From NCBI GenBank assembly GCA_964537525.1, contig CAZIAB010000001.1:425-64424 (forward strand): a DNA stretch of 64,000 nucleotides, given 5' to 3'. Position 1 is the stretch's first letter; the number at the start of each line of letters is the position of its first letter. A model generated the notes under the pieces. That model made no database searches and was not told the origin of the DNA. It was given only the letters and a program-made list of their open reading frames with translations. Made by a program: the position numbers and the translations under genes. Source of the stretch: an uncultured archaeon. Lineage in GTDB: Archaea; Aenigmatarchaeota; Aenigmatarchaeia; QMZP01. Of this stretch, positions 1-64,000 are shown in pieces.

Positions 1-873
1 CGGCGAGCCTCTCATCCACCGTTGCTCCTGATTGGATGGTTTTCATGAGCTTGTCAGCAGCTTCCTTACCAACCTCTTCTGCAGGCTTTCCCCTCTCGCC
101 GAGGCCGTCCGTCCCGAGGATGCAGCCGGTATCGGTCTCTGCCCAGGCGACCATGCCAGAGCCGGGACAGTCCGCCTCAACGTAATGCGAATCCATCCCT
201 ATTTTCAGGCCGAGCGGTGCGAGAGCCTTCCTGAAGGAGGACTCCTGTCTCTCCGCTACCTTTGGCTTCTGGAGTTCCTTTGTCGCTATAGAGATTCCCT
301 TTATGGAGGTTACCTTCCCTGGCTTGTCAAGCAGGATTGGGTTAAAACCATTGGATTTCCTGACCTTTATCGAGACCCTGGCGCCTCCAACAGGGTAGAA
401 GCCGTGCCTCTCCATATCGATTTCGGCATTGAAGCCCATCCTGGAAAGGACAGGTAAGAGAACGTGTTTCGTATAGAGAAGGGGTGGTGCATACTTGCCG
501 AATGTCGCCCCTCCGTTTATCCTTATGGAAACATCCCCAGTGGAGTGGCAGGATGGAAGCTGTAACGACTGGAAGATAAGGCCCGTGCTGCCTGCCGTGC
601 CTATCCTGACGTCAACCTTATCGTTGCATATCCTTCCTGGCGAGAACTCGAGCTCCTCTGAGCCGAGCTTGTCTCCCTTAAGTTGCGCAGAACACATGGA
701 CGCGACCGCCCTTATCCCCTCAAGGTGCTGGAAGCTCAGGCCGGGCTTTGGCCTGTTGGCCCTTATGTTGAAGAGATGGACGGGCTTTCCCGTGTATGCG
801 GACAGCCCTACGGAGGTTCGGGTTATCTGTCCCCCGCCTTCCCCGCACGCGCCATCGACCTCTATCATCATGC
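1..873 (-). CDS. rtcA: RNA 3'-terminal phosphate cyclase RtcA, partial (C-terminus lies beyond the left edge of the window)
   Basis: I translated the minus strand by hand from the ATGATG at 868-873. It reads MMIEVDGACGEGGGQITRTSVGLSAYTGKPVHLFNIRANRPKPGL..., with the canonical RtcA N-terminal GEGGGQI(L)R motif and A/GRxKPGL. There is no stop before position 1, which is why it is missing from the ORF track. Confidence 0.8.
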
Positions 874-915
874 TTAATTCTTGCAGGGGGTGTTATAAAA
901 ATTGTCCGGGGTTTC

Positions 916-2166
916 TTAGACCTTTATCTTGTCGCCGTTCTTTGGGGCAATGCAGTCAAATCCCATTGCCCTGACGTCCTTCACCAGGCCGTCGGGGTTG
1001 TCGCCATGGACGAAGAGAACCCTTCCGGGATTGGATTTCTTTATGTATTTGATTATATGGCTGCGGTCCGTGTGGGCAGAGAAGTCCATCTGCTCAATCC
1101 TCATCTTCGGCTTGACGTTGAGCCCCTCGTTGACGTATCTTCCTGTATCGAGAAGTGTCCTCCCGACCGTCCCCTCGACCTGGTATCCGGTGAATATGAG
1201 CGAGCACTTCTCCCTGTTGTAGAGGTTCTTCATGTAGTAGGAGACAGGCCCACCGTTCATCATCCCTGCGGTGGTTATGACGATACATGGGTTGGCTATC
1301 ACATTCTTCCTCTCCCTGCTCCTGTTTATCTTCCTTGCCCTGCTGAAGGCCCTCTGAAGTTCATGCGGATGGCTCAGGAACTCCTTATTGTTGAGCATTA
1401 TCTCTGTTGCCTCTATCCCCATGCCGTCGAGGAATATGGGGAATCCCAGGTCGTGCAACATTAAGAGCATCTCCTGGGTCCTTCCAACGGCAAAGCTGGG
1501 TATCAGGGCAATCCCGCCGCCGTAAACGGTTTCCTGGACAGTCTCCCTCAGCCTGTCACGAAGCTTCTCCCTCGGGGGGTGGTCCTTGTAGGAATATGTC
1601 GATTCACAGATTAGAATGTCAATGTCCTTCTCAGGTAGTTTGGCCCCCCCGACGAGCTGGGTGTCCGCGAACTTCAGGTCCCCTGTGAAGAGGATTCTCT
1701 TCTTCCCCGTGTCCAGCATGGGAGCGGCTGCGCCGGGTATGTGGCCGGCGTCATGGAGCGTTATCTGGGAGTCCGCGAATTTGATGGGGTTTTTGTAGCC
1801 AATTTCCTTCCTCTTTTCCATGAGGCGCTCTACATGCCCGGGAAGGTATAGGGGGGGCTCTCCCCTCTTCTTCTGGACCTTTATGGAGTCGTGAAGCAGG
1901 AGATAGGATATGTCAAAGGTTGCCTGGGTGGCATGGACGCTGTTCCTGTAGCCATCCCTGTAGAGCTGCGGCAGGAGTCCGGAGTGGTCTATGTGACAGT
2001 GGCTCAGGAAGACCGCGTCAATGGATTTTACGTCGGGCTTTATCGGGAGGAGGGTGTCCTGGACCTCTATGCCGTATTCCCACAGGAAAGTCTCTTTTTG
2101 CGTCCTGAGCAGCATGCCCATCCTGCCAACCTCTCGGGCGCCGCCCAGAAAAGTAATCTCAACCAT
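916..2166 (-). CDS. beta-CASP / metallo-beta-lactamase-fold ribonuclease (archaeal aCPSF2-like short form)
   Basis: 416-aa ORF with the HxHxDH motif (SHCHIDHSG), later Asp/His ligands and a beta-CASP arrangement. It lacks N-terminal KH domains, so it is the short aCPSF2-type form. It sits on the same strand directly upstream of rtcA. Confidence 0.8.
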   Translation of the reverse strand: MVEITFLGGAREVGRMGMLLRTQKETFLWEYGIEVQDTLLPIKPDVKSIDAVFLSHCHIDHSGLLPQLYRDGYRNSVHATQATFDISYLLLHDSIKVQKKRGEPPLYLPGHVERLMEKRKEIGYKNPIKFADSQITLHDAGHIPGAAAPMLDTGKKRILFTGDLKFADTQLVGGAKLPEKDIDILICESTYSYKDHPPREKLRDRLRETVQETVYGGGIALIPSFAVGRTQEMLLMLHDLGFPIFLDGMGIEATEIMLNNKEFLSHPHELQRAFSRARKINRSRERKNVIANPCIVITTAGMMNGGPVSYYMKNLYNREKCSLIFTGYQVEGTVGRTLLDTGRYVNEGLNVKPKMRIEQMDFSAHTDRSHIIKYIKKSNPGRVLFVHGDNPDGLVKDVRAMGFDCIAPKNGDKIKV

Positions 2167-2209
2167 CAGTTACCACAATTATATTATACTTGCCGCCCAA
2201 ATAATAAAT
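2167..2209. promoter_or_regulatory. 43-bp AT-rich divergent intergenic region between the beta-CASP RNase and rbcL; bidirectional promoter candidate
   Basis: Sequence ttaccacaattatattatacttgccgcccaaataataaat lies between two start codons on opposite strands. TATA-like elements (atattata) are present on both strands. Confidence 0.45.
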
Positions 2210-3424
2210 ATGCCAGAATACGTAGACCTCACCTACAAGCCCAGGGACGAACTGATTTGCGATTTCTACGTTGAGCCCTCCCCAGGCCACACGCTGAAAG
2301 ATGCTGCGGAGGACATTGCGCTGGAGTCCTCGACAGGAACGTGGACTGATGTTAAGACCAATAAGCCTCTGTCCGATAGGCTGGCTGCAAGGACCTTTGA
2401 GATAAAGGGAAACCGGATTCGGGTGGCATACCACAAGGAGCTGTTCGAGGCAGGGAACGTCCCCCAGATGATGAGCAGCATAGCCGGCAATATTTTCGGG
2501 ATGAAGAGCGTGAAGCACCTCCGGCTGGAGGACATAGAGTTCCCCTCCTCCATAGTGAGGTGGTATAAAGGACCCCAGGTCGGGATGAGGGAGATAAGGA
2601 GGATGACGAAGATAAGGAAGCGGCCCATTGTCGGGACGATATACAAGCCGAAGCTCGGCCTGAACGCGAGGGAGCAGGGGGAGCTGGCATACAAGATATA
2701 TTCCGCGGGGATGGACTACAGCAAGGATGACGAGAACCTCGGCTCAATGGTCTTCAACAAATTCCAGGACAGGGTCGTGAGGGTGCTGGATTCTGTTGAC
2801 AGGATAAAGAGCGAGCAGGGCAGGACCGTTGTTTATGCGGCCAACATAACCGCCCCTGTGGGTGACATGCTCAAGAGGGCACAGTTCGTTAAGGACCACG
2901 GAGGCAAGTGCATAATGATTGACATCCTGACGGCCGGGTGGAGCGCGCTGGAATACATAACCAAGCAGAGGATGGGGATGATAATACACGGCCACAGGGC
3001 AATGCACGCAGCCCTCACCAGGGACAAGAGGCACGGCGTCTCCATGCTGGTGCTCGCGAAACTCTCCAGGCTGTGCGGTGTGAGCGCCCTTCACACGGGA
3101 ACAATCGTCGGCAAGATGGAGGGTGAGGCAAAGGATATCCAGGAGATAGACAGGTTCATGAGGAGCAGCTGGTACGGCCTGAAGCCGACCATGCCAATCG
3201 CGTCAGGGGGGATGCACCCGGGTCTCGTTCCGAAGCTGATAGATCTTCTCAGCACTGACCTGATAATAACCTTCGGTGGGGGGCTGTGGGGACATCCGGA
3301 CGGGCCGGAAGCAGGGGCAAGGGCAATCAGGCAGAGCGTTGACGCTGTTATGGAGAAGATCCCCCTGAAGGAGTATGCCGAGGGACACGAGGAACTCAGG
3401 AGGGCCATGGAGTTCTGGGATTGA
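2210..3424 (+). CDS. rbcL: Ribulose-1,5-bisphosphate carboxylase/oxygenase large subunit, archaeal form III
   Basis: MPEYVDLTYKPRDE... with GTWTDV, the catalytic-lysine region GxxIYKPKLGL, GMDYSKDDENL, HGHRAMHAA and GGGxWGHPDG motifs. Length of about 404 aa is typical of form III. The start was moved from the ORF-track start (2021) to the ATG at 2210, where RbcL-like sequence begins. Confidence 0.9.
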   Translation: MPEYVDLTYKPRDELICDFYVEPSPGHTLKDAAEDIALESSTGTWTDVKTNKPLSDRLAARTFEIKGNRIRVAYHKELFEAGNVPQMMSSIAGNIFGMKSVKHLRLEDIEFPSSIVRWYKGPQVGMREIRRMTKIRKRPIVGTIYKPKLGLNAREQGELAYKIYSAGMDYSKDDENLGSMVFNKFQDRVVRVLDSVDRIKSEQGRTVVYAANITAPVGDMLKRAQFVKDHGGKCIMIDILTAGWSALEYITKQRMGMIIHGHRAMHAALTRDKRHGVSMLVLAKLSRLCGVSALHTGTIVGKMEGEAKDIQEIDRFMRSSWYGLKPTMPIASGGMHPGLVPKLIDLLSTDLIITFGGGLWGHPDGPEAGARAIRQSVDAVMEKIPLKEYAEGHEELRRAMEFWD

Positions 3425-3456
3425 TTTATGTTGATGGGGGACCAATAGATAATCAT

Positions 3457-3990
3457 ATGTACGAAATCAGGATACATGGCAGGGGAGGTCAGGGGGTGAA
3501 GACCACTGCGCACGTGCTAGGTAGGGCAGGCTTCCTGTCAGGGTATGAGACGCAGGACTTCGCGGTTTACGGCGCTGAGAGGAGAGGTGCTCCTGTGGCT
3601 AGCTTCTGCAGGATGGACAGGAAGCAGGTGCTGTCAAGAGGCTACATATTCAATCCTGACGCGGTCATAATAATGGACCCCACCATAGACAAGGCAATCT
3701 CTCTGGATGGGCTGAAGAACAGGGGTATCGTGCTGGTGAATTCGGAACATAAGATTGAGGGATTCAAGGGAGCAAAATTCATAGACGCGACCAAGATAGC
3801 GATTGAGAGCTTCGGGAAACCGATACCGAGCATAGCGATACTTGGCGCCTTCATACGGCTGTCCGGGATGATTCCCATGGAGAACCTGAAGAAGGCTATA
3901 AAGACAGAGCTCGCAGAGTCAGACCATAAGGAGGCAATACCAGGAAACATAAAGGCCTGCCAAAAATGTTTCGAGGAGATTGGTGGATGA
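3457..3990 (+). CDS. porG: 2-oxoacid:ferredoxin oxidoreductase gamma subunit (PorG-like), stand-alone
   Basis: MYEIRIHGRGGQGVKTTAHVLGRA... followed by FAVYGAERRGAPV, the hallmark N-terminus of POR/KOR gamma subunits, in about 178 aa. No alpha, beta or delta subunits are adjacent. The ORF-track start at 3421 is a TTG that overlaps the rbcL stop, so I used the ATG at 3457. Confidence 0.7.
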   Translation: MYEIRIHGRGGQGVKTTAHVLGRAGFLSGYETQDFAVYGAERRGAPVASFCRMDRKQVLSRGYIFNPDAVIIMDPTIDKAISLDGLKNRGIVLVNSEHKIEGFKGAKFIDATKIAIESFGKPIPSIAILGAFIRLSGMIPMENLKKAIKTELAESDHKEAIPGNIKACQKCFEEIGG

Positions 3991-4358
3991 TGGACATATT
4001 CGGGATGATATTCGGCTGGAACTGGAAGGTCAGGAGGACGAGGAGAAAGTGGGACAGGCTGAGGGAGGACGCACTCAAGAAGGAAGGTCGCCTGAGAAAG
4101 CTTCTCCTCGAGAAGCTGGACCACACAGAGGAGACGCTCAGGATTATAGAGGAGAGGAAGCTGTCGAGGAAGGACAGGCAGAGGAACATGAAGATCGTCA
4201 TGTCCGAGCTCAATTACATCAAGGACCTGCTCGAGGGGAAGATAATAGAGCAGGAAACCGTCTACAGGAAAGATGACTACAAGAAGCTGCCTCAGGTGAG
4301 GCCACAGCCGGGACAGCAATACAGGTATCCATACCCCCAGCAGAAGAAGAAGGGGTAA
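3987..4358 (+). CDS. hypothetical small protein: hydrophobic N-terminus followed by a highly charged K/R/E-rich helical region
   Basis: ATGATG at 3987 overlaps the porG stop (GGATGATGG). The product reads MMDIFGMIFGWNWKVRRTRRKWDRLRED... and ends in a Q/P/Y-rich tail. No recognisable domain. Confidence 0.35.
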   Translation: MMDIFGMIFGWNWKVRRTRRKWDRLREDALKKEGRLRKLLLEKLDHTEETLRIIEERKLSRKDRQRNMKIVMSELNYIKDLLEGKIIEQETVYRKDDYKKLPQVRPQPGQQYRYPYPQQKKKG

Positions 4359-4398
4359 TCCTTTTAATAACAGGATACAAGTTCTATACGGGTGGGGC

Positions 4399-5274
4399 AT
4401 GAAGGTTGCAATCCTTGGACCGGGAAAGAATGCCATCGGATACACGACAAAGAGGCTGCTTGAGGAGGGAAAGAATATTAAGATGAAGCCGAGCCTCATA
4501 CCAATCATAGATATCAGGCTGGTGATAAAGAAGAAGCTTGACGCTGTTTACGAGAAGAAGAGCCTTTCTGATTTTGACTACATCCTTCCGAGGATTGATT
4601 CCAAGAGGGCAAGGGTGGGCTATCCTGTGATGAGATTCCTTGACGAGATGGGTGTCATGAAGCCCTACAACGCAGAAACCGTGATGGTGGCACACAACAA
4701 ATTCATAACCCTGGAGAGGCTGGTATCGAAGGGGATAGAGGTTCCTGAAACATATATGACGGGGTCAAAAAGTTCAGCACTTTCGATAATAAGCAGGCAT
4801 AAGATGCCGGTGATGCTCAAGCTCCTCTCAGGCTTCGGAGGGCAGGGTGTCATGTTGATGGAGAGCAAGGAGGCAGCAAGGTCTGCCATAGAGACCATGA
4901 GGACCCTGAAGCAGGAGATTCTCATTGAGAAATACCTCCCGAACCCGGGCGAGGACATAAGGGGTATAGTTGCCGGTGATGAGATAATCGCCAGCTACAA
5001 GAGGATTGCAGCAAAGGGCGAGTCGCGCTCCAACATAAAGGCAGGGGGCAGGGGCGTCGCGTTCAAGCTCACCAGCGAGATGGAGGACATCTGCATCAAG
5101 TCGGCAAATGCCATAGGTGCTAAAGTATGTGCAATCGATATGATAGATACGAAAGGAAAAATAAACGTCCTGGAGGTCAACATAAACCCCGGCCTTGAGT
5201 GCATAGAGAAGGCGACCAACATAAACGTCGCGCAGAAGATAATGGATTTCGTGAAGTCAGAAATCAGGGGATAG
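4399..5274 (+). CDS. ATP-grasp family ligase (RimK / glutathione-synthetase-like alpha-L-glutamate ligase family)
   Basis: 291 aa with ATP-grasp architecture: central K-containing beta-strand region, GSKSSALS, LSGFGGQGVMLMES, and a C-terminal E..N metal-binding region (INVLEVNINPG). Confidence 0.7.
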   Translation: MKVAILGPGKNAIGYTTKRLLEEGKNIKMKPSLIPIIDIRLVIKKKLDAVYEKKSLSDFDYILPRIDSKRARVGYPVMRFLDEMGVMKPYNAETVMVAHNKFITLERLVSKGIEVPETYMTGSKSSALSIISRHKMPVMLKLLSGFGGQGVMLMESKEAARSAIETMRTLKQEILIEKYLPNPGEDIRGIVAGDEIIASYKRIAAKGESRSNIKAGGRGVAFKLTSEMEDICIKSANAIGAKVCAIDMIDTKGKINVLEVNINPGLECIEKATNINVAQKIMDFVKSEIRG

Positions 5275-6219
5275 CTAGAGGTTCTCGAGGAGGAGCTCAA
5301 AATCCTCTGGGTTGACTATCGGTTTCTTGAACATCCTGGCATCCTCCCTTATCCTGGGACAGGCAGTATTTATCAGGGCCTCTATTCCCATGCCCTCGAG
5401 CTGGGAGGGAAGGAATTCGTTGGCGGCAAGGATGCATGCGGAGAGCCCTTTCTTCCCGAGTTTCCTCTTCATGGAGATTGCTGCCTTTATCCCCATCTGC
5501 CCGGGCTTGGTGGATACCATGATTCCGAAGCTCTTTGCGTGGGAGGCCTTTGCCACCTGAATCATCCTCATCCTCTCCGCATTCCTCTTCTCGTTCCTCA
5601 TGTCAACCAACTCCGTTGTTTCGTAATCAAGGAAGAGGACGGGCTTCTTGACGGCCATGGCGAGACCGACCGGGTGGAAGGTCCCTGTTCCCATGAACAG
5701 GAAGCAGTCAACCACGCTCTCCAGGGGGATTGCTGCAGAGAAGTCGCACCCAAGGACCTGGCCTGGATATCTTGCAACGCTGGGGCTTCCCAGAAATATC
5801 TTTTTTCCGCGGGATTCGAGGAATCTCCTCGCTTTCGGAAGGCCGGAAAGGTACTGGAGGGTCGTTACCAGGCAGAGCTTCTTGTACTCCTTCAGGTTGG
5901 GGAGATGCCTTTTCAGGAGGGCGGTCGGGTCATAATCAACCCTGTATTCCTCGTAGATTACTGGAATCCTCGTCTTTATCCCATAGTCAGAGTGCCCGAT
6001 GTGGAGGATGAGGTCGCAGCCGAGCATCCTGGCTTCATCCTCCCTGAGATCGCAGGCACCGTAGCAGGGTGGAAGAGATAGTATGGTTTCTGTCCCCGAC
6101 TTCTCAAGTTCCCTGCACAATCCGGTTGCTCCTGGCTTCAGACCCTCGGGGACCTGGACGAAGACCCTCCCGGGCTTCCTTGCCCTCACCTTGCTCAGAA
6201 CCTGTTCAAGCTCAATCAT
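5275..6219 (-). CDS. dph2: 2-(3-amino-3-carboxypropyl)histidine synthase, diphthamide biosynthesis (Dph2)
   Basis: 314 aa. It has the three-domain Dph2 pattern with conserved Cys in each domain (PPCYGACD, LVTTLQY...GQVLGCDFS, INTACPR). Its start overlaps the stop of the upstream CorC gene by 4 bp. Confidence 0.8.
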   Translation of the reverse strand: MIELEQVLSKVRARKPGRVFVQVPEGLKPGATGLCRELEKSGTETILSLPPCYGACDLREDEARMLGCDLILHIGHSDYGIKTRIPVIYEEYRVDYDPTALLKRHLPNLKEYKKLCLVTTLQYLSGLPKARRFLESRGKKIFLGSPSVARYPGQVLGCDFSAAIPLESVVDCFLFMGTGTFHPVGLAMAVKKPVLFLDYETTELVDMRNEKRNAERMRMIQVAKASHAKSFGIMVSTKPGQMGIKAAISMKRKLGKKGLSACILAANEFLPSQLEGMGIEALINTACPRIREDARMFKKPIVNPEDFELLLENL

Positions 6220-7448
6220 CTCTTCACTATCCTGACCTTCCTTATGGTCTTTTCATCAGAATCCTCGATTATTATCTTGACCTTCTTGAGGAATATTATC
6301 TCGCCCTTCTTCGGTATCTCGCCCGTTCTCTTCTGTATGAGGCCCGCTATGGTATCGAACTCCCTTTCCGGGAGGCCGAGGTCCATGTAATCATCCAGCA
6401 TCTCCACGGTGACCCGGGCATCAACCAGTAGCTCCGAGGGGCTTATCCTCTTTATGTAGATGCTGGGCTTCCTGCTCTTGTCGAAGATGTCCCCTACTAT
6501 CTCCTCCATCACGTCATCTACTGTGATGAGGCCCTTCACGTGGCCGAACTCGTCAACCACAACCGCGATGACAGTGCCCTTTGCCTCGAAATCATAGAGC
6601 AGGCTCGCTATCTCCTTTGTTGCCGGCACGAAATATGGCTTCCTGCTTATTTTAGAGATTTTGGTTTTTGTCTTGCCTGCCTTCAGCTTTGCCAGTATCT
6701 CGTCCACGTCCACTATTCCCACCACGTTGTCCTCGTTGTCCATGTAGACAGGATACCTTGAGTAGGGGGTCTTGACGATGAAATCGATTACATCGCCTAT
6801 GGTTTTGCTTCCGTCTATCATGAGCATCTCATCCTTATGGGTCATCACCTCACCGACGTGGGTCTTCTCGAACTTTATGAGGCTGTTCATCATCCCTGCT
6901 ATCTCCCTCTTTATTATCCCCTGCTCTGCCCCAATCGTCACTATGGTTTTTAGCTCCTCCTCTGTGAGCTTCTCGGAACCCTTCTTGCCGAATATCCTCA
7001 TCATTAGGTTGCTGAATGCCTCCAGGCTCCTCACTATGGGGAAGAGAATCTTGCTTATTATCTCTACCGTCCTTGCAACCCTGAGAGCTACCTTCTCTGA
7101 GTGGTGGGTGGAATAGGACTTGGGGGTTATCTCGCCGAACATCAGGACGAGCAGCGTCATTATTCCCGTCGCTATGCCGACACCAGCATCACCGAACATC
7201 GATGTGGCGACAGAGGTTGCGATGGCTGCTGCTGATATGTTGACTATGTTGTTGCCGACCAGTATGGTCACAAGGAGCCTCTCTGGATTCGACTTTATCC
7301 TCTGCAGCGCTTCGGCTCCCCTCTTCTTCTGCCTCACCAGCGTCTTGACCTTTATGCTGCTTACCGACATGAGAGCGGTCTCTATGCCGGAGAAGAATGC
7401 AGAGAGGCATAGAAGTATCACGAGCGCTGCTATCTGGGCTTCAAGCAT
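6216..7448 (-). CDS. CNNM/CorC-family divalent-cation transporter (DUF21 TM domain + CBS pair + CorC_HlyC C-terminal domain)
   Basis: N-terminal 4-TM DUF21 region (LEAQIAALVILLCLSAFFSGIETALMSVS), tandem CBS domains and a C-terminal transporter-associated domain. The ORF-track start at 7505 is a TTG, so I used the in-frame ATG at 7448 (MLEAQ...). Confidence 0.8.
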   Translation of the reverse strand: MLEAQIAALVILLCLSAFFSGIETALMSVSSIKVKTLVRQKKRGAEALQRIKSNPERLLVTILVGNNIVNISAAAIATSVATSMFGDAGVGIATGIMTLLVLMFGEITPKSYSTHHSEKVALRVARTVEIISKILFPIVRSLEAFSNLMMRIFGKKGSEKLTEEELKTIVTIGAEQGIIKREIAGMMNSLIKFEKTHVGEVMTHKDEMLMIDGSKTIGDVIDFIVKTPYSRYPVYMDNEDNVVGIVDVDEILAKLKAGKTKTKISKISRKPYFVPATKEIASLLYDFEAKGTVIAVVVDEFGHVKGLITVDDVMEEIVGDIFDKSRKPSIYIKRISPSELLVDARVTVEMLDDYMDLGLPEREFDTIAGLIQKRTGEIPKKGEIIFLKKVKIIIEDSDEKTIRKVRIVKR

Positions 7449-7505
7449 ACTATAATATTGTATTCCGGGGTAATAATGCTTTTGGTCTGGTGGATAGTTG
7501 GGCAA

Positions 7506-7555
7506 TAAGCGTTGCCGGGACGAATGCTTTTTAAATAGTTTCCTGCAACTTTCTA
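7506..7555. promoter_or_regulatory. divergent promoter region between CorC (-) and hmgA (+); TATA box ttttaaat at 7528-7535
   Basis: The TATA element sits about 22-28 nt upstream of the hmgA ATGATG at 7556. This is consistent with a leaderless archaeal transcript. Confidence 0.45.
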
Positions 7556-8827
7556 ATGATGTCTGATATTACGGAGAAAAGCTCTGAGATAAGCGGGTTC
7601 CACAAGCTCAGCGTGGACGAGAAGCTCTCTGCCATAAAGGATTTTGCAGGTCTCGATGAGGAGGACCTGGAAACCCTCAAGAAGACCGGGAGGCTCGGGC
7701 TGGACGTTGCGACCAGGATGATAGAGAACGTTGTCGGGACTTTCGAGTTCCCCTTCGGCGTGGCCACGAACTTCAAAATCAACGGGAAGGACTATCTAAT
7801 CCCCATGGTAATCGAGGAGCCGAGCGTCGTGGCAGCTGCTTCCTATGCCGCGAAGCTGGCAAGGCCCAACGGATTCGAAGCAGAAACTGACGAGCCGGTG
7901 ATGATAGGCCAGGCCCAGATAGTGGACATCCCGGACATGGAAAAGGCAAAGAGGGGGATAGATGAGAGGAAGGAAGCGCTGATAGAGCTTGCCAGGAAGC
8001 AGGATTCCATGCTGGAGAGGTTCGGTGGCGGGCCGAGAGGGATTGAGGTCAGGGAGATAGAGACCGATGCCGGAAGGATGCTTATAATCCATTTGCTTGT
8101 TGACGTCAGGGACGCGATGGGAGCCAACGCGGTCAACACCATGGTGGAGAAGATATCCCCTCTCCTCGAGGAGATTACAGGAGGGAAGGTGAGATTGAGG
8201 ATAATATCCAACCTCGCGACAAAGCGCCTCGCCAGGGCGAAGGCGGTCTGGAAGAAGGACGTCCTGGGAGAGGATGTCATAGAAGGGATAATCCAGGCAT
8301 ACAATTTCGCGGTGAAGGACCCCTACAGGTGCACCACCCACAACAAGGGTGTAATGAACGGGATAGATGCGGTCACCATAGCCACTGGCAATGATTTCCG
8401 CGCGGTCGAGGCAGGGATGCATTCCTACGCAGCGATTGACGGATACAAGCCGATAACAAGGTATGAGAAGGATGGAGAAGGGAACCTTGTCGGGAGCATA
8501 GAGCTTCCCATAGCAGTCGGAACGGTTGGCGGGTGCACGAGGACCAACCCCGTAGCGAAGGTATCGCTAAAGATGCTCGGCGTCAAGACGGCGCAGGAGC
8601 TTGCGGGGGTGATGGCCTCGGTCGGCCTCGCGCAGAACTTTGCCGCCCTGAGGGCGCTGGCAACAGAGGGAATCCAGAGGGGTCACCTCAAGCTGCATGC
8701 CACCAACCTCGCGATAGTCGGGGGAGCCTCAGGTGAGATGGCAGAGAGGGTCGCGCAAAGGATGATAGAGGAAGGGAACATCTCTGCCTCGAGGGCAGAG
8801 CAGCTAGTGAAGGAAATGGGCGAATAG
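7556..8827 (+). CDS. hmgA: 3-hydroxy-3-methylglutaryl-CoA reductase, class II
   Basis: 423 aa. ENVVGTFEFPFGVA, DAMGANAVNTM, GTVGG and HLKLHA motifs are present. Length and motif spacing match class II (bacterial-type) HMGR rather than the longer archaeal class I enzyme. Confidence 0.85.
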   Translation: MMSDITEKSSEISGFHKLSVDEKLSAIKDFAGLDEEDLETLKKTGRLGLDVATRMIENVVGTFEFPFGVATNFKINGKDYLIPMVIEEPSVVAAASYAAKLARPNGFEAETDEPVMIGQAQIVDIPDMEKAKRGIDERKEALIELARKQDSMLERFGGGPRGIEVREIETDAGRMLIIHLLVDVRDAMGANAVNTMVEKISPLLEEITGGKVRLRIISNLATKRLARAKAVWKKDVLGEDVIEGIIQAYNFAVKDPYRCTTHNKGVMNGIDAVTIATGNDFRAVEAGMHSYAAIDGYKPITRYEKDGEGNLVGSIELPIAVGTVGGCTRTNPVAKVSLKMLGVKTAQELAGVMASVGLAQNFAALRALATEGIQRGHLKLHATNLAIVGGASGEMAERVAQRMIEEGNISASRAEQLVKEMGE

Positions 8828-8873
8828 CCATTCTTATATTATATACAATTATAGAATAGTTAACTGTGATTCC

Positions 8874-10220
8874 ATGGACTACTCCATATTCAGGTCATAT
8901 GACATAAGGGGGGTGTACGGGGAGAACCTGACAGACGGGATGATGGAAAACATAGGGAACCTCATCTGCCAGTATTCTGAGAAGAAGGATTTCGTTGTGG
9001 CCAGGGACGGGAGGCTTTCCTCGCCCGCGCTCTCTGAAGCCCTCATAAGGGGTGTGAGGAAGGCAGGGGGGAATGTGACCGATGTGGGAGTAAACCCTCT
9101 AGGAAGCGGTTTCTTCCGTGCATGGAAGAGCGGAATGATTTTCCTCTACGTGACAGGCTCCCACCTGGGAAAGGAGCACAACGGCGTCAAGCTCTTCCGC
9201 CCCAACGGGGAGGGGTTCAGGGAAGAGGAGATAATGAGGATAAGGGACATGTACAAGGAGGGCAGGTTCATTGAGAGGAAGGAAGGGAAGCTTGAGGTGG
9301 TAGACAGCAGGAAGGTCATTGACGGGTATATTGACTATCTCCTGTCAAGGATAAGGCCAAAGAGGAGGATGAGGATTATCCTGGACTGCGGGAATGGTGC
9401 CGCATCCCTTATTGCAGGGAAGCTGTTCAAGAAGGCGGGATTCGAGGTGAAGGTCCTCTTCGGAGAGCTGGATGGGAATTTTCCCAACAGGCAACCGGAC
9501 CAGATGAAGGACCCGCTCGATGCCCTGAAGGAGGGTGTCAGGGAGCATGACTTAGGGATAGCGTACGACGGCGACGGCGACAGGATGACGCCGGTTGACG
9601 ACAGGGGGAGGAAGCTCGAGCCAGAGCAGACGTCATACGTTATCCTTTCGGAGGTGCTCGGGAAGGAGAAGGGTCCGGTGGTAGCGAACGTGGAGTGCAC
9701 GAGGATGCTGGACGATGTAGCAGGGAGGTTCGGGAGAAGAGTCGAGAGGATAAAGGTCGGCCACACCTTCCTTGCAGAGACCATCCACAAGCTCGGCGGG
9801 GCATTCGGGGTGGAGAGGTCAGGCCACTTCATGCTTCCCTCGTTGATTCCTTACGATGACTCCCTTGCCATATCCTATTACATGGCTTGCGTCCTTTCTT
9901 CGCAGGACAGGAAGCTCTCGGAGATTGTTGACGGGATGAAATCGTCCCCCTTTGACAGGGACGGCTTCGAGTGTTCTGACAGCGTGAAGTTCAGGGTTAT
10001 AGAGAACCTCCAGAAGAGGTTCGGTGAAGAGTTTGAGAGGGTGAACACGATGGATGGTGTCAGGGTCGACTTCCCGGACGGCTGGGTCCTGATAAGGGCG
10101 TCCAATACATCGCCCAAGATAAGGATAACGGTCGAGGCGGACAATGAGGAACGCCTCAGGGAAATAAAGGAGAGGTTCGCGAAGGAACTGAAGAAAGAGA
10201 TAAGCGCACTGAAGGGGTAA
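8874..10220 (+). CDS. phosphohexomutase (phosphomannomutase / phosphoglucomutase / phosphoglucosamine mutase family)
   Basis: 448 aa. It carries the active-site Ser loop (TGSHLGKEHNG), the metal-binding GDGDR loop (AYDGDGDRM), the sugar-binding GExSGH (VERSGHFM) and the phosphate-binding RASNTSP loop. Confidence 0.8.
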   Translation: MDYSIFRSYDIRGVYGENLTDGMMENIGNLICQYSEKKDFVVARDGRLSSPALSEALIRGVRKAGGNVTDVGVNPLGSGFFRAWKSGMIFLYVTGSHLGKEHNGVKLFRPNGEGFREEEIMRIRDMYKEGRFIERKEGKLEVVDSRKVIDGYIDYLLSRIRPKRRMRIILDCGNGAASLIAGKLFKKAGFEVKVLFGELDGNFPNRQPDQMKDPLDALKEGVREHDLGIAYDGDGDRMTPVDDRGRKLEPEQTSYVILSEVLGKEKGPVVANVECTRMLDDVAGRFGRRVERIKVGHTFLAETIHKLGGAFGVERSGHFMLPSLIPYDDSLAISYYMACVLSSQDRKLSEIVDGMKSSPFDRDGFECSDSVKFRVIENLQKRFGEEFERVNTMDGVRVDFPDGWVLIRASNTSPKIRITVEADNEERLREIKERFAKELKKEISALKG

Positions 10221-10267
10221 GTATATAAACCCCTGTCACAATTATCTTAAGCGCAGAAGGTGGTTTC

Positions 10268-10537
10268 ATGGAGCTAAGGGTTGTTGAAAAGGGGAAGGAA
10301 AAGCTGAAGGTGGAGGTCCGGGGAGAGACCCACACGCTGCTCAATGTCCTGAGGGAGAACGCGTGGAGGGCCGGTGCCGGGCAGTCATCATACATGATAG
10401 AGCATCCGTACATGGCAGAACCCAAGATAATAGTCAGGGCAAAGGACCCGAAGAAAGTCCTCACGTCAGCGGCTCAGGCAATGTCCGACGACTCGAAGGC
10501 ATTCCTCACAGCATTCAAGAGGGCGTGCAAGAGATAA
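10268..10537 (+). CDS. rpoL: DNA-directed RNA polymerase subunit L (Rpo11)
   Basis: 89 aa. MELRVVEKGKEKLKVEVRGETHTLLNVL...HPYMAEPKIIVRAK matches the Rpo11/RpoL fold signature. A GGTGG ribosome-binding site lies 6 nt upstream of the ATG. Confidence 0.8.
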   Translation: MELRVVEKGKEKLKVEVRGETHTLLNVLRENAWRAGAGQSSYMIEHPYMAEPKIIVRAKDPKKVLTSAAQAMSDDSKAFLTAFKRACKR

Positions 10538-10576
10538 TTATTTAAATACCACTATTAAATAGTGACATGTGATTAT

Positions 10577-12904
10577 ATGCCTGGAAAGCTGTCCGGAAAG
10601 GTTAACGTAAAGGAGCTTGCCATGAAATACTGGTGGGCTGTAGCCCTGGTCCTGATAGTTTCCAGCGCGTTCTGGATAAGGTCGTTCCCTGCGAGGTTCG
10701 GGGAACTTCAGGCGCTTGACCCGTTCTTCTTCTACAGGACAGGTGAGTATGCCCTGCAGAACGGTTTGAGCGTGAATTATCATGACGCCCTCAGATACTT
10801 TCCTGACGGTGTCAACACCTACCAGATAGAATACATGCTTCCCATATATCTTCCGGTCTTCGGATACCTCTTGGTTTCGGCCCTGGGGTCTCAGATGACT
10901 TTCCTCCAGTTCAGCATAATATTCCCTGCAATCCTGGGAGCGATATCCGTCCTTGTGATGTATTTCCTGGGCAGGGAGCTCTTCCAGAGCAGGCTGGCAG
11001 GAATTTCCTCGGCATTCTTCATGGCAGTGATACCTGCGGCCGTGACCAGAACATCCGCAGGGTTCCTTGAGAAGGAGCCTGTTGCCGCGATATTCATACC
11101 GCTTACAGCATACTTCTTTGTCAGGGCATTCAGGAGGAAGTCACTGATTGACGGAATAATGTCAGGTATTTCCCTTGCGATGCTGGGGATGTCATGGGGC
11201 GGCGTCCAGTATATATATGCCCTTTACGTCGGTTTCTTCGGTGTCCTGTTCCTTACGGGAGGGATTCTCGTGCTCCTTAACTACCTGTTCGGGGGCCTTG
11301 ACAAATGGGTAAGCTCGATAGAGTCGTGCTATGACGAGAGGATTATTTTCTCATTCCTTCCGCTGGTGCTCATAGGGATTCCGCTCCACTGGGTTTTCCC
11401 GCACAACATAACAACCAATGCCGTGGCTGTTCAGTTGTCATTCGCAGTCGCAGGCGTGCTCGCAGTCAGGTACGGCGTTGAGAGATTCAAGCTGATAAAA
11501 TCAGAACTTCTTCCTTACGTGATACCAGGGATAATGGTCATAGGGGTTGTTGGTCTCCTCACGGGCTCAATGTTCATAGACAGCCTTGCAAGAGACGTTT
11601 CTGAATTCACGGGCCTGATGACCTTCGAGAAGGGCGTTATAGGGACGACCGTTGCTGAGAACGCTCCCGGTGACTGGGCTGCCATACAGTCAACGACAGG
11701 AAACAGCTATTCTTCGGCTTACCTTCCGCAACTGTCTTCGGTGTCATGGTTCTTCTCAGCAAGCCTGCTCATGATTCTGGGCATTGGTGCAATACTCTAC
11801 AGGGTATGGAAAAGGAAGGACTGGATTCTCATCCTTCCTGCGATATGGTTCTTCACCAGCATATTCGCGGTATTCTATTACGTGAGGCTGGTGTTCCTCA
11901 TAGCTGTCCCCGCATCCCTCCTTTCCGGGTTCTTTGCATACTGGGTAGTTGACAAGTCAAAAAGGACAGGGGCGTACAAGCGAATGGCTGACGCAGGAAA
12001 GAGGTTCAACCCCATAGCGATTATCCTGGTTGCGCTCGCAATCCTGCTCGTAATGACGAACTTCGCAAGCGCCTATGCATACGGCATAAACCTGGGTCCC
12101 TCCATATGCTTCCCGAGATATAATTCCAATGACCCCTTCGATGTCGAGCCCTGCATCACCTATGACGAGAACGGCAACGAGGTCTTTGCAGACAACCAGC
12201 CATGGTATGAGGCATTCGCATTCTTCAGAGACCAGACTCCTGAGGACAGCGTGATACTTTCATGGTGGGACTTCGGCCACTGGTTCCATGCGAGGGCTGA
12301 GAGGGCGTCCGTCGCTGACGGCGGCAACCTCTTCGGCTCAACGATAAACGTCCCGATAGCGCAGTGGTACGTGGACGACGTCTCGAACTGGGACGATCAC
12401 GAGGAATGGATAAAGAGCAAGGGCGTTACTCACATACTCATGGATTACACCCTCCCCGGCAAGTACGGGGCAATATCGAAGATTGCATCAGACGGCGAGC
12501 AGATAATAGGATACCTCCAGATGAACCAGGCAGGCACGCAGCAGAGGGAAAACGACACCATCTACGTCTTCAGCAACGGGCCATATGAGATTTGGCTTCC
12601 GATGGGACCGGACGGAGGACTGTCAGGGACGCCCATGTTCCTTATCTCACAGAACGGGCAGTATTACCAGAGGAGTTACATAAACGAGGTTTGTACAAAC
12701 CAGGGAATACTGACCGTCGGGAACCAGACCCCGTCAATGCCAGGGTGTGTGGGGCTCGCGGACTTTGGCGTTTTCTACGTCCCCCCTGAAGCAGAGAACT
12801 CGATATTCAACAGCCTGATGTTCATGGAGGGCAAGGGCCTCCCTGTGAAGAAGGTCTTTGACAACAGGTACGTGAAGATATACGAAGTCGAATACGGCGA
12901 GTAG
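10577..12904 (+). CDS. aglB: archaeal oligosaccharyltransferase AglB (STT3 family)
   Basis: About 775 aa. A multi-TM N-terminal half is followed by the WWDYG motif variant (ILSWWDFGHWF) and a C-terminal soluble domain. The start is uncertain: GTG at 10562, ATG at 10577 or ATG at 10622. Confidence 0.8.
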   Translation: MPGKLSGKVNVKELAMKYWWAVALVLIVSSAFWIRSFPARFGELQALDPFFFYRTGEYALQNGLSVNYHDALRYFPDGVNTYQIEYMLPIYLPVFGYLLVSALGSQMTFLQFSIIFPAILGAISVLVMYFLGRELFQSRLAGISSAFFMAVIPAAVTRTSAGFLEKEPVAAIFIPLTAYFFVRAFRRKSLIDGIMSGISLAMLGMSWGGVQYIYALYVGFFGVLFLTGGILVLLNYLFGGLDKWVSSIESCYDERIIFSFLPLVLIGIPLHWVFPHNITTNAVAVQLSFAVAGVLAVRYGVERFKLIKSELLPYVIPGIMVIGVVGLLTGSMFIDSLARDVSEFTGLMTFEKGVIGTTVAENAPGDWAAIQSTTGNSYSSAYLPQLSSVSWFFSASLLMILGIGAILYRVWKRKDWILILPAIWFFTSIFAVFYYVRLVFLIAVPASLLSGFFAYWVVDKSKRTGAYKRMADAGKRFNPIAIILVALAILLVMTNFASAYAYGINLGPSICFPRYNSNDPFDVEPCITYDENGNEVFADNQPWYEAFAFFRDQTPEDSVILSWWDFGHWFHARAERASVADGGNLFGSTINVPIAQWYVDDVSNWDDHEEWIKSKGVTHILMDYTLPGKYGAISKIASDGEQIIGYLQMNQAGTQQRENDTIYVFSNGPYEIWLPMGPDGGLSGTPMFLISQNGQYYQRSYINEVCTNQGILTVGNQTPSMPGCVGLADFGVFYVPPEAENSIFNSLMFMEGKGLPVKKVFDNRYVKIYEVEYGE

Positions 12905-13366
12905 TTATTGTTGCTTGGTTTCTCCCATGAAACCGCCCTTCTTATAGGCAGCGTAGAATATCATCAGCAGGAGGATTCCTGCCACGATGAAGACAGAGTT
13001 CTCTGAAGAGAGCCATGGTATGTAGCTCTCCACGAAATCCTGCTGGCTCGAGACGAACACCAGGACCAGGGCCGCTATCACAGCAACAAGGGAGAAATCG
13101 ACCTTCTTGTCATCTCCCCTGAAGACGTTGAGTATGAAGCCCAGGACGAAGAATATCACGAAGAGGATTGCCGCGTAGGGGAGGATGTCCATGACGAAGA
13201 CCGTGACTGCCTCTGAGGTGAGGGTCACCGCGGCTATCGCGAGGGATATCATGCCCTTTACAGACGACTTCTTGAAGACGTTGGATACCTCGAGCGACCC
13301 ATATACCACTGCCAAAACGAAGAAGAACGGAATCGCAATCTCAACGAACGTTGCCATGATTATCAC
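12905..13366 (-). CDS. hypothetical integral membrane protein (about 5 TM helices)
   Basis: 153 aa, strongly hydrophobic. It overlaps the downstream gene by 4 bp (ATGA), so the two form an operon. Confidence 0.45.
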   Translation of the reverse strand: MIIMATFVEIAIPFFFVLAVVYGSLEVSNVFKKSSVKGMISLAIAAVTLTSEAVTVFVMDILPYAAILFVIFFVLGFILNVFRGDDKKVDFSLVAVIAALVLVFVSSQQDFVESYIPWLSSENSVFIVAGILLLMIFYAAYKKGGFMGETKQQ

Positions 13367-14073
13367 GCAGCCCTTTTGTGTCTTTCAGCCTTCTCAAATT
13401 TTTTTGATATCTCTTCTATGCTTCTCCAGTATTGCTTGCCCCTCTTTTCAACATCAAAATCTGCAACGCCCGTCTGGATTTTGCCCGACCTTGCAAAGGC
13501 TTTTATAAGTTCCTCAGTTTCTGTCTTCATGTTCCAGTATGCAGCTGTCAGCGCGCCTATGTCAGCGCCTGCCGGTGCCTTCTCAATCTTCTCCACTATT
13601 CCCCTGAGATTTATCAGCCTGTCGTTTATTGCCTTCTTCATGTCATTATAATCATCGCTAAGGGTTTCCCTGGCCCGTCCTGCCAGGTATCCTGCAATCC
13701 CCCCCATGGCAGCGGAGCCTGCTAGATTCCCTTTGCCGCCCCTCTTCTCCTTGAAGAGGAGGCGGAAGAAGAACACCCATGCACCGACTATTAGTATCAG
13801 TATAATCCACCAGAACTGGCTGAGGGGAATGAACAGGGTCATCAGCCCGTTAATGACTATCACGGCGTAGAGCGCTATTGATATGAGGAGGCGCAGCCCT
13901 CCCCTGACCTCGTCGAGTACGTACTGGAGGATGAGGTATATGATGAGGAGGATGAAGACGGTGGGGAAGAAGAAGAGGTTGAATATGGCGTCTATCTGGT
14001 TCGTGTAGTAGCACTGCACGACATTGCAGTCTATCCTGAGGACTTCAATCAGCATCTGTATGAGGTCTGCCAT
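13363..14073 (-). CDS. hypothetical membrane protein (4 TM) with a C-terminal cytoplasmic helical domain
   Basis: 236 aa. TM helices in the N-terminal half, a Gly-rich loop (GGKGNLAGSAAMGGIAGYLAG), then a charged helical tail. Confidence 0.45.
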   Translation of the reverse strand: MADLIQMLIEVLRIDCNVVQCYYTNQIDAIFNLFFFPTVFILLIIYLILQYVLDEVRGGLRLLISIALYAVIVINGLMTLFIPLSQFWWIILILIVGAWVFFFRLLFKEKRGGKGNLAGSAAMGGIAGYLAGRARETLSDDYNDMKKAINDRLINLRGIVEKIEKAPAGADIGALTAAYWNMKTETEELIKAFARSGKIQTGVADFDVEKRGKQYWRSIEEISKKFEKAERHKRAA

Positions 14074-14265
14074 GCTTTAATTTGAATTAGCAAGCTTATA
14101 TTAATTGGACATCCCCGGATTCGTGACCGGCAGTGATTGTGTGGCTGGCATGAAAGTGCTTGCCGGGCCGCGGAAGGAAAAAAACAACAATAAAAACGCA
14201 ATGATATAATTTTATTAAGAACAACGGATATAACATTAATAATACAATAATTAACAGTGAAGCCA
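14074..14265. promoter_or_regulatory. AT-rich promoter/leader region upstream of the surface glycoprotein gene
   Basis: Long A/T tract (ggaaggaaaaaaacaacaataaaaacgcaatgatataattttattaag...) with TATA-like elements about 60 nt upstream of the ATG. This is typical of strongly expressed archaeal cell-surface genes. Confidence 0.4.
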
Positions 14266-17200
14266 ATGGGACCGGTTCTTGTTCGCGGGGGGAAACTGGC
14301 AGTCCTCCTTCTGGCAGGACTCTATATTGCTTTTACTGTCAGTGTCCTTGCTGCGACAGGGAATATTGATGTGACAATAGCATCGACCAACGGCACTTTC
14401 ATAGGAGGCACGGTTGGATTTACTTCAACGACCAACTCGAGCGCGGGTAATGTAACTTGGCAATATCATAACGGTTCCCAGTGGGTTGACATATGCACCA
14501 ACACCACTTACGGGACAAGCTTTTCCAATACGAGTTGTGACGTTTCTGGCATAGCAGAGGCCTATTATAATTTCAGCGCAGTGGCGAACATTACAGATGA
14601 TAACGAGAGCCGTTCGGATTATCTGAACCTGACCGTTGACAACAACCCGCCTGACGTGGATTTCGCCGCGAACAACCCGACGCAGAGCAACTGGACCAAC
14701 AGCGGGGTCGTTACGTTCAACGTGACGATAGCCGACAACAACACGCAGAGCTGCATATTCGAGCTCAACCATTCGGCATGGGCAAGCGCTGTCAATTACA
14801 CCAATTCGTCCTCCGGCGGGTCATGCTCATACCGTTTCGCAGACCTCGGTGACGGGAACTGGACGTATATTGCGTGGGCGAACGACAGCGCATCCAATTA
14901 CAACAGCACGGAAACCAGGTGGATAGTGGTGGAGACCGAAGTTCCTTCCGTTACGGTCCACACCCCTGGCTCGACCAACCAGAGCAGCGTCCCGGTTCTC
15001 TTCAACTTCACTGTGGTGGACGAGGTCGCGGCAACGACCAACTGCACCGTGTGGTTCAACGGCAGCCAGGTCTACAATAACGATTCCGTCCTCGACAACA
15101 CCCCCACGGAGTTCAGCCTCGCTTCCCTCGGCAGGGGCGACCAGACGTGGAAGATTAACTGCTCTGATGCCAACTATACGTATGCTTCTGGAACCACGAC
15201 GTTCGGCCTGTATCCGAACGTGGCGATTGAGGATTTCTGGTGGTCGCACTCCTCGAACAACAATACTGCCATCGGGGACGACATCAACGCAACAGTCCTC
15301 GTCAACCTTACGGGAAGCTTCAACCTTACGGATAACTTCACCGTCAGGATAAGGCTTGATTCGGGGACGTGGTATTCCCAGAACGTGAGCAACACCACCC
15401 TCACCACAGAGAGCCCCTCCCTGCCGCTCACCTTCATAGACAACATAACCGTCTCCTCTGCAGGGAACCACACGCTAACTGCGCAGCTCATCCTTTACGA
15501 GTCAGAGGCAGGGGACTCTTCTGACAATACCGCAACGGCGTACGTCTATGCGGGATACGTAGTGGAGCTTGCCAATGTCTGCTACGACGGGACCTGCACG
15601 TATAACAATATAAATGAGGCTCTTGTCCCGCCGGGAGAGAACGTAACGGTGAACGTCTCTGTCCAGTACCCGAACGGCAGCTATGTGACATCGGGTCTCT
15701 CGTCAGTGAATTTCAAGGTCTATAACAGGAAGGACTCGGGTAGTGTCCCTTACAACCCGACCTGGACGAACTCGTCCATGGGAACGGTTCAGGGTGGCGG
15801 CGCGACCGGCCACTACAAGTTCAACTATATTATACCCGACCTCGTTTGGGGCTCCAATTATCACAACCTAGCGGACGCGCCCGGAAGGTATTACCTTTAC
15901 GTCAACGTCACCAACGGGAATTACGTCAACCCTGCAAATCTTGATTATGCCTTCTACAACATAAGCGCCGGATACCTCACAATCAGCTACAGCATACCTT
16001 CTGCGGTGACCGACCTCGAGGGGGAGGATTACAAGATTGCATATTTAAATATTACGATATCCAATGCGGACGGCACGCTGGCCCTGCAGCAGATACAGCT
16101 GATAGAGGACGAGTCAGACGGCGTAGAGGCCTTCACCTTCGGGACGTATGACGGGAGCCCTGACTGCGACAGCGTTAACATAACCAGCCTGGCCAATGGC
16201 TCCACCCACACCACCTGCAGGATGAGGATAAAGACCTCCAGCACCGGCGATGACCGGTGGACTAACGTGACCGCTGTGGCTCGCGACGCGAACAACAACT
16301 TCTATTATTACTCGCTCAAGAGGACTTTCGATATTGATGATTCCTATACGAGCGGTGATACAGACCCTGGAACCACAGGAGGGACGCCGAGCGGAGGGGA
16401 TGACTTCAACTTCGCGGTGAGCATAACCGACTACCCAGCGAAGGTCTATGCATACCCGGGAGGGAGCAACAGGACGAACGTCACAATAAAGAACTCCGGT
16501 GACACGGTCCTCGTGGCAAAGCTGAAGGTCACTGCTTCGGGAGTGATAGACAGCACCACCATAACCCCTGTGAGCTACAGCCTGAGCCCCGGCTCGAGCT
16601 GGAACTTCACCGTTGACTTCACCATGGCAAGCGACGCAGAGGTGGGGGAATTTACCGGGATATTCACGGCCTACATGTCAACCGACGCTGACACCAACGA
16701 CGCGAAGACCTTCAAGGTGGTCGTGCTCGCTACAGAGGAACTGGCAGGGCAGATAAATGCATCGTGCCGGAACAAGACGGCCATGGTGGAGGCCATGTTC
16801 GCGAGGTTCAGGCTGATAAACCCCGCGGCAGTCAACGACAGCAACTACACGGCCGTGAAGAATCTCATGGACAAACTCAATTCAACCTTCATGGAGCTGC
16901 TGGCTGCGGTGGACGCGGAGGACTGGACAACCGCAAACACCCTGCTTTCAAGCCTGCAGGCAGACATTGACAATGCAGAATCTGCTCTCGCTGACCTCGA
17001 GCTGGAGCAGACGATGTCCTGGGGAGGCAGCTGGTCAGGGATATGGTTCTGGGTGATAATAGTGATAGTCATGGTCATAGTGGTCGGGTTCGTTGCATAC
17101 CTCTTCTACCCGCAGAAGAAGGGCCTCGGCTTCGCCCCGCCAATGCAGAAGGGGGGCTTCTTCGACAGGCTGAACGGAATCTTCCACTCGGCCAAGACCA

Positions 17201-17433
17201 AGACAAAGAGCATAAAAACTCCGAAAATCAAGAAGGAGGAGCCCGAGCCGGAGGCCCCACCGAGATACATAGAGGGGTATGAGAAGCACGGCAGAGAGGA
17301 CTTCCGGTACGGGAAGCAATCGAAAGGGATAATCAAGAAGATAAAGGACAAGTTCAAGAAGAAGAAGCCCCAGAAGGACATGTCAGAGTTCTTCTCATCA
17401 GGCAGCACCGAGAGGATAGTGAGCGATTACTGA
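14266..17433 (+). CDS. cell-surface glycoprotein (S-layer protein candidate): signal peptide, very dense N-x-S/T sequons, C-terminal TM anchor and K-rich cytoplasmic tail
   Basis: MGPVLVRGGKLAVLLLAGLYIAFTVSVLAA signal peptide. Sequons occur throughout (NGTF, NSS, NVTW, NGSQ, NTTY, NTSC...). The C-terminus has a TM helix (IWFWVIIVIVMVIVVGFVAYLF) followed by a basic tail. It lies immediately downstream of aglB. The ORF-track start at 14257 is GTG, so I used the ATG at 14266. Confidence 0.75.
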   Translation: MGPVLVRGGKLAVLLLAGLYIAFTVSVLAATGNIDVTIASTNGTFIGGTVGFTSTTNSSAGNVTWQYHNGSQWVDICTNTTYGTSFSNTSCDVSGIAEAYYNFSAVANITDDNESRSDYLNLTVDNNPPDVDFAANNPTQSNWTNSGVVTFNVTIADNNTQSCIFELNHSAWASAVNYTNSSSGGSCSYRFADLGDGNWTYIAWANDSASNYNSTETRWIVVETEVPSVTVHTPGSTNQSSVPVLFNFTVVDEVAATTNCTVWFNGSQVYNNDSVLDNTPTEFSLASLGRGDQTWKINCSDANYTYASGTTTFGLYPNVAIEDFWWSHSSNNNTAIGDDINATVLVNLTGSFNLTDNFTVRIRLDSGTWYSQNVSNTTLTTESPSLPLTFIDNITVSSAGNHTLTAQLILYESEAGDSSDNTATAYVYAGYVVELANVCYDGTCTYNNINEALVPPGENVTVNVSVQYPNGSYVTSGLSSVNFKVYNRKDSGSVPYNPTWTNSSMGTVQGGGATGHYKFNYIIPDLVWGSNYHNLADAPGRYYLYVNVTNGNYVNPANLDYAFYNISAGYLTISYSIPSAVTDLEGEDYKIAYLNITISNADGTLALQQIQLIEDESDGVEAFTFGTYDGSPDCDSVNITSLANGSTHTTCRMRIKTSSTGDDRWTNVTAVARDANNNFYYYSLKRTFDIDDSYTSGDTDPGTTGGTPSGGDDFNFAVSITDYPAKVYAYPGGSNRTNVTIKNSGDTVLVAKLKVTASGVIDSTTITPVSYSLSPGSSWNFTVDFTMASDAEVGEFTGIFTAYMSTDADTNDAKTFKVVVLATEELAGQINASCRNKTAMVEAMFARFRLINPAAVNDSNYTAVKNLMDKLNSTFMELLAAVDAEDWTTANTLLSSLQADIDNAESALADLELEQTMSWGGSWSGIWFWVIIVIVMVIVVGFVAYLFYPQKKGLGFAPPMQKGGFFDRLNGIFHSAKTKTKSIKTPKIKKEEPEPEAPPRYIEGYEKHGREDFRYGKQSKGIIKKIKDKFKKKKPQKDMSEFFSSGSTERIVSDY

Positions 17434-17437
17434 ATTC

Positions 17438-18466
17438 TTATTCAAGGATGTCCATCAGGGGGAAGTCCATGTCCAGTCGGGATGTATCCATTCCCTCAAG
17501 GGATTTGAATATATTGTCTATTTGACTGTTGTTGAGCGACTTGTATAGTTCCCTGAACATCAGGCCTGCCCTTATAGACCTGCCGATGGTTTTGTGCCAG
17601 CGCTCCTCGTACCTGGAAAGGAAGGCTTCCGAGAAATCGTTATTCCTGAAGGCCTCCTTCAGGACGTCTGCTGCTATCCTCCCGCAGGCCATGCCATAAA
17701 CTATCCCGCCGCCTGACCAGGGCTTTGTCTGGGACGCCGCATCGCCAACGAGGAGCGTCCTTCTGAAAGAGGTCCTGTGGAGACCGAAGGGTATGGAGCC
17801 AGCCCTCCTCTCGAAATCACCCAGTTTGAAAAATCTCTTCAGGACGGGGAAGGAGCTCCCTGCCCCGAGCATCCCGTATTCCGTCCTTTCTCCGCGCGGG
17901 ATTCTCCAGAGGAATCCATCCGTCCTTTTTTTATCAAACCATAGCTCCACGAAATCCTCCTCGCCCGGCTTGTCCTCTATGGCGATTATCCCCGGGACGC
18001 TCTCTGAACTTTGCCCGAAGTGCCTCCTTACGAGGGAATTTGGCCCGTCCGCTCCTACGAGGACCTCTGAGCGGAGCGTCCCTCCGCTGGTGGATACGGA
18101 AACACCCTCCCTTGTGACAGACACCTTGTTGACACTGGTCGCGAGAAGCTTTTCTGCCCTGCTCCTTTCCAGAAGGATGCGGTCAAACCTCTGACGGTCT
18201 ATCACGTAGGCAGCAATCCGCTTCTTCATCAGCTCCAGCTTCCCTCCGCCGGGAGAGTGGAGGACTGCTCCTTTGACCGTATGCTCTATGCATCCAGAGG
18301 GACGGAAGAACCTGTCAACGTTCCTTGATACGAGGCCTGAGCACTGTATCGGTCTTCCTGGCTCCTTCTTCTGGTCAATCAGCAGGGTGTCCAGATTTCT
18401 GCACTGCTCTGATACACAGGAGCCGGAGGGCCCTCCACCGATAACAATAATATCGCGCTTCTCCAT
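17438..18466 (-). CDS. geranylgeranyl reductase family FAD-dependent oxidoreductase (digeranylgeranylglycerophospholipid reductase-like)
   Basis: N-terminal dinucleotide-binding motif (IIVIGGGPSG), GADGPNS and GDAA motifs; about 342 aa. The ORF-track start at 18487 is TTG, so I used the ATG at 18466. ttataaat-type TATA boxes lie upstream on the minus strand. Confidence 0.8.
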   Translation of the reverse strand: MEKRDIIVIGGGPSGSCVSEQCRNLDTLLIDQKKEPGRPIQCSGLVSRNVDRFFRPSGCIEHTVKGAVLHSPGGGKLELMKKRIAAYVIDRQRFDRILLERSRAEKLLATSVNKVSVTREGVSVSTSGGTLRSEVLVGADGPNSLVRRHFGQSSESVPGIIAIEDKPGEEDFVELWFDKKRTDGFLWRIPRGERTEYGMLGAGSSFPVLKRFFKLGDFERRAGSIPFGLHRTSFRRTLLVGDAASQTKPWSGGGIVYGMACGRIAADVLKEAFRNNDFSEAFLSRYEERWHKTIGRSIRAGLMFRELYKSLNNSQIDNIFKSLEGMDTSRLDMDFPLMDILE

Positions 18467-18539
18467 AACATTTATAAGCCTTTTCAATATTTATAACCTA
18501 AAACAAGAGTATGTTATAGGCTTCTTCAGAGTGAATACC
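18467..18539. promoter_or_regulatory. AT-rich divergent promoter region between the geranylgeranyl reductase (-) and secF (+)
   Basis: tttataa / ttataaat elements on both strands lie within 73 bp between two divergent start codons. Confidence 0.4.
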
Positions 18540-19394
18540 ATGGCAAAGGGCAAAGGCGTTCTGGCTTCAAAATCAGTAATAATCATTCCTGTAATGATTC
18601 TCCTGCTCTCTGTGGGTTTCCTTGCATACGGTTACATGCAAACGGGGGAGTGGTTCCAGCGTTCCATAGAGCTGAAGGGAGGGACCCTTATAACCGTGAA
18701 CAGCCCCTCGGGATTCAGCACAGGCGAGATTACTGAATCGCTCGAGAGTGCTTACGGAACCATTGTCTTGAGGGAGCTTAGGAGCTTCTCGGGGTATGCG
18801 ATGACCATAGAGGTCTCTTCTGACGTGAATCCGGACGACGTCATCCGGACTCTTGGCTCGCTGGGAGTGGACGTGACAGACTCCTCCATAGAGACGATAG
18901 GACCCTCGCTCGGCGAAGCGTTCTGGTTCCAGGCGCAGCTCGGGATAGTAATCGCCTTCATATTCATGGGGATAATAGTCTTCGGGATATTCCGGACCCC
19001 TGTCCCATCCATGGCAGTCATGATGGCTGCGGTTTCTGACATAATAATCACGCTCGCCATGATGCAGGTCTTCGGCATTGAGCTCTCGCTCGCGAGCTTT
19101 GCCGCACTCCTCATGCTGATAGGTTATTCGATTGACACTGACATACTCCTCACGACCAGGATACTGAAGACAGAGGGTGACCTGAACGGGAAGATATGGT
19201 CGGCATTCAAGACAGGAATCACCATGACCGGGACAACCCTGGGGGTCCTGGTTGCAATACTGGTTACAACGTCATCTGCTGTCCTGTTCGGGATAGCGTC
19301 CGTCCTCGCGATAGGCCTCGTGATAGACATCATCAACACATGGCTGCAGAACGCGACTATACTGAAATGGCACGCAGAGAGGAGGGGGCTTTGA
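18540..19394 (+). CDS. secF: protein-export membrane protein SecF
   Basis: MAKGKGVLASK... with an N-terminal TM helix, a small periplasmic domain and the C-terminal SecD/F 5-TM bundle (LIGYSIDTDILLTTRI). The ORF-track start (18273) is upstream non-coding sequence, so I used the ATG at 18540. Confidence 0.8.
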   Translation: MAKGKGVLASKSVIIIPVMILLLSVGFLAYGYMQTGEWFQRSIELKGGTLITVNSPSGFSTGEITESLESAYGTIVLRELRSFSGYAMTIEVSSDVNPDDVIRTLGSLGVDVTDSSIETIGPSLGEAFWFQAQLGIVIAFIFMGIIVFGIFRTPVPSMAVMMAAVSDIIITLAMMQVFGIELSLASFAALLMLIGYSIDTDILLTTRILKTEGDLNGKIWSAFKTGITMTGTTLGVLVAILVTTSSAVLFGIASVLAIGLVIDIINTWLQNATILKWHAERRGL

Positions 19395-21193
19395 TGCTCA
19401 AGTACTGGAGGGTATGGCTTCTCGTGGTGATGGTATTCGCATCTGTAATGGCGATAGGTTTCAAGACCTACCCATACGGAAGGGATGCCGTGGAGATAGT
19501 CTATGTATCCAACGATTCTTCTGCGAGGGGAATCCTCGAGCAGGGCATGTTCATAACGAACATCAACGGTGAGAAGATACCTGACATCGGGACATGGAAC
19601 CTGATAACATCGGGAATCAGGGACCGGAACGTGACGCTCAGGGTCAACGGGAAGAACTATGAATTCTACGTTAATGAAACCATGGGAATAGACGCGATAG
19701 ATATAGAAAGGACCAACCTCAATTTCGGCCTTGACCTCAGGGGAGGGACGAGGATTATCCTTAAGCCAAAGGAGAACGCAACCAAGGAGACCATGGACCA
19801 GGTGATATCAACCCTCCAGACAAGGGCGAACATATACGGGCTCAGGGAGATGAACTTCTTCTCCATAAGGGGAGCGGACGGAGACTATTACCTGCAGATA
19901 GAGGTCGCGGGTATAAAGAGGGACATAATCGATGAGCTGCTCTCGGCGCAGGGCAGGTTCGAGGCAAAGATATCGAAGCCGGTTGAGATATCCGGGGGGT
20001 CGGGGACAATCCAACTGGTCTCTGAATCATTCCCGGTTACCATGGCAGGCAACGATACGATAATGATTGGGGGGATGGCATATGAGCAGGGAGACAGCTT
20101 CACTCTCGGCGGGATAGAGTTCGAGTACGTGAACGCAACTGACACGAGGCTCTTCCTCATGGGAAAGGCTTATGACGGCGATGACATAGAGCTCATATAT
20201 TCCGACCCGCAGAGGTCTGGCATCATGCCCATACAGGGAGGTTACAGGTTCTTCTTTGGCGTGCTGGTCTCTCCTGAGGGCGCGCAGAGGTTCGCTGACA
20301 TAACCTCCGGCGTGCAGAGCTACCTGGACCTTGTCGGTGGGGAGAGATACCTCGAGAGTGAGATATTCCTTTACCTGGATGAGCAGCTCGTATCGAGCCT
20401 GAGGATATCGTCAGACCTCGGCGGAAGAATAGTGCAGGAACCCCAGATAACGGGGAGCAGGGTGGAGCAGGAGGATGCGATACAGGAGAAGCTGAGGCTC
20501 CAGGCGATACTGAGGTCAGGCGAGCTTCCCACCTCACTGGAGACCGTCTCCGTAGGCGTTATATCACCCGCCCTCGGGGAGGAGTTCTTCAACTCGACCC
20601 TGTATGCGGCTCTCTTTGCTGCCGGCGCGGTCATAATAATAATATTCGTGAGGTACAGGAGCCTTAGGATTTCCATTCCCATGGTATTCATCGGGTTGTC
20701 AGAGGTCGTGATAATACTGGGGATATCCGCGGCAAATGATGCGATGATATGGCTGGTTGCCCTCCTCATAAACTTCCTGATAGTTTCCATTTCATGGTGG
20801 AAGAAATTCGAGATTGACATATACGCGTGGATAGGGGCGATACTGATACCTTTGCTGGGAATGGCGACATGGACCATAGACCTCCCGGCGATAGGCGGTA
20901 TAATCGCCGCGATAGGAACGGGCGTTGACCACCAGATAATCATAGCTGACGAGACCCTCAGCAGGAGGAGCGGGGACAAGAGGGACTACACTGTGAGGGA
21001 GAAGATAAAGAGGGCGTTCTTCATAATATTCGGCGCGGCAGCTACCACCATAGCCGCGATGATTCCGCTGATGTCGATAGGGATAGGGTTCGTCAGGGGC
21101 TTCGCGATAACCACCATAGTAGGCGTCCTGGCAGGCATCCTCGTGACGAGGCCAGCCTACGCGAGGATAATAGAGGCCATGAACAAGGAATAG
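19394..21193 (+). CDS. secD: protein-export membrane protein SecD
   Basis: MLKYWRVWLLVVMVF... with an N-terminal TM helix, a large periplasmic domain and the C-terminal SecD/F TM bundle. Its ATG overlaps the secF stop (ATGA), which indicates translational coupling. Confidence 0.8.
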   Translation: MLKYWRVWLLVVMVFASVMAIGFKTYPYGRDAVEIVYVSNDSSARGILEQGMFITNINGEKIPDIGTWNLITSGIRDRNVTLRVNGKNYEFYVNETMGIDAIDIERTNLNFGLDLRGGTRIILKPKENATKETMDQVISTLQTRANIYGLREMNFFSIRGADGDYYLQIEVAGIKRDIIDELLSAQGRFEAKISKPVEISGGSGTIQLVSESFPVTMAGNDTIMIGGMAYEQGDSFTLGGIEFEYVNATDTRLFLMGKAYDGDDIELIYSDPQRSGIMPIQGGYRFFFGVLVSPEGAQRFADITSGVQSYLDLVGGERYLESEIFLYLDEQLVSSLRISSDLGGRIVQEPQITGSRVEQEDAIQEKLRLQAILRSGELPTSLETVSVGVISPALGEEFFNSTLYAALFAAGAVIIIIFVRYRSLRISIPMVFIGLSEVVIILGISAANDAMIWLVALLINFLIVSISWWKKFEIDIYAWIGAILIPLLGMATWTIDLPAIGGIIAAIGTGVDHQIIIADETLSRRSGDKRDYTVREKIKRAFFIIFGAAATTIAAMIPLMSIGIGFVRGFAITTIVGVLAGILVTRPAYARIIEAMNKE

Positions 21194-21264
21194 TGGGTTT
21201 CTGGTTTTTGCTTGTGGTGATGATAAACTTTATTACGTGCGTGACACAAGTATAAACAGGTGAT
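21194..21264. promoter_or_regulatory. secD terminator-like T-run followed by a ppsA promoter with TATA box tataaa at 21251-21256
   Basis: tggtttctggtttttgcttg lies directly after the secD stop. The tataaa element is about 10 nt upstream of the ppsA TTG start at 21265. Confidence 0.35.
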
Positions 21265-23559
21265 TTGTTGGGATTCATATTGTGGTTCGATGACATAGGT
21301 AAGGACGACATCGAGAAGGTCGGGGGGAAGTGCGCGAACCTGGGGGAGATTGCGGACATACACGTACCGACGCTTCCCGGCTTTGCAATAACGGCAGGCG
21401 CCTATGACCACTTCATAAAGGGCGCGGGCCTGGGGGACCAAATAAAGAAGAGCCTTGAGGGGCTCGACGTAAAGAACCTGAGGGACCTGAGGAGAAGGGG
21501 CGCTGAGATAAGGAAGAGGGTTGCTTCTGCAAGAATCCCTGATGACCTCAGCAAGGAGATAATCGGTTCCTACAGGAAGCTGGGCAAGAAGCTCGGGAGG
21601 CCGAACCCCTTCGTTGCTGTGAGGTCCTCGGCGACTGCAGAGGACCTTCCGGGCGCCAGCTTTGCAGGCCAGCAGGACACATACCTGAACGTCTCGGGTG
21701 AGAAGGATCTTCTCAGCAGGGTCAGGGACTGCTTCGCTTCCCTGTTCACTGACAGGGCAATATCGTACAGGGTCGACAAGGGGTTTGACCACCTGAAGGT
21801 CAAGCTTTCCATAGGCGTCCAGAAGATGGTGAGGAGCGACGTCGGCTCATCGGGCGTGATGTTCACGATGGACCCGGATTCGGGGTTCGATGGCGTGGTG
21901 GTGATAAACGGGACGTACGGTCTGGGAGAATATCTCGTCCAGGGAAAGGTCACTCCTGACACATTCATAGTCTTCAAGAAGACCATGAAGATAATAGAGA
22001 AGAGCATCGGGAGCAAGAGGGTCAAGCTGATTAGGGGCGGGAGAGGGAACAGGGAGGCAAGAGTTTCCGAGGAGGACAGGAGCAAGTTCTGCATAACCGA
22101 TGAGCAGGTAAAGAAGCTCGCAGAGTATGCGATGATGATAGAGGATCACTACAAGAGGCCAATGGACATAGAGTGGGCAATAGACGGCGAGACAGGAGAG
22201 CTGTACATAGTGCAGGCAAGGCCCGAGACCGTCCATTCGGCAGGGAAGAAGAACATAATAAGGGATTATGTCCTTGAGGAGAAGGGCAAGGTAATCGCCA
22301 CAGGAGGCGCCGTGGGAAGGAAGATAGGCGTGGGGAAGGTGAACGTCATCAGGTCCTCGAAGGACATATACAGGTTCAAGGTCGGTGAGGTCCTGGTAAC
22401 AGAAATGACAGACCCGGACTGGGAGCCCATAATGAAGATAGCGTCCGCGATAGTGACTGACAGCGGGGGCCAGACAAGTCACGCCGCAATAGTATCAAGG
22501 GAGTTGGGTGTCCCGTGCATAATAGGGACAGACAACGCAACAGAACTCCTCAAGACGGGCATGGAGGTAACCGTAGACTGCTCAACCGGCGAGGGAAGGG
22601 TCTTCCGAGGGTTCCTGAAGTTCAGGATAATCGAGAAGGACGTGAGCAGGATACCGAGGACGAGGACGAAGATAATGCTTAACATAGGCGAGCCTAGCAG
22701 GGCATTCAGCCTCGCCAAGCTCCCGGTTGACGGGGTGGGTCTCGCGAGGGAGGAGTTCATAATAAGCAGCCACGTGGGCAAGCATCCCCTTTATCTCCTG
22801 GAGAAGGGCATGGGTGACGTTTACGTACAGGCCCTCGCAACCGGCATAGGAAAGATAGCCGCTGCCTTCTACCCGAGGCCTGTCATAGTGAGGTTGTCTG
22901 ACTTCAAGACGGATGAGTACGCCAACCTCAAGGGCGGGGAACATTACGAGCCAAAGGAGGACAACCCCATGCTGGGATGGAGGGGAGCGTCGAGATACTA
23001 TGACAAGATATTCTCCCTGGCATTCGAACTTGAGTGCAAGGCCCTCCGGATGGTCAGGGAAGACCTGAAACTGGACAACGTTATAATAATGGTCCCCTTC
23101 TGCAGGACCGTGGAGGAGGCAAAGAGGGTGAAGAGCGAGCTGTCCAGGTTCGGGCTGGACAGGAAATCCGGATGTGAGATGTACATGATGGCAGAGCTGC
23201 CGAGCAACATAATCCTTGCCGATGAGTTCGCAAAGCTCTTTGACGGCTTCTCAATAGGCTCGAACGACCTAACCCAGCTAACCTTGGGGCTTGACAGGAA
23301 CTCTGACAAGCTCTCATACCTCTTTGACGAGAGGAACGAGGCTGTCAAGCGGCTTATAGAGATGCTGATTAAGAAGGCCCACAAGAACAAGCCAAGGAGG
23401 AGTGTTGGCATATGCGGGGAGGCCCCCTCAAACTATCCGGATTTCACCGAATTCCTCGTGAGGACAGGGATAGATTCGATATCTGTGGAGCCTGACGTCG
23501 CTCTCAAGACAATCCTGCTTGTGGACAGGGTCGAGAAAAAAATCAGGGCAAAAGACTGA
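21265..23559 (+). CDS. ppsA: phosphoenolpyruvate synthase (pyruvate, water dikinase)
   Basis: 764 aa. N-terminal ATP-grasp PEP-utilizer region (GGKCANLGE), central phospho-His swivel domain (GGQTSHAAIVSRELGVPCIIG) and a C-terminal PEP-binding TIM barrel. An apparent TTG start; no in-frame ATG is seen upstream. Confidence 0.85.
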   Translation: MLGFILWFDDIGKDDIEKVGGKCANLGEIADIHVPTLPGFAITAGAYDHFIKGAGLGDQIKKSLEGLDVKNLRDLRRRGAEIRKRVASARIPDDLSKEIIGSYRKLGKKLGRPNPFVAVRSSATAEDLPGASFAGQQDTYLNVSGEKDLLSRVRDCFASLFTDRAISYRVDKGFDHLKVKLSIGVQKMVRSDVGSSGVMFTMDPDSGFDGVVVINGTYGLGEYLVQGKVTPDTFIVFKKTMKIIEKSIGSKRVKLIRGGRGNREARVSEEDRSKFCITDEQVKKLAEYAMMIEDHYKRPMDIEWAIDGETGELYIVQARPETVHSAGKKNIIRDYVLEEKGKVIATGGAVGRKIGVGKVNVIRSSKDIYRFKVGEVLVTEMTDPDWEPIMKIASAIVTDSGGQTSHAAIVSRELGVPCIIGTDNATELLKTGMEVTVDCSTGEGRVFRGFLKFRIIEKDVSRIPRTRTKIMLNIGEPSRAFSLAKLPVDGVGLAREEFIISSHVGKHPLYLLEKGMGDVYVQALATGIGKIAAAFYPRPVIVRLSDFKTDEYANLKGGEHYEPKEDNPMLGWRGASRYYDKIFSLAFELECKALRMVREDLKLDNVIIMVPFCRTVEEAKRVKSELSRFGLDRKSGCEMYMMAELPSNIILADEFAKLFDGFSIGSNDLTQLTLGLDRNSDKLSYLFDERNEAVKRLIEMLIKKAHKNKPRRSVGICGEAPSNYPDFTEFLVRTGIDSISVEPDVALKTILLVDRVEKKIRAKD

Positions 23560-23560
23560 T

Positions 23561-24199
23561 TCAGAAGCCGCCCAGTATGTCCCTTAGAACATCCTCTGGC
23601 TTTTCTGAATCCAGGACAGCGGAGGATACCAGAACACCGCTTGCGCCGAGCGCCAGGGCGGTCATGACGTCCTGGCCGGAATTAACGCCTGCCAGCACCC
23701 TTACTGCGGGGTTTGCGGTCCTGACCCTGCCTATCGTTTCTTCCAGGAGGTTACTGGAACCCGAGAACGGCAGTCCCTCCGCAGGCTCAAATGCAATGTA
23801 GCTCGGGCTCATGCCCGCTATCTGCTCCGCATGCCCGGCATCTGGCGCGAATACGACTGTAGATAAACCCACGTTCTTGGCCCTTTCAATCCTGTGCTTT
23901 ATATCATCCATGGAAAGGCTCCTTTCCGAATGGCTTATGAATGTCCCCTTTGCCCCTGCTGCCTTGACTGCCTCGGGAAGGATGTGACCCGTGCCCTGAC
24001 CGTAAGGGATGGGGTCTATGTGCTGTGCAAATACCTCGTTCTTGTAGGAAAGTGATTCTATGTCGGTCGGCTGCGCAGCAAGGACAATCCTCACTCCGCT
24101 GTCCTTTGACAGCCTGTTGGCTATGTCAGCGATGTACCTTGCCTTCCTGCCTATGCCCTGCTCATGAGCCTTAAGATTAACTATAAGAAGCTTCTCCAT
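23561..24199 (-). CDS. tpiA: triosephosphate isomerase, archaeal short form
   Basis: 212 aa. NLKAHE, the ISHSERS catalytic His/Glu region and a C-terminal phosphate-binding loop. It is convergent with ppsA, and the two stops are 1 nt apart. Confidence 0.85.
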   Translation of the reverse strand: MEKLLIVNLKAHEQGIGRKARYIADIANRLSKDSGVRIVLAAQPTDIESLSYKNEVFAQHIDPIPYGQGTGHILPEAVKAAGAKGTFISHSERSLSMDDIKHRIERAKNVGLSTVVFAPDAGHAEQIAGMSPSYIAFEPAEGLPFSGSSNLLEETIGRVRTANPAVRVLAGVNSGQDVMTALALGASGVLVSSAVLDSEKPEDVLRDILGGF

Positions 24200-24284
24200 T
24201 CACAATTGTTGTATCGCTGATTAATAAGCTAATGTTATCTTAACGTGAACGGTTCGGTTGGTTTTATAAAGCAGTGATATGTAG

Positions 24285-27200
24285 TTACGTCTTTGAGCTG
24301 AGCCTCTTTATCATGCTTATCTCTTCTTTCCTCGTCGTGGGGATTGCCGCAGGAGCGTTTATCTCAACAGGCGTTCCAGAGACTTCCGGGTAGACAATCT
24401 TTATCTCCTTCTTATTTTCGGTCTGAATCTCCTTCCATGCCCCAAGCTGGCCTGCCAAGTAGTCGACCTTGTTCTTGAAGGCATCCATCTCAGAATCCAT
24501 TATGTCCTCGTTTGTCTTTATCCGGGTCTCTATCTCGTCCCTGAGCTCGCTGACCTTCTCTTCCACGTCCTTGCCGTAATCCTTGATGCTACCGAGCCTC
24601 GTCCTGAGTTCTGTCACGGTCTCGCTGAGCTCCTTTATGGTCTTCTCTGATTCGGACAGTCTCTTTACCATTTCCTTCTGCCCCTCCGACATCTTCTTCA
24701 TGGATTCCACGCCCATCTTCTCTATGCTCTCGCTGAGCTTCTCCTCTATGCCGGGCATGCTGGCAAGCTCCCTGCCGAAGTCCTTTATGGTTTCCTTTGT
24801 CCTCATCTCAAGGTCCCTCGATTCCCTGAGTATCTTGTCAAAATCCCGCTTTCTTCTCTCTTCTGAGAGCTCGATGTCGCCAGACATCTCTGAAATCTCC
24901 TTCTTGGCCTCGGCAAGGACCAGCCTCTTGTGGTCATCTAGCATGCTTCTCGTCCTCGTCTCGTGTTCCTTTGACAGGGATACCATATCCGATTCCATCC
25001 TGGATATTCTCTCCCTTTCTGCAGACAGCTCTCCCTGAAGGCCTCTTATCTCCTTCAGGTATGCCTTTCCCTCATCCTCCAGCGTCTCCATCTTCTCTGT
25101 CATGTCCGAGAGGGAGGATATCTTTCCTGCCATCTCCTTTATCCTGGCAGAATTGCTGCCAAAGACCTTGAGCAGGGAGTCCATCACGGCAAGCTTCTTT
25201 CCAATCTCGTCTATCTCCCCTGCTGACATGTTTGAGATGTTTTCGAGGTTCGCGAGGCCTGATATCCTCTCCTTTATCCCGTTAATATCCTCAAGGCCGG
25301 ATTCTGTCTTCTTGGTCAGGGCAGAGATGCTGGATGATAATGACTTCTCCAGGACGGCTATCCTGCTGTTGAGGGAATTCTGGATGTCCTCCTGAGACGC
25401 CTTCAGCAGGCCAATGTCAGCTGCCGTCTTGTTGATTAGTTCCATGCCCTCGTCCAAATCAGAAGAGAGCTTGCTGTCCGTATCCATCCTTCCGGATTCG
25501 ATGTCATCGATCCTCTTGCTTATTGACTTCACGGTATTGATGAATTCTGATTCCTTGACCGTTCCCTTCCCGAGTCCCTCGCCCATCTTCGATAGGTAGG
25601 AAACCCTCTCCTTCATGACCCCAACATCTGCCATCATGCCCTCTGCCATTGCCAGGCTCTTTGCGAGGCTGCCTGAAACTATTGCCTGCGCCTTGAGCTC
25701 GTCATCAATAGATATCAGGTTCTCAGAGAGCTTGCTGAGCCTCTTCTCGTTGCCTGACACGTACGAATTGAGCTTCTTCTCCATGTCCTTTACCCTTGCG
25801 AGCCATGCCTTTGTATCATTGGTGTTCATGCCTGCCTGTTCCTTCCTTGCTTCCGCTATGTCCTGGGCCAGTTGCTTTATCCTGTCGTTTATTCCGGACT
25901 GCAGGGAGAGGTATGTTTCTTTCTGGTCACTTGAAAGCTGCTTCGCTCTCTCTTCAATCTTATTCTGGAGGGACAGGTTCATTTCCTTCTGGTCATCAGA
26001 GAGCTTCTTTGTTTTTTCGTCAATCTCGTTCTGGAGGGACAGGTTTATGTCTTCCTGTTCCCTGGAAAACTGCTTCGCCTTCTTGTCAATCTCAGAGCGC
26101 AGGGATGCAAGGATTTCCTTCTGGGATTCAGAGACCGTCCCTATGTACTTCCTCTGGTCACCTATCTCCTGCCTGATTGATGAGATGTCCTGGAAAATCC
26201 TGTCAAGCCTGGACTCCTTCTTGCTGTCCTTCCCTCCGAAGACCTTCTCCAGGGCAGCTATCCTCTGCCTCCCCTCGGACAGGTTCTCCTCAAGTGACTT
26301 GAGCTGCTTTGAAAACATCCGGAAAATCTTCGAGTTTGACTCGATGTCCGTTATCCTCGCCACGAGGCTTTCGACGTCATCATGAAGGGAAACGACATCT
26401 TTCTTTTGCTCCTCTGCCATCCTTCTAATCGTCTGGTTAATTTCAGAACGAACGGATGAAGGAACAGTCTTCTGTTCATCTGACAGTCTTCCGAGGATTT
26501 TCTTCTGTTCCCCAATCTCTTTATTGATTGCCTTGGAGTTCGAATCAATGGTTGCCATCCTTTCCGTGATTTTCTTGATGTCGTTCATAAGGCCAGGGAA
26601 GGTTTTCGTGTCCGATTCCATCCTGGTTATCCTTGTCATCAGCTTCCCGACGTCATCATGAAGGGAGGATGCATCTGTCTTCTGTTCACCTGCCATTTGC
26701 TTAATCCTCTGGTCTATTTCGGAGCGCATGGATGAAGAAGCGGCCCTCTGTTCATCTGACAGTCTTCCGAGGATTTTCTTCTGTTCCCCAATCTCCTTGC
26801 CGAACATCTTCGTGGCCGATTCGATACCACCTATCCTCTCCCTCGTGCTTTCAATCTCGTCAATGATTTCCGGGAGCGGCTTGGTTCCCATCTCGAGCGC
26901 AATCACCCTTCCCTTGACGTCATCAAGCTCCACGATTGCCTTGGGGAGGAGCTTTATGTTAGCAATCATCTCCTTTATCTTCTGCACCATGTCCATTGTC
27001 TTGGGTATCTGGCTGACGACCGCCTCCATGCCGATTACCCTCTCCTCGAGCTCATCAACGGATTTGGTGTTGTCAGAGACGTCAGCTACGAGATTCTCGA
27101 GCTTCGTGAGCCTGTCCCTCATCGAGTGCATGCTGTCAACGCTCTGCTGGACCGTCTTTGAGAATGACTCAAGCCTCACGAGCGTCTTTGAGAATTCACC

Positions 27201-29606
27201 TATGTCAGAGTCGTGCTTCCCTACCGCATCAATGAGCGGCTTGAGGGATGACATCTTTTCAGATAGTTTCTTTATCTCAGATTCGTGGCTGGATATTGAC
27301 TTTATCGGGGCATCCAGGGCAGCCAGCCTCTGGTTTATTGCCTTTATCTCCTTCTCGTGCTCGGGTAGCATGCCTATGTCAGCTATCCTGTCCTTTATCC
27401 TTGCTATGAGCTGCTGGTTCTTCGAAACGTCTGAGACCGCGAGGTCGAGCGCGACGACCCTCTCCCTGAGGGAGGCGATGAGCCCTGAATTCTCTGATGC
27501 CTGCTTTGAGACCGAATCGTAATCAGACGAGAGGGTTTTGGAATCAGAGAGTGTCTGCTGGATGGCTGACTTCATGCTCTCCATGTCAGACATTATTCCC
27601 GGGATTGCTGAAGCGGAATCCTGCAGGGAGGTCATGTCCTTCTGCATCCTGTCGAACCGCTTCTCCTGTGACTTCGAGTATCCGTCCATCTCAGAAGCCA
27701 ATCCTGAAAGGCGCTTCATCTCGTCAGAGATCCTTGAGAGCTGCTCGCCTTTCTCCTTGTCAATCCTCTTGTCCATCTCAGACCTTATGCTCTTTGATTC
27801 CTTGGCGAGCTTTTCATCGAGCATCTTCGAGAAGCTGTCAATGCCGTCAAGCCTCGAGCGGACAACATCTATCTCGGCAAGCGCGTTCCTCACGTCACCA
27901 ATCTCCCTGTCGAGCCTGTCCAGCCGGGATTCCTTCTTCTTGTCCGTCACGCCGAATTCCTTCTCTATGGCAGCTATCCTCTGCCTCTCCTCGGACAGGT
28001 TCTCCTCAAGTGACTTGAGCTGCTCTGCAAGGGACTGGCTCCTCTCTAAAAGAATCTCCTTTGCCTCGTTTATCTTGCCTATCGAATCCTCAACAGATGA
28101 GAGCCTCTTAGGGACCTCCCTGGTCATCGCGTCAATGTTCCGTGTCCTTTCACCGAGGGTTTCCAGAACACCCTGGTTATCCGATATCTGCTTGGAGGCG
28201 AGCTCCATCTTCGTCAGCCTCTCCCTCAGCTTCGCTATGGCATCAGAATTCTCCTCGAGGGTATCTATCCCTGATATCTGCTCCCTTATCTTCGCTATTA
28301 CCTCGGCGTTCGCCTTTGCCTGACCGGCTATGGCCTTGAGGTTGCCGGACATCCTGCTGTCAATCTCTGCAATCCTCTCGGATATTGCCTTCCTGACGGT
28401 CTCCTGGGTCCTGTCCATTATCTTCTCGTCAGAGGCCAGTTCCATGATATGCTTCTCTATGCTTGCCCTCTCAGAGGCGAGCATCTTGTCAAGCGAGAAG
28501 AGCCTGTTCTCCGAGTCCTCGAGCCGCTTGTTGAGGTTGGAGAAAAGGTCAGAGAACTCTGAACGGCTGACCGAATTCTTGGCAAAGCCGGTGAGCATGG
28601 ACTCTGCCTCGGACAGCTTCTGCTTGATTATCTTTATCTCAGAGGGCGCGTCCTCGAGCAGCCTGGATATCCTGGATAGCTCCGAGTCATGGGATTTCTT
28701 GTACCCCCTCATCTCCTCCTCGAGGTTGGATATCCTGTTTATCTCTGTCCTGAATTCCATCAGCTGGGCCTTGTTGTCATCGAGCCTCTTCTGGTCAAAG
28801 TCCTTCCTCATGGAATCGGCAGCCTTCTGCAGGTCCTTCAGGAGCTCTGACCTCAGCTCTGCGAGGGAATCGCCCTGGAACCTGGAGAGCTTCCCGAGCT
28901 TTGAGTCAAGCGTTTTTGAGAATTCCTCTGTGCTGTCTGCCCTCTTCCTCAAAAGCTTTATCTCCGCCAGCGTTCCCTCCAGGTCGGCCACGTTCTGGCT
29001 TATCTTGTAGAACGCGCTGTCCTGGGTCTTCTTGTATGCCCGGAATTCCTCCTCTATGCCGGCTATCCTCTTTATCTCCTTCCTGAACTCTGACATCTGG
29101 GACTTTATGTCCTGAACGCGCTTCTTCTCGAAATCATCCTTTATGGAGTCAATGTTCCTCTCCAGCTCCCTGACCATCTCCCTCCTCGTCTCCTCCAGCG
29201 ATTTCGATTGGTCGCGGAGGCTTGAACGCAGGAGGTTTACTGATTCGAGGTCCTTCTGCATCATGTTAATCTGATTTATTAGAGAGTTTATGACAGACTC
29301 GTCCTTGTCGCTTCTTTTCTTCTGCGAAGAAATCTCCTTCTCGATTCCGTCTATTGACCTGAGCTCGACGCCTATCTCTGCGAGCCTCTCCTTTATCGGT
29401 TCTACCTGGTTCTTGACGAAATCCATTATCTTCTGGCTCGCCTGCTGGTATGATTCCTGCATCCTGCTGAGCCGTTCGGAAAAGGAGTTGGACCTGGCTA
29501 TGAGCTCTTCCTTCTCCTTCTCGAGCGCGGCTATTATCCTTCTCTGCTGCTCCTCGTTCTTCTTGAGGCGGACCACCCCTGCCTCAAGCTCGCTGAGTTC
29601 CTTCAT
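24285..29606 (-). CDS. giant cytoplasmic coiled-coil protein (1773 aa) built from ~90-aa repeat units; no TM helix, no P-loop
   Basis: Essentially a continuous heptad-like E/K/R/L/S-rich sequence. Recurrent units have the form F-D/E-x-K-R...E-F-R/K-x-E-I-x-R-I...LEEE-x-R-x-Y-KK-x-x-DS...IK-x-L-R/K-K-R-x-D...FSK-x-LDSKLGKLS. There is no Walker A motif or SMC hinge. It overlaps the upstream 838-aa gene by 4 bp. Confidence 0.7.
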   Translation of the reverse strand: MKELSELEAGVVRLKKNEEQQRRIIAALEKEKEELIARSNSFSERLSRMQESYQQASQKIMDFVKNQVEPIKERLAEIGVELRSIDGIEKEISSQKKRSDKDESVINSLINQINMMQKDLESVNLLRSSLRDQSKSLEETRREMVRELERNIDSIKDDFEKKRVQDIKSQMSEFRKEIKRIAGIEEEFRAYKKTQDSAFYKISQNVADLEGTLAEIKLLRKRADSTEEFSKTLDSKLGKLSRFQGDSLAELRSELLKDLQKAADSMRKDFDQKRLDDNKAQLMEFRTEINRISNLEEEMRGYKKSHDSELSRISRLLEDAPSEIKIIKQKLSEAESMLTGFAKNSVSRSEFSDLFSNLNKRLEDSENRLFSLDKMLASERASIEKHIMELASDEKIMDRTQETVRKAISERIAEIDSRMSGNLKAIAGQAKANAEVIAKIREQISGIDTLEENSDAIAKLRERLTKMELASKQISDNQGVLETLGERTRNIDAMTREVPKRLSSVEDSIGKINEAKEILLERSQSLAEQLKSLEENLSEERQRIAAIEKEFGVTDKKKESRLDRLDREIGDVRNALAEIDVVRSRLDGIDSFSKMLDEKLAKESKSIRSEMDKRIDKEKGEQLSRISDEMKRLSGLASEMDGYSKSQEKRFDRMQKDMTSLQDSASAIPGIMSDMESMKSAIQQTLSDSKTLSSDYDSVSKQASENSGLIASLRERVVALDLAVSDVSKNQQLIARIKDRIADIGMLPEHEKEIKAINQRLAALDAPIKSISSHESEIKKLSEKMSSLKPLIDAVGKHDSDIGEFSKTLVRLESFSKTVQQSVDSMHSMRDRLTKLENLVADVSDNTKSVDELEERVIGMEAVVSQIPKTMDMVQKIKEMIANIKLLPKAIVELDDVKGRVIALEMGTKPLPEIIDEIESTRERIGGIESATKMFGKEIGEQKKILGRLSDEQRAASSSMRSEIDQRIKQMAGEQKTDASSLHDDVGKLMTRITRMESDTKTFPGLMNDIKKITERMATIDSNSKAINKEIGEQKKILGRLSDEQKTVPSSVRSEINQTIRRMAEEQKKDVVSLHDDVESLVARITDIESNSKIFRMFSKQLKSLEENLSEGRQRIAALEKVFGGKDSKKESRLDRIFQDISSIRQEIGDQRKYIGTVSESQKEILASLRSEIDKKAKQFSREQEDINLSLQNEIDEKTKKLSDDQKEMNLSLQNKIEERAKQLSSDQKETYLSLQSGINDRIKQLAQDIAEARKEQAGMNTNDTKAWLARVKDMEKKLNSYVSGNEKRLSKLSENLISIDDELKAQAIVSGSLAKSLAMAEGMMADVGVMKERVSYLSKMGEGLGKGTVKESEFINTVKSISKRIDDIESGRMDTDSKLSSDLDEGMELINKTAADIGLLKASQEDIQNSLNSRIAVLEKSLSSSISALTKKTESGLEDINGIKERISGLANLENISNMSAGEIDEIGKKLAVMDSLLKVFGSNSARIKEMAGKISSLSDMTEKMETLEDEGKAYLKEIRGLQGELSAERERISRMESDMVSLSKEHETRTRSMLDDHKRLVLAEAKKEISEMSGDIELSEERRKRDFDKILRESRDLEMRTKETIKDFGRELASMPGIEEKLSESIEKMGVESMKKMSEGQKEMVKRLSESEKTIKELSETVTELRTRLGSIKDYGKDVEEKVSELRDEIETRIKTNEDIMDSEMDAFKNKVDYLAGQLGAWKEIQTENKKEIKIVYPEVSGTPVEINAPAAIPTTRKEEISMIKRLSSKT
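25899..26160. repeat. 4 tandem copies of a 66-bp in-frame repeat (22-aa units QKExxLSLQNxIxExxKxLSxD) inside the 1773-aa coiled-coil gene
   Basis: ctgGAGGGACAGGtt... units recur at 25899, 25965, 26031 and about 26097 with the same period. The protein repeats are EQEDINLSLQNEIDEKTKKLSD / DQKEMNLSLQNKIEERAKQLSS / DQKETYLSLQSGINDRIKQLAQ. Confidence 0.7.
26400..26950. repeat. two direct copies of an approximately 276-bp in-frame repeat (about 92-aa units) inside the 1773-aa coiled-coil gene
   Basis: An identical 49-mer, tctgttcatctgacagtcttccgaggattttcttctgttccccaatctc, occurs at 26471 and 26747. The encoded units are INKEIGEQKKILGRLSDEQ(R/K)...SEI(D/N)Q(R/T)I(K/R)(Q/R)MA(G/E)EQK...SLHDDV..L..RIT..ES(D/N)(T/S)K. 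Confidence 0.7.
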
Positions 29607-32119
29607 GATGACAGCTCCTTTATTATGCTTCCAACCCTCTCCCTCTGCTCCCTGACATCCCTCTCGAGCTGGCGCCTCTCAGCCATGTTCTGCTTCAGGG
29701 CCTTCTCGAGTTCCTTCATGTCAAGGTTTATTTTCTCCTCCAGCACTCCATAGAGGGACCTTATCTCCTTCACCTGCTTGTCTATCATCGATATCTGGCT
29801 GACTATCCTCGATATCTGGTCCGAGACCTTCTCCCCGCTCGCGTCCATCCTCGAATCGAAAGCCTTGCTTATGTCATTCAGCTCGTCCGTCCTCTCCTTC
29901 AGGAACTTTATGTCAGTCAGCGCGCCCTGGAGGGTCGTCAGGTCGTTCCTGAGTGCATCGAGCCTCGACTCCTGTGAGGTGTTGGTTGCCTCGAGGGTCT
30001 CCTCCAGGGAAGCGAGCCTCTTGAAGTCTGCCTTTATCTGGTTCAGCTGCTCCTGCCTGTCAAGCATCCTTTTTTCGTCAATCTCCTTTGCCATTCCCTT
30101 CAGGCTCTTCTCGAGCGATGAATGGAGTTCGTCGCTTATTGCATCGAGCCTCTCCTTCTGGTATTGTATCATGTCGCTGAACTTCTTCTCGAGCTTCTCT
30201 GAGAAGCTCTCTACGTCAGACATCCTCGGCCCGAGAGCCAGGGCCCTTGAGATATTATCCTTCATCTTGCCCATCTCATCACTGAGCCTCTCGATTCCCT
30301 TGTCCATGACCTTCTTGCTTGCCCTGAGCTCCTCCTCGAGACCGGACACCCTCTTGGTCTCTGACTTGAACTCCTCGAGCTGGTTCTTGGAGTCAATCTC
30401 CCTCCTCTTGTCCATCTCCTTCTTTATATCAGAGACCTCGCTCTTTAGCTCCTTCTTGAGAGAATCTCCCAGCTTCGAGATGCTCTGCTTCTGCCCCTCC
30501 AGCAACTCGCTGAACCTGGCCTCCTGAATGGTAAGACGCTGCGCTATCGCGGATATGTCCTCGCGGTTCGTGGCGAGCTTCTCCGAGAGCCCGCTTATCT
30601 CAAGTCCCATTGATTCTGAACGCTGGACAACCATGTTCCTTGCCTCGAGGAACTTGTTGATTGCGATATCCTGGTTGTCAATCCTCTTGGGAAGGGTCTT
30701 CGTCTCTGACCATATCGTGTTGATGTTGTCCCTGGTCTCCTCGTTCCTCTTGACCTGCCTCTCGTGGAACTTCTTCAGCTTGTTTACGTCTGCCTGGAGA
30801 CCCCTCTCTATGGAGGACATCCTCTTCTCTAGCCAGACCTTTATGTTCTCAGGCGCCTCTATGTTCTTTATTGCCTCGTAGAGCTCATTCTCTCTCTTGT
30901 CAGAGAGCTTCATCCTTTCGTCAATCAACATGTCCCTCTTTTCCAGTTCAGCGAACCTCGGCTGTATCAGGGAGAGGAAGGTCTTGTGGATGTCCTTGTC
31001 AATCTTGTCCATGTCCTTCTTCTGGATTTCCCTGAGGTCCTGGTATATCTTATCGGTGACGCTCTCTATCTTCTTCTTTATGTCATCTCTCAGGCCCTTG
31101 ACCCCATCGGAGAGACGGTCCTCCTGCTCGTCCATGTCCTTGGAGAGCTGGTCCTTGTCTGACCTGAGCTCTGCTATGTCCTCCCTGAGCTTCTGGAGGT
31201 TCAGGACCTCCTCCTTGAGGTGGTTGAGCCTGACGTTGAAATCATTGACCAGGTCCCTCATGTCCCTTACCTCGTTCACGGCAGGGTCGAGCTTTGTCTT
31301 GAGCTTCTTGCCTACCAAATCCGGTATCACCTGCTCTATTATCTCGTCGCTGGAGAATATCAGCTTCCTGAGCTTCTGGACGTTGTCAGGCCCGAGCTTC
31401 TGGTTCAACTGCTCGTATCTCTCCTCAAGGTCAGGGAACCTCTCGAGTATCTTTGACTTGTCCTCCAGGTTGGAAACGCGATAATCCAGCTTCTTGCTGG
31501 TGTTGTCAATGTTCCTTGCAATCTCCGAGATTGCCTTCTTCAGGTCGAATATCTGCGACTGGAAATCGACTTCCTCACCGAACGAGGCCAGTTGCCTTCC
31601 TGCTGCTCCGCCACCCCCGCCCTGGGGAAGGGGCTGCATTGCCTGCTGATTGAGCCTGTCCGCGAGCTCGGTTAATTTCGCTTCCATGTCAGAAAGCTTG
31701 CCGAGCTTACCCAGCTCTTCTGACATCGCTGAAAGCTTTGAATCAACCTTCTTCTTTATCATCTCTGACAATTCTTTCTTCATCCCCGATTCATTCTTTG
31801 ATGAAGAATTCTGCGCAGAGGCTTGGGCTGGCTGGGGATTCGTGCCGGTTTGTTGCGGCTTTTCCTGAGCAGCCGCATGGGAGGATTTAAGCCCCTCCTC
31901 GAGATTTTGCGCGGCCTTCCCGAGGTTCGAGAGCCCTCCGGAATCGTTTTTCTCTCCCTCTGGCGATTCGCGGACTCCCTTGGTGACCTCTTCTATTATG
32001 CTAGCGAGATTCCTGTTTTTCTCGAGAAGCTCGAGCTTTTCGCTTTCCAGCTTCCTGATGTTGTCATCTTCCTTGTCAAGCTCCTTCTTCATGTTACCGA
32101 GCTTCTTTTCGCCAGCCAT
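29603..32119 (-). CDS. cytoplasmic coiled-coil protein (838 aa), paralogous repeat architecture to the 1773-aa protein; N-terminal region with Q/P/G-rich low-complexity inserts
   Basis: A continuous coiled-coil. It contains the same type of ~90-aa units as the 1773-aa protein (e.g. EIDEKRMLDRQEQLNQIKADFKRLASLEETLEATNTSQESRLDALRNDLTTLQGALTDIKFLKERTDELNDISKAFDSRMD). Q/P-rich and GGGGG low-complexity stretches occur near residues 80-190. No TM helix or P-loop. Confidence 0.7.
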   Translation of the reverse strand: MAGEKKLGNMKKELDKEDDNIRKLESEKLELLEKNRNLASIIEEVTKGVRESPEGEKNDSGGLSNLGKAAQNLEEGLKSSHAAAQEKPQQTGTNPQPAQASAQNSSSKNESGMKKELSEMIKKKVDSKLSAMSEELGKLGKLSDMEAKLTELADRLNQQAMQPLPQGGGGGAAGRQLASFGEEVDFQSQIFDLKKAISEIARNIDNTSKKLDYRVSNLEDKSKILERFPDLEERYEQLNQKLGPDNVQKLRKLIFSSDEIIEQVIPDLVGKKLKTKLDPAVNEVRDMRDLVNDFNVRLNHLKEEVLNLQKLREDIAELRSDKDQLSKDMDEQEDRLSDGVKGLRDDIKKKIESVTDKIYQDLREIQKKDMDKIDKDIHKTFLSLIQPRFAELEKRDMLIDERMKLSDKRENELYEAIKNIEAPENIKVWLEKRMSSIERGLQADVNKLKKFHERQVKRNEETRDNINTIWSETKTLPKRIDNQDIAINKFLEARNMVVQRSESMGLEISGLSEKLATNREDISAIAQRLTIQEARFSELLEGQKQSISKLGDSLKKELKSEVSDIKKEMDKRREIDSKNQLEEFKSETKRVSGLEEELRASKKVMDKGIERLSDEMGKMKDNISRALALGPRMSDVESFSEKLEKKFSDMIQYQKERLDAISDELHSSLEKSLKGMAKEIDEKRMLDRQEQLNQIKADFKRLASLEETLEATNTSQESRLDALRNDLTTLQGALTDIKFLKERTDELNDISKAFDSRMDASGEKVSDQISRIVSQISMIDKQVKEIRSLYGVLEEKINLDMKELEKALKQNMAERRQLERDVREQRERVGSIIKELSS

Positions 32120-32415
32120 CCTGAATCATACCCCCTGGAAACGGTTCTTCCCGGATACTGCAATTTTTGAGGAAAATTAGAAAGTTTTTTCCGGGTGAAA
32201 ATTTCCTCTGGAATTCTCATAGTAAATAATTATAAAGGGGCTATATAAATCAAAAAGGACTGCTTTTTATATGTTAATACTATTATGCTGATATTTGTTT
32301 TTTTCAGAAAAATCGCCCAAAAAAAGATACTGTGTATACGACTTTTTGGGGGGTAAGCCTCATTTTTCGTTTTTTACGGAAAATTTTATATTACACGCAT
32401 ACAATACTTTATTGC
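32120..32415. promoter_or_regulatory. about 300-bp markedly AT-rich divergent intergenic region
   Basis: Composition here departs sharply from the surrounding ~50% GC. It contains ttataaagggg, ctatataaatc, ttttatatgttaatactattatg, poly-T and poly-A runs, and TATA-like boxes on both strands. It sits between the 838-aa coiled-coil gene (-) and a hypothetical gene (+). Confidence 0.4.
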
Positions 32416-33072
32416 ATGATAAAGAAAGAGAAGATAACGGACTACAGGAACTTCTGGCTCATCTGGCTCAGCTGCGCAGGGAAACCAGACAAGGGAGAAT
32501 CGCTTTTCGGGATACAGAATGCATGGGACATCAAGACAAACTATCTCTATCATCATGAGACCGGTCTCGGAAAGCCCTTGTACGTGCATATGATAAGGAA
32601 AAACTACATCCGCAAGGAAAAGACAAAACTGGTCCCGAATTTTGCCTGGATAAACGAGTACATAAAGGAAATCGTTGGTGAGGGGGTGGGCAATACATGG
32701 TATCCGAGCGTCTTCATCGGCGGGCGGTGGCCGATTGTCCAGAGCTTCATAGAGAAGAACGCGAACGTGCTTTTCAGCATGGAGAACCTGAAAACTCTCT
32801 ATAAGGAAGATAGGAACATACTTGGCGAGTCCGGTCGTCACATCTTTACAGACATTTTCCTTTACGTAATCTTTTCGAACATGATACAATTCTGTAAAAA
32901 ATACCACGCTGACATCGTATTAAGAATCCTTTCTACTTTCATATCAGTGTTCGCAGACAGGGACCTGCTCAATTACATAAGGAAGATGCACAGCCAGATC
33001 GGTGATAACGTACCAGTATTGATATCCAATGAAGCAGAGATGAACAGGCTCATGTACCCATTTAAGTGGTGA
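32416..33072 (+). CDS. hypothetical protein, aromatic-rich (W/Y/F), no recognisable domain
   Basis: 218 aa from the ATG at 32416 (MIKKEKITDYRNFWLIWLSCAGKPDKGE...). The ORF-track start at 32332 is GTG and lies inside the AT-rich tract. The ORF is uninterrupted, but I recognise no homology, so confidence is low. Confidence 0.4.
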   Translation: MIKKEKITDYRNFWLIWLSCAGKPDKGESLFGIQNAWDIKTNYLYHHETGLGKPLYVHMIRKNYIRKEKTKLVPNFAWINEYIKEIVGEGVGNTWYPSVFIGGRWPIVQSFIEKNANVLFSMENLKTLYKEDRNILGESGRHIFTDIFLYVIFSNMIQFCKKYHADIVLRILSTFISVFADRDLLNYIRKMHSQIGDNVPVLISNEAEMNRLMYPFKW

Positions 33073-33263
33073 CCCGCTCATGTCTTTATTATTTTCAGTG
33101 AACGCTTTTGCCACCAACCATCGCTCGCCGCAGTTACCCTGTTGTATCAATGCGGCATTCTAGTGGTTAATTGGCGACATCCTTAACTGTAAAGGGGTTC
33201 TGTAACCTGATATTTATAAAGCTAAAGCCTGAATATAGAGTATCTGGGCTTGAAGGTGGTGCA

Positions 33264-34037
33264 ATGACCAGGATAATAGGCATAGTTTCCGGGAAGGGGG
33301 GAGTCGGTAAGACCACCGTAGCTCTCAACATAGGAACCGTCCTCGCAAAGAAATACAAGAAGGACGTCATAATAGTTGACGGCAACATGACGACATCCCA
33401 CCTCGGTCTGTACATGGGGATGTACTATTATCCAATATCGCTCAACCACGTCCTTTCAGGGGAGGTCGTGATAGACAAGGCAATGTACGACTACAGCATC
33501 CCCGGGGTGAGGATAATACCCGCCTCACTGTCACTGGATGACCTGAAGGGGATGGACGTTTCTGAAATGAAGAAGCACGTAAAGGAACTGTTCGGAAAGG
33601 CCGATTTCGTCATACTCGACGGGGCGCCGGGGTTCGGAAGGGAGGCCATGGCAACCATCAGAGCGTCTGATGAGGTACTCTTCGTGATGACGCCGTTCGT
33701 CCCGCCGCTGATGGACGTCATCAAGTGCTACCAGGTCGCCGAGGAGCTGGGCGTCAGGTCTCTGGGCGTCGTCCTTAACATGACCGGTGAGGGGAGGCAC
33801 GAGCTCGGCAAGCAGGAGGTCGAGCAGCTGATAGAGCTTCCTGTGATATCCATGATACCGAGGGACAAGGAGGTCCTCAGGAGCCTCTCTGCAAAGCTTC
33901 CTGTAACTGACATGAGCCCCAACACCAAATCCAGCAGGGAGCTTGACAGGCTGGCGGCATACATAGCAGGCGAATACTACACCCCGCCCGGGATGGTTTC
34001 AAGGCTCTCTGGCCTGTTCAGAAGGCCAAAGGCCTAA
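33264..34037 (+). CDS. minD: MinD/ParA-family P-loop ATPase (archaeal MinD-like)
   Basis: MTRIIGIVSGKGGVGKTTVALNIG... with a deviant Walker A (GKGGVGKT) and a Walker B region (FVILDGAPG). About 257 aa with no DNA-binding extension. A GGTGG ribosome-binding site lies 7 nt upstream. Start moved from the ORF-track start (33171) to the ATG at 33264. Confidence 0.85.
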   Translation: MTRIIGIVSGKGGVGKTTVALNIGTVLAKKYKKDVIIVDGNMTTSHLGLYMGMYYYPISLNHVLSGEVVIDKAMYDYSIPGVRIIPASLSLDDLKGMDVSEMKKHVKELFGKADFVILDGAPGFGREAMATIRASDEVLFVMTPFVPPLMDVIKCYQVAEELGVRSLGVVLNMTGEGRHELGKQEVEQLIELPVISMIPRDKEVLRSLSAKLPVTDMSPNTKSSRELDRLAAYIAGEYYTPPGMVSRLSGLFRRPKA

Positions 34038-34241
34038 TATCATTAGCAGAATGGATTTCAATAGTTTTCTGGTTGCTCCGTTGTGCCCCGAGGGGTATCG
34101 GCTTTTCAAACCCAGACCGCACCCAGAACCAATATAAGCAATGCTTGGTTCGAATTCTGGGAGCGAAAGCTATGGTAAGCCGAGAATAGTTTCTTATATC
34201 ACAATGAACATATTATTAATAGTCGCTGTAATGGAAATGTA

Positions 34242-34790
34242 ATGCTGATGGGCATGGCAGGTGATATAGGATCCACTATAAGGAAGAACTCGATTTCTGT
34301 AATCGTGATGCCGAACACGGCCTATAACGAGACCCTGAAGGACATAGTGAGCGCTGCGCTGGATAAGCACGGCTCGCTCTGTTACATATCGCTCAACAAG
34401 CCATACAACAGCGTGATGACATATCTGAAGAACAAGGGGATTAGTTCTGAGAACATAATATTCATAGACGCGGTGACGAAAAAGCCAGAATCCGATTCAG
34501 ACCAGGTGATATACGTTTCTTCGCCGACAGCACTGACAGAGATTAACATAACCATGAACAAGGTCCTCGAGGCAGGCGGGATAAAGGCCGTCCTCATAGA
34601 TTCCATATCGACGCTTCTGCTCTACACAGAGGAATCGGTCGTCCTGAAGTTCGTGCATTCAATCGTCTCGAAGATGAGGAGCGACAGCAATGACTGCATA
34701 ATGGCTGCCATAGAGGACGAATCCACAAGAGAACTTATAGATGACATGTCAATGTTCGTTGACGAGATTCTGGAGCTGGGCAGGAAATGA
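34242..34790 (+). CDS. inactivated KaiC/RecA-like domain protein (P-loop-less KaiC-like; probably the family catalogued as DUF835)
   Basis: 182 aa. It aligns to the RecA/KaiC core (LCYISLNKPYNSVMTYLKNKGISSENIIFIDA ... KAVLIDSISTLLLY ... KFVHSIVSKMRSDSNDCIMAA), but the Walker A position reads VIVMPNTAYNE with no GxxxxGK[TS]. It is a clear paralog of the ORF at 44715-45332. Confidence 0.6.
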   Translation: MLMGMAGDIGSTIRKNSISVIVMPNTAYNETLKDIVSAALDKHGSLCYISLNKPYNSVMTYLKNKGISSENIIFIDAVTKKPESDSDQVIYVSSPTALTEINITMNKVLEAGGIKAVLIDSISTLLLYTEESVVLKFVHSIVSKMRSDSNDCIMAAIEDESTRELIDDMSMFVDEILELGRK

Positions 34791-35701
34791 ATCCAGTAAA
34801 AGGCAAGACCGGAGGGTCAGGGGCCTCAGAGAAACCCGGGGAACCGGAGATAATCAAATCAATAGTCCTGGATACGATATCAGAGCTAATTATATATCAG
34901 GACACTGAGATGAGGATACTCTGGGTGAACAAGGCTGCTGCGGAGTCAGTGAAGAAGAATCCAGGGGAGCTTGCAGGGAAGCACTGCTACGAGGTCTGGC
35001 CCGGGCACAATAAACCCTGCGTTGGTTGTCCTATCATGAAATCACTGAAGAGCGGGAAGCAGGAAACAGGTGAGGTGACCACCCCTGATGGGAGGGTCTG
35101 GATTATCAGGGGATATCCTGTAATCGAAAACGGGAAGATTGTGAACATGGTGGAAATCGTGCTCGAGATGACCGAGCAGAGGAAGATAGAAGAGAGATAC
35201 AGGAGCCTGGTCGAGCTTGCTCCTGACGGTATAATCAGCGCGGACACGAAAGGGAACATCATTACGTGCAACGATGCCTTTGCAGAGCTCTCTGGCTACA
35301 GGAAGGATGAAATTGCCGGGAAGAATTTCGTGAATCTCCCGACGCTTAGAAAGAGGGACCTGCCAAGGTACATCAAGCTCTTTGCTTCTGTCGTTCGCGG
35401 GAAAAGGCCCGGGCCGTTTGAGTTCGAGTGGGTCCATAAGGACGGCTCTGTCAGGATGGGCGACATCCGCATCGGGGTATTGAAGAAGGACGGGAAGATA
35501 ACAGGCATCCAGGCAGTCATCAGGGACGTTACGAACAGGAAGAAGGCAGAGGAGAATGTTAGCAAGAGAACAGAGGAACTGGAGAGGATAAACAAGCTCT
35601 CCATCGGAAGGGAAGTCAAGATGTCAGAACTCAAGAAAAGGCTAGGGAGGCTTGAGGCTCTGCTGAAGAAGCACGGGATTAGTGAGAAGGATGTGGATTA
35701 G
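34787..35701 (+). CDS. double-PAS-domain signalling protein with a C-terminal coiled-coil
   Basis: Two PAS-like segments (ISELIIYQDTEMRILWVNKAAAE... and APDGIISADTKGNIITCNDAFAELSGYRKDEIAGKNF...) followed by a helical K/E-rich tail. The first PAS carries an HCYEVWPGHNKPCVGCP Cys cluster. The start overlaps the upstream stop (ATGA). Confidence 0.75.
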   Translation: MNPVKGKTGGSGASEKPGEPEIIKSIVLDTISELIIYQDTEMRILWVNKAAAESVKKNPGELAGKHCYEVWPGHNKPCVGCPIMKSLKSGKQETGEVTTPDGRVWIIRGYPVIENGKIVNMVEIVLEMTEQRKIEERYRSLVELAPDGIISADTKGNIITCNDAFAELSGYRKDEIAGKNFVNLPTLRKRDLPRYIKLFASVVRGKRPGPFEFEWVHKDGSVRMGDIRIGVLKKDGKITGIQAVIRDVTNRKKAEENVSKRTEELERINKLSIGREVKMSELKKRLGRLEALLKKHGISEKDVD

Positions 35702-35703
35702 GG

Positions 35704-38700
35704 ATGAACGTCTACAACCTTTTGCCTCTGGTTGCTTTTTCTTCAAACATTGCGCTTGCCCTTTACATACTGTACAGGAATCCCGGGGACAGGCTGAACA
35801 GGATATTCAGCATCGTGCTTTTCTCGGTGGCGGTCTGGTCAATCGGAGAATTTCTATCCTTCACGTCAGCAACGCCTGAGATGTCCGTCCAGCTTTATAC
35901 GATTGCGTGGTCAGGCTCATTGCTGGTTCCGGGCGTGCTGCTGCATTTCTTCCTGGAGTTCACAGGGAGCAGTATAATTAAAAGGAAAAGGAACATACCT
36001 CTTCTTTACCTGCCATATGCGTTCTTCCAGTGCATGGTGATTTTCATGCCAGGCCTCCTGGCGGAATCTGCAAGCGCCACATACTGGGGATACGGATTCG
36101 TGCGCGGGATTCTTTACGTCCCTGTCGTGTTATACCTGCTGGGTTATACGATTGCAGGGATCCTTGCATGCTACAGGTTCTATCTCAAATCCGCAGGCAG
36201 GGTGAGGAATCAGGCAAGGCTCCTCATAATTTCCATGGTCTTCTCGCTGATAGGTGGCATCATAACCGATGTCTTCATGCTGAACGTGGGGTTCGCGGCG
36301 TTCCCGCCCCTGACAACGACATTCTCGACCTTCACTGGGGCGATAATAGCCTATGCAATAGTCAGGCACGGGCTCATGTCTCCCATGAGTTTCAGCATAC
36401 GGAGGAAGACTGCCACGGTCTTTTTGCTGTTCATCATAGCCTTCTGTGCTTTCACGTTTTCCCTGGAGAGCATCTTCTCAGCGAGCGTTGTAGAGGTCCA
36501 GGCCAGGGAGCACCTTGAAACGATAACCCAAATCAAGACGAACTGGATTGATTCTTACATGGGTGACAGGGAGAGCGACATCAAACTCCTTGCATCATCA
36601 TCATCTGTCAGACAGGCATTCAACGGGAAACTTGGCATAGAGATCCAGCTCGCGAAGGACAGCATAAAGCAGAAAGCGATTGAAGTTGCTGGCCAGGTCG
36701 ACGATTACATCAGCAGCCATCCCGGCATGACGGTCGGGGAGCTCCAGAACGACCCGGCGTTCCAGGAGATTGCGGTCCAGCAGGTCGGGGAGACAGGATA
36801 CACGGCACTCACTGATTATGATACCCTGATATGCAGGTTCCATAAGAACCCCGACCTCGTTGACGTTGATTTGCATTCCTTTGCTGAAAGCCTTCCCGGG
36901 TTCTGGTCTGTAATGTCAGAGACAGAAGGAGGAAATGAAGCAGAGGGCTTCTATGACTGGGAAGAGCCTGACGGCAGCATGAAGGAGAAATATATGTATA
37001 TCACGATTCCCATGAGGAGAACAGCCGACGGTGTGGGGGGGCTGAGCGTTGCGGCAACGACCTATCTTGAGGAGTATGAATCCACGATGAAGCTGGCAAA
37101 GGAGTATGAGGATTATTTCCTTGGTTTCATGGAGAACTATGATTATCGTGAGATGTTCCTGATAAGTGCGGGTGGCGAGGTCTGGTGGGCAGCAAGAGAA
37201 AAGAGCGGAATTGGGAAGGACCTTGATGAAGAGCCTTACAACCAAACGGCGCTTGCACGCGTATACAGGGAATCCAGGAACGAGGGCAGGGCTTTCTATG
37301 ACTATGAAATTGATGTGACGGGCGAGGCGTCATTCTTTATTTCTTTTCCCGTTTACATAGAGGACAGGCTCGCTGGGATAATCGTCCTGCAGACAGGGAC
37401 GGAAGACATTGACAGCATCCTGGAGGACAGGACAGGCCTCGGGGAAACCGGGGAAAGCTATCTCGTGGGTGCGGATTACCTCATGAGGTCAAACTCGAGG
37501 TTCCATGAGGAAAGCACGATACTCAGGCTGAGGGTTGATACGGATAACGCAAAGGACTGCTTCCTTCATAAAACCCTTCGTGAAGAAGAAATCGGGGAAA
37601 TGCACGGGGAGATAAAGATAACCAGCAACTACATGGGAACGAGCGTCCTTGGGACGCATGAATACATACCTGAAATGGATTTGTGCCTCCTCGTTGAAAT
37701 CAGCGAGTCAGAGTTGTTCGCTCCCATAAGCGAGATGCAGCAGGGCTTGTTGATATACTTCATCATCATCGTGGTTCTGGGTGCGTTGGTTTCTATTCTC
37801 GTATCCAGCTCTATAACGAAACCCATAATCCGGCTAAGGGATGCCGTGGTTGAGATTGGCAGGGGAAAGCTCAATACCAGGATACTGGTCAATACAGGGG
37901 ACGAGATAGGCGAACTTGCATCTGCTTTCAGGAAGATGACAGGTAACCTGAGGGATTCGCGCAGGGAGATAGAGAAGCGTGCCGAGGAACTGGAGAAGAG
38001 CGTCCATGAGAGGACTGAGCAACTTGACGTGAGGGTCAAGGAACTTACGGACACCAAGACTGCCATCCTTAACATGATGGAGGACGTTGACAAGACCAAC
38101 ATGGAACTGATGAATACCCAGAAGCAGCTGAAGAAGAGCCTTTCTGAGCTGGAGGAGGTCGATGTCAAGAAGAACCAGTTCATCTCCATAGCCGCCCATG
38201 AGCTGAAGACCCCGCTCACGTCGATACATGGATTCTCACAGCTCCTGCTAAACAAGAATGTCGCAGAAAAGGTTGATATGAGGAACAAATACCTCAAGAT
38301 AATGGACCACGAAACCAGGAGGCTTGCAAACCTCGTTGATGACATCCTTGACCTATCCAGGATAGACATGGGGACAATGAAATTCAGCCTTGATAACGTT
38401 GACATGAACGAACTGCTTGACAGCATCAGGAAAGAGGCGGACGTGCTCATAAAGAACAAGGGCCTCCAGCCTGAATATGAGATAAGCAAGAAACTGCCGA
38501 AGGTAAGGACAGACCCTGAGAAGCTGACGCAGGTGCTGATAAACCTGATAAACAATGCCGCGAAATATACCCCAAAGGGCAAGGTAACGTTAAAGGCCTT
38601 GAGGGAAGACCACAGCGTGCGTTTCGTCATAAAGGATACCGGCATAGGGATACCGAAAAACAAGCAGAAAAAGATATTCGAGAGGTTCTACCAGATTGAT

Positions 38701-38955
38701 TCTTCATACACGAGGAGCGCCGGGGGAACCGGTTTGGGCCTTGCACTCTGCAAGGAGTTCATAGAGATGCTTGGCGGTGAGATATGGGTGAACAGCGAAC
38801 CTGGAAAGGGGAGCGAGTTCCATGTCCTACTGCCAATCAGGGCCACCCTCAAGAAGGGTGCCAAGGAGAGAGCGAGAGAAAGCCTAATGAAGGCCAAGAT
38901 TGTTTTGCCTGATGCGGAAAAAGCTACCTTGAAACAGCCCACTCAATCCTCCTGA
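35704..38955 (+). CDS. sensor histidine kinase: N-terminal 7-8 TM domain, large extracytoplasmic Cache-like sensor domain, TM, HAMP, coiled-coil, HisKA, HATPase_c
   Basis: 1083 aa. About 8 TM helices in residues 1-250, a roughly 450-aa extracytoplasmic region, a TM helix (LLIYFIIIVVLGALVSILV), a HAMP-like region (IRLRDAVVEIGRGKLNTRI...GDEIGELASAFRKM), the H-box FISIAAHELKTPLTSI, an N-box LINLINNAAKYT and G-boxes DTGIGI / GGTGLGLALC. No receiver domain. Confidence 0.85.
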   Translation: MNVYNLLPLVAFSSNIALALYILYRNPGDRLNRIFSIVLFSVAVWSIGEFLSFTSATPEMSVQLYTIAWSGSLLVPGVLLHFFLEFTGSSIIKRKRNIPLLYLPYAFFQCMVIFMPGLLAESASATYWGYGFVRGILYVPVVLYLLGYTIAGILACYRFYLKSAGRVRNQARLLIISMVFSLIGGIITDVFMLNVGFAAFPPLTTTFSTFTGAIIAYAIVRHGLMSPMSFSIRRKTATVFLLFIIAFCAFTFSLESIFSASVVEVQAREHLETITQIKTNWIDSYMGDRESDIKLLASSSSVRQAFNGKLGIEIQLAKDSIKQKAIEVAGQVDDYISSHPGMTVGELQNDPAFQEIAVQQVGETGYTALTDYDTLICRFHKNPDLVDVDLHSFAESLPGFWSVMSETEGGNEAEGFYDWEEPDGSMKEKYMYITIPMRRTADGVGGLSVAATTYLEEYESTMKLAKEYEDYFLGFMENYDYREMFLISAGGEVWWAAREKSGIGKDLDEEPYNQTALARVYRESRNEGRAFYDYEIDVTGEASFFISFPVYIEDRLAGIIVLQTGTEDIDSILEDRTGLGETGESYLVGADYLMRSNSRFHEESTILRLRVDTDNAKDCFLHKTLREEEIGEMHGEIKITSNYMGTSVLGTHEYIPEMDLCLLVEISESELFAPISEMQQGLLIYFIIIVVLGALVSILVSSSITKPIIRLRDAVVEIGRGKLNTRILVNTGDEIGELASAFRKMTGNLRDSRREIEKRAEELEKSVHERTEQLDVRVKELTDTKTAILNMMEDVDKTNMELMNTQKQLKKSLSELEEVDVKKNQFISIAAHELKTPLTSIHGFSQLLLNKNVAEKVDMRNKYLKIMDHETRRLANLVDDILDLSRIDMGTMKFSLDNVDMNELLDSIRKEADVLIKNKGLQPEYEISKKLPKVRTDPEKLTQVLINLINNAAKYTPKGKVTLKALREDHSVRFVIKDTGIGIPKNKQKKIFERFYQIDSSYTRSAGGTGLGLALCKEFIEMLGGEIWVNSEPGKGSEFHVLLPIRATLKKGAKERARESLMKAKIVLPDAEKATLKQPTQSS

Positions 38956-39301
38956 TGAGGTCATTGTTGTCAAAGGGTTTCGTGATGTAGTCAAGAATCA
39001 TCAGTTTCTTGAGGGTGCGGTAATTGATTTCCTTTGATTTCAGTATGGTAAGGAAGACTATCTTCGTTTTCCTGGTTTTCGGGGTTTCCCTTATCTTCTT
39101 CGCGACATCGGTTCCCTTCATACCGGGCATCATTATGTCAAGCAGTAGAAGGTCTGGCTTCTCATTCTCGATAATTTCGAGGGCTTCCCTGCCATTGCCC
39201 GCAGTCACTACGTCAAAGCCCTTTGAATCGAGCAGGTCCCTTATCAGAATTAACAGATTCTCTTCATCATCAACGACCATTATCTTTTTCTTCTTGGGCA
39301 T
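38924..39301 (-). CDS. stand-alone CheY-like response-regulator receiver domain protein
   Basis: 125 aa. IMVVDDE, the phospho-acceptor D in LLLLDIMMPG, and T/K positions (FLTILKS...ITKPF). No output domain. Its 3' end overlaps the histidine-kinase 3' end by about 30 nt in a convergent arrangement. Confidence 0.85.
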   Translation of the reverse strand: MPKKKKIMVVDDEENLLILIRDLLDSKGFDVVTAGNGREALEIIENEKPDLLLLDIMMPGMKGTDVAKKIRETPKTRKTKIVFLTILKSKEINYRTLKKLMILDYITKPFDNNDLIRRIEWAVSR

Positions 39302-39326
39302 GTCATGTCCTGAGATGCAGAAGATG

Positions 39327-39698
39327 TCATCCGATAATCTTCTTGATTCTCTTCAGTAAATCGGCGTTGTCAAATGGTTTCGTGATGTAATCCGAGACTC
39401 CCATCTTCTTCAGCGTGTCTTTTCCGGATTCAGAGAACTTTGCAACGGTCAGGAAGGCGACTTTCAGGTCCTTTGTCCCGGGGTCTGCCCTTATCTTCTC
39501 GCAGACCTCCCTGCCGCTCATCCCGGGCATCATCATGTCGAGGAGGACCAGGTCAGGCTTGGTCTTCTTCAGTTTCTCCAGGGCTTCCCTGCCATTGCTG
39601 ACCGCTATCACGTTATATCCCTCGGCCCCCAGGATTGCCTTTATCAGCTCAAGAAGTGAAGACTCGTCATCCACTGCCATTATGGTCTTTGACATCAT
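39327..39698 (-). CDS. stand-alone CheY-like response-regulator receiver domain protein (tandem paralog)
   Basis: 123 aa. IMAVDDE, LVLLDMMMPG, FLTVAKF...ITKPF. Paralogous to the adjacent receiver. Confidence 0.85.
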   Translation of the reverse strand: MMSKTIMAVDDESSLLELIKAILGAEGYNVIAVSNGREALEKLKKTKPDLVLLDMMMPGMSGREVCEKIRADPGTKDLKVAFLTVAKFSESGKDTLKKMGVSDYITKPFDNADLLKRIKKIIG

Positions 39699-39791
39699 TT
39701 ATATTTGTTTATGTTTTATTTAAATCTGAATTCCGGCGTCTGTTTTATAAACCGGTCCGCCAATATATTAATTACTATAGTAGTGGTGATT
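39699..39791. promoter_or_regulatory. AT-rich divergent promoter region between the CheY pair (-) and the KaiC-like gene (+)
   Basis: ttttatttaaat and gttttataaacc TATA-like boxes. A GGTGA ribosome-binding site lies 5 nt before the KaiC ATG. Confidence 0.4.
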
Positions 39792-40646
39792 ATGGCAGGG
39801 GTCAAGGCAAAGATAGACATCTCCAAGATAAAGAAGGCCGTGAAGAAGGAATTCTCAGAGAAGGGAAGCAAGACAGAGATTGTTACAAAGGTCGGAAGGG
39901 AATACATAAAGACCGGCATAAAGGGTTTCGATGCGCTGTTCGAGATAGGGATACCCAGGGGAGCGATAGTTCTGGTTGCAGGTGGGCCCGGATCTGGGAA
40001 GACGACGCTCTGCCTTCACATGATAATAAATGCCGCGAGGGCAGGAAAGAAATGCCTTTACATGTCATTCGAGGAGTCAGAGGAGAGGCTCTTCCAGCAC
40101 ATGGAGGACTTCGGCTGGGTCCCGAAGGCGGTGGACAAGAAGAACCTCCTGATAAGAAGGTTCAGCTCCTTCGACATATCAAAGGCCATAGACGCCATGC
40201 TGGCTAAACAGAAAGGCGAGCTCATGATAGACTTCGAACCCGTCATCCTTCCGAAGGGCTTTGTCCCGGACTTCGTGATAGTGGATTCTGTCAGCTCTAT
40301 ATCGTCCAACTTCATCGGCAGGGAGGAGAGCTACAGATCATACATAGAACATTTATTCAGGTTCTTCGAGGATAAGGGCTCAACGACATTCATGATATCA
40401 GAGACCGACCAGAACACGGTCTCCTACAGCAGGACCGGCGTCGAGGAATTCCTCGCAGACGGCGTCGTGGCCCTCTACAACATAAGGAGGGGTGACGTGA
40501 GGGAGATGGCCCTTGAAGTGATAAAGATGAGAGGGACCAAGCACAAGAAGAAGCTGGTTGCGACAAAGGTGGTTGGCGGCGTCGGGATAGAGGTGTATCC
40601 GGAGCAGGAAGTGTTCGGTGCGACAGAGGCAAGGCAGATAGGATAG
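39792..40646 (+). CDS. single-domain KaiC/RadA-like ATPase (RecA superfamily) with intact Walker A and B motifs
   Basis: About 284 aa. GIKGFDALFEIGIPRGAIVLVAGGPGSGKTTLCLHMI (Walker A), CLYMSFEESEERL, DFVIVDSVSS (Walker B region), TTFMISE. Start moved from the ORF-track start (39705) to the ATG at 39792. Confidence 0.8.
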   Translation: MAGVKAKIDISKIKKAVKKEFSEKGSKTEIVTKVGREYIKTGIKGFDALFEIGIPRGAIVLVAGGPGSGKTTLCLHMIINAARAGKKCLYMSFEESEERLFQHMEDFGWVPKAVDKKNLLIRRFSSFDISKAIDAMLAKQKGELMIDFEPVILPKGFVPDFVIVDSVSSISSNFIGREESYRSYIEHLFRFFEDKGSTTFMISETDQNTVSYSRTGVEEFLADGVVALYNIRRGDVREMALEVIKMRGTKHKKKLVATKVVGGVGIEVYPEQEVFGATEARQIG

Positions 40647-40659
40647 CCGTTAAATTATT

Positions 40660-43600
40660 ATGGTATTTCATACTCGCAGATTGCTGGCATTCGCTTTTCT
40701 GTTTTTGGCAGTAACACCTGGTCTGGTGATGGCTGCCCCGAGCGTGAGCCTGTCCTCGCCCGATGACGGAAATGTATCGTTGTCCGGGAGCGTGGCGTTT
40801 GAGTGCAATGCCACGGCAGACTCGCTGACAGAACTCGCTCTGTATACAGACATCATCGGGGGCTGGTCAGCATATGAGACTGCATATTACGGACAACTGT
40901 CCGAGGATTCCAACACGCTTCTGTTGTGCAACTTCACCGGATATGCGTGCAGCGATTCCACGGGAACGGATTCCGGGACATCCATAACGGCGGGCAAGAT
41001 AGGGGGCGGCGTCTTCGTGGACGGGACCGACACGCTAACCTTTTCCAGTGCAGGCAACTTCGACGTGCTGGAGGGCTCGATTGAGATGTGGGTGAAGCCA
41101 GAGGGCAACCTGAGCGGGCAGCACTGGCTCTTCATCGTTGCGCAGAGCCCGAGCGTGCACACGACAGAGTACAGGCTATGGATAGCGGATGACGTCCTGT
41201 ATTTCAGGTTCATGGACGAATACGAATCCCCGTCCAGCGTGTGGAGGGACGTTTCCTCGTGGAATCCCGGGGAGTGGCATCATGTTGCAGCTACGTGGAA
41301 AGCAAGCACGGATTCGATGGAACTTTATGTTGACTCTAGCACGGGCGGGAATTCCTATAATATCGGCGGTATGGGTTACATGGGCTCCATGGGTGACACC
41401 ATGTACGTGGGAAGCTACAAACTGGGTTCAGGCCAGTTCAACGGAACGATGGATGAGTTCAGGATAAGCGATTACGAGAAGAGCGCATCAGAGATAAACG
41501 ATTCCTACATGACCGGCCTGACCAACGTGACCTCCGCCGGCGGGCAATGGACCGTCAGCGGGATAAGCGACGGGACGTATGTGTGGAACTGCATGGCAAC
41601 TGACAACGCATCGGTTACTGGATGGAACGACACGAACAGGACCCTCTACGTGGACGCGTCCAGCCCGCCTGTCGTAAATTCAGTTACAACGGTCCCGAAC
41701 ACGACTGACGGGCTTGACCCGGGCATAGACATAAACGTCACCGCGAACATAACGGACGTGAGCGGAGTCAATGCGAGCATACTCATGTACAGGAGGTCAG
41801 GGACGTCTACGTGGAGCAACGTGACCATGAACAACATAACCCCAGACATCTGGAACGGTTCCTTCCCGGTTCCCCTGCCGCCGGGTACGTGGGAATACGC
41901 GATATGGTACAACGACAGCAACTCTCACTCGAACCAGACAGCCGTAATGAACGTCTCCGCTGAGTATGATTATTCCTGGTCATTATCGCCCTCTTCCATG
42001 GGAACCACTTACATTGTCGCAGGAGAGACCGGAACTCTCGGGGATCTGCATATAACGAACACGGGCGAATATCCGCTGAATTTCAACATATCGTCCACGT
42101 GGGGGGACACATCATTCAACGTATCAGACCCGGACAGCTTTGACATAGGAGTAGGCCAGTCGAGGACCATAAACGTGACGGTGACGGCCTCGGTGACTCC
42201 TTACGAATATGCAGTCAATATAACGATAGGCTGCACGACTCCGGGAGCGAGCACGACCTCCTCTGTGGTGGATGCCTCCCTGATATCTTACGTGGGCGGG
42301 CCCCAGCTCACGGTGACTATAACGAACCATCCCGTTTCCGTCCTTCAGAGCCAGTCGAACATCGTGTTCAATGCGACCGTGAAGAACATAGGTAACGAGA
42401 CTGCTAACGGCACGTGGATAAACTGGACGTTCCCGGCGGGGTGGTCAAACTCCTCGGGGAACGTGACATACTTTGCAGGGAACATAGCGGCAGGCTCCAC
42501 GTTCTACTCGAACATCGTCATGTACACCTCGTCTTCTGCTGCGGCAGGGGTGTCGCAGGTATACCTGAACGCGAGCTCCAACCAGACCTATAACGGCTCT
42601 GACAGCACCCTGATCGGGATATCCTGCAGCAGCTCTGACAGCGTCTGCGGTTCGGGGTGCACCTACCTGACCGATTCCAACTGCGCTGCCCCGGGGGGCG
42701 ACGGGGGGAGTTCCGGCACCTCGGGCACCGTGGTCTCGGGCGGGGGCAGGGCATCCTATTACAGGCTTGACCTGAAGCTTCCCGCAAGGCTTGACCTTTT
42801 CAGGGGAGACATAGAGGACGTCGAGATAGTCGTGATGAACACCAACAACGTCGGGTTTTCAGAGCTAACCCTTTCATCAGGGGGTTACAGGTCAACCCTG
42901 ATATCCCTGTATTCGGGCATCCAGAACGGGACGATTGAGGCGAACTCTGAGATGCCGTTCACGCTGCGCATAAACGTTCCCGGCTACATGGCATACGGGG
43001 AGTATCCTGTAACAATCACTGCCACTGCATACGGGGGCCTGAACACGACCGTTGAGGGCTCTGCAACAATAAGGCTGCTCGTCCACAGCGTTGATGAGAA
43101 CGAAACAATCTCACTTTTCAGGGAAGCACAGAAGGCAATCGGGATAATGAACAGCGCGGGCATCCCAACCAACAGGACGTCAAGGATTCTCGAAGCCGCG
43201 TCCTCATACCTCGATGACTGGAATTATGACAAGGTAAAGGAACTTTCCCTGCTCATACTGGGATACAAGAACAGCTCGCTTGCCGCGAGGGCAATGCTCG
43301 GGGAGCTGGACGAGGGTATCTGGTATGCAGAGAGGTATGGCCTTTCTTTCCCTGAAACCACCAAGCTCAAGTCGCTTGCGTATTCGGCGCTCGCAAGGGA
43401 GGATTTCCAGAGGGCCGAAGATAGGTCTGAATCCGCGCTCCTCACGCTCGCGGTGGAGACGGGCACGGTTCTCCCGCTATTCATGTTCATTGAGAACAAC
43501 TGGCTCCTTATAATCCTCTCCTTTGCCGGGCTATCTGTCATCATGTTCTTTGGCAGGAGGGTGGTTATCCTGTCCCTAATAGAAAGGAGAATAAAGCGCC

Positions 43601-44718
43601 TCTCCGAAGAGAACGGAATCCTTGAGAAGCTGATTTCAGTTTCCAGCTCTGATTACTTCATAGAGAAGAGCATAAGCAAGGGGGAGTATAAGAAGAGTAT
43701 GGATGAATACAGCAGGAAATACTCAGTAAACAAGAGGGAGGAGATACGGCTCAGAGTCAGGAAGATGCTCCTCAAGTCGCGCGGCAGGAAGGCTGCGGAG
43801 GGAAAGAGGATGGAGATGTTCAGGGAACTGATGGCCGAGACGCAGAACAGGTACTTCAGGGAAAGGAAGATTTCCAGGACAGTATACAATTCAACGATAA
43901 GGGAGATATCCAGGGAGATTGCTGACCTGGAGAACAGGAAAGGTGTTAGCACCTCGCTGAAGGCTGCCGTTTCCATAATGATCATCCTGTTGCTTGTGCC
44001 CATGGGGGTTGGTGCAACTCCGCAGCAGGACGCTCTCGGTGCGATAAATGCAGCGGAGGGTCAGATTTCAGACATGGAATCCCTGGGCCTTGGAACGGAA
44101 TATGCGAACGGCACCCTGAACGAGGCCAGGTTCCTATACAACGAGGGCTATTACGCCGGGGCGCAGTCCCTTGCAGAAGAGGTAGGAGATATAAAGGAAT
44201 CTGCTATAAGGGTGGACGGGCTGGTTGATGAAGTGGAGTCAAAGCTCTACGACGTCGGCGCGCAGGGAATAGACGTGTCCGGTCCGTGGGGGCTCTTCTA
44301 CCAGGCAATGGATTCGCTGGAAATGGAGGATTTCGTCACGGCAGAATCGCTTCTTGAGGAGGCATATGAAAAGCTGGACGAGCTCGAGGAGCGCGCCTCC
44401 CTCGAGAGGGCACTCGGAAGCAGCGACACCATGGGCATCGTGGTGAACAACTGGGAATGGTTTTTCTTTTTCCCGGGGCTGTTCGTTTTATGCTTCCTCA
44501 TTACGCGCAAGCTGACATCCAAGGCATTCATCAGGAAGAAGATTAAAAGGCTGGAGAGGGAGAGGGATGACATATCGGGCATGATAAAGGAGGCCCAGAA
44601 AATGTATTTCCAGGATGACAGCCTCGGAAAGATAGAGTATGAGAGCAGGGTGGACAGGTACAATGAGAGACTTGTAGACGCTAAGAAGAACCTGACCGCC
44701 ATGAGGAAGAGGCTTTAG
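40660..44718 (+). CDS. giant surface protein (1352 aa): signal peptide, N-terminal ConA-like/LamG lectin-fold domain, long N-x-S/T-rich beta-rich region, then a duplicated [TM helix + cytoplasmic SHOCT-like coiled-coil] module at the C-terminus
   Basis: Signal peptide MVFHTRRLLAFAFLFLAVTPGLVMA|AP. LamG-like core (GSIEMWVKP...WHHVAATW...LYVDS...GTMDEFRI). Dense sequons. Near the C-terminus, TM(LLIILSFAGLSVIMFF)-IKRLSEENGILEKL...SISKGEYKKSMDEYSRKY is followed by a second TM(WEWFFFFPGLFVLCFLI)-IKRLERERDDISGMIKE...LGKIEYESRVDRYNERL. Confidence 0.75.
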   Translation: MVFHTRRLLAFAFLFLAVTPGLVMAAPSVSLSSPDDGNVSLSGSVAFECNATADSLTELALYTDIIGGWSAYETAYYGQLSEDSNTLLLCNFTGYACSDSTGTDSGTSITAGKIGGGVFVDGTDTLTFSSAGNFDVLEGSIEMWVKPEGNLSGQHWLFIVAQSPSVHTTEYRLWIADDVLYFRFMDEYESPSSVWRDVSSWNPGEWHHVAATWKASTDSMELYVDSSTGGNSYNIGGMGYMGSMGDTMYVGSYKLGSGQFNGTMDEFRISDYEKSASEINDSYMTGLTNVTSAGGQWTVSGISDGTYVWNCMATDNASVTGWNDTNRTLYVDASSPPVVNSVTTVPNTTDGLDPGIDINVTANITDVSGVNASILMYRRSGTSTWSNVTMNNITPDIWNGSFPVPLPPGTWEYAIWYNDSNSHSNQTAVMNVSAEYDYSWSLSPSSMGTTYIVAGETGTLGDLHITNTGEYPLNFNISSTWGDTSFNVSDPDSFDIGVGQSRTINVTVTASVTPYEYAVNITIGCTTPGASTTSSVVDASLISYVGGPQLTVTITNHPVSVLQSQSNIVFNATVKNIGNETANGTWINWTFPAGWSNSSGNVTYFAGNIAAGSTFYSNIVMYTSSSAAAGVSQVYLNASSNQTYNGSDSTLIGISCSSSDSVCGSGCTYLTDSNCAAPGGDGGSSGTSGTVVSGGGRASYYRLDLKLPARLDLFRGDIEDVEIVVMNTNNVGFSELTLSSGGYRSTLISLYSGIQNGTIEANSEMPFTLRINVPGYMAYGEYPVTITATAYGGLNTTVEGSATIRLLVHSVDENETISLFREAQKAIGIMNSAGIPTNRTSRILEAASSYLDDWNYDKVKELSLLILGYKNSSLAARAMLGELDEGIWYAERYGLSFPETTKLKSLAYSALAREDFQRAEDRSESALLTLAVETGTVLPLFMFIENNWLLIILSFAGLSVIMFFGRRVVILSLIERRIKRLSEENGILEKLISVSSSDYFIEKSISKGEYKKSMDEYSRKYSVNKREEIRLRVRKMLLKSRGRKAAEGKRMEMFRELMAETQNRYFRERKISRTVYNSTIREISREIADLENRKGVSTSLKAAVSIMIILLLVPMGVGATPQQDALGAINAAEGQISDMESLGLGTEYANGTLNEARFLYNEGYYAGAQSLAEEVGDIKESAIRVDGLVDEVESKLYDVGAQGIDVSGPWGLFYQAMDSLEMEDFVTAESLLEEAYEKLDELEERASLERALGSSDTMGIVVNNWEWFFFFPGLFVLCFLITRKLTSKAFIRKKIKRLERERDDISGMIKEAQKMYFQDDSLGKIEYESRVDRYNERLVDAKKNLTAMRKRL

Positions 44719-45332
44719 CCGGGCGGGAGCTCGGGGGTGTCGAGACCGGACAGGCCGTAAGGCCAGACAGCACCTGAATCGTGGCTTATCTTCCCTGGCT
44801 CATCGGGGGGTTTTCCTTCCCTGTCCATGGCCGTAAGGTCCTTTGTTTCATCAGCGAACATGACTAAATCGTCTATGAATTCATCAACGTTGACTTCGGA
44901 AACGGTATCCCTCGAAATCATGTAAACAATCTTGCCGGGATTCCCTGCCTTGACGCTGTTGGTGAACCTGAGCACGGATGATGGCTCATGGTATCTGAGG
45001 AGGCAGGATATGTCATCGAACACGAAGGCGTTGCACCTCTTCTTCATCCTGAGTATTGCCCCGGAAATCTCATCAATCGCAGAGGGTGAGGATATGTATA
45101 AGCATCTCTCTGTGGATTCCTGGCTCGAATAGTGGCTGCTGAGGGTGTCTATGAAGCAAAGACTCTTTGCGTCAATGCCGTTCTTTTTCAGTGTTTTCAT
45201 TGCAGAAGAAACAGTATCACTGAGGCACACGTAGCATATCCTATGGTTCCTGAGCTTCTTGATGATGTTCGTTTTCTTGAAATGCTCATCAGACCTTATG
45301 AGGAAAATGAAGAGCCCGTTCTTATCAAACAT
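44715..45332 (-). CDS. inactivated KaiC/RecA-like domain protein, paralog 2 (no P-loop)
   Basis: 205 aa. ICYVCLSDTVSSAMKTLKKNGIDAKSLCFIDT...CLYISSPSAIDEISGAILRMKKRCNAFVFDDISCLLRY...KIVYMISRD aligns to the ORF at 34242 and to the KaiC core, but lacks Walker A. It ends in a P/G-rich tail. Convergent with the 1352-aa gene, overlapping it by 4 bp. Confidence 0.55.
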   Translation of the reverse strand: MFDKNGLFIFLIRSDEHFKKTNIIKKLRNHRICYVCLSDTVSSAMKTLKKNGIDAKSLCFIDTLSSHYSSQESTERCLYISSPSAIDEISGAILRMKKRCNAFVFDDISCLLRYHEPSSVLRFTNSVKAGNPGKIVYMISRDTVSEVNVDEFIDDLVMFADETKDLTAMDREGKPPDEPGKISHDSGAVWPYGLSGLDTPELPPG

Positions 45333-45377
45333 TGCAACACAAGTATTATTTGGTTTCCGGATGACTTAAAATTATGC

Positions 45378-48300
45378 TTACTTCAGTGCATCCCTTATCT
45401 TCCTGTCAATCTCTCCGACCTTTTCCTCGCTCCTCTTCCTCATGCTCTCGAATGCCTCCTTTGATATTATTCCTGACTTGTACTGGTTCTCAAGGAGCCT
45501 TAGCATCCTCTGGTTCTTCGCCTTCTCTGTCCTCAGAACGTCCACGTCGCTGCTGGGCCTGACGGCTCCTGCAACCTGCCTCGCCTCGGACAGCCTTCCC
45601 TTGAGAAGAATCTTCAGGTTCCTGGTCATCCTCCTCATGAAGATTACCAGGACTGCTATTACCACTGCAAACACTATGATAAGTATGACCCACCATGGAA
45701 GGAAGCCGCGCGACAGTATGTCATCGAGCAGGTCCTCTGCCTCCCTTATGAGCTGCCATGCATTGTATACAGAATCGAGCGCGGCATCGTACAGCTCCTT
45801 CTGGAGGTAGTTCTCGGCGAGCTCTATCTCGTTCTCTATGTCCTTTATGAGGTCTTCCACGGGCGAGACGTCGTACCCCGATGCCTTCGCGCTCTCTGTC
45901 CTTGTCTTGAGCTCCCTGAGCTTGGCCTTGAGCCTGACGAGCTCGAAGTCTATGAGCTCCTTCCTGGAGGTGAAGACGAAGAGTGTGAATACCTTGCTGT
46001 CCTTTGACTGGTTGGAATCCGCGGTTATCATGACCTCGTGCTGCCCGGATGCTATCCCGAAGGGGACGAGTATCTTCATGGTGAAGGTTGCCTCCTCTCC
46101 CGCTGCCAGAGTCCCTATGTTCCTCGGTTCGATGATGAACCAGTTTTCCTCTGTCGAGCGGGCGGTCAACTGGACGTTGGTGGCGGGGGAGTCGCCGGTA
46201 TTCTTGACGAGTATGTTGACGTACCTTATCACACCGACCTCGACACCCACCTCCCTGTCGTACTCTGTTATGTTCAGCCTGGCCTGGCCGCCGCCCCCTC
46301 CGGGCCCTGCCTCCTCTGGCGCGCCTCCCTCCTCTCCGCTCGGCGGGGGCGGGGCAGGTGCCTCGCCTATGACGTCAAAGGTCCCGTTGGCAGTGGCATA
46401 GAGGTTATTGACCGTGTTGTACGTCACCTTCACGTTGAGCGTGTAGGTTCCCGGCGGCTGGCTGGTGAATATGTAGGCGCTGACAGAGGGGTCAGTGCTC
46501 GCATCGAAAGTCTTGTTCTCCCCCGCGCCTATGTTGGCTGAGAAGTGCTGGTAGTCCCAGGTCTGCCCCTGGCCAGAGACCCAGTATTCTATCAGGACGT
46601 CAAGGTTGTCAACGTCGCCCTTGTTCTCGGCGTAAAGCTCGAAGTTGAGGATGTCCCCTGGCTCGACCTCCTTGTTTAGTATGTTGACCCCGACGTCGTA
46701 GGGCCCTCCCAGGGAGACCCTTATGTAATCATAGGCAACCGTGTAATACCCTCCTATGGTGGCATTGAGTATGACGTTGTATACCCCGACCGGTGCCAGG
46801 GGCGGCATGGCATAGTTGTAGGTATAGACTCCCACCGACTCCCTTGTCATGCTCGCCTTCGTGGTGCTGAAGTACGGACTGTTGACGGGGTTCAGCACGT
46901 TCAGGTTTATGCTGTCCGGGTCCGTGAGCATGCCAGAGCTGTCAGTGAACCACATCACGAACTTCATGATGCTGTTCTGGTACCAGAGCGGGTAGATTCT
47001 CATGTCAGCGTGTATGCCGTAGCTCGGCGGGTGGTCGGTCATGGTGAAGGTGTAGTTCTGGGTGCTGTTGACGTAAAAGCCGACCTGCGTCTCGTAATAT
47101 GTGGAGTTTACGAGGACCGTGTAGTTTCCTGCCGGATAGCCGTAGGTGGGGAAGTCGATGTATATCCCCGCGTAATCGTTCCTTATGAAGCCGTCGCTCT
47201 CTGTCAGGTATGACTTGTTGAAGATTGTCTCGTTATCAGGGTTTAGTATCACGACTTCGACGGTGACGTTGCCTATATTCTGCTCGCCTGAAGATTCCTT
47301 TGCCCTGTAATAGACAGAGCCCTGGTATCCCTGGTTGCTGTATTCATCGCTCAGGGTGAACATTATCGGGCTCAGTTTCGTGTATACGTAGAAGGTGTCG
47401 CTTCCTGTCTCATTCTCGCCCAGGTCGTCCTCTGCATACACCCATGCCGTGTAGTTTCCGATGTAGGTGGTGTTGCCCCACGTGGAGGGATAATATGCAT
47501 ACCAGCACGAGGTGCTTCCCGGACCGCTTCCGGTGCATCCCCCCCAGTAAAGCCTGGTCATCGAGACGGTGTTGTTGGTCCCGTCGGGCCTGGTCACCGT
47601 CACGTTGATGGGCATGAGTATCGGGCGGTCGGACTGGGCCGTGACGTTTGAGTATATGAGAACGCTCCCCAGCTGCTCTGCGTAATCGGGTATGACCTCG
47701 ACGTCCACGATGGGCTTTATGTAGGGGCTCAGCAGGATTGTCACGTCGATTTCATCGGGCTCGGCAGAAGCGTTGGTTGCATTTATCGTGTAGTTGGCTG
47801 TCCATGTGCTCTGGCCCGCGATTCCGCTGACGTTGTAGTAGAACGTCAGCTCGTACTCATCATCCGAATCTATGGCGAAGGCCGTGGAACTGACGTTGGT
47901 GTGGTTTACCTCCGCGGGGGTGACGCTGAAATCAATCAGCACGTTTCCTGTATTGTTAACTAGAACCATGCAGGCGACTCCCACGTCAGGGCTCTGGGAG
48001 TGCTCGCAATAGGTCTCATTCACGTACCAGCTGGCGTTGACAGGGACTGTCAGGCTCACGTTGAGCGAGAAGTTCCCGGCGTTGTTCGATGTTATGTTGA
48101 GCGTCCCGTTGTAGGTTCCCGGCGGGTATGCGAAGGGGACGGTGGCATTGAGCAGGATTTCCTGGGACTGGCCTGTGGAGAGGTCGTGCGGGCCTTCTGA
48201 TGAGAGAGTGGCAGATAAGCTCCCGGGACCTGTCAGGTTCAGGGTGACGTTATAGACAACGTCATTCCCTGAAGAGAGGATAGTCACATTGCCGAAGCTG

Positions 48301-51296
48301 CCGGAGGTCCCATGCTCGAGAGAGCCCGTGATATTTTCCTTGTCAACCTCCAGTGTAACGTTCGGTGTTACGGTGACGTTGACAATGCTCCAGTTGTACA
48401 TCGTCCCTATGTCAATCTCTTCCCAGCTAACGGTGACGTTTATGGTATAGTTTCCCGCAGGCGTCCCGCTCATCACGGTGACGTTGTACGTAACGTTGCA
48501 GGAAGAATCAACTGACACGTTGCCGCAGTCATATGACGTCCCCCCTGTCGCGTTCAGGTAACCGAGATCCATCGAGAGGTTTATCTCTGTGTCGAATGCC
48601 GTAACTGCCCCTATGTTAGTCGTGTTTACAGAGAGGTTGAAGGAATCGCCGGCATACCAGTTCACGATGTCCGTGGTGAAGTTGCCGGGCGTCACGTTGA
48701 TTGAGACATTGGTTCCGGAAACTATCACAGTGAGATTGATTAGATGGAAGTCGCTGGTGGTTGATACGTTCAGCGTCCCGTTGAAGATTCCCGGGGCCTG
48801 GTCCGAGGAGACGTTCACGTTAACCGTGACGTCCTGGTCAGTTCCGGGATTTATGTAAGATATCGGACCGGCAGGATTGAATATGAACTGGAAGTCATCC
48901 AGACCAGTCACGGTGAAGTTGACGTCCTCAATCCTGTAGTTTCCCGTGGAGTTTATGTTTATCGTGCCCATCTGCTTCTCGAACCCGGGACCCACCCTGA
49001 CAGAGAGATTATCGGTGTCAACGAGCATTATTGGGTTCTGGGCTATCGTCACGTTGAAGAGGGTGTAATTGTAGTCAGTGGAAGCGTCTGGATTCGTCCA
49101 GTCTATCGTTATGTTGAATTCATAGGTCTCGTTGGTTGATGCCGCAAGCGCGGTTAAGTTGAAGTGCCTGACACAGCTCAGGTCTATGAGGACGTCGCTG
49201 CAGGAATAGAAGGTCTCGTTGGAGGAGAAGTTCTGGGGAACGGACATGGTGATGTTGGTATCGTATGCGGTGCCGTTGCCTATGTTGCTCATCGTGACCG
49301 TGAGGATAAAGCTTTCGTTGTCGTACCAAGTAACGTTGGTAAGGACCTTGGAAACGGGACTGGGTGTCACCGTTGCGTTGGTAGTGGGAGCTTCGACAGC
49401 GAAGTTGTCGTAATCCGTGCCGTTGTTCCCGTCCCTGATTGCCGTGCAGTTCAGGTAATAGAGGCCGAGCCCGCTGGGCGCGGTGAAGTTTATGCTGTAG
49501 CTGCCGTCACCGTTGTCCGTTATGTTATCCACGTTCGTCTTGTCCCCGGGACTATCGGAATGGTAATATGTACAGTTGACGTCATCTGCCCCTGATATGT
49601 TGGTATCCTGCCTGTAGTTCTTTACCCATAAAGTTGCATTTACTTCCCTGTCAGGTAGGCCGGAGGGGTTCAGAATCGTGAGCGAAGCATAGAACTGGGC
49701 CGTGACGTTGAATGTGTGGTAGGATTCATTGAGCAGGTATCCGTCATGGTTGTATATCCTTGCTGTGTAGTTCCAGTAGCCCTCCGCGGACGTGCTTGGG
49801 AGGGTATAGAGGTTTGACCAGACACCGTCCCCTGCTGCCTGGTCGCCGTGGCCGGAATCGCTGTCATCATAGAGGACAATCGTAACATCATCAGCCGTGG
49901 ATGGCGTTCCCATGTCAAGGGTCGCGTTGGTGTGGTTGGTGAGGTTCCACCCGTCAACCGTGACGTTTACCCAAAGAAGGACGGTCTCGTTCCTGTTGTA
50001 TATGGTGTAGTTTGTTTGAGGGTAGGAAGCTATTATCCATTTCTCTGCAGCGGATTCCGTTATCTCCGGCGCGTACTGGAGGTTGCTCCTGACGTTCGTC
50101 ACCAGGCTCGGTGTCCTTGCGGAATGGCTCGATACGAAGACCGTCTTAGCCCATATGGAAGAGCCGGGGGACATGGTGGCCTCGGGGTTCATCCTGATTC
50201 CAATCCTGCCCAGCGCGGTGCTGTTATCGGCATAAAGGCTGGACGTGCTGGAGTTCTCCAGGATTATCCCGGTTATGTGGCTCGCCGAAAGGTAGGTGGC
50301 CATGATCCATGAGAAAGGGTTGGTCGAGTTCTTGTCCAGGATGTTGTAGGTAGAACTGTACGCGAGGCTCGCGTCGAATGCAGGGGCCCCTGCATCTGCG
50401 CTCCTGTTCACTGAGTACGTGGCATTGTTGGTTATGTTGTACTCGAGCCTGTACCAGGGAATGGTCGGGTAGAAGTAGTATTTCTTCGTTATGAGGGTCT
50501 CGTTCGTAACGTTGTCGATCTGTCCCCAATATACCTCGTCACCCGTCTGGGTCACGGTTATCCTCACATTGCCTACCACTGCATCCATGCTCATGTTGAG
50601 GTCCCAGCTGAAGTTGTGGCTCCCGTTGGTGAACGCCAGGTATTCCCTTGTCCTCTGGCCGCTGCTGCTGTATATGAACTGCTCCTCTTCGTGGGCGATG
50701 TCGTAGACCCTGTAGAGGCCTGAGGTGTTCTCCCCGCGCCTCGTGTCGAAATAGAACAGGTAGTTGGTGTTATTTATGTAGAACTCGTCACCGGAGGGGT
50801 TGAACGTTATGTTGTAGCCGAGCTCCTGGTAGCTCCAGGTTCTTTCCTGTTTCTGGCCGTTCTGCACGGTATCAAAATACAGGTAGAAATTCCTGTCCTT
50901 GCTCTCGTTGTACCATGTCGTCCCGTTCAGTATGAATATTACCTCGCCGTTTGCTGATGCCGCTGCATCATAGTCTCCGTTGGGGTCGAACTGCACAGGG
51001 AGCTCTTGCAGGACAGCGCCTGTGGAGACGTTGTATTCAACCAACCTGAGGGAGAGGTTATCGAAGGTTCCTGAGGCTGACATGTTCTCGAGCAGGTAGG
51101 TGAAGTTCACCTGGTACTCCACGGGCCAGTCGGTCCTGTTCTCGCCCGAGGTGTTTATGTCGAGCCTTATCCTGTAGTGCCAGGACGAGTTCCACCAGAC
51201 GTCATTATAGTTCTCTGACCTGGTAAAGCTGTTGCTGATGATAAACCCTGCCAGCACAATCGCCAGCATCAGTGCCAGGCCAATTCTTTTATTCAT
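45378..51296 (-). CDS. giant surface protein (1972 aa): signal peptide, very long N-x-S/T-saturated beta-rich ectodomain, P/G-rich linker, CARDB-like domain, helical stalk, TM helix, cytoplasmic SHOCT-like tail
   Basis: MNKRIGLALMLAIVLAGFIISNSF signal peptide. About 7 sequons per 100 aa where I counted. The APAPPPPSGEEGGAPEEAGPGGGGG linker is followed by LNITEYDREVGVEVGVIRYVNILVKNTGDSPATNVQLTARS (CARDB-like), a coiled stalk and TM (WWVILIIVFAVVIAVLVIF). The C-terminal ...LLENQYKSGIISKEAFESMRKRSEEKV matches the SHOCT consensus. Confidence 0.75.
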   Translation of the reverse strand: MNKRIGLALMLAIVLAGFIISNSFTRSENYNDVWWNSSWHYRIRLDINTSGENRTDWPVEYQVNFTYLLENMSASGTFDNLSLRLVEYNVSTGAVLQELPVQFDPNGDYDAAASANGEVIFILNGTTWYNESKDRNFYLYFDTVQNGQKQERTWSYQELGYNITFNPSGDEFYINNTNYLFYFDTRRGENTSGLYRVYDIAHEEEQFIYSSSGQRTREYLAFTNGSHNFSWDLNMSMDAVVGNVRITVTQTGDEVYWGQIDNVTNETLITKKYYFYPTIPWYRLEYNITNNATYSVNRSADAGAPAFDASLAYSSTYNILDKNSTNPFSWIMATYLSASHITGIILENSSTSSLYADNSTALGRIGIRMNPEATMSPGSSIWAKTVFVSSHSARTPSLVTNVRSNLQYAPEITESAAEKWIIASYPQTNYTIYNRNETVLLWVNVTVDGWNLTNHTNATLDMGTPSTADDVTIVLYDDSDSGHGDQAAGDGVWSNLYTLPSTSAEGYWNYTARIYNHDGYLLNESYHTFNVTAQFYASLTILNPSGLPDREVNATLWVKNYRQDTNISGADDVNCTYYHSDSPGDKTNVDNITDNGDGSYSINFTAPSGLGLYYLNCTAIRDGNNGTDYDNFAVEAPTTNATVTPSPVSKVLTNVTWYDNESFILTVTMSNIGNGTAYDTNITMSVPQNFSSNETFYSCSDVLIDLSCVRHFNLTALAASTNETYEFNITIDWTNPDASTDYNYTLFNVTIAQNPIMLVDTDNLSVRVGPGFEKQMGTININSTGNYRIEDVNFTVTGLDDFQFIFNPAGPISYINPGTDQDVTVNVNVSSDQAPGIFNGTLNVSTTSDFHLINLTVIVSGTNVSINVTPGNFTTDIVNWYAGDSFNLSVNTTNIGAVTAFDTEINLSMDLGYLNATGGTSYDCGNVSVDSSCNVTYNVTVMSGTPAGNYTINVTVSWEEIDIGTMYNWSIVNVTVTPNVTLEVDKENITGSLEHGTSGSFGNVTILSSGNDVVYNVTLNLTGPGSLSATLSSEGPHDLSTGQSQEILLNATVPFAYPPGTYNGTLNITSNNAGNFSLNVSLTVPVNASWYVNETYCEHSQSPDVGVACMVLVNNTGNVLIDFSVTPAEVNHTNVSSTAFAIDSDDEYELTFYYNVSGIAGQSTWTANYTINATNASAEPDEIDVTILLSPYIKPIVDVEVIPDYAEQLGSVLIYSNVTAQSDRPILMPINVTVTRPDGTNNTVSMTRLYWGGCTGSGPGSTSCWYAYYPSTWGNTTYIGNYTAWVYAEDDLGENETGSDTFYVYTKLSPIMFTLSDEYSNQGYQGSVYYRAKESSGEQNIGNVTVEVVILNPDNETIFNKSYLTESDGFIRNDYAGIYIDFPTYGYPAGNYTVLVNSTYYETQVGFYVNSTQNYTFTMTDHPPSYGIHADMRIYPLWYQNSIMKFVMWFTDSSGMLTDPDSINLNVLNPVNSPYFSTTKASMTRESVGVYTYNYAMPPLAPVGVYNVILNATIGGYYTVAYDYIRVSLGGPYDVGVNILNKEVEPGDILNFELYAENKGDVDNLDVLIEYWVSGQGQTWDYQHFSANIGAGENKTFDASTDPSVSAYIFTSQPPGTYTLNVKVTYNTVNNLYATANGTFDVIGEAPAPPPPSGEEGGAPEEAGPGGGGGQARLNITEYDREVGVEVGVIRYVNILVKNTGDSPATNVQLTARSTEENWFIIEPRNIGTLAAGEEATFTMKILVPFGIASGQHEVMITADSNQSKDSKVFTLFVFTSRKELIDFELVRLKAKLRELKTRTESAKASGYDVSPVEDLIKDIENEIELAENYLQKELYDAALDSVYNAWQLIREAEDLLDDILSRGFLPWWVILIIVFAVVIAVLVIFMRRMTRNLKILLKGRLSEARQVAGAVRPSSDVDVLRTEKAKNQRMLRLLENQYKSGIISKEAFESMRKRSEEKVGEIDRKIRDALK
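46285..46365. repeat. GC-rich low-complexity tract encoding a Pro/Gly/Ala/Glu linker in the 1972-aa protein
   Basis: ggccgccgccccctccgggccctgcctcctctggcgcgcctccctcctctccgctcggcgggggcggggcagg on the plus strand. It corresponds to APAPPPPSGEEGGAPEEAGPGGGGG in the minus-strand product. Confidence 0.6.
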
Positions 51297-53060
51297 TCAT
51301 CCACCAAGAAGCTTCTTCGTTTTCTGGAATGCCTCCCTGCTTATCAAACCGCTCCTGAAGGATTCCTCAAGCTCCTTCAGCATCATCTCCCTCCTGGATA
51401 GCTTCTTTCCTTCTGTCTCCATCCGTTCCGCTTCCTTTTTCCCTGCTTTCTTTGGCTGCTCCCTTGCAGGCTTTGCTCCTTCCTTTACACGTTCTCCTGT
51501 TTCCGCTGTTTCCATGGGATTCTCTGGAGCGGTTTCCTGCTCACCTTCCACTGCAGGCTCTTTTGCCTGTTTTGCATGCTCGCCTGTTTCCGTAGGCTCT
51601 TCTGCAGGAGACGGCGCGGAAATCTTTCCTTCGGGGGCGGGGGCGCCGCTCCTCTCTCCTGCTATCTTCTTCTCAATCTCCTTCAGCCTGTCAAGGTTCA
51701 GCTTCTTTGCCTTCTCGTATTCGTCCTTCTTGAGGGTCCCTGCCTTGAACTGCTCCTCCATCATCTCGAGCACGGAATTTATCTCATCCTTCTGCTCCTG
51801 GTACTTGACGAGCCTGGGCGATTCCTGCATGCCCGTGTCTGCCATGGCTGACATCCTTGTCTCGAGGTTGTCCCTCATCTCCTCTAGTTCTTCCTTTGTC
51901 ACCAGACCTGACGTCTTGGTGTTGACCTCGTCCATACCCTTCATCATCTCCTGTATGAGCTCGCTGGCAGTGTCCTGCTTTGCCTTGTAGAGCATGAAGT
52001 CCTCAAGGCGCTTGTTCAGCTCCATGAATATCCCGTCAATCTTGTCACCCACCCTCTTGATTCTCTTTTCTGTCTCGTCTACCATTATCATCCTGCTCGC
52101 TATGTTCTTGCTGAACTCGACCACCTTCTCGAGGCTTCCCATCTCGCTGAGAACGGATTCGACCAGTCCCACCTTCTTTATTATAACTGACGTGATTTCG
52201 TCCAGCTTCTCTATCTTGGCCTCGTTCTGCTTTATGTCAGAGTCCAGCTTCGTGAGCAGCTTGGTGAACCTCTCTGGCTTGAGCGTGGCCATTGTCTCGT
52301 TCATGTCCTCTGTCTTCATTGCCACGTCGCTGAGCCGCCCGTCTATGCTCGCTGTGCTGGACCTCAGTTCTCCCAGCTCCTCCATTATTCTCCTCACGGT
52401 ATCTGCATTGCCGTCCTTCTCGTCCTTCACGGCGTCCAAGAATGCCTTGAGCTTCTCGAGCTGGACCTGCATCTTCTCCACCCTCGGAAGGACCTCTATA
52501 CCAGATGGCCTTATCTCGTTCACGAGCCTGGTTATGATGTTCTTTATGTCAGCGGTGTCTACCGTTCCTACTGCCGCCATGTCCTTTGAAATCTTCTTTG
52601 CCGGCTCAGGAGGTGCGGCGACCGGTTCAGCGGAGGGAAGCTCGTCCCCGCCAAGACCCTCGCCCGGACCGGGTTGTGACATGGGGATTATGGGTTCATC
52701 ATACTTCTCCTCCTTTGATTCCTTTGCAGGTTCTCCTGTATCCGATGGCTTGGCCTTCCTTCCTTTCTTCGGTTTCTTGGCCTTGCCTTTGGCTTTCTTT
52801 GGTTTTTCTTCCATTTCTCCTTCTTCCGGTACCTCTGCGGGCACTGCAGCAGCGGGAGATTCTTTATCAACCTCCTCCTCGAGCTTCGCTATCTCTGCCT
52901 TGATTTCATCGAGCTTCTTCTGGTTCTTTCCCTTTACCTCATTGTAATGCTCCTCGCTTATGCTTGCCTCGTTGTATGCCTCTTCCAGCGAGGACAGGAG
53001 CATCTCTATGTCCTCCTTCTGTTTCTGCATCTCAACGAGTTTTTCCTTCTTTCCGGGCAT
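51297..53060 (-). CDS. cytoplasmic coiled-coil protein (587 aa) with three SHOCT-like motifs (N-terminal, internal, C-terminal), a lysine-rich low-complexity linker and P/A/E-rich spacers
   Basis: N-terminal ...LEEAYNEASISEEHYNEVKGKNQKKL. Linker KPKKAKGKAKKPKKGRKAKP. Internal ...EEQFKAGTLKKDEYEKAKKLNLDRL. C-terminal REMMLKELEESFRSGLISREAFQKTKKLLGG, which is a near-consensus SHOCT motif. No TM. Its stop abuts the start of the 1972-aa gene, and it lies 12 bp downstream of the giant ATPase-fusion gene. Confidence 0.65.
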   Translation of the reverse strand: MPGKKEKLVEMQKQKEDIEMLLSSLEEAYNEASISEEHYNEVKGKNQKKLDEIKAEIAKLEEEVDKESPAAAVPAEVPEEGEMEEKPKKAKGKAKKPKKGRKAKPSDTGEPAKESKEEKYDEPIIPMSQPGPGEGLGGDELPSAEPVAAPPEPAKKISKDMAAVGTVDTADIKNIITRLVNEIRPSGIEVLPRVEKMQVQLEKLKAFLDAVKDEKDGNADTVRRIMEELGELRSSTASIDGRLSDVAMKTEDMNETMATLKPERFTKLLTKLDSDIKQNEAKIEKLDEITSVIIKKVGLVESVLSEMGSLEKVVEFSKNIASRMIMVDETEKRIKRVGDKIDGIFMELNKRLEDFMLYKAKQDTASELIQEMMKGMDEVNTKTSGLVTKEELEEMRDNLETRMSAMADTGMQESPRLVKYQEQKDEINSVLEMMEEQFKAGTLKKDEYEKAKKLNLDRLKEIEKKIAGERSGAPAPEGKISAPSPAEEPTETGEHAKQAKEPAVEGEQETAPENPMETAETGERVKEGAKPAREQPKKAGKKEAERMETEGKKLSRREMMLKELEESFRSGLISREAFQKTKKLLGG

Positions 53061-53072
53061 GTCTTACACCTC

Positions 53073-56000
53073 CTATTTAATGGTTCCTCCAATCTTCCGG
53101 ATCCTGTTCCTGACAGAATCCATGTATGTCTTGGCCATCGTGAACATCGTTTGCCTGACCTTGTCCTTGGCCAGCTTCAACTCAAACTCAATGTCAGTCA
53201 CGTCAAGTCCCCTTGACTTCAACCTCGCAACCTCCATCTCGATTTCATTGAGCTCGGTGTCGTACTTGACATAGGTGTTTATCTCGACCTCCGAGAGCCT
53301 TCCGACGTCATGGAGGAGCGGCCTGAACTCTATGAAATAGGGCTTTCCGTGGTTGAACTCGGCGTTCTGGAACATTCCAGTCCCTGTCTTGAGCTTGGTG
53401 ATAGTTGAAGCATACTCTGAGCCGTACTTCTGCTTGACCCTCCTGATGTCGCCCGTGTATTTCGTTCGCATCTGTATCTCGTTGGATATGTTGGCCCTGA
53501 TGGCCCCCTTGAAGTCCATGAGTACCTGCGATATCAGCCAGATGCCAATCCCCCACTTTCGGAACTCTCTGCAACCCCTCTCCAGCGCTACATAGCCGCC
53601 CTTCCCGCCATACTTCGGGAGAAGGCGATGGACCTCATCGTAGACAATGAAGAGCTTCAGCTCCCTTGCCTCTGGCCACGGTATCTTGAATATGTCGCTT
53701 ATCGTCCTCCTGACGAATGTGTCAAGCTGGGCCGGGTCCATCTTGTCTATCAGGACTACCGTTATCTCCCCGGGCACCATGTAGTTCCTGACGTCTATGC
53801 TGGTCTCGGGGTCTGTTATCTTGATTAGCCTCCCGGGGAACCTCTTGGCGTCCGTAGGCTTAAGGCCGAAGTTCGGGTAGAGGTCAAGCATCTTCTTGTC
53901 CCTGCAGGGCCTCAGGAACCCTGTCCACTGCGCAGTGGGGTCGAAAACTATGATGGGAATCTTCCTCTTCAGGAGCTCTTCCACGGCAATCATCGCAGAG
54001 ACCGTCTTGCCCGCTCCTGTAGAGCCGGCGGATATGCCGTGGGTCTGGAGCTGCCTCACGTCCATGTACGCATTGACGTCTGTCTCTGCAATCCTTCCTA
54101 TGAGGAATGAATCTTTCCCTGCCTGCGGGAGCTTCTTCATGTCCATCGGGAATATGTATCGCGACTTCTTCTTGTGCTTCTCCTTCCACCATCTCCATGC
54201 ATAGAACCCGCCGTATACGGCAGGAATCATCATGAACATTATCAGGTATGTCACCCATGACATGAAGACGTTCCTCAGGGCGACGAGCAGTCCGGGAAGC
54301 TCGGTGACCTCGAACGCATCCGAGGCGAACGCATATTTCGTCCCGTACCAGTATGAGACGTTTGCCTCTATCACGTACCTGTCATACGGCGTCTCATAAG
54401 GTATCGTGATGTTCCTCCTGAAGGCATACTTCTGCTCGACGCCCACGGTCTCCTTCATGGTCGTGATAATCTCGTCCGTGTTGAGGTTCTTTATCTTGTA
54501 TTCGGCGACTATGTCCTCGACCGTCGCGGTCTCTCCCATGTTGACGAGCGTTACCTCGAACCTGAACTCCTCGCCTGGAGCGACGGTCTTTGTCAGGGCC
54601 TTTATGGCGACGTCGAGCAGGGGTATCGGGACCTGGACCACGTTTATAGTGACCGGCGTCCTGTAGGTCTTGTTGAGCTCCACCAGGTGGGTTATTATGT
54701 CGCCCGTGTATATCCCCGGTGCCGTATTGGGCATGCTGTAGAGCTTTATCTTTATCTGCTCTGTCTGGCCGCCGGCAACCGTTATCAGCGGCCTCTCTAT
54801 GGTTACCATGTCCCATATGGGCGAGCCTGCCTGCACGCTGGTCTCAACTGTTATGGGGGTATTCCTGTTGTTCCTGATTTCCATGGAGTGTATCTCATAA
54901 TCCCCCTGGTCAAGGACGACGTATATCAGCGTTGAATCTATCTCTATCTGTGGCGCCCCTCCTGCCGCCCCTGCTGCTGCCCCGGCACCTGCCCCGGCAC
55001 CGCCGGCCGCGCCTCCGCCCCCTCCTCCTTCTGCCGGCGGAGGCGGCTCAGGGATGATTATCGGGCAGTCAGTGGGGCAGTTGGCGTTGGACTCTCCGTA
55101 ATCATCATGACAGATCCTGTCACCGCAAATGTACTGAGCGAGGACGAATGCCCCTGTCATCGTGGTCGAGTTCGCTGTGACTATTCCGCTCGACGTGTTG
55201 ACGTCCGTGTCGAGCCTCGTCCACCCGGTCGCGTTGGTGCATCCGCTCAAAAGGACCCAGGACGAGCACCTGTATATCCCGAGCGACGTGAGGGAAAAGT
55301 CGTTCGTCTTGCACGTTCCTGCCGTGTAGCACTCTTCAGAGGTGAAGTTCACCGTTCCGTAGGTGTAGTTGAGCTGGCTGGTGTTTATCCAGACACCCTT
55401 GAGCGACTTGGTCGGGAGGCGGACGTTCGGTATTTCACCGAACATGTATGGGTTGTAGACGTCATCCTGGAGGTATGTGTTGTAGAGGGTCGCGGTCTCG
55501 TTGAGGAAGTCCGTCCTTATGTCATAGGCCCTCATGTCAATGGTCTCGTTGTAGTATCCGCCGAGCGTGGCGTTGCTGGCGAAGTTGAACAGGACCGTGG
55601 ACTCTCCGGGTACGAAAAGGGTGAAGTCTACTGATATCGCGGGCTTGTGTATCTTCTCCTCGTCCTTCGTATAGCCGTGGAATATGACCGCAGGGTATAT
55701 CTCGAAGCTCGTGTTGGTCGAGTTGCAGTTACCGGAATAGTCGCACGCGGTGGTGCTCGCGTAATGGACCCCAACCTGGCTTGTGTTGGAGAAATACTGG
55801 CGGAAGGTGTAGATATCACCGGTCATGTAAAGGTAGGTCATGTCGTAGACCTGCGTTGAGATGTCAGGGTATGTTATCGTCAGGGTCGCGTTCTTCACTC
55901 CTCCTGTATCGGTCGCGTTCGTTATTATCTCCACTGTGGAGTTGGACGGCACCTTGGCGGGAACGTAGAGGCTGATGAGTGGGGGATAGGGGTCCTGGTA

Positions 56001-59000
56001 TATTATGGCCTTTGTCTCATAGTCAGAGAGCACGAGGCTGTAGTTCGTGTAAATCACGGTCAGGTTCAGGTCATATCCCCTTGCCAGGGATATGTTCGGG
56101 GCCGTTATGTTCATCCCCCAGAGGTTCGTCGTGTTGGAGAAGGTCAGGTTATTGAACGTCATCTGCTGGGACCAGGTCGCGTTCCTCATCACCAGGGTGA
56201 AGTTGAGGTAGTTGCTGTCGTTCAGGGGAAGGCCTCCATAGGTCACATTGGCATAGACCCAGGTGCTCTGGCCGGGGGTTATGTTTATGGTCGGGCTCGT
56301 CTCGGTGGGGCTCGTTATGTTGAGGGAATAGGGATGGACGCGGAGGTAGACAGTCGTGTATCTGGTCGGCGGGTCGGCGCTGACATTCTGCGTGGTAACG
56401 AGCCCGGAATAGTTGGTGAACGACGCGACGAAGGGCGCGGTGTAGTTTATCCTCAGAGTCTCGTAGTTTCCTATGGGCATGTAGAGCCTGGTGGCGTTTA
56501 TCCCTATGTAAGGGTAGATGTCGCCTGACTTGACGATGTCCAGTATCACGTATGCGTTGCCTATATTCTGTATCTCTATGTACCCGAAGGTGCCCGAAGT
56601 CTGGTGGCTTACCGTGACGTCAATCACTGGCGGGGTCTGCAGCCAGGAAAGGTTGAGAGGGACATTCACCACCAGGGTCACGGTGTCAGTTGAAAGGCCG
56701 GAGGCGTTGGCCTGGAGCGTCCCGAAGTACTGGCCCGTCTCGTACATCATCGGCACCCCCACATCAACGTTTACGTATTCATAGTCTCCCGGCTCTATCA
56801 GGGATATGTTGACGGGGTAGTAGGTCTGGGTGAAGTTCGAGCACACGGTACCGGAAAGGCAGTGGAAGGTTATGTTTGTGGCGTTGGCGTTTCCTATTGA
56901 CTGTATGGTCATGGTGCTGTTGTATGAGTTCCCGCCCATTATCACGTATGAAAGGTTTGCCTGGACTATGTCTATCATGGGATTCGGGAGGACGTTCACT
57001 ATTATGGAGGTCGTGTTGCTTCCTGCAGAGGAGTCAAGGTTGGTCCAGTTGGAGCTTATGTTCACGTAATACTCGCCAGGTAGCGTGCCGTTGACTATGT
57101 ATATCCTTGACTCGCCCGTGCCAGAGCTGTATTTCATTATTGTTCCCACGGAGAAGGTGTTCGGTATTGAGGTCCAGCCTGACGGGATGCTTATGTTCGC
57201 ATTGACGCTGTATGCGCGGGCGTATTCAGGCGACAGGGTGAAGTTGACGTCGAACGAGCTTCCGGTGTATAGCCTTACGTCAGAGATGTTCACGTAAGTA
57301 ACGTTGGGCTCTATGAGCATGGGGGTATTGGCGGCCCCGAGGACAGGGACCTTTGCGGTGCATCCCCAGAGTCCTGCGGTGTCGTTCGCGCAGACGCTGA
57401 TATTGTGGTAGCCTCCCGATGTTCCGTTATAAGTGACGTTGTAGACCGGCTTCAGCGCGCCGCTCATGTACTGCTTCAGGATGGTCCCGTTCGGGAGGGT
57501 CACGTTTATCCATGCCGTGCTCACGTCGAAATTGTCTGTTATGCGAGCGGATATGTTCACGACCTCGAACCCTACCTCGAATACCATAGGGGTTATGTTG
57601 ACCTGGGTTATGTTCGGGGGTATGTCCGTGACATTAAGATAGAAGTCTGTCCCGTATTCGTTCGGTGTTGCGGTGGTGTTCCTTGTCAGCAGGTTGACAT
57701 AATAGAGTCCCTGCTGCTGTCCGGAAAGAATCTGGTAGTAGACCGAGACGTTCCTCCTGGTCTGCTTGTCAAGGTCGAAGTAGCTCGGTTCCGTATAGAC
57801 AAGGTCTGTCCCATTGCCGAGCTTGTAGACCCTGAAGGCGGTCTTCCTGTTGCCGGTGTTGTAGACGCTTATGTTGCCTATGAACCCTGATGTATTGAGT
57901 AGGGCAAGGACCTTTGTGAAGTTGGTCGGGGTCCTCCACCACGAGGTGTTGAGAGGAACGGTTATGTTTATCATGGAATCGTCGGTCCCTGCGTTGCTCG
58001 TGGTTGCCCTCAGGTACGTCCAGTAGTCATCGGGGTCCTGGCCCGCGGGTATGATTGCGGTGAGCTGGACAGTGAAATTGTATCCTGCTGCGAGGAAGCC
58101 CTGGGTCGATGGGATTATCGTTATCTCGCACTCCGGGCATTCTGTCGCGAAGTTGCCTGCGGCGTCAACGAGAGCGAGCTCTATGTCCTCCACCGCGTCG
58201 TTGCCCGAGGAAACGACCGTCACGCTCCCTATATAGGTCGTCTTGTCGTGCGGGGTGGTGTTGTGCAGGTAGCTGGGCGTTATCTCCACCACCGGGTTGG
58301 AAGAGACGTCAAACATGGTGTAGTTGCTGCTCATGTTCGTGGTCAGTTCCGGGTTGGTCCACGAGGCATTGACCCAGAGCTTTATAAGCATCGGGGGCGT
58401 TCCCTCAGGGACCCTGACATGGAGGTCCCACGTGCAGTTATCCCATGGGGCCATGTCGCCGCACGACTGGAAGGTGTCGTTGATTTCTATGGTGTCGTTG
58501 GGCTCATCGTAAGCAATCAGCTCGACGTCATACATGTTCGCCGGGCCCTCGCTGGTGAAGTTGACCACGAGGTCAACCTCGAAGTCATTGGACTGCGTTA
58601 TGCCATTGACCAGGACCTCATAGGTCGTGTAGACCCTGCCCCACGACTTGCCCCAGACGGAAAGGTTGCCCGCGTAGCTGTAGTTCTTGTTGTATTCCCA
58701 GCCGAGGTCCCTGGCCCAGACCGTGACGGCGTGCTCACCGTCTATCAGCGGGACATAGGTGAGCCTGTATAAATCTCCGCTGGGGGTCATGTTGGTCATG
58801 GTGTGGTTGTGGATGCTGCCGTTCGGGAGCTCTATCTGCGCCCAGACCAGGTCGACCCCTATATCGTCTGTCACGTTCGCCGTTATGTTGGTGTAGTTCA
58901 GGTTCGCCTCGAGGCTCACGTTCGGGATGGCCGATACGTTGGTTATGACGGGGGGTGTCACGTCGCGGACGTAGAGGCTTCCCTCTGCCTGGTCCGTGTG

Positions 59001-62000
59001 GACGATTATCTCCATCTCAGGGGCATCCGTTATGTTGCACTTGAAGGTTATGTTACCCTTCTGCACGGGCTCGAATGTGTAGTTCGTATAGCCCGTGCTG
59101 TTGGTGGTGAAGTTCTCTATGAACTGGTAAGGCTGGCTGTACCAGTGATACCAGAGATCGACGTCATAGTTCGGGATGCCGTTCATGGATTCCGAGTCGA
59201 TGACCCTGCATATGGTAGTGAAATTTATTGGGTAGGGGAGCTGCGTCCCGTTCGTTGGGTATATCCACTGGACTATTGAGAGGCCGGAAACTATTATGGT
59301 CACGTAATCCTCGCCGGATGCGTAATAGGTCTTGCTGGCGTTGGCCTTGATTGTCCGGTTTCCGGTCGCCTGGTTGCTCAGGTTTAGCGGCCTGGAGATG
59401 CCATCGCCAAGGTAGGAGCTTTCATTCCACCAGAGAGGGTTGGTTGTCGCGGTCATGTCATTTCCCATCTCGTCTGTTACGTCAACCGTAAGCGTCACGG
59501 TCTCGTTCTTTGCGTATGCGGTGTTGTTCTCAGGGGATGTTATGTTGAGGATAAGGACGCCCCTCACCTCGAGGTATGTTTCGTAGGTGTCGGAATCCTC
59601 TAGCCCGCTCTTGGTTGCATTGATGTATACGGTGTAGTTGCCGGGGTTGATGGTGTCAGTGACGTTATAGGTGATGTTGCAGTTGCCCACGGAATTGGTT
59701 ATGCAGAAGTCTATGAAGCCGGTAGAGTTCCAGAACGTGACGTTCGCCCCTGCCGCATTGCCCACGTTGGCGTCCTTAACGTGCACGTCTATCTCTGTCT
59801 CGTGCGGGCTATAGCTGTCGTTCCTGTATATCCATGCCTCCGAGAGGTCGATGTCGTCTATCTTGAGCTGTCTCCTCACCCTTATTATGGACGTCCTGTA
59901 GCTCATGTTCGTCGTGGTGTTGTAGTAGAGAGTGCTGTCGTTGCCTATGGTGCAGGTTATGTTGTAATAGTCAGGACTCTCGAGCCCGGTGTTCCAGTTC
60001 CACGTTGCCTCGCCAGTCCCGTCGCTGTCGTCGCTGTCCTGGTATGTGCCGTTCTTGTAGAAGGACACGTTGTATCCCGTTATTACCTGGTTGGTGTTGT
60101 TGTCCCGGACGTAGCACCTCAAGGTCACCCACGTCCCTGCATCGACCTCTGTCCCGTTCGCTGGCAGGATGTTATAGACCCAGCTCCATCCATAGACAAG
60201 GACGCTGGTCTGGTTGTTGCCCAGGTCGAAATACTGCCTCGTGGCGTTCATCCTCAGTATCTCGGAGCCGAGGACGTAGTTATAAGGAACGAGCCACGTC
60301 GAGTTATACCACCCCTGGCTCCCGTCAGTGGTGTCGTTGATAAGAATCCAGCTCTCGTTGAACCAGTAGGCATGGGAATCGCTTATCTGGTTGCCGCATT
60401 CGTCGCCTACCGTGAGGTTCAGCGTTTCCGTGACGTTCCTGTTGAGGACCTGGCCTGAGGAGGGGCTGGTGGTGTTCACGTAAAGCTGGCCGTAAACGGT
60501 GAGGGGCCTCGCCGACGCGTTCAGCGGCTGGTAGCATGAGTCTGAAGTCCCTCCAATCCAGTACTGGACCCCGACATCGGAACCGCAGTCAGGAGGATAG
60601 TCCACAGAGCACCTCCCGCTGTCCGCGGTGGTGCAGTCCATCTCCACGGTGTAGTTGGCGTGGTCCTCTGTGACCCAGACCTTGCCGTCCGTCCCGTTGG
60701 GGTATTCTCCCTCGTCGTAATCGTAAATCACGAATTCGAGGAAGGCAGTCTGGGAGCCGAGCCTCCTTACGGTAGAGTTGGAACTGCCCAGGCTGAAGCT
60801 CACGTTGTCGGCCTCTATGGTGAAGTTGTAGGGCCCTATCTCGTCGCTGAAGTTGAACTGGTCAACCGTCATGAACCTGTACTGGTTGACGCCCATGTCA
60901 GCGCACGTGAACTCCTGGTAGAAGTATACGTATTTCCCGATGAGGTTGTTCTTGTAGGTCTCGTTTATAAGAGTCCAGTTGGTCCAGTCCCCGGCAGTCT
61001 GGTTCCATATCCTCTTCCACAGGGTCACGTTGTTGTAGTTGCCGTCATTGTCGGTCACCCTCACGGCAAAGGTGAACGTCCTTCCCCAGCCGTCAAGCGT
61101 CGGGCTGACGCTCGGGTTGGAGAGCACAGGGGCAAGCCCGAGGAAGAACTTGTTGATATAGAAGGACTCGTTGTTCCCGTAGAAGGTCTTGGAAACCACC
61201 ATGCTCAGGTTATACCAGCCTGTCCCCCTCGCTGTGTCGAGCCATGTAAAGTTATACCAGCCTCCGCCCTCGGACCATGAGCCGTACGAGCTTGTGTTGT
61301 GTATCGGGTTCGTGTTGCTCCTGTTGTAGTAGTTGGGGAATATCATCATGCTGTATATGACATTCGCGTCCGCAACCATCTCGCAGTCATCGTTTATGGT
61401 GCCGTTCATTATGACCGGCTGGCCCCAGAGGAATCCCTCGCCGTTCGGGTAATGTATTACCGGAACCAGGTTGCTCTTTATCGTAAGGTTGTATTCGCTC
61501 GAGTTGGCTGACTTGAAGCAGGTATCGTTCTGCAACCCTCCGGAGCCACCCTTCCATATCTGGTTTCCTGTCGTGTAGTTGCATTCCTGTATTGGCGCGT
61601 CCGTGGGGAAGAAGTAGCTTATGTGGCCGCTTCCGTTGGAGACCGTGGTTATTCCCGGGTCCCATGAGGTCGGGTCTGATGCGTTGGTGGTTACCCAGAA
61701 GCTCGCGTTCACGTTCGAGCCCGCGGTCATGCCCCTGTCAGTGTCCCATATGCGGAGGGAAAGCTCCTGCTCGTCGCTGCCGTTCCTCCAGACGTATTCG
61801 TCGTCTCCCATGTAATACTGGACCTGGACGTCGTCCTTCTCCACGGTGTAGTTGACGGGTGAGGTCTGGTTCTCCAGGGCAGGTATCCTCGTGTCCTGCG
61901 CGTGGAAGTAGTATTCCCATGTATCTATGTTGTTGCAGTCGGTTTCCTGCCACGAAAGTATTGCGTTCTCCGATATCGGACCGTAGAGGGTGGTAGTGTT

Positions 62001-64000
62001 GACCGGCGAGCCCCAGAATGCCTCCCCGTATTTCCTCACGAAGAGCTCGAGCGTCACGTTGTCGAGGTCCTCGTCGGTAACGTTGACGCTGAAGTAGAAC
62101 CTCTCGCCCCACCCACCCGGATTCGTGAGGGGAAGCGTATCATTGAGGACAGGGGTAGTGCTCACAAAGAAGTGGTCTGCCTGATAATCAGTTCCGTTGT
62201 AGTAGAAGTTGCTGAATGATGTGGTTGTCGTTGAATACCACCTTGCCAGCTTACCTGCCGTCCCCCAAGTGCAGTTGTAGTAACCGGTCGTCTGGTTAGT
62301 TACTGGTGTGCAGGAGAAATTCGCGCTGCTCTCGTGGGTAAGCGTGAAGGACGCGTTCACGTCCTCCCTGAACATGTCGCAGTCGTCGTCAACGAACACC
62401 TCCATGGTGACGTCCTCCACCCCCCTCTCGAAATCGTCACCTATGCTGGGCTCTGTTATGTCATTGTACAGGTTGCCCCAGATGCTCATGTTGTATTCTG
62501 GGGTGACGTTGTTGTAGTAGCACGAGTCGGTTATCTGCGCGTACCACGTCTGGTTCCCTGGCCTGTAGACAGGGACGTCGCAGCCGGGGTCGAAGTATAT
62601 GTTTGAATATCCGGAGGTGTTAGTGGTGTTGTCTGTCCCGTAGTCGTATTCAGAGCCGTTATAGGTGACGTAGAGCGTCACGTTGTAGCCGCTCCCTATC
62701 AGCTCGTTCTTTATCAGGTCCGTTATGTTGACTGTTACGAGTGCCGTCTGGGTCCCTGTCCTGTTGGCGACCGAGTGAGAGAAGACGCGCTCTATCTTCG
62801 CAATGTCTGTGGTTATGTTGGGACCGGAGACGTTGTTCGTGTAGTTCGTGTTGGTGCCGTCCATTATCTTGAAGTGGAAGAGGTTGTCGTCACCTATGTG
62901 GCTGCAGTCGAAGTTCCCAACGCTCAGGTTGCACCAGTCCCTTCCACCTATTATCGTGGTGTTGTTCATGAGTACGTAGGACGACCCTCCGTTGGTGGAT
63001 ACGTAGAGCTCGCAGGTCACGTTGTCCTGCTGGGTGTCCCAGATATAGGTAGAGTATTCGAAAACGTCACCCCATCCGCTCTGGTTGGGAGTCAGGCCGG
63101 TCTGGTTTATCGTGGGCGGCGTATTCAGCAGGAATATCCAATCGTCCCAGACAGTGGAGTTGCTGTTGTACCAGGGCTTGCTGGAGTTGAGCCTTATGTC
63201 CCAGTACCCGCCCATGTGGAACGAGGTGTCCCACGTGTAGTTATACCAGCCGCTTCCCTCCTCCTCAGGGGAGTAGGACTCCCATTCATCGAGGGGCGAA
63301 CTGAAGGAGATGTCGGTTGCTGCGGAATCCTGCATGTCGCTCATGCCGCAGTCCGTGGTGACGTTGAACCTGGAGATCACGGAGTCACCCACGGCAATGA
63401 TGTCATCCTCATCCGGAAGTTCCAGGTTGTTCTTAAGCTGGCCGATTATGCTCATGTTGTAGCTGCTTCCGAAGGCAGGGGTGTAATAGCATTCGTCCTC
63501 GGACGTTATGTTGGCCCTGAACCTGTGCGTGCCCGCCGTGTAGAAGGGAGTGCACAAGGGGTCAAAATAGATACCCAGGTCACCGCTGGAATTTGTCTGG
63601 TTGAGCGTTCCTGAATCCCAGTCATTCAAATCAGTTCCGTTGAGGTTGACGAATATTGTTCCGTTCACCCCTCCGCTGGTTATGATGTCGCTGCCGTTGT
63701 CAAGGTCTATGAAATAGAATGCGAGGTAGCTTGTCTCAGAACCCTCCCTGTTGACCATGGAGTTTATGCTAAAGCTCCTTGGTATCGCGGTAAGCCTGTC
63801 CTTGAGCATGTCAAAGCTTCTCGTGTCCGTCGTGGACGTGTCGCCCCACATGTCAGTCGCGTTTATCTTGAAGTAGTTCGTTCCCACGTCATCGCACTCA
63901 AAGCTCATCGTCAGGTTGTACTCCTGCTCTCCGCTGGGTGTCAGCGTGAGGTTCGTAACGAGGGTCCAGTTATCTGTTGAGTTGTAGGACTTCCATAAAT
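53073..64000 (-). CDS. giant surface protein (more than 3640 aa, N-terminus beyond the window edge) fused by a single TM helix to a C-terminal cytoplasmic HerA/FtsK-superfamily (DUF87-like) P-loop ATPase domain
   Basis: The reading frame stays open to position 64000 (hand translation upstream of the track start gives ...LWKSYNSTDNWTLVTNLTLTPSGEQEYNLTMSFE...). Thousands of residues are N-x-S/T-rich. Near the C-terminus: a CPTDCP segment, then a PEPPPPAEGGGGGGAAGGAGAGAGAAAGAAGG linker, two CARDB-like domains and TM (WVTYLIMFMMIPAVYGGFYAWRWW). The cytoplasmic part has Walker A (GISAGSTGAGKTVSAMI...IPIIVFDPTAQWTGF), Walker B (LFIVYDEVHRLLPK) and a HerA-type arginine-finger region (REFRKWGIGIWLISQVLMDFKGAIRANISNEIQMRT). 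It ends in a coiled-coil with the SHOCT-like ...LKSRGLDVTDIEFELKLAKDKV. Confidence 0.8.
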   Translation of the reverse strand, partial: LWKSYNSTDNWTLVTNLTLTPSGEQEYNLTMSFECDDVGTNYFKINATDMWGDTSTTDTRSFDMLKDRLTAIPRSFSINSMVNREGSETSYLAFYFIDLDNGSDIITSGGVNGTIFVNLNGTDLNDWDSGTLNQTNSSGDLGIYFDPLCTPFYTAGTHRFRANITSEDECYYTPAFGSSYNMSIIGQLKNNLELPDEDDIIAVGDSVISRFNVTTDCGMSDMQDSAATDISFSSPLDEWESYSPEEEGSGWYNYTWDTSFHMGGYWDIRLNSSKPWYNSNSTVWDDWIFLLNTPPTINQTGLTPNQSGWGDVFEYSTYIWDTQQDNVTCELYVSTNGGSSYVLMNNTTIIGGRDWCNLSVGNFDCSHIGDDNLFHFKIMDGTNTNYTNNVSGPNITTDIAKIERVFSHSVANRTGTQTALVTVNITDLIKNELIGSGYNVTLYVTYNGSEYDYGTDNTTNTSGYSNIYFDPGCDVPVYRPGNQTWYAQITDSCYYNNVTPEYNMSIWGNLYNDITEPSIGDDFERGVEDVTMEVFVDDDCDMFREDVNASFTLTHESSANFSCTPVTNQTTGYYNCTWGTAGKLARWYSTTTTSFSNFYYNGTDYQADHFFVSTTPVLNDTLPLTNPGGWGERFYFSVNVTDEDLDNVTLELFVRKYGEAFWGSPVNTTTLYGPISENAILSWQETDCNNIDTWEYYFHAQDTRIPALENQTSPVNYTVEKDDVQVQYYMGDDEYVWRNGSDEQELSLRIWDTDRGMTAGSNVNASFWVTTNASDPTSWDPGITTVSNGSGHISYFFPTDAPIQECNYTTGNQIWKGGSGGLQNDTCFKSANSSEYNLTIKSNLVPVIHYPNGEGFLWGQPVIMNGTINDDCEMVADANVIYSMMIFPNYYNRSNTNPIHNTSSYGSWSEGGGWYNFTWLDTARGTGWYNLSMVVSKTFYGNNESFYINKFFLGLAPVLSNPSVSPTLDGWGRTFTFAVRVTDNDGNYNNVTLWKRIWNQTAGDWTNWTLINETYKNNLIGKYVYFYQEFTCADMGVNQYRFMTVDQFNFSDEIGPYNFTIEADNVSFSLGSSNSTVRRLGSQTAFLEFVIYDYDEGEYPNGTDGKVWVTEDHANYTVEMDCTTADSGRCSVDYPPDCGSDVGVQYWIGGTSDSCYQPLNASARPLTVYGQLYVNTTSPSSGQVLNRNVTETLNLTVGDECGNQISDSHAYWFNESWILINDTTDGSQGWYNSTWLVPYNYVLGSEILRMNATRQYFDLGNNQTSVLVYGWSWVYNILPANGTEVDAGTWVTLRCYVRDNNTNQVITGYNVSFYKNGTYQDSDDSDGTGEATWNWNTGLESPDYYNITCTIGNDSTLYYNTTTNMSYRTSIIRVRRQLKIDDIDLSEAWIYRNDSYSPHETEIDVHVKDANVGNAAGANVTFWNSTGFIDFCITNSVGNCNITYNVTDTINPGNYTVYINATKSGLEDSDTYETYLEVRGVLILNITSPENNTAYAKNETVTLTVDVTDEMGNDMTATTNPLWWNESSYLGDGISRPLNLSNQATGNRTIKANASKTYYASGEDYVTIIVSGLSIVQWIYPTNGTQLPYPINFTTICRVIDSESMNGIPNYDVDLWYHWYSQPYQFIENFTTNSTGYTNYTFEPVQKGNITFKCNITDAPEMEIIVHTDQAEGSLYVRDVTPPVITNVSAIPNVSLEANLNYTNITANVTDDIGVDLVWAQIELPNGSIHNHTMTNMTPSGDLYRLTYVPLIDGEHAVTVWARDLGWEYNKNYSYAGNLSVWGKSWGRVYTTYEVLVNGITQSNDFEVDLVVNFTSEGPANMYDVELIAYDEPNDTIEINDTFQSCGDMAPWDNCTWDLHVRVPEGTPPMLIKLWVNASWTNPELTTNMSSNYTMFDVSSNPVVEITPSYLHNTTPHDKTTYIGSVTVVSSGNDAVEDIELALVDAAGNFATECPECEITIIPSTQGFLAAGYNFTVQLTAIIPAGQDPDDYWTYLRATTSNAGTDDSMINITVPLNTSWWRTPTNFTKVLALLNTSGFIGNISVYNTGNRKTAFRVYKLGNGTDLVYTEPSYFDLDKQTRRNVSVYYQILSGQQQGLYYVNLLTRNTTATPNEYGTDFYLNVTDIPPNITQVNITPMVFEVGFEVVNISARITDNFDVSTAWINVTLPNGTILKQYMSGALKPVYNVTYNGTSGGYHNISVCANDTAGLWGCTAKVPVLGAANTPMLIEPNVTYVNISDVRLYTGSSFDVNFTLSPEYARAYSVNANISIPSGWTSIPNTFSVGTIMKYSSGTGESRIYIVNGTLPGEYYVNISSNWTNLDSSAGSNTTSIIVNVLPNPMIDIVQANLSYVIMGGNSYNSTMTIQSIGNANATNITFHCLSGTVCSNFTQTYYPVNISLIEPGDYEYVNVDVGVPMMYETGQYFGTLQANASGLSTDTVTLVVNVPLNLSWLQTPPVIDVTVSHQTSGTFGYIEIQNIGNAYVILDIVKSGDIYPYIGINATRLYMPIGNYETLRINYTAPFVASFTNYSGLVTTQNVSADPPTRYTTVYLRVHPYSLNITSPTETSPTINITPGQSTWVYANVTYGGLPLNDSNYLNFTLVMRNATWSQQMTFNNLTFSNTTNLWGMNITAPNISLARGYDLNLTVIYTNYSLVLSDYETKAIIYQDPYPPLISLYVPAKVPSNSTVEIITNATDTGGVKNATLTITYPDISTQVYDMTYLYMTGDIYTFRQYFSNTSQVGVHYASTTACDYSGNCNSTNTSFEIYPAVIFHGYTKDEEKIHKPAISVDFTLFVPGESTVLFNFASNATLGGYYNETIDMRAYDIRTDFLNETATLYNTYLQDDVYNPYMFGEIPNVRLPTKSLKGVWINTSQLNYTYGTVNFTSEECYTAGTCKTNDFSLTSLGIYRCSSWVLLSGCTNATGWTRLDTDVNTSSGIVTANSTTMTGAFVLAQYICGDRICHDDYGESNANCPTDCPIIIPEPPPPAEGGGGGGAAGGAGAGAGAAAGAAGGAPQIEIDSTLIYVVLDQGDYEIHSMEIRNNRNTPITVETSVQAGSPIWDMVTIERPLITVAGGQTEQIKIKLYSMPNTAPGIYTGDIITHLVELNKTYRTPVTINVVQVPIPLLDVAIKALTKTVAPGEEFRFEVTLVNMGETATVEDIVAEYKIKNLNTDEIITTMKETVGVEQKYAFRRNITIPYETPYDRYVIEANVSYWYGTKYAFASDAFEVTELPGLLVALRNVFMSWVTYLIMFMMIPAVYGGFYAWRWWKEKHKKKSRYIFPMDMKKLPQAGKDSFLIGRIAETDVNAYMDVRQLQTHGISAGSTGAGKTVSAMIAVEELLKRKIPIIVFDPTAQWTGFLRPCRDKKMLDLYPNFGLKPTDAKRFPGRLIKITDPETSIDVRNYMVPGEITVVLIDKMDPAQLDTFVRRTISDIFKIPWPEARELKLFIVYDEVHRLLPKYGGKGGYVALERGCREFRKWGIGIWLISQVLMDFKGAIRANISNEIQMRTKYTGDIRRVKQKYGSEYASTITKLKTGTGMFQNAEFNHGKPYFIEFRPLLHDVGRLSEVEINTYVKYDTELNEIEMEVARLKSRGLDVTDIEFELKLAKDKVRQTMFTMAKTYMDSVRNRIRKIGGTIK
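54955..55050. repeat. GC-rich low-complexity tract encoding the Pro/Gly/Ala linker of the giant ATPase-fusion protein
   Basis: cctgccgcccctgctgctgccccggcacctgccccggcaccgccggccgcgcctccgccccctcctcctt corresponds to PEPPPPAEGGGGGGAAGGAGAGAGAAAGAAGGAP in the minus-strand product. Confidence 0.6.

Follow-up and report, generated by a model that had tools for sequence, protein, structure and literature searches.

A conserved gene cluster around a predicted SPEARE-type giant surface protein of a likely DPANN archaeon

A 40-kb stretch of archaeal DNA, spanning positions 24285 to 64000 of the window (the whole stretch analysed here, 64,000 nucleotides in length), carries a giant gene whose predicted product has the published SPEARE layout, together with a set of partner genes that recurs in related genomes. 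The conserved core is a giant ATPase-adhesin, followed by a ~550-aa coiled-coil protein and then by a ~1,950-aa surface protein, with MinD. The SPEARE giant-protein family is already known, while the conserved set of partner genes around it appears new within the searched literature. We lean somewhat towards reading the locus as a SPEARE-type cell-surface apparatus of a DPANN archaeon that works as proposed below. In that reading MinD would position an apparatus for cell contact, which would be anchored to a cytoplasmic scaffold of coiled-coil proteins and, in this lineage, supplied with local regulators.

The source organism is known only from metagenomes. It is most likely a tiny, symbiotic-type DPANN archaeon of the phylum Aenigmatarchaeota, and its lifestyle is assumed from that of the phylum. 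A large share of the diversity of archaea is DPANN, and the prevailing view is that these organisms live attached to other cells; essentially none of the genes that build their contact structures have been assigned so far. The giant gene and its recurring neighbours are good candidates for the genes behind the cell-attachment apparatus of these archaea. SPEARE has so far been treated as a single giant gene; here it is one member of a conserved cluster of several genes whose partner families are defined. With a putative interaction motif in common and a candidate positioning ATPase, the vague "giant adhesin" becomes a concrete list of parts.

The features of the locus are collected in Table 1. 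A first-pass annotation had already listed most of them, and its account of the gene content largely stands: three sequon-rich surface proteins, three long coiled-coil proteins devoid of membrane helices, MinD, a single-domain KaiC with two apparently inactivated paralogs, and a set of two-component genes, with ppsA and tpiA directly upstream of the stretch. It missed the HerA/VirB4-like ATPase domain on the largest protein and the 218-aa gene. It had also described a tight operon. Two of its ATGA overlaps, at 29603 and 34787, and the gene junction at 51296/51297 are confirmed, whereas the overlap at 44715 is a convergent stop/stop overlap between genes on opposite strands and gives no operon coupling.

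Table 1. Features of positions 24285-64000, in descending order along the window
Feature	Position	Strand	Basis and remarks
Giant SPEARE-type protein	53073..64000	-	Translation; 5' end cut by the window end; at least 3,611 aa visible
Single TM helix of the giant protein	54195..54257	-	aa 3218-3238, WVTYLIMFMMIPAVYGGFYAW; aligned hydrophobic segment in homologs
Cytoplasmic HerA/VirB4-like P-loop ATPase domain with three C-terminal helices	53073..54158	-	Walker A/B motifs, family profiles, fold
587-aa cytoplasmic coiled-coil protein (cc587)	51297..53060	-	Three SHOCT-like motifs, aa 15-56, 424-466 and 560-583
1,972-aa surface protein (S1972)	45378..51296	-	Signal/anchor sequence; Ig-like array (MG2, NPCBM_assoc, CARDB; Pfam)
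SHOCT-like motif of the S1972 tail	45396-45527	-	aa 1924-1967
205-aa KaiC-like protein without P-loop	44715..45332	-	Last gene of the giant/587/1972 transcription unit; accessory
1,352-aa membrane/surface protein	40660..44718	+	Signal peptide, Laminin_G_3, NPCBM_assoc (Pfam); helical cytoplasmic stretches; accessory
Single-domain KaiC-like ATPase	39792..40646	+	ORF opens at 39705 (313 aa); probable ATG start 39792; accessory
Two receiver-only response regulators	39327-39698 and 38924-39301	-	PF00072, 100.7 and 97.1 bits
7TM-dCache-HAMP-HisKA-HATPase histidine kinase	35704-38955	+	Pfam
Double-PAS protein	34787-35701	+	Pfam
182-aa KaiC-like protein without P-loop	34242..34790	+	KaiC 26.9 bits against a cut-off of 26.6; DUF7504, DUF835 and DUF7090 matches
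Archaeal MinD-type ATPase	33264..34037	+	ORF opens at 33171; probable ATG start 33264
218-aa protein	32416..33072	+	N-terminal winged helix-turn-helix and helical C-terminal domain
838-aa coiled-coil protein (cc838)	29603..32119	-	No TM helix
1,773-aa coiled-coil protein (cc1773)	24285..29606	-	ATGA overlap with the 838-aa gene, translational coupling

The giant protein and its ATPase domain

The giant open reading frame stays open as far as position 64000 and extends further upstream in a relative that is 97% identical, so the visible length is a lower bound. The source contig, 65,190 nt long, reaches no more than ~1.2 kb past the window. Its ectodomain, ~3,217 aa in the visible part, is rich in sequons (N-x-S/T) and in Ig-like domains, with 191 sequons and an NPCBM_assoc match, and its Ig-like repeats are common to the other two surface proteins. 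Sequon density in the three surface proteins is 3.0-5.5 per 100 aa, about three times that predicted from composition. The coiled-coil proteins have 0.2-0.7 sequons per 100 aa, as expected from composition. Because the enrichment is confined to the proposed ectodomains, it supports a topology in which these lie outside the cell. The sequon distribution likewise suggests that the C-terminal region of the giant protein is cytoplasmic, and its sequon-rich ectodomain is probably heavily N-glycosylated. The genes for an AglB/STT3 oligosaccharyltransferase and for SecDF are located just upstream. A separate S-layer-like candidate is found at 14257-17433, near AglB.

The cytoplasmic domain carries a Walker A motif, GSTGAGKT, at aa 3295-3302 and a Walker B motif, FIVYDEVH, at aa 3420-3427. 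These motifs, its profile matches and its fold place it in the HerA/VirB4 clade of the FtsK-HerA ATPases, and its best fold match is HerA itself. Structure prediction was run on database homologs of the domain, and the three C-terminal helices correspond to residues 290-355 of the 361-aa model. Since only ~56 residues separate the TM helix from the P-loop, the usual N-terminal barrel domain is probably absent. ResIII Pfam matches occur in 7 of 18 family members, which explains the original "restriction enzyme" label. The domain family comprises 446 representatives of 50%-identity clusters at E<=1e-30; in the best 150 of these the domain stands at or near the C-terminus of proteins that are about 450 to 7,665 aa long. 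A locus from a Nanohaloarchaeota MAG is 61% identical in the ATPase domain.

These features match those of the SPEARE giants of Nanohaloarchaeota, described by Hamm et al. 2019 (PMC6642349) and later reinterpreted (PMC10266531). Their founding member is Ca. Nanohaloarchaeum antarcticus NAR1_1133, for which the Nanohaloarchaeota MAG locus serves here as a proxy. SPEARE proteins have a multi-thousand-residue adhesion/Ig-like ectodomain, one TM helix near the C-terminus, a cytoplasmic P-loop domain and a terminal coiled coil (PMC6642349; PMC10266531). The P-loop domain was first labelled ResIII (PMC6642349) and later VirB4/TraG-like (PMC10266531). Similar sequences are reported in Aenigmarchaeota (PMC6642349; PMC10266531), and Hamm et al. 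reported no homologs in Nanoarchaeota proper (PMC6642349). The predicted architecture of the giant protein, with an ectodomain, one TM helix, a cytoplasmic ATPase and a terminal coiled coil, is this published layout, and the DPANN distribution, including Aenigmarchaeota, is the same. The first-pass annotation could not place the locus among archaellum, pilus, hamus, S-layer or cell-division loci; through its giant protein it maps onto the published SPEARE-type family.

There are also differences from the published SPEARE proteins. Hamm et al. 2019 (PMC6642349) state that each SPEARE ectodomain carries one or more laminin-G domains. In the visible 3,611 aa of the giant protein, whose N-terminal part lies beyond the window, no LamG match and no protease-like or toxin-like region was detected; a Laminin_G_3 match is found on the 1,352-aa protein encoded nearby. 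The gene downstream of the giant in cultured nanohaloarchaea is reported to encode a second VirB4/TraG ATPase (PMC10266531), while here it encodes a coiled-coil protein, so that partner sets differ between phyla. The SPEARE papers make no mention of cc587-type, ~1,950-aa surface, MinD, winged-helix or long coiled-coil partners (PMC6642349; PMC10266531). Literature searches for a DPANN cluster of HerA, MinD, coiled-coil and giant proteins returned SPEARE papers only. No description of the partner-gene set was found in the searched literature, and a 2019 review of archaeal "dark matter" contains no such cluster.

The giant's ATPase also differs from the HerA/VirB4 translocases in its setting: it is fused behind a TM helix to a giant ectodomain, and it has neither NurA nor T4SS partners. 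A motor of this clade could drive a channel, and the locus might then encode a macromolecule transfer system, either a type IV or type VII secretion system or a Ced/Ted-type DNA transporter, with the leaderless coiled-coil proteins as its substrates or as an extruded filament. We regard such a system as improbable. Pfam scans of every large locus protein found no other T4SS, T7SS or conjugation component: VirB6/8/10, a relaxase, a pilin, the VirB4 N-terminal domain, a coupling protein and a polytopic channel were all sought and not found. In addition, the best fold match is HerA itself, and the coiled-coil proteins have no recognisable export signal or sequon enrichment. Because a HerA/VirB4-like ATPase is present, what had been pictured as a passive fibre becomes, in the SPEARE-type apparatus that we favour, a putative ATP-driven membrane machine.

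Conservation of the partner genes

Gene neighbourhoods were compared across ~150 related loci. For the giant gene, the comparison used 80 GTDB loci from a total of at least 582 matches, and the homologs align over 2,000-3,700 aa at 35-85% identity. Those loci that are named to phylum come mostly from Aenigmatarchaeota, with some from other DPANN, and some MAGs hold several copies of the giant gene. In 70 of 73 loci a ~550-aa coiled-coil gene is the first or second gene after the giant gene. Homologs of the ~1,950-aa surface protein (at least 1,000 aa) lie no more than 10 kb from the giant gene in 33 of 49 loci, and MinD does so in 23 of 49; the absence of MinD from about half of the loci and of the second surface protein from about one third is perhaps partly due to this 10-kb flank limit. 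MinD adjoins the 218-aa gene in 38 of 46 loci, and cc838- or cc1773-like genes accompany the latter in 27 of the 37 loci centred on it.

Clusters that are colinear and lie on one strand are present in eight relatives and contain the giant gene, cc587, S1972, the winged-helix gene, MinD, a gene for a ~89-aa protein, cc838 and further coiled-coil genes. The Aenigmatarchaeota cluster adds to the core two or three long coiled-coil proteins along with a new winged-helix protein, in many cases all encoded on one strand. Two components of these relatives were not found in the window: the ~89-aa gene, which encodes a TM-plus-coiled-coil protein and lies between MinD and cc838, and the additional coiled-coil genes (414-843 aa) located after the cc1773-type gene, which have no separate counterpart and match cc1773 only. 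The synteny that the first-pass annotation proposed to look for in related genomes is seen for the core genes, which are co-localised and often colinear.

Co-localisation of the core genes is far above chance. A chance neighbourhood of unrelated genes would sit well with the mixed gene orientation within the window and with the one claimed operon overlap that proved convergent. Nevertheless, core gene order and adjacency are kept in several DPANN phyla and between loci with protein identities down at 25-45%, and two of the families have a motif in common. We give a chance neighbourhood almost no credence. A mobile genomic island was also considered and rejected: there is no tRNA and no integrase-like Pfam match among the scanned proteins, and the cluster is inherited across the phylum.

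The motif links the cytoplasmic tail of S1972 with the cc587 family. S1972 has a TM helix at aa 1865-1887, followed by a cytoplasmic tail that bears the conserved SHOCT-like motif in an alignment of 47 homologs; cc587 has no TM helix and a single sequon. SHOCT tails had been assigned earlier, and this holds in part. The match of Pfam SHOCT (PF09851) to the S1972 tail is sub-threshold (16.9 bits against a cut-off of 27, E 0.005), and Pfam SHOCT has no match on the 587-aa or the 1,352-aa protein. A custom motif HMM, run on the predicted proteins of the ~150 loci, detects 69 S1972-type and 78 cc587-type proteins (the latter among 93 cc587 homologs) as against 3 others, and it does not detect the helices of the 1,352-aa protein. 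A specific SHOCT-like motif is common to the S1972 tail and the cc587 family.

The remaining partners are MinD, the 218-aa protein and the long coiled-coil proteins. MinD scores 203.5 bits with TIGR01969, above the cut-off of 201.75, and has the deviant Walker A motif GKGGVGKT at aa 41 of the open reading frame. The 218-aa protein has no Pfam or NCBIfam match, and its gene is specific to the cluster in Aenigmatarchaeota. A profile over 28 homologs of cc838 reveals a better-conserved segment at about aa 160-320 and a conserved C-terminus. Partial paralogy connects cc1773 (aa 130-341) with cc838 (aa 540-754), at 29% identity and E 9e-23. The three long coiled-coil proteins, all encoded on the minus strand, are not SMC or Rad50 proteins, an identity that the first-pass annotation had named as one that would count against its model: they have no ABC ATPase heads and no Walker A motif, and NCBIfam SMC/Rad50 models match their coiled-coil stretches only, at no more than 93.4 bits against cut-offs of 567-1087. 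The coiled-coil gene of one relative has a weak Rod_CreS match.

A proposed cell-contact apparatus

These parts suggest a mechanism. By analogy with HerA/VirB4 hexamers, the ATPase domains of the giant protein may oligomerise, which would gather the giant ectodomains into a fibre or portal at a single envelope site. The shared motif could allow the ~550-aa protein to bridge the tails of both surface proteins; the long coiled-coil proteins would form a sub-membrane scaffold, and MinD would place or assemble the complex. ATP hydrolysis might then power the translocation of a macromolecule or a mechanical change on contact with another cell.

MinD4 of Haloferax volcanii represents a type of ATPase that positions envelope machines. 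It and the MinD described here both belong to the MinD subfamily and have the deviant Walker A motif, and here the gene adjoins those for a large predicted envelope complex. The present MinD differs in being embedded in a cluster and paired with a cluster-specific winged-helix protein.

The same parts could serve a different purpose. The giant glycoproteins might form an S-layer-like wall or sheath, with MinD and the coiled-coil proteins as a cytoskeleton for shape or division and with the ATPase aiding export or insertion. Archaeal envelope proteins typically show a very high density of sequons and arrays of Ig-like domains, the AglB/STT3 and SecDF genes are close by, the cluster is widespread in the phylum, and MinD with CreS-like coiled coils would be classical cytoskeletal partners, of which the Rod_CreS match in one relative is a weak sign. 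The family ectodomains, however, range in length from ~450 to more than 7,600 aa (best 150 of 446 representatives), and some MAGs are multi-copy; such variation in length and number fits fast-evolving adhesins better than a lattice-forming wall protein. The window also holds a separate S-layer-like candidate near AglB, and the SPEARE data point to host interaction (PMC6642349). An envelope or cell-shape module is in our judgement unlikely, and a SPEARE-type contact apparatus is preferred.

Cryo-ET of a cultured DPANN archaeon, Nanobdellota YN1, showed that each cell has a single large attachment organelle that spans the envelope; its parts include a portal, a filament running between cells and bundles of filaments in the cytoplasm (PMC11420986). 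No genes have been assigned to this organelle (PMC11420986). A set of giant surface proteins and long coiled-coil proteins, together with a membrane ATPase and a positioning ATPase, might be able to form such parts, a resemblance that is morphological only. A bolder form of the contact-apparatus reading, which we put forward tentatively and think on the whole rather unlikely, is that the cluster holds the genes, long looked for, that build the attachment organelle or cytoplasmic bridge of DPANN archaea. Membrane-anchored ATPase hexamers would then be the portal motor beneath a bundle of giant-glycoprotein ectodomains, surrounded by an envelope structure assembled from the second surface protein and the SHOCT-motif adaptor. 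The filaments that cryo-ET shows in the cytoplasm or between cells would consist of the long coiled-coil proteins, and MinD would limit the machine to one site per cell.

Accessory regulatory genes in the cluster

KaiC, its two P-loop-less paralogs, the histidine kinase, PAS and receiver genes and the LamG protein form what reads as a lineage-specific insertion, shared with few relatives and located between MinD and the 1,972-aa gene. The single-domain KaiC-like ATPase scores 165.5 bits with PF06745 and has Walker A (GGPGSGKT), SFEES and Walker B (FVIVDS) motifs; it is apparently active. The 205-aa and 182-aa proteins are paralogs (30% identity, E 5e-18), and their alignment retains the hhhhDS motif and lacks a Walker A motif (no GxxxxGK[ST]). 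Compared with PDB structures, the profile of this P-loop-less family matches KaiC at E 2.8e-5 and FlaH at 0.0037. The two are predicted to be inactivated KaiC-like proteins, with a KaiC-like fold signal and a lost P-loop. The gene for the 205-aa protein is present in few related loci.

The 1,352-aa protein is found in close relatives only, three in number, and has 41 sequons. A hydropathy scan finds three hydrophobic segments, at aa 7-25, 947-965 and 1095-1113, and a fourth (WEWFFFFPGLFVLCFLI), close to the C-terminus, is based solely on inspection of the sequence.

Makarova, Galperin and Koonin are said to have described, in 2017, KaiC-like ATPases with degenerate partners as archaeal signalling hubs (cited in PMC6393860). 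The arrangement here is the same in that a single-domain KaiC and P-loop-less KaiC-like proteins lie beside two-component genes, and it differs in being an accessory insertion in a surface-machine cluster.

The first-pass annotation had made these genes integral controllers of a MinD-positioned fibre organelle, with a signal passing from kinase and PAS to CheY and a KaiC-like switch. Regulator genes do lie inside the cluster here and in four relatives. Two-component genes also occur at another position, after the coiled-coil gene, in five other Aenigmatarchaeota loci, and their occurrence at two positions suggests a real regulatory link; related two-component genes adjoin the cluster in eight loci. 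But of 49 loci, only 2 have KaiC and 5 have two-component genes within 10 kb of the giant gene, and degenerate KaiC-like genes occur in 3 of 63. As regulators are absent from most clusters, they are not core parts of the machine, and a role as integral controllers is very unlikely. The module that had been proposed is therefore conserved as regards the giant proteins, the coiled-coil proteins and MinD, which cluster in many genomes, and not as regards KaiC and the two-component genes. The giant open reading frame is intact (at least 3,000 aa and open to the locus edge) in 48 of the 80 relatives.

The chain from signal through KaiC switch to organelle is at most a local regulatory add-on. In the SPEARE-type apparatus, the inserted block, comprising KaiC and two degenerate KaiC-like proteins, the 7TM kinase, the PAS protein, two receivers and the LamG protein, probably adjusts expression or assembly in response to signals from the environment or from contact. 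Its insertion shows that lineage-specific sensory modules, two-component and KaiC-like, attach to such a machine. The block coincides with a modest dip in GC content, and one member of the 182-aa protein cluster carries the IMG name "KaiC/GvpD/RAD55 family".

Giant protein and gene layout

The core of the cluster is a protein of an already known kind. Its open reading frame lacks a stop codon up to position 64000 and extends further upstream in a 97%-identical relative, and the protein is therefore longer than 3,611 aa. SPEARE proteins of Nanohaloarchaeota consist of a giant ectodomain, a C-terminal TM helix and a conserved cytoplasmic domain, and SPEARE-like sequences were also noted in Aenigmarchaeota, Woesearchaeota, Micrarchaeota and Altiarchaeales (PMC6642349). 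The giant protein of the window shares this architecture and is SPEARE-type. The cytoplasmic part was later reinterpreted as a VirB4/TraG-like ATPase followed by a coiled coil (PMC10266531). ResIII Pfam matches, present in 7 of 18 members of the family, account for the original "restriction" label.

Close homologs of the ATPase domain number in the hundreds, the named ones coming from Aenigmarchaeota, Woesearchaeota, Nanoarchaeota, Pacearchaeota and similar groups. Searching a set with a single genome for each species gave at least 582 matching stretches, the best at 97% identity; among the best 80, records naming a phylum are mostly Aenigmatarchaeota and the remainder other DPANN. In a library of 1.84 billion proteins, 446 cluster representatives carry the domain at E<=1e-30, and in the best 150 of these it occupies the C-terminus, or a position close to it, in proteins of ~450 to 7,665 aa. 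One locus, a 3.5-kb contig of a Heimdallarchaeota MAG (L013), holds the domain at 63% identity, while it is otherwise found only in DPANN records; the probable explanation is incorrect binning, not a genuine presence in Asgard archaea. In another, L003 (JGI contig Ga0527077_0545), the predicted giant gene encodes 8,615 aa; several fragment ORFs behind it contain pieces of the giant protein and could stem from frameshifts in the assembly or from a second copy in decay.

Genes of the cluster and flanking features discussed in the text
Feature	Coordinates	Strand	Arrangement
RuBisCO large-subunit homolog	2021-3424	+	
AglB/STT3 oligosaccharyltransferase	10562-12904		
1,058-aa protein	14257-17433	+	~1.3 kb downstream of AglB/STT3
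cc1773, coiled coil, 1,773 aa	24285-29606	-	translationally coupled with cc838
cc838, coiled coil, 838 aa	29603-32119	-	translationally coupled with cc1773
218-aa protein	32416-33072	+	divergent from cc838/cc1773
MinD		+	divergent from cc838/cc1773
182-aa KaiC-like		+	divergent from cc838/cc1773
Double-PAS		+	divergent from cc838/cc1773
7TM-dCache-HAMP histidine kinase		+	divergent from cc838/cc1773
Receiver-only genes (two)		-	
KaiC-like ATPase		+	
LamG surface protein, 1,352 aa		+	
205-aa KaiC-like		-	unit converging on KaiC-like ATPase/LamG
S1972, surface protein, 1,972 aa	45378-51296	-	same unit
cc587, coiled coil, 587 aa	51297-53060	-	same unit
Giant protein	53073-64000	-	same unit

The first-pass annotation had listed three ATGA overlaps; those at 29603 and 34787 are genuine, whereas the one at 44715 is a stop/stop overlap of convergent genes. 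In the surface proteins, N-x-S/T sequons number 3.0-5.5 per 100 residues, roughly threefold the composition-based prediction, while the coiled-coil proteins show the frequency expected from composition and, in the window, no TM helices. GC content is 0.47-0.49 within 32000-40000 (the winged-helix, MinD, KaiC-like and PAS genes and the part with the receivers and KaiC), compared with 0.51-0.56 elsewhere, and much of this low-GC stretch lies inside a block that appears inserted relative to relatives.

Conserved partners and a common motif

Synteny was compared in 80 genome loci around the ATPase domain and 69 metagenome loci around the 218-aa protein, whose ORFs were called and then labelled by comparison with the window proteins. 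A cc587-type protein is encoded at most two genes after the giant gene in 70 of 73 loci. Within 10 kb of the giant gene, an S1972 homolog of at least 1,000 aa occurs in 33/49 loci and MinD in 23/49. MinD is the next gene after the 218-aa gene in 38 of 46 loci, and cc838- or cc1773-type genes lie near the latter in 27 of 37. Many contigs keep a single-strand order of giant, cc587, S1972, 218-aa gene, MinD, a ~89-aa TM protein and cc838, followed by one or two extra coiled-coil genes and then by housekeeping genes such as glmS (L102, L118-L120, L123). The ~89-aa protein (L102, L118, L123 and similar) is conserved and combines a single TM helix with a short coiled-coil segment; no counterpart was found in the window.

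The 218-aa family comprises 84 members, every one annotated "hypothetical" and none with a Pfam domain. Its fold, predicted with high confidence, consists of a winged helix-turn-helix at the N-terminus, similar to Rrf2/ArsR/MarR regulators, and a helical domain. In another Aenigmatarchaeota subgroup (L003, L024, L045, L064 and similar), two different genes replace the 218-aa gene between MinD and the S1972-type gene: one encodes a ~215-aa TM-anchored small-GTPase-like protein (Arf/Ras-type matches, GAKGSGKT...NKVD), the other a ~151-aa membrane protein with an HELGH (HExxH) motif and a weak Peptidase_M50 match.

The cytoplasmic tail of the S1972 family ends in a strongly conserved motif of ~44 residues, whose Pfam assignment to SHOCT is sub-threshold only. 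Searched with an HMM of this motif, 78 of 93 cc587-type proteins contain it once to three times, at the N-terminus, at ~75% of the length and at the C-terminus; beyond these two families, the HMM matches almost nothing among the predicted proteins of the compared loci. No other evidence speaks as strongly as this common motif for a physical connection of a surface protein with the cytoplasmic coiled-coil layer.

The cc838 and cc1773 proteins share paralogous modules, and cc838 has a better-conserved segment at ~aa 160-320. A canonical SMC/Rad50 identity, named at the outset as counting against an organelle, was checked for the coiled-coil proteins and rejected.

Regulators inserted in one lineage

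A rearranged cluster is seen in the window and in the relatives closest to it (L084-L088). Here the pair of coiled-coil genes has been inverted, and an insertion of ~11 kb separates MinD from the 1,972-aa gene; it encodes the degenerate KaiC-like proteins, the PAS protein, the kinase and two receivers, as well as KaiC and the LamG protein. The KaiC encoded by the 313-aa ORF is of the normal single-domain type. The proteins of 182 and 205 aa, paralogs of each other, belong to the KaiC-like clan and lack the P-loop.

Such regulators are rare in other clusters (KaiC in 2/49 loci, two-component genes in 5/49). In relatives, the conserved cluster consists of the giant, cc587, S1972 and MinD genes, and the KaiC and two-component genes are not part of it; the original observation is confirmed in part and its interpretation partly supported. 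Five further loci have two-component genes at a different position, suggesting that these genes were recruited repeatedly. At L021 and L023 the two-component block follows the cc587-type gene and encodes, among others, a protein of ~210 aa with weak similarity to CheX and one of ~526 aa that, by eye only, resembles solute-binding proteins; sensory input there may differ from that in the window.

Candidate function and flanking genes

The domain architectures, membrane topology signals, cluster conservation and common motif are established, and a mechanism can be proposed around them. The ATPase would oligomerise like its relatives and so cluster the giant ectodomains, cc587 would link the tails of both surface proteins, and the long coiled-coil proteins would form a sub-membrane scaffold. 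MinD would position the complex, ATP hydrolysis could power translocation or a mechanical step in cell-cell contact, and the inserted sensory genes may tune the system in this lineage. The same genes could instead constitute an envelope or cell-shape module, or a secretion or DNA-transfer system with the coiled-coil proteins as cargo or filament; against the latter, Pfam scans of the large proteins in the window's cluster turned up none of the other components of type IV or type VII secretion. In cryo-ET of a cultured DPANN archaeon, each cell bears a single huge attachment organelle that comprises a portal, a filament running between cells and bundles of cytoplasmic filaments; no genes were assigned to it (PMC11420986). 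By resemblance only, the cluster is an attractive candidate for an organelle of this type. The SPEARE-type core is known. No description of the conserved partner set, the common motif or the regulatory insertion was found in the papers searched.

Genes to the left of the cluster are ordinary archaeal ones, encoding a form-III-like RuBisCO, HMG-CoA reductase, diphthamide synthase, AglB/STT3, SecDF, PpsA and TpiA. The 1,058-aa protein has an N-terminal hydrophobic anchor or signal, abundant N-x-S/T sequons, a C-terminal TM helix followed by a Lys-rich tail, and no Pfam match; it possibly serves the organism as S-layer or envelope glycoprotein. The RuBisCO large-subunit homolog (PF00016, 289 bits) stands amid otherwise minimal housekeeping genes. 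Nucleotide-salvage RuBisCO is often reported in DPANN archaea, and the homolog fits this type.

Follow-up and report, generated by a model that had tools for sequence, protein, structure and literature searches.

Two giant coiled-coil genes lie in tandem in the 64-kb stretch of Aenigmatarchaeota DNA analysed here (the window), and the locus raises the question of which cellular structure their products serve. The two genes are named A and B.

24285..29606, minus strand: gene A, segmented coiled-coil rod protein (1773-aa ORF)
29603..32119, minus strand: gene B, coiled-coil protein coupled translationally to A (838-aa ORF, ATGA overlap)

Architecture of the A and B proteins

The initial annotation had reported two tandem ORFs of these lengths with a 4-bp overlap, and the exact coordinates and the ATGA were confirmed. 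At the B-A junction (...TCATCATGAAGG) the ATG of A shares 4 bp with the TGA of B, and a GGAG motif is located 10 nt upstream. Both genes are under purifying selection, with dN/dS of 0.16 for A and 0.10 for B against orthologues that are 82-89% identical. Both proteins are rich in E, K, S and L (in A: E 12%, S 12%, K 11%, L 9%, I 8%). No Cys was present in full-length A or B, no GxxxxGK[ST] (Walker A) motif occurred in either sequence, and Pfam and NCBIfam scans detected no enzymatic domain in them. The highest Kyte-Doolittle score of any 19-mer was 1.09 in A and 0.62 in B, so neither protein has a transmembrane (TM) helix. The absence of TM helices and Walker motifs had been noted from the start and bears out.

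Hydrophobic periodicity peaked at 3.5 residues in A (z=33 versus shuffles) and in B (z=13.6 versus shuffles); the power spectrum of A was weaker at 3.67 residues (z=11.7). The assignment of A and B as cytoplasmic, heptad-based coiled-coil proteins is supported. The description of both as heptad sequence almost throughout holds for the 3.5-residue peak, but not for B residues ~44-114 and 159-186, which are low-complexity, non-heptad linkers predicted to be disordered. Breaks at G or P are common, and no stretch free of both exceeds 96 aa in A or 60 aa in B. A and B are segmented rods rather than a single continuous coil, and the continuous 1773-residue coiled coil first envisaged was given up.

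The following sub-regions were distinguished.

29457..29606, minus strand: A residues 1-50, best-conserved part of A, candidate interaction segment with the motif M-x-E-[LI]-x-E-[LV]-E-x-G-x-x-[RK]-L-K
28572..29489, minus strand: A residues 40-345, three ~111-aa units (40-129 weak; 130-241 and 242-345 strong; repeat HMM i-Evalues 2e-49 and 6e-44, BLAST 41%)
27543..28139, minus strand: A residues 490-688, two more ~111-aa units (i-Evalues 3e-14 and 9e-17)
26019..26984, minus strand: A residues 875-1196, three to four ~92-aa repeats (BLAST 48%, 8e-33)
31565..32119, minus strand: B residues 1-185, short conserved K-rich N-terminal helix and two disordered low-complexity linkers flanking helix 109-160 (AF2 pLDDT, cross-locus motifs)
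31085..31591, minus strand: B residues 177-345, best-conserved region of the B family (LASFGEEVDF...LGPxNVQKLRKLIFSSDE...; 26-sequence alignment)
29840..30502, minus strand: B residues 540-760, two ~111-aa units in common with A (i-Evalues 1e-46 and 2e-46)
29606..29722, minus strand: B residues 800-838, C-terminal motif ...R[IV]xx[IL][IL]KEL, kept in about 35 loci

Internal repeats were found by fragment BLAST and a repeat HMM; whole-protein self-BLAST keeps the identity HSP only. Fragment A131-229 matched A242-337 at 41% identity (2e-20), A901-1018 matched A993-1110 at 48% (8e-33) and A130-240 matched B540-650 at 31% (2e-14), and ten shuffled copies gave no matches. Judged from these sequence comparisons, the repeats of A and B reflect true homology and not low complexity, as the initial annotation had held. 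It had also described one ~90-aa unit recurring in both proteins. A unit does recur in A and B, but the consensus given belongs to a ~111-aa unit common to the two proteins, with strong copies at A130-241, 242-345, 490-602 and 599-688 and B540-650 and 651-760 in the repeat HMM. The ~92-aa repeat is a separate one, additional in A at residues 875-1196, a region that varies between lineages and aligns poorly to distant homologues. The pair of near-identical 25-aa blocks noticed in A (QLKSLEENLSEE/GRQRIAAI/LEKxFG) was located, the blocks beginning at residues 529 and 1101.

B homologues of 838, 953 and 1108 aa carry 2, 3 and 4 repeat units, respectively. Length thus scales with repeat copy number, as expected of a rod that acts as a spacer or ruler. 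In its AF2 model, B has helices at residues 272-417, 426-619, 634-758 and 765-837, with lengths of 73-194 residues and about one break per 111-aa unit; the model has a pTM of 0.20, low confidence in three dimensions, and is therefore informative for secondary structure only. The pLDDT falls below 50 at residues 44-66, 75-114 and 159-186. Conservation is concentrated elsewhere: residues 1-50 of A are 47% identical to homologues that average about 27% overall, with their motif found phylum-wide, and nearly all invariant columns of the 26-sequence B alignment fall within residues 177-345. The adjoining ends, the C-terminus of B and the N-terminus of A, are both conserved.

Relationships to known coiled-coil families

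The A/B family is small and has no family assignment in Pfam or NCBIfam. A search of 5.8 billion proteins returned only 8 homologues of A. For B there were 30 homologues, and a profile search picked out 42 cluster representatives (E≤1e-30) from 1.84 billion. Neither protein had a PDB sequence match at E≤1e-3, and the B profile gave generic coiled-coil noise only against the PDB. Matches to Baculo_PEP_C, NPV_P10, DUF7310 and the arms of SMC, Rad50, LmuB and JetC in Pfam, NCBIfam and PADLOC were sub-threshold and of coiled-coil type, and were discounted as signs of family membership.

SMC, Rad50 and archaea-specific SMC-related proteins resemble A and B in their long antiparallel-capable coiled coils and in weak profile matches at the arm regions. 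A and B differ from them in lacking a P-loop, an ATPase head at either terminus, a hinge, a CxxC hook and any PDB match, and this identity was rejected. NCBIfam SMC-type models matched at arm positions only, for example 700-1011 of 1181, with a score of 93 bits against a cut-off of 567 (300-1087 across models). No hinge family was found in A or B in Pfam at E≤1, and since both proteins have no Cys there is no Zn hook. The initial exclusion of SMC/Rad50 therefore stands, on the missing P-loop, Cys and hinge and the arm-only matches.

The proposed spectrin-like units were not supported. The spectrin repeat is a ~106-aa three-helix bundle with two turns per unit. Pfam Spectrin (PF00435) did not match A or B at E≤1, and the AF2 model of B has long helices with about one break per unit, although packing in this low-confidence model is unreliable. 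Intermediate-filament or crescentin membership was likewise not supported: Pfam Filament (PF00038) had no match in A or B of the window at E≤1, a precomputed 'faint' match being seen on one distant homologue only, and the rods are 2-5 times longer than the ~310-aa Filament rod domain with its conserved coil 1A/1B/2 pattern. Nor was there evidence for a golgin-like assignment. A Scy/FilP-type coiled coil was excluded by the heptad peak and by units of ~111 and ~92 aa; the repeat of Scy is a hendecad-type one of 51 residues.

The long heptad rods with linkers, the lineage-dependent repeat number and the want of an enzymatic domain would also suit a stand-alone, shape-determining cytoskeleton of the crescentin or bacterial coiled-coil-rich type, independent of other genes of the locus. 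The missing Filament match counts against it. It would further leave the gene neighbourhood described below, retained phylum-wide through rearrangements, unexplained, and we give it little credence.

Conserved neighbours in the Aenigmatarchaeota

Two genes that the initial annotation did not mention, X and minD, are encoded divergently 300 bp upstream of B and A, and genes for two giant membrane-anchored surface proteins (G1 and G3) and an E/K-rich protein (G2) lie further along the window.

32120..32415, no strand: divergent promoter region between B and X, with three T5-N3-6-A4-5 palindrome-like sites at 32164, 32298 and 32370 (pattern scan)
32416..33072, plus strand: gene X, 218 aa, phylum-specific, N-terminal winged helix and C-terminal helical domain
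33264..34037, plus strand: MinD-type ATPase, archaeal, 257 aa, deviant Walker A SGKGGVGKTT, amphipathic C-terminal tail PPGMVSRLSGLFRR (TIGR01969, PDB)
45378..51296, minus strand: G1, 1972-aa surface protein, N-terminal signal/TM 5-23, CARDB/NPCBM_assoc-type domains, TM 1869-1887, 85-aa cytoplasmic tail
51297..53060, minus strand: G2, 587 aa, E/K-rich, TM-less, between G3 and G1
53073..63908, minus strand: G3, 3611 aa, TM 3214-3232, then a cytoplasmic HerA/FtsK-type P-loop domain with Walker A GSTGAGKT at 3295

By its sequence, the neighbouring ATPase belongs to the archaeal MinD family. It scored 204.1 bits against TIGR01969 minD_arch (cut-off 201.75), and its best PDB match was 1hyq, MinD-1 of A. 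fulgidus (1.4e-44), followed by the archaeal MinDs 1ion and 1g3q. The amphipathic motif of the tail is conserved in about 38 loci, for example as ESFFSRLFRLFGG or GMVSRLSGLFRR, and is missing in two distant loci (L044 and L051) that are also without B and A. A hydrophobic-moment test with E. coli and B. subtilis comparison peptides did not separate the MinD tails from controls, so that the membrane binding of MinD is predicted from motif resemblance alone. In 21 loci the gene directly upstream of B encodes T, a small protein with a TM helix at its N-terminus and a coiled coil that ends in KKLIEELGK. Neither the window nor its closest relatives encode T.

These neighbours bear on a role in chromosome organisation or segregation, in which X would bind a centromere, MinD would be a ParA-like motor and A and B would be head-less SMC-like tethers. 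X has a winged helix of ArsR/MarR type and directly precedes the ParA/MinD-family ATPase; the palindrome-like T5-N-A5 sites are clustered beside X, the three in the spacer being the only matches to the pattern in the whole window; and source databases automatically name B 'chromosome segregation ATPase'. That name, however, derives from coiled-coil matches only; B lacks the head of an ATPase as well as hinge and hook. By model score the ATPase is a MinD rather than a partition ParA (55 bits, cut-off 180), and it has a membrane-type tail; T is a membrane protein, and the palindrome pattern is not maintained in the MinD-B interval of loci where these genes are colinear. A segregation role is distinctly unlikely, and we would guess at a candidate operator for the T5-N-A5 sites.

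B and A are linked to MinD, X, mostly T, and G1-G3 in about 40 loci of Aenigmatarchaeota (DPANN). The linkage of X, MinD, B and A persists in about 35 loci despite deep divergence: between the window and two other loci (L001 and L003) identity is 70-74% for MinD, 57-63% for X, 38-40% for B and 27-28% for A. B lies next to X-MinD in 35 loci, the conserved partnership expected of a scaffold that is the partner of a ParA/MinD-type ATPase. Two arrangements were found. One is divergent (A←B← X→MinD), and the other is colinear (X→MinD→(T)→B→A), its genes spaced by -7 to +55 nt; the full order in the colinear clade is G3→G2→G1→X→MinD→T→B→A. In almost every locus the B-A junction measures -4, -1, 0 or +4 nt, with two larger gaps of +20 and +54 nt. 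Nineteen loci have 9 kb or more of flanking sequence on either side; all 19 carry MinD, 18 carry B, 14 carry G1, and G2 and G3 occur in 13 each. Some distant loci carry X alone, and the complete genome CP070804 (L037) has X-MinD-T with no B, A or G1-G3 within 10 kb.

Full-length orthologues of G1 (33-47% identity) are directly beside X or MinD in 29 loci. In three loci (L014, L015 and L022) G1 is convergent immediately after MinD, and two of these, L015 and L022, also have G2 and G3. Orthologues of G2 occur in 16 loci, invariably between G3 and G1; G2 is not homologous to A or B and was rejected as their paralogue. The C-terminal ~500-800 residues of G3 are 50-78% identical in 18 loci, and its P-loop domain exceeded the Pfam cut-offs for DUF87 (30.7 bits versus 23.2) and HerA_C (26.8 bits versus 22). 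A SHOCT motif in the tail of G1 was sub-threshold (19 bits versus 27) and was not accepted. About 11 kb with sensor-kinase and KaiC-like genes separate MinD from G1 in the window; with this gap and the missing T, linkage here is looser than in most relatives. Because DPANN genomes often encode giant surface proteins, adjacency by itself is a weaker argument; full-length orthology at a fixed position speaks against chance.

An anti-phage defence function (Lamassu, Wadjet or HerA-type) was also considered and rejected. The PADLOC matches of A and B to LmuB and JetC are confined to coiled-coil arms, and X, MinD and G2 gave none. No B relatives were found on viral contigs, and the position of the genes is stable phylum-wide.

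The HerA/FtsK-type domain of G3, which is membrane-proximal, could instead suggest that B and A, although they have no signal peptides, would be secreted by it, by analogy with the FtsK-type ATPases of type VII secretion, as extracellular, sigma-1-like attachment fibres of the sort suggested for other DPANN coiled-coil proteins. The B profile weakly matches reovirus sigma-1 (6gao, E=0.003), and Hamm et al. likened DPANN coiled-coil proteins to the sigma-1 structure. This match is at noise level amid generic coiled-coil matches, however, and cytoplasmic MinD and the inward-facing coiled coil of T would better suit a cytoplasmic location. No CpaF/TadC or type IV pilus-like genes were found among the scanned window genes or the examined flanks. 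Export of A and B appears very unlikely.

A possible MinD-organised scaffold and its known counterparts

Since A and B stay beside MinD, X and giant surface proteins throughout the phylum, they are probably the inner scaffold of an envelope apparatus. With about even confidence, we propose that they form a sub-membrane scaffold, organised by MinD, of an apparatus specific to the Aenigmatarchaeota. A sub-membrane scaffold for the surface proteins had been suggested in the initial annotation; the conserved synteny of G1-G3 orthologues in most loci, in two arrangements, and the position of T upstream of B in most relatives lend it weight, while the scaffold role itself is one that we infer.

In the proposed mechanism, ATGA coupling would allow A and B to be made in fixed proportion, and the conserved C-terminus of B probably joins the conserved N-terminus of A. 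MinD would bind the membrane through its amphipathic C-terminal tail, X might be a local regulator or a link to DNA, and T, in most relatives but not in the window, would be a bitopic membrane protein with a coiled-coil tail. ATP-bound MinD on the membrane may recruit or pattern the B/A rods, plausibly by contact with the short K-rich N-terminal peptide of B on its long disordered linker, and the rods would in turn anchor or position the surface apparatus at its cytoplasmic ends.

The DPANN lifestyle is one of attachment to other cells. A wider claim, which is doubtful but worth stating, is that the seven to eight genes G3-G2-G1, X, MinD, T, B and A may encode an envelope-spanning organelle new to description, in which a MinD-patterned B/A skeleton would hold giant surface proteins, one of them fused to an FtsK/HerA-type translocase. 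Such an organelle could be the molecular basis of DPANN host-attachment or transfer structures and of cytoplasmic filaments. Cryo-tomography of other DPANN archaea has revealed attachment organelles and cytoplasmic filaments, and the proteins of the attachment organelles were stated to be unknown (PMC11420986). Literature searches found no published description of the X-MinD-T-B-A/G1-G3 module. The locus offers a concrete, phylum-wide candidate set: MinD and X, T as a small membrane anchor, the A and B rods, and the giant surface proteins, among them G3 with its HerA/FtsK-type ATPase.

Related MinD proteins are known from Haloferax volcanii, in which MinD4 and MinD2 position envelope machines (archaella and chemosensory arrays), not FtsZ; minD2 shares a transcript with the gene of a small partner whose function is unknown, and no coiled-coil or structural partners are described for these MinDs (10.1101/2020.04.03.021790; PMC11588486). 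They belong to the same archaeal MinD subfamily as the ATPase here, but counterparts of X, B and A are lacking there. Hamm et al. described one or two DPANN-specific coiled-coil proteins (CCPs) per genome, including Aenigmarchaeota, with a suspected role in host interaction; their loci were chosen for pilus or flagellar adjacency, and the two described carry CpaF and TadC (10.1101/2023.02.24.529834). The context of A and B is MinD, X and giant surface proteins, so that they are set apart from these CCPs by gene neighbourhood.

Scy and FilP of Streptomyces are also long coiled-coil proteins encoded by tandem genes, one of them giant, with internal repeats and a functional tie between Scy and ParA. 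Like these proteins, crescentin and other coiled-coil-rich proteins (CCRPs), A and B are of scaffold type without enzymatic domains. They differ in being heptad-based, without Pfam Filament, specific to an archaeal lineage and encoded beside MinD.

The gene logic of the locus matches that of PomX, PomY and PomZ of Myxococcus xanthus, where two scaffold proteins of coiled-coil type accompany a ParA/MinD-family ATPase. In both cases a ParA/MinD-type ATPase is clustered with two non-enzymatic coiled-coil proteins, one of which has a short basic N-terminal peptide. The ParA/MinD partners PomX, ParB, MinE and McdB stimulate the ATPase with such peptides, and the K-rich peptide of B on its disordered linker would fit this scheme. 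By this analogy, B and A could form one large cluster, moved or positioned by MinD, that marks the division site or another landmark, with the surface genes as mere neighbours. We regard this as rather improbable: neither the window nor the examined flanks show linked FtsZ, SepF or Cdv genes, the conserved neighbours are surface proteins, and the MinD tail and T indicate the membrane, not the nucleoid. The two systems show no sequence relationship in any library search. In place of a nucleoid-binding ParA, the locus has an archaeal MinD whose tail is of membrane type; X, T and the giant surface proteins are additional, and A and B are two to four times longer. If the proposed scaffold is real, it would be an archaeal example of a large coiled-coil scaffold working with a MinD/ParA ATPase, a combination that to our knowledge has so far been characterised in bacteria (PomXYZ, and Scy with ParA).

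Genes A and B and their repeats

The two tandem reading frames for giant coiled-coil proteins were located exactly where the initial annotation had placed them, with the 4-bp overlap it reported (ATGA, comprising the TGA of B and the ATG of A).

24285-29606 (-), A, segmented coiled-coil rod protein, 1773 aa
29603-32119 (-), B, coiled-coil protein, 838 aa

A GGAG sequence was found 10 nt upstream of the A start at this junction. Both proteins are rich in E, K, S, L, I, D and R and contain no cysteine. As had been noted, they have neither a TM helix (best hydrophobic 19-mer at most 1.09 on the Kyte-Doolittle scale) nor a Walker motif (GxxxxGK[ST] was missing from both), and their heptad-type character was borne out by a sharp peak in hydrophobic periodicity at 3.5 residues, where z scores relative to shuffles of matched composition were 33 (A) and 13.6 (B). 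The dN/dS values against the closest orthologues, 0.16 for A and 0.10 for B, indicate that both are constrained genes. A chain of S/F/L-rich antisense ORFs of 115-264 aa lies opposite A and B (24583-32170, +); these were rejected as genes, since they are shadow ORFs that mirror the GAA/AAG-rich strand encoding A and B.

A continuous coil had been envisaged, but the heptads are often broken by G or P and the longest stretch free of these residues was 96 aa for A and 60 aa for B, so that the picture is of segmented rods. At the textbook value of 0.148 nm per residue, a rod would be at most ~260 nm long for A and, counting its helical part, ~85 nm for B. An AlphaFold2 model from the B alignment, usable for secondary structure only (pTM 0.20), predicted helices at residues 272-417, 426-619, 634-758 and 765-837, with about one break per repeat unit, and disordered linkers at 44-66, 75-114 and 159-186. 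Spectrin-like three-helix units are supported neither by this break frequency nor by Pfam, which gave no Spectrin match.

The units themselves are homologous, as proposed. Fragment BLAST with composition correction gave 41 matches within a protein or between A and B, the best at 8e-33; shuffled sequence gave none. The near-identical blocks said to occur twice within A start at A529 and A1101.

Repeat units in A and B
A130-241, A242-345, A490-602, A599-688, B540-650, B651-760: strong copies of the ~111-aa unit (repeat HMM)
A875-1196: ~92-aa repeat, distinct from the ~111-aa unit (fragment BLAST)

B homologues of 838 aa (window), 953 aa (P0110) and 1108 aa (P0104) carry two, three and four copies of the 111-aa unit, respectively; this scaling of length with copy number suggests ruler-like variation. 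Conservation was highest at residues 177-345 of B and 1-50 of A, and the middle of A (650-1300) was variable. The C-terminus of B (...R[IV]xx[IL][IL]KEL) and the N-terminus of A (MxE[LI]xE[LV]ExGxx[RK]LK) are kept phylum-wide. Nearly every locus has B and A joined at -4, -1, 0 or +4 nt; larger gaps, +20 and +54 nt, were seen in two. In one sub-clade A is represented by two consecutive coiled-coil genes (687 aa and 691-870 aa), so either the 1773-aa A is a fused form or the gene pair is a split one.

Loci with a two-gene A
L030, 13796-17870
L034, 13723-18361
L036, 4937-9575

Scans of A and B with Pfam, NCBIfam and PADLOC gave sub-threshold matches only. Matches to SMC/Rad50/LmuB/JetC were confined to the coiled-coil arm positions of the models (e.g. 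93 bits against a cut-off of 567), and these families were rejected. A PDB sequence search with A gave no match at E<=1e-3, and one with a B profile of 26 sequences gave generic coiled-coil noise only. Cryptic SMC/Rad50 heads, which the initial annotation itself had set against its reading, did not turn up in any of these searches, indicating that the proteins are not SMC/Rad50. The label 'chromosome segregation ATPase' in source databases was assigned automatically from coiled-coil matches and is an artefact, and no source carried a meaningful name.

The MinD-centred gene neighbourhood

A had only 8 homologues in a search of 5.8 billion proteins and B had 30; a B-family profile matched 42 cluster representatives at E<=1e-30 among 1.84 billion. 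A and B are a small family without family assignment. Relatives of B were not found on viral contigs, nor did the module match any defence system. Two genes upstream of B make up, with B and A, a four-gene set in the window.

32416-33072 (+), X, winged-helix protein, 218 aa
33264-34037 (+), archaeal MinD-type ATPase

A genome scan with X gave 47 loci, and those named to phylum were nearly all Candidatus Aenigmatarchaeota (DPANN archaea). X homologues 41-43% identical stand alone in five loci (L045-L049), with no MinD, B/A or giant surface-protein genes (G1-G3). Bathyarchaeota and Nanohalarchaeota appear as labels on two of these contigs, possibly because of mis-binning or because X is more widely distributed.

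Contigs with a distant A carry all four genes of the window, with identity falling from the MinD/ParA-family ATPase (70-74%) through X (57-63%) and B (38-40%) to A (27-28%). Two arrangements recur across the 47 loci, divergent A<-B<-|X->MinD, as in the window, and colinear X->MinD->B->A. Nineteen loci extend 9 kb or more to either side; all of these have MinD, 18 have B, and 14, 13 and 13 have G1, G2 and G3. A and B apparently sit in a conserved, MinD-centred module that is so far undescribed. Less probably, rods of this kind form an autonomous cytoskeleton, a reading that does not explain why they stay next to MinD across the phylum.

The ATPase scored 204.1 bits with the archaeal MinD model TIGR01969 (cut-off 201.75), and its closest structures are archaeal MinDs. 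A C-terminal amphipathic motif (GMVSRLSGLFRR, ESFFSRLFRLFGG, EGFFFNILKFF) is conserved in ~38 loci and is missing from two distant loci, which also have neither B nor A. By resemblance only, this tail is read as a putative MinD-type membrane-targeting helix; a hydrophobic-moment test did not separate the proposed tails from controls.

The spacer between B and X contains palindrome-like T5-N3-6-A4-5 sites at 32164, 32298 and 32370, the sole matches in the 64-kb window. In some relatives it is over-represented upstream of X but shows no enrichment between MinD and B. The sites may be operators for the winged-helix X. A common TAATAGTAT...TATTAA element was also seen in this spacer in related loci. 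With a MinD/ParA-family ATPase beside a candidate DNA-binding protein, a chromosome-segregation system is possible; the SMC/Rad50 matches of its coiled-coil members are those to the arms.

The apparent gap between MinD and B in the colinear clade is filled by T, a protein of 87-93 aa in which an N-terminal TM helix is joined by a coiled coil terminating in KKLIEELGK. T lies immediately upstream of B, at a spacing of -7 to +39 nt, in 21 loci, among them L013, L016 and L022 of the divergent type. Neither the window nor its nearest relatives encode T. In L037, T follows MinD though B and A are missing.

Examples of T (18 further loci carry it)
L017, 11498-11761
L030, 11537-11809
L013, 7518-7799 (-)

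Giant surface proteins beside the module

45378-51296, G1, 1972 aa
51297-53060, G2, 587 aa
53073-63908 (-), G3, 3611 aa

G1 is a surface protein with a signal/TM anchor, domains of CARDB/NPCBM_assoc type and, after a C-terminal TM, a cytoplasmic tail of 85 aa. G2 is E/K-rich and without TM, and no relation to A or B was found. G3 ends in a TM helix followed by a cytoplasmic HerA/FtsK-type P-loop domain (residues ~3214-3611, nt 53076-54269). Pfam DUF87 and HerA_C both exceed their cut-offs there, and the Walker A sequence reads GSTGAGKT; among Aenigmatarchaeota loci, identity in this C-terminal part is 50-78%. This predicted joining of a surface protein to a HerA/FtsK-type ATPase is an unusual fusion. 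The G1 tail (45381-45635) and both ends of G2 (C-terminus, 51300-51479) have in common a motif of the form G-[IL]-IS-x-E-[AE]-[FY], which resembles the SHOCT domain below threshold (19 bits, cut-off 27). A LamG giant protein has a similar-looking tail.

Orthologues of G1, G2 and G3 lie within 10 kb of X in 29, 16 and 18 loci, respectively. The order in the colinear clade is G3->G2->G1->X->MinD->B->A. Three loci (L014, L015 and L022) have G1 convergent just past MinD, followed in the last two by G2 and G3. A less likely possibility is that A and B are exported fibres handled by the G3 ATPase.

MinD and G1 are 11 kb apart in the window, with a signal-transduction island (34242-45332) between them that is an insertion in the window's clade only.

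34242-34790 and 44715-45332, two paralogous small KaiC-like/DUF7504-like proteins
Other island genes: double-PAS protein; 7TM-Cache-HAMP histidine kinase; KaiC-family ATPase; 1352-aa LamG surface protein

Elsewhere the window encodes a RuBisCO large-subunit homologue (2021-3424, +), an STT3/AglB oligosaccharyltransferase (10562-12904, +), HMG-CoA reductase and diphthamide synthase; the RuBisCO-homologue and STT3/AglB surroundings are an ordinary archaeal chromosomal context.

A proposed scaffold and known systems

The most economical reading, in which we infer all interactions, is that B and A would form a cytoplasmic, membrane-proximal coiled-coil scaffold partnered by a putatively membrane-binding MinD and joined in most relatives by the bitopic anchor T. 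The giant surface proteins encoded alongside would be what the scaffold serves, and X may be a local regulator or a DNA link. The scaffold of the initial annotation and, through synteny, its tie to surface proteins are retained here; its spectrin-like folds and continuous coil are not.

PomXYZ, and Scy/FilP with ParA, are bacterial designs and by function the nearest to the module; a PomXYZ-like division or positioning cluster is a possible, less likely reading. The archaeal MinD4/MinD2 systems, which position envelope machines, are a further comparator. Lineage-specific DPANN coiled-coil proteins, including those of Aenigmarchaeota, have been described beside type IV pilus loci (Hamm et al.); pilus genes are absent from the present locus, where the context is MinD, X and giant surface proteins. 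Cryo-tomography of Nanobdellota revealed 6.6-nm filaments in the cytoplasm as well as an attachment organelle (PMC11420986), and the module could help address what these structures consist of.

Follow-up and report, generated by a model that had tools for sequence, protein, structure and literature searches.

KaiC-like relatives of the locus

KaiC-like domains that have been inactivated are named iKaiC, and their fusions with receivers (REC-iKaiC/DUF835) have been documented in two-component systems of archaea (PMC5847659), in line with what an initial annotation of the DNA analyzed here had stated. As described by Makarova, Galperin and Koonin (2017), in the form cited and used by Galperin et al. 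(2018; PMC5847659), iKaiC includes Pfam DUF835 and MEDS. The window, by which we mean the whole 64,000-nucleotide stretch analyzed, comes from an uncultured archaeon that probably belongs to the small-celled DPANN and encodes two proteins of this kind, termed iKaiC-A (ORF1) and iKaiC-B (ORF2). Like described iKaiCs, they are RecA-fold KaiC homologs with disrupted ATPase motifs that are encoded with histidine kinases, receivers, PAS proteins, and an active KaiC, and the REC-iKaiC fusions of other archaea are a precedent for coupling a receiver to an iKaiC (PMC5847659). They differ in being standalone members of a separate, mainly DPANN family that is partly captured by Pfam, the ORF2 subfamily being without a match. 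The uncharacterized KaiC-clan families DUF7504 and DUF7090 are the best non-KaiC Pfam matches of ORF1 and many homologs, yet ORF1 is under their cutoffs of 27 bits (DUF7504, PF24336, 25.3 bits; DUF7090, PF23365, 23.0 bits) and ORF2 is unmatched. No mention of DUF7504 was found in the literature searched.

ArlH, a KaiC-like protein, regulates the ATPase ArlI but does not itself hydrolyze ATP (PMC8978795). This regulator of the archaellum motor ATPase (ArlH/FlaH) resembles the iKaiCs in being a single-domain, non-hydrolyzing KaiC-like protein, it regulates a partner ATPase by binding, and FlaH (4yds) is the top Foldseek match of ORF2 in the PDB (E 2e-6). However, ArlH has a Walker A motif and requires bound ATP, whereas the iKaiCs here are P-loop-free. 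There is no archaellum operon within the window, and ArlH/FlaH membership was rejected with NCBIfam models (15.7 against a cutoff of 194). Elongator Elp4/5/6 and the RAD51-paralog complexes (BCDX2, Shu) are hetero-oligomers assembled from several RecA-fold paralogs, of which some have degenerate nucleotide sites. Structurally they rank with the nearest matches, and the recurrent trio of one active and two dead copies would follow a like logic, but they serve tRNA modification and recombination, there is no sequence-level membership, and an iKaiC ring would be drawn by analogy. With cyanobacterial KaiABC the locus shares a KaiC-family ATPase carrying Walker A, catalytic glutamates, and KMRG, but this KaiC is single-domain, no KaiA or KaiB gene is found in the window, and nothing points to an oscillator.

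Gene neighborhood

The relevant genes of the window are the following.

33264–34037, plus strand: archaeal MinD ATPase (TIGR01969, 203.5 bits; cutoff 201.75), 205 bp 5' of iKaiC-A
34242–34790, plus strand: iKaiC-A, standalone inactivated KaiC-like protein of 182 aa with the P-loop deleted, directly 5' of the PAS and kinase genes
34787–35701, plus strand: cytoplasmic PAS-PAS protein (Pfam PAS_4, PAS_9), start overlapping the iKaiC-A stop
35704–38955, plus strand: sensor histidine kinase with 7TM, extracellular dCache, HAMP, HisKA, and HATPase (Pfam, TM scan), 2 bp after the PAS gene
38924–39301, minus strand: single-domain CheY-like receiver 1 (PF00072, E 9e-28; acceptor Asp in DLLLLD)
39327–39698, minus strand: single-domain CheY-like receiver 2 (PF00072, E 7e-29; acceptor Asp in DLVLLD), divergent from KaiC
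39792–40646, plus strand: active-type single-domain KaiC ATPase, 284 aa (PF06745, E 1.3e-48)
40660–44718, plus strand: LamG-domain membrane protein, 1352 aa (Pfam Laminin_G_3, NEW3)
44715–45332, minus strand: iKaiC-B, the other inactivated KaiC-like protein (205 aa), whose gene ends the giant-protein operon of this strand
45378–51296, minus strand: surface protein, 1972 aa (Pfam NEW3, CARDB), directly upstream of iKaiC-B
51297–53060, minus strand: coiled-coil cytoplasmic protein, 587 aa, with a SHOCT-like C-terminus, kept in loci L004 and L010
53073–63908, minus strand: giant protein, 3611 aa or longer (Pfam DUF87, HerA_C; Walker A GSTGAGKT)

The Pfam and TIGR01969 identities, together with the acceptor aspartates, confirm the initial annotation of MinD, PAS, histidine kinase, and CheY genes around a KaiC-like trio, and the PF06745 match bears out its canonical RecA/KaiC core at 39792–40646, in which Walker A (GGPGSGKT, aa 64) is joined by SFEESEE (92), Walker B VIVDS (162), and KMRG (245). 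The LamG gene starts 13 bp past KaiC, and the two appear to be co-transcribed, which had been overlooked. Its product has a signal peptide, an ectodomain of ~900 aa, 4–5 TM segments, and a cytoplasmic tail (TM scan). A LamG homolog lies within 300 bp of the orthologous KaiC in 6 of 16 loci, and in other loci of this KaiC the LamG gene occurs as two separate genes.

ORF1 had been taken to head the plus-strand regulator operon. Its stop does overlap the PAS start, but the same strand carries MinD and a conserved 216-aa ORF upstream of it, and its operon may therefore begin with an earlier gene. MinD is kept upstream of iKaiC-A in L013, L025, L026, and L030, and a PAS gene comes next after iKaiC-A in many Aenigmatarchaeota-type loci, although it is missing from the nearest relative. 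The assignment of ORF2 to the end of the giant-protein operon agrees with its position on the minus strand, 45 bp 3' of the 1972-aa gene. That protein has an N-terminal signal/anchor, one C-terminal TM segment, and a short cytoplasmic tail with a SHOCT-like match (E 0.0016) that is below the Pfam cutoff. The TM scan of the 587-aa protein found no TM segment, and the part of the giant protein C-terminal to its TM segment is a HerA/FtsK-like ATPase, the ORF continuing beyond the window end.

Fold and lost motifs

KaiC-core homology of the two degenerate proteins is visible at the profile and fold level only. BLASTP of either against the intact KaiC gave no significant match, whereas ORF1 and ORF2 match each other (30% identity over 145 aa, E 5e-18; profile-profile probability 99.8%, E 2e-27), as had been claimed, and they are two anciently diverged paralogs of one iKaiC family. 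ORF1 barely passes the Pfam KaiC cutoff (26.9 against 26.6 bits), its matches to DUF7504, DUF835, and DUF7090 being sub-threshold, and ORF2 has no Pfam match at all. The DUF835 label suggested earlier was rejected for both: ORF1 reaches 23.7 bits where the cutoff is 33.1, and ORF2 has no match to that family either. AF2 models (pLDDT 90.3 for ORF1, 86.4 for ORF2) and Foldseek nevertheless predict the proposed RecA/KaiC fold in both, the best PDB matches of ORF1 being KaiC (E 4e-7), PH0284 (TM 0.74), FlaH, and RecA, and those of ORF2 including KaiC, Elp4/5/6, and RAD51 paralogs in addition to FlaH.

Aligned by hhalign to 71 intact KaiCs (probability 93.5%, E 2.3e-7), the iKaiC family has MPNT--AY in the columns of GGPGSGKT, SLNKPYN in those of SFEESEE, and VLIDS in those of VIVDS, and the alignment stops at KaiC residue 228, short of KMRG at 245. 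Judged from these columns, ORF1 and ORF2 lack the Walker A loop, catalytic glutamates, and the KMRG-bearing C-terminal segment, and retain the RecA/KaiC alpha/beta core with the Walker B Asp as the only surviving catalytic motif. The pattern GxxxxGK[ST] is absent from both, as first noted. Nor was there a cryptic P-loop, the oversight against which the initial annotation had cautioned, the beta1-alpha1 loop being 1–2 residues in ORF1 and an acidic RSDE in ORF2. The NPGK of ORF2 was rejected as a P-loop, as it sits in a helix-to-strand turn with the wrong topology. The loss of KMRG, a Lys/Arg-finger segment, from the dead copies had escaped the earlier reading. In KaiC rings this segment provides a trans-acting finger. 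Given these losses, the iKaiCs should therefore neither hydrolyze ATP canonically nor activate the site of a neighboring subunit.

Y48, D76, and D120 (ORF1 numbering) are invariant and S123 is near-invariant across 116 family members, the first three lying at the C-terminal ends of core strands beta2, beta3, and the Walker B strand. Placed round the former nucleotide pocket, these invariant polar residues could bind a ligand, which counts against a pure adaptor role. A reading in which the degenerate proteins are sensors of small molecules or non-canonical nucleotides, reporting to the two-component system via the remodeled pocket, would draw on this conservation at the strand ends and on family members fused to ligand-binding CBS or V4R domains, which are sensing contexts. 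We consider it improbable: a glycine-rich loop is missing, the helix N-terminus carries neither Lys nor Thr, phosphates would meet conserved acidic residues in ORF2 (D15, E16), and separate sensor domains in the fusions suggest that the iKaiC domain is not itself the sensor.

The iKaiC family and selection

The iKaiC family defined here is a large, little-described family of standalone pseudo-ATPases, mainly of DPANN archaea. Its cluster representatives number 3455 at E ≤ 1e-3, of which 667 reach E ≤ 1e-30, and the 205 genomic relatives are chiefly from Aenigmat-, Woese-, Nano-, Iain-, and Altiarchaeota. GxxxxGK[ST] is absent from all 120 iKaiC ORFs of the fetched loci, and the retrieved family proteins hold just two matches, both beyond the iKaiC domain. 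Among 116 members, Pfam matches at E ≤ 1e-3 were to KaiC (66), DUF835 (48), and DUF7504 (46), and 4 family members matched Elp5/Iki1. Fusion partners are a CBS pair, V4R plus a KaiB-like domain, a coiled coil (P0125), and SHOCT (P0135), and tandem iKaiC-iKaiC proteins occur as well (P0128, P0139). The KaiB-like domain is sub-threshold and occurs in one distant member (P0212). Such a repertoire is what one expects of adaptor or output modules.

Relative to the L013 orthologs, dN/dS is 0.115 for ORF1 and 0.162 for ORF2. KaiC has a dN/dS of 0.038. ORF1 and ORF2 are under purifying selection and are not pseudogenes. Decay of functionless KaiC duplicates would account for the loss of the Walker A loop, catalytic glutamates, and C-terminal segment and for the missing Pfam match of ORF2. 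This is nonetheless scarcely credible and is contradicted by the dN/dS of 0.12–0.16, by intact frames with family-specific invariant motifs in hundreds of divergent genomes, by confidently predicted folds, and by conserved synteny. iKaiC-B also carries a conserved, disordered C-terminal tail (WPYGxSGFDxPELP).

Genomic coupling and proposed mechanism

Of 80 loci, 33 have a Walker-A KaiC no more than 200 bp from the iKaiC gene and 56 have one within 5 kb; the 24 loci without one include many short contigs. KaiC genes number 3.59 per 10 kb at distances up to 1 kb and 0.22 per 10 kb at 5–10 kb, a 16-fold enrichment, and the active KaiC is often translationally coupled. Six loci (L015, L028, L040, L054, L056, L058) have a compact operon of KaiC and two iKaiCs, with the order LamG-iKaiC-iKaiC-orthologous KaiC in L015, unlike the window, where the three RecA-like genes are 4–5 kb apart on different strands. 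In a neighbor-joining tree without bootstrap, ORF1 falls in the MinD/PAS/HK-linked clade A, in which PAS and kinase genes come next, and ORF2 in the receiver-linked clade B, in which a receiver gene comes next. Relatives with an ORF2 of 57–76% identity keep the same cluster. Functional coupling of iKaiC to KaiC and the two-component system is well supported, and the tight linkage of the family to active KaiC, kinase, and receiver genes extends over many archaeal lineages.

We propose that ORF1 and ORF2 are probably non-catalytic adaptor subunits of a signaling unit centered on the active KaiC, and it is the almost constant adjacency to this KaiC and to sensor genes that makes an adaptor role the most likely one. 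Non-enzymatic adaptors are a known kind of archaeal signaling part. A rather unlikely arrangement is that the paralogs form their own hetero-oligomeric scaffold, a dimer or an Elp4/5/6-like ring, outside the KaiC ring. To an equally modest degree we entertain its corollary that this scaffold binds phosphorylated receivers or the coiled-coil/SHOCT-like tails of the giants, with KaiC as a pathway neighbor. The tandem fusions, the structural kinship of ORF2 with Elp6, Elp5, Elp4, and RAD51 paralogs, which are non-catalytic subunits of RecA-like hetero-complexes, and the lack of KMRG, the finger source in KaiC rings, would all suit such a scaffold, as would the coiled-coil and SHOCT fusions, which echo the proteins beside iKaiC-B. 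However, active KaiC is the strongest and most widespread neighbor of the family, often in translational coupling, many lineages have a single iKaiC beside KaiC and lack a second paralog at that locus, and the window's SHOCT matches fall under the Pfam cutoff. The tandem fusions fit a mixed complex and an iKaiC-only one equally well.

In the KaiC-centered unit that we favor, an extracellular ligand would be sensed by the membrane kinase via dCache, and the kinase would phosphorylate both output-less receivers. The iKaiCs, which may bind KaiC in a mixed ring and onto which, we infer, the receivers may dock, would relay the receiver signal, together with inputs from PAS or MinD, to KaiC and thereby influence its assembly or ATPase state, and KaiC would in turn act on the LamG membrane giant. 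With signal flow in this direction, the KaiC/iKaiC unit may control surface proteins. Finally, iKaiC-B would link the adjoining giant surface-protein operon to the same unit, a link based on gene order in one lineage; the 1972-aa gene adjoins iKaiC-B in L004–L011 also.

Gene organization of the locus

The gene order shows that one intact, single-domain KaiC lies between two KaiC-like paralogs that lack a P-loop, referred to herein as iKaiC-A and iKaiC-B (iKaiC, inactivated KaiC-like domain), together with genes for MinD, two-component signaling and giant proteins (window positions):

33264-34037, plus strand: archaeal MinD
34242-34790, plus strand: iKaiC-A, 182 aa
34787-35701, plus strand: PAS-PAS protein
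35704-38955, plus strand: 7TM-dCache-HAMP-HisKA-HATPase kinase
38924-39301, minus strand: single-domain receiver 1
39327-39698, minus strand: single-domain receiver 2
39792-40646, plus strand: single-domain KaiC
40660-44718, plus strand: 1352-aa LamG protein
44715-45332, minus strand: iKaiC-B, 205 aa
45378-51296, minus strand: 1972-aa protein
51297-53060, minus strand: 587-aa protein
53073-63908, minus strand: protein of at least 3611 aa, whose ORF continues past the window end

The 3' ends of the kinase and receiver 1 genes overlap convergently by 32 bp (38924-38955).

Loss of the ATPase motifs within a conserved fold

The intact KaiC matches the Pfam KaiC model with an E value of 1.3e-48 and contains GGPGSGKT, SFEESEE, VIVDS and KMRG, whereas no GxxxxGK[ST] occurs anywhere in iKaiC-A or iKaiC-B. 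The motifs were compared by aligning the profile of the family, meaning the relatives of iKaiC-A and iKaiC-B, with a profile of 71 intact KaiCs encoded at the loci fetched (hhalign; probability 93.5%, E 2.3e-7), which pairs residues 12-179 of iKaiC-A with residues 53-228 of KaiC. Against a single KaiC sequence the family gives a weak match (probability 5.7%), and only the 71-KaiC profile yields a usable alignment. The initial annotation of two P-loop-less paralogs beside one intact KaiC is confirmed.

KaiC motifs in the intact copy and their counterparts in the P-loop-less copies
Walker A: KaiC GGPGSGKT; iKaiC-A MPNT--AY; lost, with a two-residue deletion
Catalytic glutamates (after beta2): KaiC SFEESEE; iKaiC-A SLNKPYN, iKaiC-B CLSDTVS; lost
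Walker B: KaiC VIVDS; iKaiC-A VLIDS; kept

The Walker B aspartate (D120 in iKaiC-A, D106 in iKaiC-B) is invariant in 116 sequences. The KMRG motif, which in KaiC is the source of the trans-acting Lys/Arg finger, lies at KaiC residue 245; the alignment stops at residue 228, and the iKaiC proteins end before KMRG. Of the features of an active KaiC, both copies keep the Walker B aspartate and lack Walker A, the glutamate pair and the KMRG segment. In the predicted models the beta1-alpha1 loop of the dead copies is shortened or acidic, and the vestigial loop of iKaiC-B is an acidic RSDE in which D15 is invariant. A Walker A is absent from all 120 family ORFs called at the fetched loci, and among the retrieved family proteins only P0124 and P0214 have one, in both cases outside the iKaiC domain. 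A P-loop overlooked in the initial reading was sought in both proteins and is absent: NPGK of iKaiC-B (aa 131-134) forms a helix-to-strand turn and not the beta1-alpha1 loop, and its KKT (aa 19-21) lies within the helix that follows the glycine-free RSDE loop.

The two dead copies are 30% identical over 145 aa (BLASTP, E 5e-18), and their families align with a probability of 99.8% and an E value of 2e-27 (hhalign), whereas neither gives a significant pairwise BLASTP match to the intact KaiC, so that they are indeed more alike than either is to KaiC, as first noted. AlphaFold2 models built from alignments of 115-116 sequences have pLDDT values of 90.3 (iKaiC-A) and 86.4 (iKaiC-B), with disorder in the latter confined to the final ~35 residues. 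The RecA-like alpha/beta core of the RecA/KaiC-fold superfamily (Pfam PF06745 clan) is present in both models, and Foldseek searches of the PDB retrieve KaiC, PH0284, PH0186, RecA and FlaH for iKaiC-A, and FlaH, KaiC and the Elongator subunits Elp4/5/6 for iKaiC-B. At the sequence level, the iKaiC-B profile gives only spurious or weak matches to PDB sequences. Separately, a WPYGxSGFDxPELP motif in the predicted-disordered tail of iKaiC-B (about residues 170-205; 44715-44820, minus strand) is conserved in eight of ten homologs and may be a short docking motif of this subfamily.

The dN/dS values relative to orthologs in the nearest MAG (L013) are 0.115 for iKaiC-A, 0.162 for iKaiC-B, 0.19 for the kinase and 0.038 for KaiC. 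Both dead copies are under purifying selection, and these values together with their conservation exclude their being pseudogenes.

Family membership and distribution

In the literature, KaiC-like domains that have been inactivated, DUF835 and MEDS among them, are termed iKaiC, and REC-DUF835 and iKaiC-REC fusions are listed (Galperin et al., 2018; PMC5847659). With a KaiC-homologous domain, disrupted ATPase motifs and an association with KaiC and signaling genes, iKaiC-A and iKaiC-B are of the same kind, but they represent a separate, standalone and mainly DPANN family. Specifically, iKaiC-A barely reaches the Pfam KaiC model (26.9 bits, cutoff 26.6) and has sub-threshold matches to DUF7504, DUF835 and DUF7090, while iKaiC-B has no Pfam match. 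The earlier assignment to DUF835 (PF05763) consequently does not hold for iKaiC-A (23.7 bits, gathering cutoff 33.1) or for iKaiC-B. Neither protein reaches DUF7504 (PF24336; iKaiC-A 25.3 bits, gathering cutoff 27; iKaiC-B no match), although several homologs do exceed that cutoff. Pfam coverage of the family is partial: among 116 members at E≤1e-3, KaiC is matched by 66, DUF835 by 48, DUF7504 by 46, DUF7090 by 31 and Elp5/Iki1 by four. Identity with ArlH/FlaH was rejected, as the FlaH model gives 15.7 bits for iKaiC-A (cutoff 194) and nothing for iKaiC-B, Walker A is missing, and no arl genes were found within the window. An anti-phage defense system was likewise rejected, with no PADLOC match for iKaiC-A, iKaiC-B or MinD and generic P-loop matches only for KaiC and the HerA-like tail of the largest protein.

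In an exhaustive profile search, 3455 cluster representatives are retrieved at E≤1e-3, of which 667 remain when the threshold is tightened to E≤1e-30. Scanning one genome per species with the iKaiC-A alignment as the query gives 205 relatives, overwhelmingly in MAGs of DPANN archaea (Aenigmat-, Woese-, Nano-, Iain- and Altiarchaeota); a small number are labeled Methanosarcinales, Hadesarchaea or Methanobacteriota. Full-text searches of the available literature found no papers on DUF7504 and none joining DPANN, KaiC and giant proteins.

Genomic coupling to KaiC and signaling genes

ORFs called in 80 fetched loci of relatives were searched with the window proteins. Of the 80 loci, 33 have a Walker A-containing KaiC no more than 200 bp from an iKaiC; the number rises to 45 for distances up to 1 kb and to 56 for distances up to 5 kb. 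After normalization to the sequence available, there are 3.59 KaiC genes per 10 kb within 1 kb of family members versus 0.22 at 5-10 kb, a 16-fold enrichment. Six loci contain KaiC and two iKaiCs in a same-strand operon with gaps of ≤100 bp, and on a distant 304-kb contig an iKaiC gene is accompanied by one for an active KaiC and by a second iKaiC gene that overlaps. The order in locus L015 (LamG giant, iKaiC, iKaiC, orthologous KaiC) is a compact form of the set in the window. In the Altiarchaeota trio operon of L028, KaiC is split into two overlapping ORFs (9205-9920), which may reflect a frameshift or an assembly error.

In a neighbor-joining tree of the family, computed without bootstrap, members of the iKaiC-A clade lie 3' of MinD and 5' of the PAS and kinase genes, and those of the iKaiC-B clade are directly followed by a receiver gene. 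The window lineage is an exception in that the iKaiC-B-type paralog closes the giant-protein operon, a position kept in contigs whose iKaiC-B is 57-82% identical. The orthologous KaiC is within 300 bp of a LamG homolog in six of the 16 loci that carry it, the gap in the window being 13 bp.

The PAS-PAS gene (34787-35701, plus strand) is missing from the nearest relative (L004/L013; iKaiC-A 90% identical), where the kinase directly follows iKaiC-A. Upstream of MinD and iKaiC-A are genes for two coiled-coil cytoplasmic proteins of 1773 aa (24285-29606, minus strand) and 838 aa (29603-32119, minus strand) and a 216-aa ORF (32422-33072, plus strand) with no Pfam match. This block is kept in L013, L025, L026 and L030, and the conserved neighborhood is therefore wider than the stretch from iKaiC-A to iKaiC-B (34242-45332). 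In eight Iainarchaeota/Diapherotrites loci (L035, L039, L041, L051, L060, L065, L066 and L078), the iKaiC domain is situated inside proteins of 670-800 aa whose N- and C-terminal parts carry no other annotation. These proteins adjoin a divergent KaiC of ~400 aa and, in five of the eight, a gene pair in which iKaiC follows KaiC.

Domain fusions and a proposed role

Fusion partners in the family are a CBS pair (P0228), V4R together with a KaiB-like domain below threshold (P0212), coiled coils (P0125), SHOCT (P0135, sub-threshold) and a second iKaiC (P0128, P0139); the pattern is that of an adaptor or output module and not of an enzyme. Through the metagenomic proteins P0212 and P0228, the family of dead KaiCs is connected with a KaiB-like domain and with domains that sense small molecules.

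We propose that iKaiC-A and iKaiC-B are noncatalytic adaptor subunits of a unit centered on the active KaiC, which is the best-supported reading of the locus. They would link KaiC to the dCache kinase and the receiver pair, and the gene order would tie the unit to the LamG giant and the adjoining surface-protein operon. The initial annotation had suggested that the dead copies may be regulatory subunits hetero-oligomerizing with the active KaiC ring, onto which CheY receivers may dock; this interpretation is partly supported, by the fold, motif loss, purifying selection and genomic coupling to KaiC and two-component genes, and its DUF835 label is not retained. The main rival explanation is that the iKaiC proteins form a scaffold of their own, apart from the KaiC ring, and the tandem iKaiC fusions and the Elp456-like structural neighbors both point in that direction, as the close coupling to KaiC genes does toward adaptor subunits. 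A ligand-sensor role of the iKaiC proteins is also possible.

There is precedent for a nonhydrolyzing KaiC-like regulator in ArlH, which regulates a partner ATPase (PMC8978795), with the difference that iKaiC-A and iKaiC-B lack Walker A and fail the ArlH model. The likeness to the Elp456 hetero-ring is drawn here from genes and models, namely the structural neighbors of the dead copies and the recurrent trio operons. For the adaptor subunits, we infer that direct binding to KaiC, mixed-ring formation, receiver docking and an effect on the surface proteins may all occur. In its most specific and, in our estimation, improbable form, KaiC and its two dead paralogs would build a defined mixed RecA-fold ring (Elp4/5/6-like, e.g., 2:2:2) bound to the LamG giant on its cytoplasmic side, switched by the dCache kinase via the receivers and controlling the deployment or conformation of the surface giants. 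If true, this would be a KaiC-based inside-out signaling device for cell-surface giants, which DPANN archaea may use for host contact.

KaiC-like ATPases have been proposed to be the main native signaling hubs in archaea, yet to our knowledge almost none have been studied apart from that of the archaellum and a few from haloarchaea. The analysis now links a very large, mostly DPANN family of dead KaiCs with active KaiC genes and two-component systems, a trio of one active and two dead copies recurs, and the locus would provide a first regulatory handle on DPANN giant surface proteins. In addition, iKaiC-B-type proteins, at present unlabeled hypotheticals, can receive a name. KaiC ATPases have been proposed as archaeal signaling hubs (Makarova et al., 2017, as cited by Galperin et al., 2018; PMC5847659), and KaiC, iKaiC-A, iKaiC-B and the two receivers are a small soluble set for a biochemical test of that hypothesis.

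Giant proteins and the remainder of the window

The LamG protein combines a signal peptide with an ectodomain of ~900 aa, four to five TM segments and a cytoplasmic tail that spans aa 1287-1352. The 1972-aa (tail 45381-45680, minus strand) and 587-aa (51300-51599, minus strand) proteins both end in a SHOCT-resembling SG[IL]IS[KR]EAF; the former tail matches SHOCT below the Pfam cutoff (E 0.0016), and the latter has no match to the SHOCT model, giving only weak YqgQ-like and GvpG matches. The largest ORF (53073-63908, minus strand) has a TM segment near aa 3207, and its last ~380 aa (C-terminal part, 53076-54233) are a HerA/FtsK-like P-loop ATPase with Walker A GSTGAGKT (Pfam DUF87/HerA_C). A 778-aa homolog of this HerA-like part only (E 3e-127) is encoded ~6 kb from a KaiC-KaiC/iKaiC set in Woesearchaeota locus L069.

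No tRNA genes or Rfam families were found within the 64-kb window, the remainder of which is ordinary archaeal chromosome (RuBisCO, diphthamide synthase, HMG-CoA reductase, STT3/AglB, SecDF, PEP synthase and TIM). Its closest synteny is with Aenigmatarchaeota MAGs, with which the extended gene order is shared. A 1058-aa surface protein with an N-terminal signal/anchor, a C-terminal TM segment and no Pfam match is encoded at 14257-17433 (plus strand). The RuBisCO large subunit (2021-3424, plus strand), which we assume from the archaeal context to be form III, is directly followed by an ORF (3421-3990) with a pyruvate:ferredoxin oxidoreductase (POR) domain.
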